DNA of 15,803 nt from Anaerolineae bacterium (GCA_027021705.1 JALUTT010000030.1:1-15803); one strand, 5' to 3'; shown: positions 1 through 15,803, counted from the stretch's first letter. The notes: generated by a model not told the origin, from the letters alone. Made by a program: numbers and translations.

Positions 1-1
1 C

Positions 2-1576
2 TCCTACCGCATCGCCGAGCATCCGGCGGCGCCGGGGATACCCCACGGCCAGGAGGGCCGCCAAGCCATCGTCTATCGGGTCGTCACCGAGGGAGGCGAT
101 GCCCGAGCCCTGAAGGTCTTCAAGCCCCATTATCGCTCTCCTGCCCTCGTCGCCCAGGCGGAGCGCATCGCCCCCTACGCGGCCCTGCCCGGCCTGCAGG
201 TCTGCCGGCGCACCGTCCTCACCCCCCAACGCCACCAGGCCCTGTTGCGCCAGTATCCCGACCTCGCCTACGCCGTCTTGATGCCTTGGATCGAAGGGGC
301 AACCTGGTGCGAGGTGCTCACCGGAGGGTGGACGCTGACGCCGACGAAGAGCCTGGCCCTGGCCCGTTCGCTGGCCAAGGTATTGGCCGTGATGGAAAGG
401 CGAGGACTGGCCCACTGCGACCTATCGGGCGCCAACGTGATGCTGCCTGAATGGGGGGATTTCGATAGAAGAGCGCCGGCCGGCACCGAAGACGTGGACA
501 TCGTGCTGGTGGATGTGGAGCAGATGTATGGACCGGGGATGGAACGACCGGAGAAGCTGCCCGGCGCCTCCCCCGGCTACGCCCACCGGAGCGCCTCCGA
601 CGGGCTGTGGGGGGAACGGGCCGACCGGTTCGCCGGGGCGGTGCTGATGGGGGAGATGCTGGGATGGTGCGATGAGCAAGTGCGCCAAGCGGCGGGGGAG
701 GGGGAGAGCTACTTCAACCCAGACGAGATGCAACAGGAAACGACACGGTACCGGCTGCTGATCCAGGTGCTCGAAGCTCGATGGGGGCACGACGTAGCAG
801 CCGCCTTCGAGCAAGCCTGGTTCTCGGACACACCCGCTACCTGTCCCTCGCCGGCAGCGTGGACCGAGATCCTCTCGGTGGCGGGTCCGGGAGTCGGTGA
901 GCCGCGAAGCGACCGCAAGACGAAGCCCCCCTCTATGGTGTCGAAGAAGCCACCAGCCCCCCCACCTCCGCCGGAGGAGGAGGCAGGGGAGGGCTCAATG
1001 CTCTGGGAAGAGCTAGGCCGTTTCGAGACGGTGATCCGCACCACGGTGAAACGCTTGGACCATGAAGCGGCCGCCCTGGAGCAGCAGCGGCAGGCGCTGG
1101 CCGATCGAGAGGCCGACCTTCGGCGTCGCAAGCAAGCGTTGGCCGAGGTCGAACAGCAACTGGAGGAAGCCCGGCATCTGCTGGAAACCCACCGTTATCG
1201 GGAAGCCCAGCAGTCCCTGGAAAGGCTGACCACGATGCTGGCGGGGTCGGAGGTCTCAGACATCCCCTCTGAGGAGCCTGAAGCGCCTGTCCAGGCCCGC
1301 CTCGTCGCTCAAGAGGGCCCGGCCGCCGGGCGGGAGTTCTTGCTGCAAGAGGTGATGACCATCGGGCGGGCCAGGGAGAACGACATCGTGCTGAACGATC
1401 TGGCGGTCTCCCGCTGGCACGCCAAGATCAAGCGTGAGGGAGGGGCCTTCTTCATCTACGATTTAGGAGCCACCAACCCCATCCGCGTGAACGGCCAAGA
1501 GGTGGACCACCACCCGCTGGCCGACGGAGACCGGGTAGAGATCGGTCGTAGCCTGTTGATCTTCAAGCTGGGATGA
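2..1576 (+). CDS. Atypical Ser/Thr protein kinase with Pro-rich linker, coiled coil and C-terminal FHA domain (5'-truncated by the window edge)
   Basis: The frame is open from base 2 (SYRIAEHPAAPGIPHGQEGRQAIVYRVV...ALKVFK), so the TTG at 245 is not the true start. Motifs: GQEGRQAIVY (Gly-loop-like), ALKVF (beta3 Lys), HCDLSGANV (catalytic loop), LVDVEQ (DFG position), ADRFAGAVL (subdomain IX). An E/Q/R/L-rich heptad helix lies at ~998-1240. FHA motifs: IGR...VSRWHA...DLGATNP..VNG. Confidence 0.88.
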   Translation, partial: SYRIAEHPAAPGIPHGQEGRQAIVYRVVTEGGDARALKVFKPHYRSPALVAQAERIAPYAALPGLQVCRRTVLTPQRHQALLRQYPDLAYAVLMPWIEGATWCEVLTGGWTLTPTKSLALARSLAKVLAVMERRGLAHCDLSGANVMLPEWGDFDRRAPAGTEDVDIVLVDVEQMYGPGMERPEKLPGASPGYAHRSASDGLWGERADRFAGAVLMGEMLGWCDEQVRQAAGEGESYFNPDEMQQETTRYRLLIQVLEARWGHDVAAAFEQAWFSDTPATCPSPAAWTEILSVAGPGVGEPRSDRKTKPPSMVSKKPPAPPPPPEEEAGEGSMLWEELGRFETVIRTTVKRLDHEAAALEQQRQALADREADLRRRKQALAEVEQQLEEARHLLETHRYREAQQSLERLTTMLAGSEVSDIPSEEPEAPVQARLVAQEGPAAGREFLLQEVMTIGRARENDIVLNDLAVSRWHAKIKREGGAFFIYDLGATNPIRVNGQEVDHHPLADGDRVEIGRSLLIFKLG

Positions 1577-3069
1577 CGACGATGGAACCGGGAGCACTGG
1601 TCGGGACCACTCTGGGTAGGTACGAAGTTCGGGCCGAGATCGGTCGAGGACGGCTCAGCGCTGTCTACGAAGCCTACGACGGCGTAAACGAGCAGCCGGT
1701 CGTGGCCAAGGTCCTCACGGCGGAGCCGGGAGACGACAGCACCTTCCGGCAGCGCTTTGAGAACCTGGCCCAGGCGCTGACCGGGCTCAACCACCCCAAC
1801 GTCCTGAAGCTCTACGACCACGGGGTGGACCCCGAACGGGGGCTTTTCTACCTGATCTATCCCTTTATCGGGGGAGCCACCTTGGATCAGCAGCTTGGGG
1901 CCCCGTGGCCGTTGGAGGAGGCCGTGCGCATCGCGGCCGAGGTGGCCCGGGCGTTGGACCACGCCCACGGTCAGGGCCTGGTCCACGGAGATGTCCGGCC
2001 CAACAACGTGCTCCTCACCAGCCGGGGCTGGCCCCTGCTGACCGACTTCGGCCTGTGGGACCTGCTACGCTCCGGGCAGATGACCGACCTGGACGCCGAC
2101 GTGGAGGTGTACCGGGCACCGGAACAACTCCAGGGTGCACCGGCCAGCCCGGCCACCGACCTATACGGCCTGGGGGGGATTCTCTACGAGATGCTGACGG
2201 GCCGTCCCCCGCTCCGGGAGGGGGGGGTGGTGACGCCCCCCCGCCGGCTCCGGGCGGAGGTGCCCCGCCCCCTGGAGCAGATCGTGCTGAAGAGCCTGAC
2301 CTCCGATCCAGACCAGCGCTACCCGTCGGCCGGGGAGATGGCTCGGGCACTGGAGGAGGCCTTGGAAGAGGCCGGTGGCGCGTCGGCCCGGCCTAGGGCC
2401 ATCACGCCGCCCTCGGGAGTGAGGACGGGAGAGGCCCAGGCAGCCCTGCCCCCGGCCTCCGGCGCGATCGCGTTCACCCGGCGGGTGGGAGGGGCTTTAT
2501 GGCGGGTGGGCCGGTGGCTTCTGGTCAGGGCGATGGTCTTGGGACTCATCTTGGTGTTGGTGGCGACGGCTTTGCTCGTCGGCGGGGCCTACGCCACAGG
2601 ACAAGTAGCCCGGCGGATCTTGGCCGCCCAGGATTGGGGCTGGCAACCCCAGCCCCGGCCTACCGAGGTGACAACTTCGGAATCCTTCCTGCAACAGCGC
2701 CTTGCCGAGATGATCGTCCCTTACACCCAAGGGATCCTGACCGATCCCCAAATTGATCTGATGGCTCCCGACCGGATCGTTTTCCGAGGACAGGTATATG
2801 GGCGCCCTCTGGAAGGCGTGGTGCGGATCGGGGTTCAGGACGGGGCCCCTTTCCTGCGGGTGGAACGGATCAACGGCGTGGTCCCTTACCTGATCGGCGA
2901 CCTAATCACGAACGGGGTCAACGAGGGGCTGCGCCTGTCGTGGGACCGTCAGCCGGTACGCCTGCGGGTCCTGGAGACGGGGGAGGATCACATCCGGGCG
3001 GTGGTCGAACCCAAACCGGAGGCCGCCTCTCCGTCCTCCCCTTCCTCGCCGGGGGGAGGTGAAGGGTAG
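1573..3069 (+). CDS. Membrane-anchored Ser/Thr kinase-like protein (degenerate, possible pseudokinase) with a folded extracytoplasmic C-terminal domain
   Basis: IGRGRLSAVY, VVAKVL, HGDVRPNNVLL, LTDFG, YRAPEQ, TDLYGLGGILYEMLTG, DPDQRY. Hydrophobic TM segment MVLGLILVLVATALLVGGAYA. ATGA overlap with the upstream stop codon (1573-1576). Confidence 0.9.
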   Translation: MTTMEPGALVGTTLGRYEVRAEIGRGRLSAVYEAYDGVNEQPVVAKVLTAEPGDDSTFRQRFENLAQALTGLNHPNVLKLYDHGVDPERGLFYLIYPFIGGATLDQQLGAPWPLEEAVRIAAEVARALDHAHGQGLVHGDVRPNNVLLTSRGWPLLTDFGLWDLLRSGQMTDLDADVEVYRAPEQLQGAPASPATDLYGLGGILYEMLTGRPPLREGGVVTPPRRLRAEVPRPLEQIVLKSLTSDPDQRYPSAGEMARALEEALEEAGGASARPRAITPPSGVRTGEAQAALPPASGAIAFTRRVGGALWRVGRWLLVRAMVLGLILVLVATALLVGGAYATGQVARRILAAQDWGWQPQPRPTEVTTSESFLQQRLAEMIVPYTQGILTDPQIDLMAPDRIVFRGQVYGRPLEGVVRIGVQDGAPFLRVERINGVVPYLIGDLITNGVNEGLRLSWDRQPVRLRVLETGEDHIRAVVEPKPEAASPSSPSSPGGGEG

Positions 3070-3072
3070 CCG

Positions 3073-4245
3073 ATGACACGGGAGACGCGCCCGTCGCCCC
3101 AGTTCCCGGCCGATGCGCTGGTGGCGGCCGTGGCCTCGCGAACCGGTTCCGACCACGTCCGCAACGAGGACGCTTGGTGGATGCCCGATGGGGAGACGCC
3201 CACTCCCCACCAGAAGCTGGAGAAGGGCACCCTCTACATCGTGGCCGACGGCGTGGGCGGGCACGCAGCCGGGGAAGTCGCCAGCCGGATGGCGGTTGAG
3301 GAGATCGCCCGGGCCTACTACCGGGATTCCTCGGAAGAGGTCTCGGTGGCCCTGCGTCGGGCCCTCCAAGCCGCCAACGAGGCCGTCTACCGCCAAGCCC
3401 AAGGGTCGGATCGGCAGGGGATGGCCGCGACGGTCGTGGCCGCCGTCGTCCGAGGGCAGGAGTTGGTCATCGCCCACGCGGGCGACAGCCGAGCTTACCT
3501 GTTGCGCCAGGGACGCCTGCACCGGTTGACCACTGACCACACTTGGGTGGCAGAACGGGTTGCCGAAGGAGTCCTGACCCCCCAGGAGGCAGCAGTTCAC
3601 CCCCAACGCCACCTGATCACCCGGGCGTTGGGGGATCAGCCCACGTTGGAGCCGGAGGTTCAACCCTACGTCTTCCTACCGGGGGATCGGCTGTTGCTGT
3701 GCACCGACGGGGTATGGGAGTTGGTGGATGAGGGCAAGCTCCGGCGAACCCTCCGAAAGGGGACGGCCGAACAGGTGGTCGGCGCGTTGATCGAGCAGGT
3801 TGAGGTCCTGCAGGGGGCCGACGATGCCACCGCCCTGGTGGTGGAGACCCGGCCCCCGGAGGAACACCGGGGGGAGAAGGTCCGGTCGAGGAGCCCTCGT
3901 CCGGCGCTCCTCCTCGCCGTCGGGCTGCTGACCGGCCTGCTCATCGGCTGGTGGGTGCTGGGATGGTGGCTCTTCCCGGTGCGGTGGACCGATGCGGCGC
4001 CGGCGGACCTCCACCCCGACTATCGGGTGCTCTACTTGGACCTGTTGGCCCGGGCTTACGCCGCCGATCCCGGCTTGGACGTGAGGACCTACGTTCGGGA
4101 ACGCTGGCCCCCCGCCCAACTGCAGGCCGACCTGGAGCGGGCCTATCGGCAGGCCGATCCGATGCAAAGGCGCCGGCTCGAACGGTTGGCCGCTGCCCTG
4201 CGCGTGCGACTCTCCGGCCGGAGCCGGGCAGGGCCGGACCGATAG
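3073..4245 (+). CDS. PP2C/PPM-family Ser/Thr protein phosphatase with TM helix and small C-terminal helical domain
   Basis: PPM motifs RNEDA, IVADGVGG, HAGDSRAY, LTTDH, LITRALG, LLLCTDG, DDATALVV. TM segment ALLLAVGLLTGLLIGWWVLGWWLF. Starts 3 nt after the previous stop. Confidence 0.93.
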   Translation: MTRETRPSPQFPADALVAAVASRTGSDHVRNEDAWWMPDGETPTPHQKLEKGTLYIVADGVGGHAAGEVASRMAVEEIARAYYRDSSEEVSVALRRALQAANEAVYRQAQGSDRQGMAATVVAAVVRGQELVIAHAGDSRAYLLRQGRLHRLTTDHTWVAERVAEGVLTPQEAAVHPQRHLITRALGDQPTLEPEVQPYVFLPGDRLLLCTDGVWELVDEGKLRRTLRKGTAEQVVGALIEQVEVLQGADDATALVVETRPPEEHRGEKVRSRSPRPALLLAVGLLTGLLIGWWVLGWWLFPVRWTDAAPADLHPDYRVLYLDLLARAYAADPGLDVRTYVRERWPPAQLQADLERAYRQADPMQRRRLERLAAALRVRLSGRSRAGPDR

Positions 4246-4405
4246 CGGCCGGGGGATTGCCGAGGCGGCCTGCCGGACAGGGTCCCCACGGAGCGGCCCG
4301 GGCGTATGGGGGGCAATCTGACGAGTCGCCCACGCTCCCCGCTCCTGAGATATGGGACATCATCAGAAACAGAGAGTTCGACAGTCACGTATGTAGGAGG
4401 TCAAG

Positions 4406-6106
4406 ATGAGCACGGGTCTTCGTCGTTGGGCTTTCCTCCCTCTTGGGGCGGTCCTGGCGCTTCTCCTGCTGGCCGGTCTCCTGACGCTGGCCGGCCTGGA
4501 GCGATCATCGGTCCACGCGGCCGTTCCGACCGGCTCTTCGGTTCGGCTCCCGGCCGTCCACCTCGCTCAAAGCGGTCCCTACACGCCGGTCGTGACCATC
4601 ACGATGCCTGCGGCTAATGAGGTGCTGACGTCCAGTGCCCAAGCCGTCTACCCGGTCCAGGTGGCCTATTCCTGCGGTACGTCCTGTACTGGCTCTGCCC
4701 TGCTGGACGTGGTCTCGGTCACGGTGGACGGAGGGGTGACCTACCACGAGGCCCTTTCGGGGGTCGTGGCCGGTCTGTACGTCTACAGTTGGACGCTGCC
4801 GACGGAGGACCGCGTCGCCCACATGCTCATCGCCCGGGCCCGCAACGGCTACGGGCAGATCGGGACTTCCAAACCGATGACCGTCTGGGTGGACCGGGTG
4901 ATGCCGACGGTGGTGATCACCGGGCCGGAGAGGTGGGCCGGGCTGACCCCCATTCCCCTTCGGTGGAACGCCCAGGACGGCAGCGGCATCCGGCGCGTGC
5001 GCCTTCACGTCCTGACGGGCACAGACTGGCAGGAAGCCGGGCCGGCACAGACGGGCCTCTCCGGGACCTTCTTCTTTACGCCTACAGAGAACCTCACCTA
5101 CACCTTCACCCTGCAGGCTACCGATGGGGAGGGGAATCAGAGCCCCCTTCCCGGCCCAATGATCACCGTCACGGTCCAACCGGTCCGGGTCTACCTGCCC
5201 GCCGTAGTGCGCGACTATCCGCTACCGTGGCGGCAGGGTGCAAATACCGCAGGCAAGGTGTTCCGCACTCCTTCCGGGTGCAAGGAGAAGACATGGTACG
5301 CCGGGACCTCGGGCGACGACGGGGTGTGGAAGTCTACCGACGGCGCGGAGACTTGGGAGAAGGTAGCCGACCTAAAACCCTACGCCTACCCGGTGGTGGC
5401 CAACCCCTCGAACTGCGACGAGGCCTTCGTCGCGGTGTGGGGGCCGGGGGTGTATCGCATCCAAGGGGGAGCAGCGACCCCCATCAACAACGGCTTGGGG
5501 GAGCTCTACCTCTACGGCTTGGCGCTGAGCGGCACCACCCTCTACGCGGGCACGAGCAGTCAAGGCATCTACAGGACGGCTATAGACAACATCGCCTGGA
5601 CACCGGCAAACGAGGGCATTAACGACAAGCGTATCCGCTCCTTGTACGCTGCGGAAGGGAAGTTGTATGCCGGAGCCCGGGGATGCACCCTTTACGTTTC
5701 CGGCAACGGAGGGGCTACTTGGAGTGAGTTCCCCATTCCGGTCCAAGGCGGTTGTGACGATGCTCAAGTATGGAGTCTTGCGCCGGCCCAGGGGGCCCTC
5801 TACGCCGGCCTGGGGCAGGAGAAGGGCCTCTACGTCCTGGAGGGAACCACCTGGAGCCGAGTGGAGGCCATCCCTGCCAAGACCATCTACGGGCTGGCCT
5901 ACGACGACACCTATGGCTACCTCTACGTGAGTGCGTATGGGGCAGGCGTCTACCGATGCCGGATAGATGGCTCGGGGAGGGCGACAACCTGCTCCCCTCA
6001 CAACGAAGGGCTTACTACGGCGGAGACACGCGAGATCACCATCCACGGAGGGTTGGTGGTCGTCGGAAGCAACGACGGGGTCTGGTATCGCCCCCTGCTG
6101 CCCTGA
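4406..6106 (+). CDS. Secreted protein: signal peptide, two Ig/FN3-like domains, VYLPAVVR motif, BNR/Asp-box beta-propeller
   Basis: AGGAGG RBS 5 nt before the ATG. Basic plus hydrophobic N-terminus ending ...SVHA. Ig-like beta-strand patterns (PVVTITMP...LIARARNGYGQ; PTVVITGP...YTFTLQATDGEGN). Asp-box-like motifs WKSTDGAETW and YVSGNGGATW, with repeated LYAG..G(V/I/L)Y blades. Paired cysteines. Confidence 0.85.
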   Translation: MSTGLRRWAFLPLGAVLALLLLAGLLTLAGLERSSVHAAVPTGSSVRLPAVHLAQSGPYTPVVTITMPAANEVLTSSAQAVYPVQVAYSCGTSCTGSALLDVVSVTVDGGVTYHEALSGVVAGLYVYSWTLPTEDRVAHMLIARARNGYGQIGTSKPMTVWVDRVMPTVVITGPERWAGLTPIPLRWNAQDGSGIRRVRLHVLTGTDWQEAGPAQTGLSGTFFFTPTENLTYTFTLQATDGEGNQSPLPGPMITVTVQPVRVYLPAVVRDYPLPWRQGANTAGKVFRTPSGCKEKTWYAGTSGDDGVWKSTDGAETWEKVADLKPYAYPVVANPSNCDEAFVAVWGPGVYRIQGGAATPINNGLGELYLYGLALSGTTLYAGTSSQGIYRTAIDNIAWTPANEGINDKRIRSLYAAEGKLYAGARGCTLYVSGNGGATWSEFPIPVQGGCDDAQVWSLAPAQGALYAGLGQEKGLYVLEGTTWSRVEAIPAKTIYGLAYDDTYGYLYVSAYGAGVYRCRIDGSGRATTCSPHNEGLTTAETREITIHGGLVVVGSNDGVWYRPLLP

Positions 6107-6181
6107 GTGGACGTGGGGCACCGCGGACGCTCTATCAGGTGGGTCTGAAGTTTAGAGTTAAGTGGAGAAGGGGAAAGGACT

Positions 6182-8149
6182 ATGGCACGTGCAAAGCTTC
6201 TTCGCGGCAGTTCGCAATCTCGACGGTCCACGTATCGGAGAAAGGGGCTGTGGGCATGGGGAGTTGCAGTGGGGTTGAGCCTGCTCCTGGTGGCCGGCGC
6301 CCTGGCCGCCGGTGTGGGACGGGTGGCCATCACCACCGTGGACGCCTCCGGCTATCCCACGGTGACCCTCTACCTGGCCGTCAACGATGTGGACGGCCAG
6401 CCCATCACCGACCTGCAGCCGGACGAGGTCACCCTCTACGAAAACGACGTCCAGGTCTCGGACTTCACGTTGGAGTCCACCGAGCACCCGATGCTCATCG
6501 GCGTGGTGATTGACTCCAGCGGCAGCTTCGCCCGCCGGGAAGGGGGTGCCCGTCGGGTGGACCACGCCCGGGAGGCAGCCCGGCGACTGATCTCCCCTGA
6601 CTTCCAGCGCCTCATCCTGGACGATGAGGTGGCCGTCTTCGCCTTCAGCGGTGGCCTTCCTGTCCGGCTGGTGGATTTCACCTACGACCACAACCTGGCC
6701 ATCAACGAGGGGCTGAACAAGGTGGACACGGCCGGCAACCAGAACACAGCCCTCTTCGACCTGGTACGCCAGGCCATTGAGGACGCTGCAGGACGGGAGG
6801 GGGTGCGCCGACGGATCCTCCTTGTCTTCTCCGACGGCACCGACCTGGTCAGCGGCGTTGACGTGGATCGGGTCATCCAAGAGGCAGTGGACGCCCACCT
6901 GGTCATCTATACCGTGGGGCTGGGGAACAACCTGGCCCCAGACCAGCCCCGTTCCGCCTTCTTGCGCCGCCTGGCCGACGAAACCGGCGGTCGGTATATG
7001 TGGTACCGGCCGGGGCGGAAAGGGGCTCAGGAGGCGCTGGATGCCTTTTTGGACCTCCTCGTCTCACAGCGGCAGGGGTACGCGCTGCGCTACTCGACCA
7101 AGCAGTACGAAGGGACCCCGGAGGTGCGGGTCGCGGTGAGCCGGGAGGGACGTGTGGCCGAGGATACCGCTCGGTACGAGGTCCCGCCCCTGCCGCCGGA
7201 GGTGGTCGTCGAGAACCTCCAAGAAGGACAGGTCCTGGTCGGCTCCGTCACCGTCCGGGTGGCGATCCGCCGGGCCCAGCGCCCCATTGACCGGGTCGAG
7301 TACCGGGTGGACGGGGAGTTGGTCTACACGGCCAAGGCCGAACCCTGGGATTTCCCGTGGGATACCACGGCCTACGGCAACAGCCCGACCGAGGCAGCCC
7401 CCCACCAGTTAACGATCACCGTCTACGACATCGGCGGATACCAGGCCGAGACCGGGCTGGTGGTCGGGGTGCGGCTCCCCCCGCCGACACCAACGCCGCT
7501 GCCGACGCCGACCCCGGCGCCCACGCCGACCCCCCAGCCGCCGCCGGTTGGACTGTACGCCATCTCGGCCAGCTCTCTGCTGATCGCCCTGATCGCCCTG
7601 ATTCTGCTGATCGTCCTCATCCGGCGGGGTGGGATGCGCATGGTCGGGCAAGTCGCTGCCGAGGTGCGCCGTCGCACCCGGGTGCTGCGGGGGAAGACCC
7701 GCATTTTCGGCGGCCAGGGGAAGCCGCTGGCTACCTTGGTTGTCGCCGATGGGGCCTTCGAGGGACGTCGCTTCGAGATCTACGAACCCAAGGTCTTCCT
7801 AGGGCGGGAGGAAGAGCGGAGCGACTTGGTCTTCGACTGGGACGACTACGTCTCGCGGCGCCACGCCAAGATCGCCAAAGAGGGAGACCGGTTCTACATC
7901 TGGGACCTCAACAGCGCCAACGGCACTTGGGTTGACGAGCAGCGGGTGCCCCGCTCCCTATCCGAAGGGCTCGACTTGAAGGAGGCGCTCCCGCTCCAGG
8001 ATGGCGCCGTCGTCCGGCTGGGTCCCTACTTGCGTCTGGTCTTCCACACTTCGTCGCCGGTGGACATCTCAAAGGCGCCGACCCAGACGCTGCTCCAGAC
8101 GCCCGAGCAATCCCCCACCGCCGTGTGGGGACAACAGGAGGAGCGTTAG
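6182..8149 (+). CDS. Membrane protein: signal/anchor, vWA domain, Ig-like domain, PT linker, TM helix, cytoplasmic FHA domain
   Basis: Intact MIDAS (VIDSSGS at 6512-6526, NTALFD, VFSDG; also IYTVGLG and LADETGG). Ig-like segment IDRVEYRVDG...WDTT...HQLTITVYD. Linker PPPTPTPLPTPTPAPTPTP. TM segment LLIALIALILLIVLI followed by RRGG. FHA motifs LGR...VSRRHA...DLNSANGTWV. Confidence 0.92.
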   Translation: MARAKLLRGSSQSRRSTYRRKGLWAWGVAVGLSLLLVAGALAAGVGRVAITTVDASGYPTVTLYLAVNDVDGQPITDLQPDEVTLYENDVQVSDFTLESTEHPMLIGVVIDSSGSFARREGGARRVDHAREAARRLISPDFQRLILDDEVAVFAFSGGLPVRLVDFTYDHNLAINEGLNKVDTAGNQNTALFDLVRQAIEDAAGREGVRRRILLVFSDGTDLVSGVDVDRVIQEAVDAHLVIYTVGLGNNLAPDQPRSAFLRRLADETGGRYMWYRPGRKGAQEALDAFLDLLVSQRQGYALRYSTKQYEGTPEVRVAVSREGRVAEDTARYEVPPLPPEVVVENLQEGQVLVGSVTVRVAIRRAQRPIDRVEYRVDGELVYTAKAEPWDFPWDTTAYGNSPTEAAPHQLTITVYDIGGYQAETGLVVGVRLPPPTPTPLPTPTPAPTPTPQPPPVGLYAISASSLLIALIALILLIVLIRRGGMRMVGQVAAEVRRRTRVLRGKTRIFGGQGKPLATLVVADGAFEGRRFEIYEPKVFLGREEERSDLVFDWDDYVSRRHAKIAKEGDRFYIWDLNSANGTWVDEQRVPRSLSEGLDLKEALPLQDGAVVRLGPYLRLVFHTSSPVDISKAPTQTLLQTPEQSPTAVWGQQEER

Positions 8150-8225
8150 GGATTGGGAAGAGCGGGTGAGGCGGGTGGGGAGTGCAGTGGAACGCAGGAT
8201 AGGTGTATCGGAAAGCGGGTTGGCC

Positions 8226-8239
8226 TGTAGACATCTACA
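8226..8239. promoter_or_regulatory. Palindrome TGTAGA-CA-TCTACA, candidate operator
   Basis: Perfect 6-2-6 AT-rich dyad in a GC-rich background, directly upstream of the RBS of the kinase at 8258. Confidence 0.35.
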
Positions 8240-8257
8240 TAGGGGAGGTTAGAGGCT

Positions 8258-9529
8258 ATGGCGGTTTTGGATCGCGGGTTTTCTAAGGGGAGTCAGATCG
8301 GCCCTTACGTCATCGTCGGACCGGTGGCCGGGGGGCACGGCGGGATGGCGACCGTCTACCGGGCTCGCCTGTACGGGCAGGGGGAGGTCGTCGCCCTGAA
8401 GGTCGCCCGGCCCGGCCTGGGCAGCTTCTTAAAAGACGAGACGGCCTTCCTGAAGGCGATGAGGCTGGAGCACCCTCACATCATCCGGGTCCTGCCGACG
8501 CCCATTGATGGCAGTTCCAGCGAGTACGTCGTCAAGGACCCCCAGAGCGGGCTCTGGTACTTTGCGATGGAGTACCTGGCCGGCGGGTCGCTGGATGACT
8601 GGCTCCGGCGGCGGAAGCGGCTGAGCCTGGCCCAAGCCGTGGAAGTCGTGCGCCAGGTGGGATCGGCCCTCGATGCCGCCCACCAGGCCGGTATCGTCCA
8701 CCTGGATGTGAAACCCAGCAACATCCTCTTCCGCAGCAAGCCGGAGAAGGGGAACCTCCACGCCGTGCTGACCGATTTCGGCATCGCCAGGACCGTCGGG
8801 GGACGGGGGGAGGCGGGGAGCTCCACCCTGACCATCGAGTACGCCTCGCCGGAGCAGGTGCGCCAGGCCCTGGGGGAGCCCACGGCCGTCGGGCCGTCGG
8901 CGGACCTCTACTCCCTGGCCGTCATCCTCTACGAGATGATCAGCGGACAGCTCCCCTTCGGCGAGGTCGAGAACGAGGTGACGGCGATGCACCGGATCAT
9001 CTACGAGGAGGTTCCCCTGCCGGTGCCCCACGGGCCGGAAGAGCTGACCCCCATCCTGGAGAGGGCGATGGCCAAGGATGCAGCGGCCCGCTTCCCCTCC
9101 TGCCGGGCCTTCGTGGCGGCCCTGGAATCGCTTCCGCCTTATCTCTTGCAGCGTCCCCCGGAGCCCCCGGAGCACCCGACGCGCCGGCTCCACCCGGCGC
9201 TCACCGTCGCGCTGGCGTTGGTGTTGGGAGCGGTCGGGGGGTTCCTCGCCGGGCGTGCGACGGTGCCGCCGCCTACTTCGACCCCGCCGGCCATCGTCAC
9301 GACGGTGGAGGTGACCCGCGTGGTGACGGCTACCCCCGCCTCCCTGTCGGAGCCCTCCGCCCTGGAACCTTTGGCGACTCCCAGGCCGGCGGCCACCGTG
9401 ACGATGGCTCCGACGAGGGCCGTCTCCACGCCGACCCGGCCGCCGACCTCGACGCCCGTTCCACCCACGGACACGCCGAGGCCTCGTCCCACCTCGGCCC
9501 CTCAGCCTACGCCCACACCGGGCGGGTGA
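8258..9529 (+). CDS. Membrane-anchored Ser/Thr protein kinase (non-RD) with Pro/Thr-rich C-terminal tail
   Basis: GGHGGMATVY, VALKV, FLKDE (alphaC Glu), FAMEYL, HLDVKPSNILF, LTDFG, EYASPEQ, ADLYSLAVILYEM. TM segment ALTVALALVLGAVGGFLAG. GGAGG RBS at 8244-8248. Confidence 0.93.
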   Translation: MAVLDRGFSKGSQIGPYVIVGPVAGGHGGMATVYRARLYGQGEVVALKVARPGLGSFLKDETAFLKAMRLEHPHIIRVLPTPIDGSSSEYVVKDPQSGLWYFAMEYLAGGSLDDWLRRRKRLSLAQAVEVVRQVGSALDAAHQAGIVHLDVKPSNILFRSKPEKGNLHAVLTDFGIARTVGGRGEAGSSTLTIEYASPEQVRQALGEPTAVGPSADLYSLAVILYEMISGQLPFGEVENEVTAMHRIIYEEVPLPVPHGPEELTPILERAMAKDAAARFPSCRAFVAALESLPPYLLQRPPEPPEHPTRRLHPALTVALALVLGAVGGFLAGRATVPPPTSTPPAIVTTVEVTRVVTATPASLSEPSALEPLATPRPAATVTMAPTRAVSTPTRPPTSTPVPPTDTPRPRPTSAPQPTPTPGG

Positions 9530-9699
9530 TTCGAAGGGATTACGAACATCCGGTGAAGGGGACAACAACGGATCGGCTCCCGGTTGCCGAGAGGTCCGTC
9601 CAGATCGGAGAAGGGCGCCATTCGTTGATTCGTTCAGAATCCGTTGACAAGGACATCCCAGAAGTTCGCAGAGTCGTAGGATATGCCGGAGGAGTGCTG

Positions 9700-10923
9700 A
9701 TGAGCAAAGCAGATCGAACCCCACCCATCGAGGCGGCCGTCCTGAGCGATCCGGGGGGACGCCGGCGCAACGAGGACACCGCCTACAATTGCGAAGAGAT
9801 GGTGGAAGCGGAACAGTTGGCGTCCCGGGGTCGCCTCTACATCGTCGCCGACGGCACGGGCGGTCAGGCAGGAGGGCAGACGGCCAGCCGTAGGGCTGTG
9901 GATGTGGTCGAAGAGTATTACTACGACGCCGACGGCGACCCCGGCGAGGACCTGAAGGCAGCCGTCGAGGAAGCTCATCAGGAACTCTATGCGAGGGCTC
10001 AGAGAAGACCTGCCTGGGCCAGGATGAGCACAACCTTCGTCGGGGCGGTCCTGTACCAGGGAACCCTCTACGTGGCCCACGTGGGCGACAGCCGGGCCTA
10101 CTTGATCCGCGACGGCCAGGCCCGCCTGCTGACCCGCGACCACGTCTGGTTGGAAGACGACGAGAACTACGGGGCGCTCACCCGTTGGTTGGGAGGGGAG
10201 GGGAAGCCGGAGGTCGAGGTGGACCTGACCACCGAATCCCTCCAAGAGGGAGACGTAATCGTGCTCTGTAGCGACGGCCTGACCGACGTGGTGGATGGCG
10301 AGGACATCCAACAGATCGTCACCCGGTATCCGGCGTCCAAGGCGGTCCATCGGCTTGTTGCCTTGGCCAAGCAGCGGGGCACGACGGACAACGTGTCGGT
10401 GGCCGTGATCCGCTACGGCGGGAAGCCGACGGCCCCGGCCGGCCGTGCGCTCTGGGCATGGGCCGGCCTGGCCTTCCTCGCCCTGACCGCAGTGGTGCTG
10501 GCCGTGGTGCTGCTGCGCCCCGGCAAAGAGGTAGGGGGAAACGGGGGGCCGGTTCGGGGAGATGATCAGACAAGGGGCACGGTCCCAGCGGCGACGCCGG
10601 TTCCTCCCACCCCCACGCTGTCCTCGGTGATCAAGGTCGAGAAGACGCCCACGCTGGCGGGAGCCTCTGCGCCGACGGCGACCGCTTCGCCGACGGCGGG
10701 CCCGACCCGACCGCCGACCTCGACGCCCGTCCCGGCGACGGACACGCCGACGCCACGCCCGACCCGCGCTGCCCCGCCCGTCCTGCCGACCCCGACGTCT
10801 CAGGCAACGGTGCCGGCCCCCACCCCGGTGCCTGGAGGCCCGCCGCCGCCACCGCCGCCGACCCAACCGCCGCTGCCACCGCCGACCCAGACGCCGTCAG
10901 AGGGAGGTAAGGAGGGAAAGTAG
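9700..10923 (+). CDS. PP2C/PPM-family Ser/Thr protein phosphatase with TM helix and Pro/Thr-rich tail
   Basis: Motifs RRNED, IVADGTGG, HVGDSRAY, LTRDH, VLCSDG, TDNVSV. TM segment LWAWAGLAFLALTAVVLAVVLL. The ATG at 9700 is preferred over the GTG at 9526 in the ORF track because GGAGGAG lies at 9688-9694 and this N-terminus has a length similar to the other PP2C. Confidence 0.9.
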   Translation: MSKADRTPPIEAAVLSDPGGRRRNEDTAYNCEEMVEAEQLASRGRLYIVADGTGGQAGGQTASRRAVDVVEEYYYDADGDPGEDLKAAVEEAHQELYARAQRRPAWARMSTTFVGAVLYQGTLYVAHVGDSRAYLIRDGQARLLTRDHVWLEDDENYGALTRWLGGEGKPEVEVDLTTESLQEGDVIVLCSDGLTDVVDGEDIQQIVTRYPASKAVHRLVALAKQRGTTDNVSVAVIRYGGKPTAPAGRALWAWAGLAFLALTAVVLAVVLLRPGKEVGGNGGPVRGDDQTRGTVPAATPVPPTPTLSSVIKVEKTPTLAGASAPTATASPTAGPTRPPTSTPVPATDTPTPRPTRAAPPVLPTPTSQATVPAPTPVPGGPPPPPPPTQPPLPPPTQTPSEGGKEGK

Positions 10924-11044
10924 GAGCACCGTGGAGAAGTACGCCGCGTTCACAAGAACCCGCCGGCCGCCTATGTCGGGTCGGTCCTAGCGGTGAGGAG
11001 ATGCTCCACCGGACAAGCCACGTTGGAGGGTATCTATTCAGCCT

Positions 11045-11141
11045 ACCCTTCCGCAGGTCACCGGTCGAGGGCGCTTTCGGCCCCGATAGGCTATTTGAAA
11101 CACGGTTTCGCGTTGGAAACACGCCTAACCTGCGGGAGGGT
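11045..11141. other. Intergenic structured element closed by a 14-bp stem (candidate cis-regulatory RNA or REP/MITE-like element)
   Basis: ACCCTTCCGCAGGT (11045-11058) pairs with ACCTGCGGGAGGGT (11128-11141): 13 Watson-Crick pairs plus one G-U. Internal hairpins are present. Confidence 0.5.
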
Positions 11142-11272
11142 GAACAGTTGGGTTGGAGGAAACTGCCTCTTGGCACAGGACGTAAGAGTCAGGGGGGAAG
11201 GGGGATCAGCCCGGCAGCCAGGACGGGACTCCGACGCTGCGAGGTCCTGTCATCGGTGCTAGGGAGGAAGGG

Positions 11273-12634
11273 ATGACACTCCAGAAGGGGCAGGTGCTGC
11301 AGGATCGCTATCGCGTGATCGAACCGTTGGGGGAAGGGGGGATGGGGGCCGTCTACAAGGCCTGGGATGCCCGGCTGGAGCTCTTCGTCGCCGTCAAGGA
11401 ACTGGTCCCCCAGCCGGGGTTGGATGCCCGGGCGCTGGACCAACTGCGCCGCCAGTTCCGCCGGGAGGCCACCGTCCTGGCCCGCCTGGACCATCCCCAC
11501 CTGGTCCGTGTGACGGACTTCTTCGAAGAGGGGGGAAACGTCTACTTGGTGATGAACCTGGTGGAAGGGGAGAGCCTAGCAGAGCGGATCGCCCGAGAGG
11601 GGCCGCTGCCGGAGGCGGAGGTCTTGATCTGGGCGGGGCAGTTGCTGGACGCCCTGGCCTACTGCCACCGGGCGGGCGTGGTGCACCGGGACGTGAAGCC
11701 CCAGAATGTGATCCTGCAGCAGGATGGACGGGCCGTACTGGTGGATTTCGGGCTGGTGAAGCTGTGGGACCCCCAGGACCCCCGCACGAGGACGGCGATT
11801 TGGGGGGCGACTATGGAGTACGCACCGCCGGAGCAACTGGGGCTGGGCGGGGGACACACCGATCCCCGCTCCGATCTCTATAGCCTGGGGGCGACCCTCT
11901 ACCACGCCCTGACGGGGCAGGCACCGCCGATGGCCACAGAACGGGTCGCGGAGCCGGAACGCTTCGTCCCGCCCAGGGCCGTGGTCCCGGGGATCGGCAA
12001 GCGGACGGAAGCGGCCGTGGTGAAGGCGCTTTCGCTGCCGATGGCGGAGCGGTTCCACAGCGCCGACGAAATGGCCCAGGCGCTGGGGGTGGCCACCGGA
12101 GAGGCGCCGGCGGGACGAGCACGCCGGCGAAAGGGCTTCCGGGCGTGGGGATGGGCGGCCGGCGCCCTGATCGTGCTGGGGGTGGTCGCGGGAGCCGTCC
12201 TCGGTACCGGGGGAAGGGGAGGGCGAGGGACACCGACGCCTTCGTCCGAGGCCGGGGCGACGTCGCCGGCAGTTCCGGCAGAGACCCGGGGCTCTCCCAC
12301 CCCTTCTGCGACGGTGACGGTCGTCCTTCTCCCGACGGCCACGGCGACGTCCACGGGGACCCCAACGCCGAGTCCGACGGCCACCAGGACGCCAACCTTC
12401 ACGCCGAGCCCTACGCTGACGCCGACGGTAACGCCACGGCCCACGGTGACGCCGATTCCGCCGACGGCCACGCCGACGCGCTTGCCGCCGACGGCCACGC
12501 CGGTCCCACCGCCGACCCAGCCGCCGCCACCACCGCCGACCCAGCCGCCGCCGCCGCCGACCCAGCCGCCGCCACCGCCGATATCCACCCCGCCACCACC
12601 AGTTGAACCAACTTCTACTCCACCACCGCCGTGA
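11273..12634 (+). CDS. Membrane-anchored Ser/Thr protein kinase (canonical RD type) with Thr/Pro-rich and poly-Pro tail
   Basis: LGEGGMGAVY, VAVKE, FRREA, HRDVKPQNV, LVDFG, EYAPPEQ, SDLYSLG. TM segment WGWAAGALIVLGVVAGAVLG. GGGAGG RBS upstream; double stop TGATGA. Confidence 0.95.
   Translation: MTLQKGQVLQDRYRVIEPLGEGGMGAVYKAWDARLELFVAVKELVPQPGLDARALDQLRRQFRREATVLARLDHPHLVRVTDFFEEGGNVYLVMNLVEGESLAERIAREGPLPEAEVLIWAGQLLDALAYCHRAGVVHRDVKPQNVILQQDGRAVLVDFGLVKLWDPQDPRTRTAIWGATMEYAPPEQLGLGGGHTDPRSDLYSLGATLYHALTGQAPPMATERVAEPERFVPPRAVVPGIGKRTEAAVVKALSLPMAERFHSADEMAQALGVATGEAPAGRARRRKGFRAWGWAAGALIVLGVVAGAVLGTGGRGGRGTPTPSSEAGATSPAVPAETRGSPTPSATVTVVLLPTATATSTGTPTPSPTATRTPTFTPSPTLTPTVTPRPTVTPIPPTATPTRLPPTATPVPPPTQPPPPPPTQPPPPPTQPPPPPISTPPPPVEPTSTPPPP
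12506..12580 (+). repeat. Coding tandem repeat, three copies of CCGCCGACCCAGCCGCCG (PPTQPP units)
   Basis: Three units spaced 24 and 21 nt apart. An exact 18-nt repeat CCGCCGACGGCCACGCCG precedes them at 12458-12475 and 12485-12502. Confidence 0.85.
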
Positions 12635-12678
12635 TGAGAGCACTGTCCGGTCTTCTGTAGCTTCTCGGAGGTGAAACG

Positions 12679-14883
12679 ATGAACAGCAACATTAGGGTGT
12701 TCGCATCCATGTTCCTTGCAATCGCACTGCTGCTCATCGCGCTAGCGGTCAGTACAGTTACAGCTCAGGGGCCTTCCGTCGAGGGTTCTCCTGGGCCCGC
12801 AGGGGTAACCAACCCTACCACAGTCTTGTACCAGGGTTACGTTACGGTGGAAGGCACACCGTACAATGGCACCGGGTACTTCAAATTCGCCATCGTCAAT
12901 GCTGCCAGCGATACCACATACTGGTCTAACGACGGTACCTCCAGTGGAGGGAGCCAGCCAAATGCAAGCGTACCCATCTCTGTGGACAATGGCTATTTCA
13001 CCGTTCTGCTGGGCGATACCTCTCTAAATGGTATGACCCAATCGTTGTCCCCCTCGGTCTTCGCTGGGGCGGGGCGGTATCTGCAAGTCTGGTTCGCTAC
13101 CTCTGCTCCTGGCCCCTTCACGCAGCTAAGCTTGTTGCCCATCACCGCCGCGCCCTATGCCCTAAACGCTGAGACATTGGATGGTTATGACAGTGATGCT
13201 TTTGCCACAGCCGATCACACCCACTGGGGGGAGGCATGGTTGGGCAATGGGACGGGATTGACCCTCTACAGTGATGACGGCACTGGCCTGTACAGCGCAA
13301 GAGGCGATGTGAGTATCTTCTGGGGTGCCTCGGGGGGACAAGCTATCTGGGGAGACAGCAGCAGTGCAGTCGGTTTGTACGGCACCAGTGACAGCAACTA
13401 TGGGGTGTACGGTATCAGTGGTTACAGTTACGGTGGCTATTTCTCGAGCACCTATTCCAGCGGTGTTAAGGCAGAAGGAGGCGAGGTAGGCCTGGTTGCC
13501 CGATCCTACTCCGCAAGTACGATTCGGCCGGCCGTGTATGGTGAGAACCGGGGCTTTGGTGCTGGCTTCGGGGTTGAAGGCTACAGCGCTGGTGGCATTG
13601 GCATCGTCGGGGAAAGTATCACGGGTACAGGAGTTGTCGGGATGGCCGGCTATGACAATGACGGCTTTATGGACGAGTCCCTACGCAACGACGTAGTCAA
13701 CGCACGGGCCGGAGTTTATGGGTGGAGTTCCAGCGGATACGGCGGCTACTTCACCAGCATATATGGCTGTGGAGTGTGCGGTACAAGTTACGACTTGGAC
13801 GGTGTGCGTGGTGTAAGCACCGGTGGTGATGTGGCCGACAATGGCGTATATGGCGAGACGAACAGTACTGATCCTGCAGAGGCCGGGGTTTACGGCTACA
13901 GCAGCAGCAGTGCTGCAGGCGTGAGAGGGGTTGGCAATGACATAGGTGTATATGGCTATGCCTTTGCGATCACAGGCACAACCACCGGAGGCTTTTTCCA
14001 GTCCGCCTCTGATGGCGGCCGGGGAGTCTATGGTTGGACCCCCGCCAACACGGGCAATACCTATGGGGTCGTCGGTGACTCTGCCTCATCTTCTGGAACG
14101 GGCGTATTCGGCCTTGCTAGCGCCACCACAGCAACCAACACTGGTGTGCTCGGCTATGCGAATGGCATTTACACCGACACGGCAGGGGTGAAGGGACTTG
14201 CAACTGCTACATCGGGTTATGCCACCTTTGGTGTATATGGTCGGTCTGACTCTAGTGGAGGGGCAGGGGTAATGGCTTATAACTATTGGTATGGTGTTGG
14301 CTTGCGCGCACAGAGCTACGGTGGCGACATCATCCAGGGTTACTCGGGAGACCCTTTCGCTCCGGACGAAGCATTGCGCTTCCGTGTAGACAACTCTGGT
14401 AATCTATGGGCCAGCGGCACCAAAAGTGCTATGGTGCAGACCCAAAATTACGGCTCCCGCAGCCTTTATGCCATCGAGAGCCCTGAAGTCTGGTTTGAGG
14501 ATTTTGGGACTGGGCAATTAGTCAATGGCGAAGCCACAGTGTTCTTCGACCCCATTTTCGCTCAGACGGTCAGCCTGACCGAAACCTATCATGTTTATCT
14601 AACTCCCCTGAGCGATGAGGCAGTTGTGCTCTTCGTAACGGAGAAAGGCCCAACCAGCTTCACTGTTCGTGGTGTCACACTGGACGGTCGGCCGGCAAAC
14701 GCGGCTTTCGACTACCGCATTGTTGCGAAGCGGCGGGGATACGAGAACGTGCGCCTGGAGCCACCACGGGCATCGCAGGTGTGGGCAGAAGGGACATCAC
14801 GGCCAAAATCGGGAGGGCCTGCGCTTCCACCGCTGCCTGAACGTCCGGAGATCCCTCCATATCCCCAGGAGGAAGGCAGGTGA
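12679..14883 (+). CDS. Secreted fibre/tailspike-like protein with GVYG-type repeats
   Basis: GGAGGTGA RBS at 12667-12674. Sec signal ending VTA-Q. N-terminal domain YQG...NG.F.V.LG...RYLQV...PYALNA.TLDG. About 28 G-hydrophobic-x-G/F/A repeats. C-terminal domain GTKSA...LYAIESPEVWFEDFG...FDYRIVAKR, of a kind I recognise from the ends of fibre and phage tail proteins. Lower GC than upstream genes. Confidence 0.75.
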   Translation: MNSNIRVFASMFLAIALLLIALAVSTVTAQGPSVEGSPGPAGVTNPTTVLYQGYVTVEGTPYNGTGYFKFAIVNAASDTTYWSNDGTSSGGSQPNASVPISVDNGYFTVLLGDTSLNGMTQSLSPSVFAGAGRYLQVWFATSAPGPFTQLSLLPITAAPYALNAETLDGYDSDAFATADHTHWGEAWLGNGTGLTLYSDDGTGLYSARGDVSIFWGASGGQAIWGDSSSAVGLYGTSDSNYGVYGISGYSYGGYFSSTYSSGVKAEGGEVGLVARSYSASTIRPAVYGENRGFGAGFGVEGYSAGGIGIVGESITGTGVVGMAGYDNDGFMDESLRNDVVNARAGVYGWSSSGYGGYFTSIYGCGVCGTSYDLDGVRGVSTGGDVADNGVYGETNSTDPAEAGVYGYSSSSAAGVRGVGNDIGVYGYAFAITGTTTGGFFQSASDGGRGVYGWTPANTGNTYGVVGDSASSSGTGVFGLASATTATNTGVLGYANGIYTDTAGVKGLATATSGYATFGVYGRSDSSGGAGVMAYNYWYGVGLRAQSYGGDIIQGYSGDPFAPDEALRFRVDNSGNLWASGTKSAMVQTQNYGSRSLYAIESPEVWFEDFGTGQLVNGEATVFFDPIFAQTVSLTETYHVYLTPLSDEAVVLFVTEKGPTSFTVRGVTLDGRPANAAFDYRIVAKRRGYENVRLEPPRASQVWAEGTSRPKSGGPALPPLPERPEIPPYPQEEGR
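13285..14316 (+). repeat. Degenerate protein-level repeat array (GVYG/GGYF-type units, mostly 9-15 aa spacing)
   Basis: GLYGTS, GVYGIS, GGYFSS, GVEGYS, GIVGES, GVYGWS, GGYFTS, GVRGVS, GVYGET, GVYGYS, GVYGYA, GGFFQS, GVYGWT, GVFGLA, GVLGYA, GVYGRS and others. Confidence 0.85.
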
Positions 14884-14886
14884 GCG

Positions 14887-15543
14887 ATGAAGCGACTGAG
14901 AAAAGCCATTCCTCTACTACTGCTCCTATTGTTCGTTGGCAGCGTGGCCCTTGCCCAGAGTACAGCCGCCATCAGTCGCTGGGTTATCGGGGGCGGGGGA
15001 GGCACAGCCATTGGTGGCAACGTATCCATAAGCAGCACATTGGGCCAGGCGATTGCCGGGCCTGGCAGAGGCAGAGACGTTGATCTCTGCGTCAATCTTT
15101 GGTGCAACGAAGTGACCGAGCACACTGTCTACCTCCCGGCGGTCGTGAGAAACTTCTTCACTTACGCCCTACCCTGCGGATCGGCTAACAACTACTGTGA
15201 GGATTACGACTCTTCGGAAAGCGCCTATGGTCCACTGGAACCTGGCATAGCCTATAGTGCCTATCCAGACGATAGGAATGACTACTATTACTTCATACTT
15301 CCGGATTCTATGATCCGCTCGATTGAGGTCAGAGTGACCAATTATCAGGCCGTAGGACAAGTGCTCGTACGCGACAGGTCACTAGGTATTGTAGGAAGAG
15401 ATGAGAGAAAATCGGGAGAAGATTATGAAATGCGAGTCTTGATTCCCAACCTCTTGCCAGGTAAATACTACATCCAGCTCTACACGGACTTGGACAAGGA
15501 GAGGAATCCCAGTGCGCGTTATACCCTAACGGTGAATTACTAA
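14887..15543 (+). CDS. Small secreted protein: Gly-rich N-terminal module, VYLPAVVR motif, PPC-like beta-sandwich
   Basis: Signal peptide MKRLRKAIPLLLLLLFVGSVALA-Q. Module SRWVIGGGGG...GG.VSISSTLGQ..AG. TVYLPAVVRN. C-terminal DRNDYYYF...PGKYYIQL...YTLTVNY resembles pre-peptidase C-terminal domains. AGGTGA RBS overlaps the upstream stop. Confidence 0.8.
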   Translation: MKRLRKAIPLLLLLLFVGSVALAQSTAAISRWVIGGGGGTAIGGNVSISSTLGQAIAGPGRGRDVDLCVNLWCNEVTEHTVYLPAVVRNFFTYALPCGSANNYCEDYDSSESAYGPLEPGIAYSAYPDDRNDYYYFILPDSMIRSIEVRVTNYQAVGQVLVRDRSLGIVGRDERKSGEDYEMRVLIPNLLPGKYYIQLYTDLDKERNPSARYTLTVNY

Positions 15544-15547
15544 AGCT

Positions 15548-15591
15548 TGCTGGGGCATCCCCCTGCTCGTCTGGTGCGGGATGCCCCAGCA
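15548..15591. terminator. Perfect 14-bp inverted repeat, probable terminator or 3' stabilising hairpin between convergent genes
   Basis: TGCTGGGGCATCCC (15548-15561) and GGGATGCCCCAGCA (15578-15591) with a 16-nt loop, 4 nt after the TAA of the last + strand gene. No clear U-tract on either strand. Confidence 0.65.
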
Positions 15592-15694
15592 GATGATCCC
15601 TTACATCATGCTGATCACTTGTGCTTTGCCCAGGAATCCCCCCCACACTCTCCTAAACCTCTGGACGGCAAGGGCAAGCCGTCACCCCACGCCT

Positions 15695-15802
15695 TCACCC
15701 CCGCGCCAACTCCGCCTTCAGGTGGACGATGGGCTCCACCGGCGTCGGGTCCACGCCGGAGGCCAGCGCCAAGTAGAGGCTGACGAAGTCGCCAAAATGG
15801 AT
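15695..15802 (-). CDS. C-terminal fragment of a bifunctional phosphoglucose/phosphomannose isomerase (SIS-domain family), cut by the window edge
   Basis: Minus-strand translation IHFGDFVSLYLALASGVDPTPVEPIVHLKAELARG-stop matches the GD(F/Y)xSxYLA...GVDPTPV..I..LK C-terminus of PGI/PMI enzymes. Codon usage returns to high GC. Not in the ORF track. Confidence 0.8.
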   Translation of the reverse strand: MHFGDFVSLYLALASGVDPTPVEPIVHLKAELARG

Positions 15803-15803
15803 G

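Follow-up and report, generated by a model that had tools for sequence, protein, structure and literature searches.

What does a dense group of protein-phosphorylation genes in an uncultured Anaerolineae bacterium (Chloroflexota) control, and does it act on its own? The DNA analysed here (the window) is 15,803 nucleotides long and is one entire contig, C30 (JALUTT010000030.1:1-15803). It carries ten consecutive co-directional ORFs on the + strand, P1 to P10, all at the coordinates originally predicted. Their tight coupling is also as predicted, with overlaps of ATGA at 1573-1576 and GTGA at 9526-9529 and 3-nt intergenic gaps at 3069/3073 and 14883/14887. The cluster encodes four kinases, three of the Hanks type and a fourth that is divergent but intact, a pair of PP2C phosphatases and two FHA readers, together with a vWA-Ig receptor that faces outward and three exported proteins. 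Pfam scans, complemented by NCBIfam, placed Pkinase domains in P2, P6 and P8, PP2C domains in P3 and P7, FHA domains in P1 and P5, and VWA and Big_7 domains in P5. One membrane helix each was found in P2, P3, P6, P7 and P8 and two in P5, so that six of the proteins are membrane-anchored, while P4, P9 and P10 have hydrophobic N-terminal leaders and are predicted to be secreted. The original prediction of four kinases, two phosphatases, two FHA domains, six anchored and three secreted proteins is borne out by these assignments. When the whole assembly was scanned, 3 of its 19 Pkinase, 2 of its 3 PP2C_2 and 2 of its 8 FHA matches fell in the window, which makes up 0.3% of the assembly; the clustering therefore goes beyond chance, and the window is a genuine cluster of protein-phosphorylation switches, of unusual density.

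The predicted lack of PASTA, division and T6SS genes also held. PASTA, FtsW/RodA and transpeptidase families had no Pfam match in the ten window proteins, T6SS families had none in any Pfam or NCBIfam scan of the locus, and matches to the NCBIfam model PknB_PASTA_kin covered only the kinase domain and were below the cut-off. A PknB-PstP-FhaA/FhaB division cluster was rejected, as the kinases carry no PASTA domains and no rodA/pbpA-type neighbours occur among the ten proteins.

Genes P1 to P3 are the lineage-specific part of the window. P1 (2..1576, +) consists of a divergent kinase-like domain (aK, residues 1-300), a coiled coil and, at the C terminus, an FHA domain (PF00498, 6.6e-18 in Pfam), and has no membrane helix. 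Its 5' end is cut at the contig edge: the first 16 residues are missing from the window, and the start ATG lies on the adjoining contig C65, 48 nt upstream. The kinase domain had no Pfam match at E<=0.01. Four of its residues, K38, D140, N145 and D171, are invariant in a 13-member alignment and can be read as the catalytic Lys, the HCD Asp, the Asn and the DxE Asp. A profile of aK matches solved kinases (best, TP53RK, 2.6e-5), and every match shown for its AlphaFold model (pLDDT 90.3) is a protein kinase. Judged by alignment and model, the N-terminal 300 amino acids of P1 are the fourth kinase, divergent and with predicted catalytic residues intact. P2 (1573..3069, +) is a Hanks Ser/Thr kinase (Pkinase 3.4e-32 in Pfam; motifs HGDVRPNN, DFG and APE) with a membrane helix at 318-336 and an outside domain of ~160 aa that has no Pfam match and belongs to no known family. 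P3 (3073..4245, +) is a PP2C phosphatase with the motifs DGVGG and CTDGV, a membrane helix at 278-296 and an outside domain of ~90 aa; it matches PP2C_2 at 1.5e-17 (Pfam) and the Stp1/IreP model at 2.2e-60, below that model's cut-off (NCBIfam).

P4 to P7 are, as gene order in relatives indicates, the conserved core of the window. P4 (4406..6106, +) is exported or anchored and has an Ig-like region with a weak Big_7 match (Pfam), an internal YLP box at residues 262-269 and a C-terminal half resembling a propeller; the F510_1955 model matches it at 6e-8, below cut-off (NCBIfam). P5 (6182..8149, +) is a predicted receptor-adaptor. It comprises a first helix (27-45), an outside vWA domain, a Big_7 Ig domain, a Pro/Thr linker, a second helix (461-479) and an inside FHA domain (539-614). 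The vWA domain lies between the two helices, with basic residues on their cytoplasmic sides, and this predicted topology agrees with the extracellular vWA that had been proposed. The MIDAS motif is intact (DSSGS, 111-115), and both it and the phosphothreonine-binding residues of the FHA domain are kept in 23 orthologues; 38 orthologous clusters, at 39-63% identity, include none with a functional name. P6 (8258..9529, +) is a Hanks kinase (Pkinase 3.3e-37 in Pfam) with a membrane helix and a Pro/Thr/Ser-rich outside tail, and P7 (9526..10923, +) is a PP2C phosphatase (1.8e-17 in Pfam) with a membrane helix and a Pro/Thr-rich outside tail. By an alignment of orthologues, P7 may begin at Met59 (window position 9700) and not at the GTG. 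Among 18 metagenome loci with a P5 orthologue, a kinase gene lies directly 3' of it in 17, and a PP2C gene follows the P5 and P6 orthologues in 14, the remaining 4 ending at contig edges; a P4-related ORF lies directly upstream in 8 of the 13 such loci having upstream sequence.

A second block conserved by gene order, P8 to P10, follows a 349-nt spacer. The spacer contains a dispersed repeat of ~120 nt (11030..11149) with 200 blastn matches in the genome, its own copy included, at which contig depth rises ~100-fold in all four runs, with many loose ends. P8 (11273..12634, +) is a canonical Hanks kinase (Pkinase 1e-46 in Pfam; motifs HRDVKPQN and DFG) with a membrane helix and a Pro/Thr-rich outside tail. 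P9 (12679..14883, +) is an exported Gly/Ser/Tyr-rich protein of no known family, with neither Pfam nor NCBIfam matches; protein-atlas leads were only collagen-like and tail-fibre-like clusters, and P9 is possibly fibre-like. P10 (14887..15543, +) is also exported, and its Gly-rich N-terminal part ends at a YLP box (81-88) like that of P4. A structure lead points to a possible PPC-like beta-sandwich in the rest of P10. Six short P10 paralogues are present in the genome, four of them of ~92-108 aa and terminating at the YLP box.

P8 orthologues (59-69% identity) terminate modules in relatives that resemble ArnA/ArnB of Sulfolobus, a zinc-finger-FHA and vWA pair, one of them downstream of EssC. 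In the closest relatives, as at L021, the interval from the P7 to the P8 orthologue holds genes for a zinc-ribbon, a vWA and a zinc-ribbon-FHA protein, whereas in the window the repeat-bearing spacer takes their place. An ArnA/ArnB module was accordingly rejected for the window itself, where Pfam and NCBIfam found no such pair. Contig C132 of the same genome carries a separate kinase/PP2C/vWA/FHA gene set. In the neighbourhood comparison that the original prediction had called for, only the blocks P4-P7 and P8-P10 are conserved; the complete ten-gene set was not found at the other loci compared.

The sequence upstream of base 1 changes the picture. Contigs C24, C65, C30 and C113 are chained by exact 127-nt end overlaps. 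The C24-C65-C30 joins are based on assembly-graph overlaps rather than spanning reads; at both, a reading frame runs across, and the N-terminus so gained is homologous to paralogues. Along C24 and C65 the order is a cytoplasmic-type vWA protein (257 aa), then a PP2C-like and a WXG100 protein, an EspG-family protein (assigned from its alignment to the one that was modelled), a kinase-WD40 protein paralogous to P1, a small WXG100 protein, an EssC-Ser/Thr kinase fusion, a pair of toxin-like proteins headed by WXG100, a kinase in the membrane, a polytopic membrane protein and an EspG-fold chaperone, and then P1 to P10. The EssC gene (C24:5120-10237) is ~7.3 kb upstream of the window and co-directional with its genes. 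EssC scores 1266 bits with TIGR03928 (NCBIfam cut-off 778) and has three FtsK_SpoIIIE stretches, a Pkinase domain at 1437-1700 and membrane helices at 41-59 and 67-85, the first preceded by only 40 residues. Beside it, the small WXG100 protein (C24:10322-10597, 91 aa) matches PF06013 at 82.6 bits (cut-off 27.3), and proteins of 194, 437 and ~377 aa have further WXG100-type N-termini. The gene directly 5' of P1 (C65:518-1309) encodes a protein whose model (pLDDT 93.4) has the EspG fold, its top 17 PDB matches being EspG1/3/5 (TM 0.65-0.73, E 5e-12 to 7e-9); homologues of it occur in 8 of 23 EssC loci. No Pfam match to YukD/EsaB-like, EssB-like, EsaA-like or EssA parts was obtained among the ORFs scanned, small C24/C65 ORFs being read by eye. 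On the flanks, NB-ARC/TPR and CHAT/TPR genes border the 5' side of the locus.

With a membrane FtsK/SpoIIIE ATPase, a small WXG100 protein and a predicted EspG-fold chaperone, C24-C65 is identified by homology and structural models as a type VII secretion system (T7SS) locus, and contig overlaps and ORF continuity put the window genes in that locus and on the same strand. The original prediction had described a self-contained system, unless upstream sequence showed it to be the regulatory arm of a known T7SS; since a T7SS locus is what lies upstream of base 1, reached through the 127-nt overlaps, the system is not self-contained. The statement that T7SS genes are absent is correct inside the window and fails on C65 and C24, which carry EssC, WXG100 and EspG-fold genes. 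We favour the reading that the window is the kinase-rich arm of this locus, most likely helping to control the T7SS, and that the whole is a co-directional T7SS locus of ~40 kb with the window as its distal third; for the two jointly we estimate a probability of about 55%.

The principal alternative, in our view possible if rather unlikely, is that P4-P7, with the remaining kinases, make up an autonomous signalling module of the envelope or cell surface, with targets of another kind (wall growth or surface proteins, for example), which adjoins a T7SS by chance in this genome and one other lineage. The wider distribution of the P5 unit speaks for it. A vWA-FHA protein accompanied by a kinase, a PP2C or both is widespread across the class: 24 loci with vWA-FHA proteins include a kinase in 21, a PP2C in 20 and both in 18, and just one of the 24 has EssC in its flank; EssC, WXG100, EspG-like and aK genes occur in none of the 18 metagenome P5-orthologue loci (flanks up to 10 kb). 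In one clade (L167, L169) the unit has PBP, IF-3, L20, ABC transporter and RsmF housekeeping genes and a divergent sigma-factor gene upstream, and in the window the long spacers before P1 (~340 nt) and before P8, the latter with the dispersed repeat, make separate transcription possible.

Against chance adjacency, modules of the kind formed around P5 and P8 are found again downstream of EssC in a second Anaerolineae family. The order there is EssC, FHA, PP2C, vWA-FHA, kinase (L062); L138 has EssC, FHA, PP2C, vWA, ZnR-FHA and a kinase 59% identical to P8, and L158 connects L062 to the P5 orthologue locus. Adjacency to EssC recurs with two different vWA-FHA paralogues, in two orders. The aK domain of P1 belongs to a T7SS-locus family: a paralogue 68% identical to it lies in the T7SS core on C24, and aK adjoins EssC there and in L119, L126, L071 and L135. 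EssC here also carries its own kinase. A kinase, PP2C or FHA gene was found in the fetched flank of 18 of the 23 Anaerolineae EssC loci; among random 20-kb windows, drawn from the source genome alone, 399 of 5000 contained one. At the genome level, a P5-like protein is present in 21 genomes, of which 12 also have EssC, against 43 of the 380 that lack such a protein (odds ratio 10.4, with relatives not independent); the other 9 of the 21 had no EssC match, and three genomes of the same family had neither P5 nor EssC matches.

An adhesion or contact signalosome complete in itself, with the secreted P4, P9 and P10 as outputs, now seems improbable. The conserved position of P4 before P5, the kinase/P9/P10 order found again in L072, the YLP box shared by P4 and P10 and the three export leaders would fit it; the locus, however, runs on into T7SS genes, the ten genes are not conserved together as one set, and P9- and P10-like proteins have more copies elsewhere in the genome and, in L073, adjoin BTAD/AAA/TPR regulator genes, with no kinase domain among the neighbours scanned. 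It is very improbable that the window is an anti-phage defence island built on kinases, be it TerY-P-like or of another type: the kinases match the PADLOC models PD-T4-6 and mad6, P3 matches PDC-M21C, the make-up recalls the TerY-P triad of vWA, PP2C and kinase (PMC11090510, citing Anantharaman et al. 2012), and NB-ARC and CHAT genes lie 5', but the PADLOC matches are generic to kinase domains, P4, P5, P9 and P10 are unmatched, and a nuclease or restriction partner is absent.

Membership of TerY-P itself was rejected, because P5 has no cytoplasmic vWA and P2, P6 and P8 lack its zinc-ribbon or OB-fold fusions (Pfam). The grouping of vWA, PP2C and kinase genes is alike (PMC11090510), whereas in P5 the vWA stands outside the membrane and is joined to FHA, and a tellurite or restriction context is absent here. 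The same paper notes cassettes of EssC-like ATPase and WXG100 genes flanked by TerY-like vWA genes; in contrast to the CoCoNuT-linked EssC-like ATPases, EssC here has membrane helices. The vWA, PP2C-like and aK genes in the upstream part of this locus recur as a unit in L123, L124, L125 and L128.

The T7SS locus with its kinase-rich arm finds a counterpart in the T7SSc-j variants of Bacillota and Actinomycetota, which contain kinases, PPM phosphatases, FHA and vWA parts (Garrett, Higginson, Palmer 2024, PMC11217815), so that the earlier view that the system matched nothing described was too strong. T7SSc likewise has a WXG100 protein and an EssC that lacks FHA domains at its N-terminus; by domain or fold description, the EspG-like chaperone compares with TscG, the locus vWA without the outside topology of P5 with TscE, the PPM-type phosphatase with TscF, and the membrane Ser/Thr kinases with intact active-site motifs (P2, P6, P8) with TscD. 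The WXG100-headed toxin-like proteins are comparable to the published LXG and RHS substrates, and the locus has separate FHA proteins in common with T7SSe, f and j. In contrast to these variants, the locus has a kinase fused to EssC, no fewer than seven kinase domains, a pair of PP2Cs and one PP2C-like protein, an extracytoplasmic vWA-Ig receptor that a membrane helix links to FHA, and a protein made up of kinase, coiled coil and FHA, and a YukD-like TsxB was not found among the ORFs scanned.

The second parallel is one of logic. In the type VI secretion system of Pseudomonas aeruginosa, PpkA, which carries an extracellular vWA domain, works by way of Fha1 and PppA (PMC3224232). The same four domains (membrane Ser/Thr kinase, PP2C, FHA, extracytoplasmic vWA) lie beside a secretion machine in both cases, and the route from an outside signal through phosphothreonine and FHA docking to secretion would be shared. 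The vWA is, however, on the FHA protein P5 instead of the kinase, and the machine is of type VII and not VI. Membership of the T6SS threonine phosphorylation pathway was therefore rejected, with no kinase-fused vWA and no T6SS genes, though the two may work alike.

If the window genes do control secretion, as we infer, the outward MIDAS-vWA/Ig part of P5, perhaps with exported P4, would sense a ligand, surface contact or the state of the envelope, a plausible outside-in surface-sensing role. Phosphorylation of threonines would fall to P6, P2 and P8, each a single-pass kinase, and possibly also to the kinase fused to EssC. The FHA domains that P5 and P1 have in the cytoplasm could dock on these phosphothreonines, scaffolding or gating the secretion machine, and the membrane phosphatases P3 and P7 would reset the switch. 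Such a device would combine the domains with which PpkA-PppA-Fha1 switches on type VI secretion with the logic suggested for T7SSc-j, whose authors propose that threonine phosphorylation regulates assembly or activity (PMC11217815). That article contains no word beginning "Chloroflex", and the locus would bring a T7SS of the published kinase/PPM/FHA/vWA kind to the Chloroflexota, a phylum not covered there.

The window is a complete contig (15,803 nt), one of 183 in the 5.19-Mb assembly, and is filled by ten forward-strand open reading frames (P1 to P10). Pfam and NCBIfam searches assigned an FHA domain to P1, a Pkinase domain to each of P2, P6 and P8, a PP2C domain to each of P3 and P7, and VWA, Big_7 and FHA domains to P5. 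P4 gave weak Ig-like and propeller-like signals, and the same searches found no domain in P9 or P10, for which protein-atlas matches serve as leads only. The three Hanks kinases keep the HxD...N and DFG motifs and the two PP2Cs keep DGxGG and DG. Both FHA domains include GR and SxxH, with SANG in P5 and, by eye, TN in P1, and the vWA domain of P5 carries DSSGS, a MIDAS motif. Hydropathy analysis indicated a single membrane helix C-terminal to the catalytic domain in P2, P3, P6, P7 and P8, two membrane helices in P5, and N-terminal leaders on P4, P9 and P10. Because the N-terminus of P5 and the segment beyond its second helix are rich in Arg and Lys, the predicted topology places the vWA-Ig portion outside the cytoplasm and the FHA domain inside. 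PADLOC matches to the window proteins were confined to generic kinase and PP2C models, and a scan of the window for promoters and terminators gave counts no higher than chance.

Residues 1–300 of P1 had no Pfam match at E ≤ 0.01. An alignment of 13 members of this divergent domain (aK) showed K38, H138-C-D140, N145 and D171 to be invariant. When compared with solved structures, the aK profile matched 555 kinase sequences at E ≤ 1, the top one being TP53RK/Bud32 (2.6e-5). The AlphaFold model (pLDDT 90.3, pTM 0.89) matched at least 500 PDB chains at E ≤ 0.001; among the matches listed these were protein kinases throughout, and EssB/YukC was not found among them. Based on the invariant residues, the profile matches and the model matches, we identify P1 residues 1–300 as a predicted kinase domain.

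The whole assembly includes 19 Pkinase, 3 PP2C_2 and 8 FHA matches. With 0.3% of the bases, the window holds 3, 2 and 2 of these, respectively, and two further kinases with Pkinase matches lie on contig C24. The density of kinase, PP2C and FHA genes noted in the original prediction is therefore confirmed by domain searches, motifs and genome-wide counts. The prediction had also described a self-contained signalosome that matches no described system. This is supported only in part: the contig overlaps lead upstream into a type VII secretion system (T7SS) locus, and the related variants T7SSc-j have been published. Upstream of base 1, across the 127-nt overlaps, lie co-directional EssC, WXG100 and EspG-fold genes.

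String comparison of contig ends gave the order C24-C65-C30-C113, where C30 is the window, based on exact 127-nt overlaps; each contig end in the chain has one matching partner contig in the whole assembly. The first 126 nt of C65 are a 100% identical match to the P1 kinase-domain query. Reading through the C65-C30 join extends P1 by 16 residues, with a start codon, and this added stretch resembles the N-terminal ends of the P1 paralogue and orthologues; across the C24-C65 join a WXG100-headed open reading frame begins on C24 and extends into C65. The C24 and C65 genes are on the strand equivalent to the forward strand of the window. Read toward P1, they encode, in this order, DJ-1; a 257-aa vWA protein; a PP2C-like protein with one membrane helix; a 194-aa WXG100 protein; a 271-aa protein; a 1294-aa kinase-WD40 protein sharing 68% identity with P1 in its kinase domain (C24:11617-17009, minus strand, including a second open reading frame); a membrane protein of 230 aa that has about four hydrophobic stretches; a 91-aa WXG100 protein (82.6 bits); a 1705-aa EssC (locus L080, C24:5120-10237, minus strand; TIGR03928 at 1266 bits, cut-off 778); a WXG100-type head joined to a C39/C70-like cysteine peptidase (C24:3792-5105); a membrane kinase; a polytopic membrane protein of 636 aa; a WXG100-type head joined to a domain of ~230 aa (C24:1-248 joined to C65:1426-2505); and, directly before P1, a 263-aa protein.

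EssC has two N-terminal membrane helices and ends in a complete canonical Hanks Pkinase domain (residues 1437–1700) with HRDVKPSN and DFG. EssC open reading frames elsewhere in Anaerolineae are mostly 1300–1500 aa long. From the EssC stop to the P1 start there are ~7.3 kb, the last ~340 nt of which are the spacer that follows the gene for the 263-aa protein. The model of that protein (pLDDT 93.4) had EspG1/3/5 as its top 17 PDB matches (TM 0.65–0.73), and its predicted fold is that of the T7SS substrate chaperone EspG; the gene comes after that of the WXG100-headed protein with the ~230-aa domain. This domain gave weak glycine-zipper and DUF6861 signals, and the two WXG100-headed proteins look like T7SS polymorphic toxins. 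The second open reading frame of the kinase-WD40 gene lies in another frame, overlaps its end and also encodes WD40 repeats, which could reflect a frameshift, an assembly error in repeats or two genes. Downstream of P10, genes for a bacterial PGI-type isomerase and for RsmI, both of housekeeping type, run in convergent orientation, therefore the locus ends at P10. The 5' flank carries, on the opposite strand, NB-ARC/sigma-70-region-4, TPR and CHAT-TPR genes (C24:22287-24916 and C25:431-4228), which are STAND-type and caspase-like conflict genes.

EssC-like ATPases were found in 55 of the 401 Anaerolineae genomes sampled. Neighbourhoods of relatives, which are high-GC DNA, were read by domain searches over all open reading frames, and a kinase, PP2C or FHA gene was present in the retrieved flank of 18 of 23 EssC loci; two of the five others are contigs of at most 6.6 kb. 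As a rough control, limited to the genome of the window, such a gene occurred in 399 of 5000 random 20-kb windows. EssC is followed by FHA, PP2C, vWA-FHA and kinase genes in L062, by FHA, PP2C, vWA, zinc-ribbon-FHA and kinase genes in L138 (the last 59% identical to P8), and by genes for a WXG-toxin-like protein, an EspG-like protein, WXG, FHA and PP2C in L153. Locus L158 includes orthologues of the L062 genes (77–84% identity) and then a P5 orthologue locus (65–72%). It bridges the two, and therefore P5 is estimated to lie ~14 kb downstream of EssC in the L062/L158 lineage. By a tally of genome lists, EssC is present in 12 of the 21 genomes that encode a P5-like protein vs 43 of the 380 that do not (odds ratio 10.4), a comparison whose p-value overstates the case because relatives are not independent. 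Three genomes of the same family had neither a P5 nor an EssC match. No T7SS genes were found in the 18 metagenome P5 loci, with flanks of up to 10 kb, and EssC was in the flank of only 1 of 24 class-wide P5-like loci. Upstream genes in L167 and L169 encode PBP, IF-3, L20, a sigma factor, an ABC transporter and RsmF.

P5, P6 and P7 orthologues (58–69% identity) keep their order in two genomes of another family and in one named MAG contig; a contig scan with P5 gave a single relative. In these two genomes and the MAG contig, the P7 and P8 orthologues are separated by zinc-ribbon, vWA and zinc-ribbon-FHA genes; those at L021:6991-10515 and L163:8015-10760 are ArnB/ArnA-like. A kinase/PP2C/vWA/FHA set is also present in the genome of the window, away from it (C132:26070-30953). 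Another gene, at L163:4663-7929, could encode a wall hydrolase linked to phosphothreonine signalling, reminiscent of the T7SSb hydrolase EssH. In a protein collection, P5 had 38 orthologue clusters (39–63% identity), none with a functional name and with generic labels such as “VWFA-related protein”; an alignment of 23 orthologues shows conservation of the MIDAS and FHA residues. Among the 18 metagenome P5 loci, several of which are closely related to one another, a kinase gene lies 3' of P5 in 17 and a PP2C gene in 14, the rest being cut off by contig ends, and a P4-related open reading frame is immediately 5' of P5 in 8 of 13 that have upstream sequence. A search of five relatives gave no orthologue of P4's propeller, and a P5 orthologue is absent from three genomes that belong to the same family and order. 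More distant proteins of P5 architecture (~30% identity) occur in 21 of the 401 genomes, and the 24 P5-like loci include a kinase in 21, a PP2C in 20 and both in 18. P4–P7 form a four-gene receptor unit that is present in many uncultured Anaerolineae and functionally unnamed in the sources listed.

L072 has a kinase gene (52% identity to P8) followed by P9 (45%) and P10 (40%) orthologues, beyond which are additional kinases together with genes for a vWA, a small WXG100 and a WXG100-RHS protein. The aK domain is present in 12 of 401 genomes and adjoins EssC in L071, L119, L126 and L135 as well as on C24. A trio of vWA (~260 aa), PP2C-like and aK genes was found in L123, L124, L125 and L128 and at C24:13125-21464, duplicated in some; it is like the TerY-P triad but is built on a divergent kinase. 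None of the query domains was found near three aK loci, and a search of four genus-g80 genomes gave no protein with the kinase/coiled-coil/FHA architecture of P1.

The motif [VI]YLP[LVA]V[LVM][RK] is at the extreme C-terminus of ~45 large proteins of the assembly (71 pattern matches in total, on many contigs), whereas in P4 (window 5189–5212) and P10 (15127–15150) it is internal and followed by a further domain. An NCBIfam scan at E ≤ 10 gave no YLP-box model for either protein. Within the 349-nt P7–P8 spacer is a dispersed repeat of ~120 nt (window 11030–11149), with 200 blastn matches in the assembly including this copy, and contig depth rises ~100-fold over it in four runs. It occupies the site of the three extra genes in relatives. 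Contigs from three sequencing runs of other samples and studies (X2, X3 and X4), of which X2 and X3 are labelled hydrothermal vent metagenome, span most of the window in pieces that differ by at most 38 letters, therefore related strains share the locus.

Chloroflexota is a filamentous phylum in which, to our knowledge, T7SS has never been studied. Literature searches returned no paper describing a kinase-bearing Chloroflexota T7SS, none joining TerY, PP2C, vWA and FHA, and only unrelated papers for the YLPLV motif. In the accessible text of Garrett, Higginson and Palmer 2024 (PMC11217815), which has no word beginning “Chloroflex”, T7SSc-j are defined in Bacillota and Actinomycetota. T7SSc comprises a WXG100 and a YukD-like protein, an EssC lacking FHA, a PPM phosphatase, an EspG-like protein, a membrane kinase whose active site is intact and a cytoplasmic vWA protein, and FHA proteins are added in other subtypes (PMC11217815). 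Excerpts of a further review mention a few WXG100 sequences, and nothing more, for Chloroflexota, and report that EssC's FHA domains are bound by the EssB pseudokinase (PMC10765036). PpkA is described as having an extracellular vWA sensor domain and working via Fha1 and PppA (PMC3224232), and the TerY-P triad has been defined in a paper that also mentions TerY-like vWA genes flanking EssC-like/WXG100 cassettes (PMC11090510). Compared with the published T7SS variants, the present locus is distinguished by its EssC-kinase fusion, by an outward vWA-Ig receptor fused to FHA and accompanied by genes for an exported partner, kinase and PP2C, and by the kinase-coiled-coil-FHA protein P1.

The best reading of the window is that it is a phospho-signalling arm of a T7SS locus. 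Its genes probably control secretion, as suggested by physical linkage, by recurrence in a second lineage and by published analogues; the existence of stand-alone copies of the P5 unit weakens this suggestion. The EssC-kinase fusion is gene-fusion evidence that secretion ATPase and kinase functions are coupled. We tentatively propose, with a probability of about 0.3, that the Anaerolineae T7SS is run through an outside-in threonine-phosphorylation gate that would lead from P5 to the kinase-bearing EssC. P5 would be an extracytoplasmic receptor with a metal-site vWA and an Ig domain, wired via a single helix to FHA, and, with its own kinase, phosphatase and exported partner P4, it may signal surface contact or envelope damage to the EssC motor. 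If true, this would be the T7SS counterpart of the T6SS PpkA-PppA-Fha1 switch, and would bear on T7SS activation, for which the 2024 survey, in its accessible text, raised control by threonine phosphorylation as a suggestion only, by analogy with T6SS (PMC11217815). The locus supplies testable parts, namely the EssC-kinase fusion, two phosphothreonine readers and an outward-sensing receptor, and the range of kinase-linked T7SS now includes Chloroflexota.
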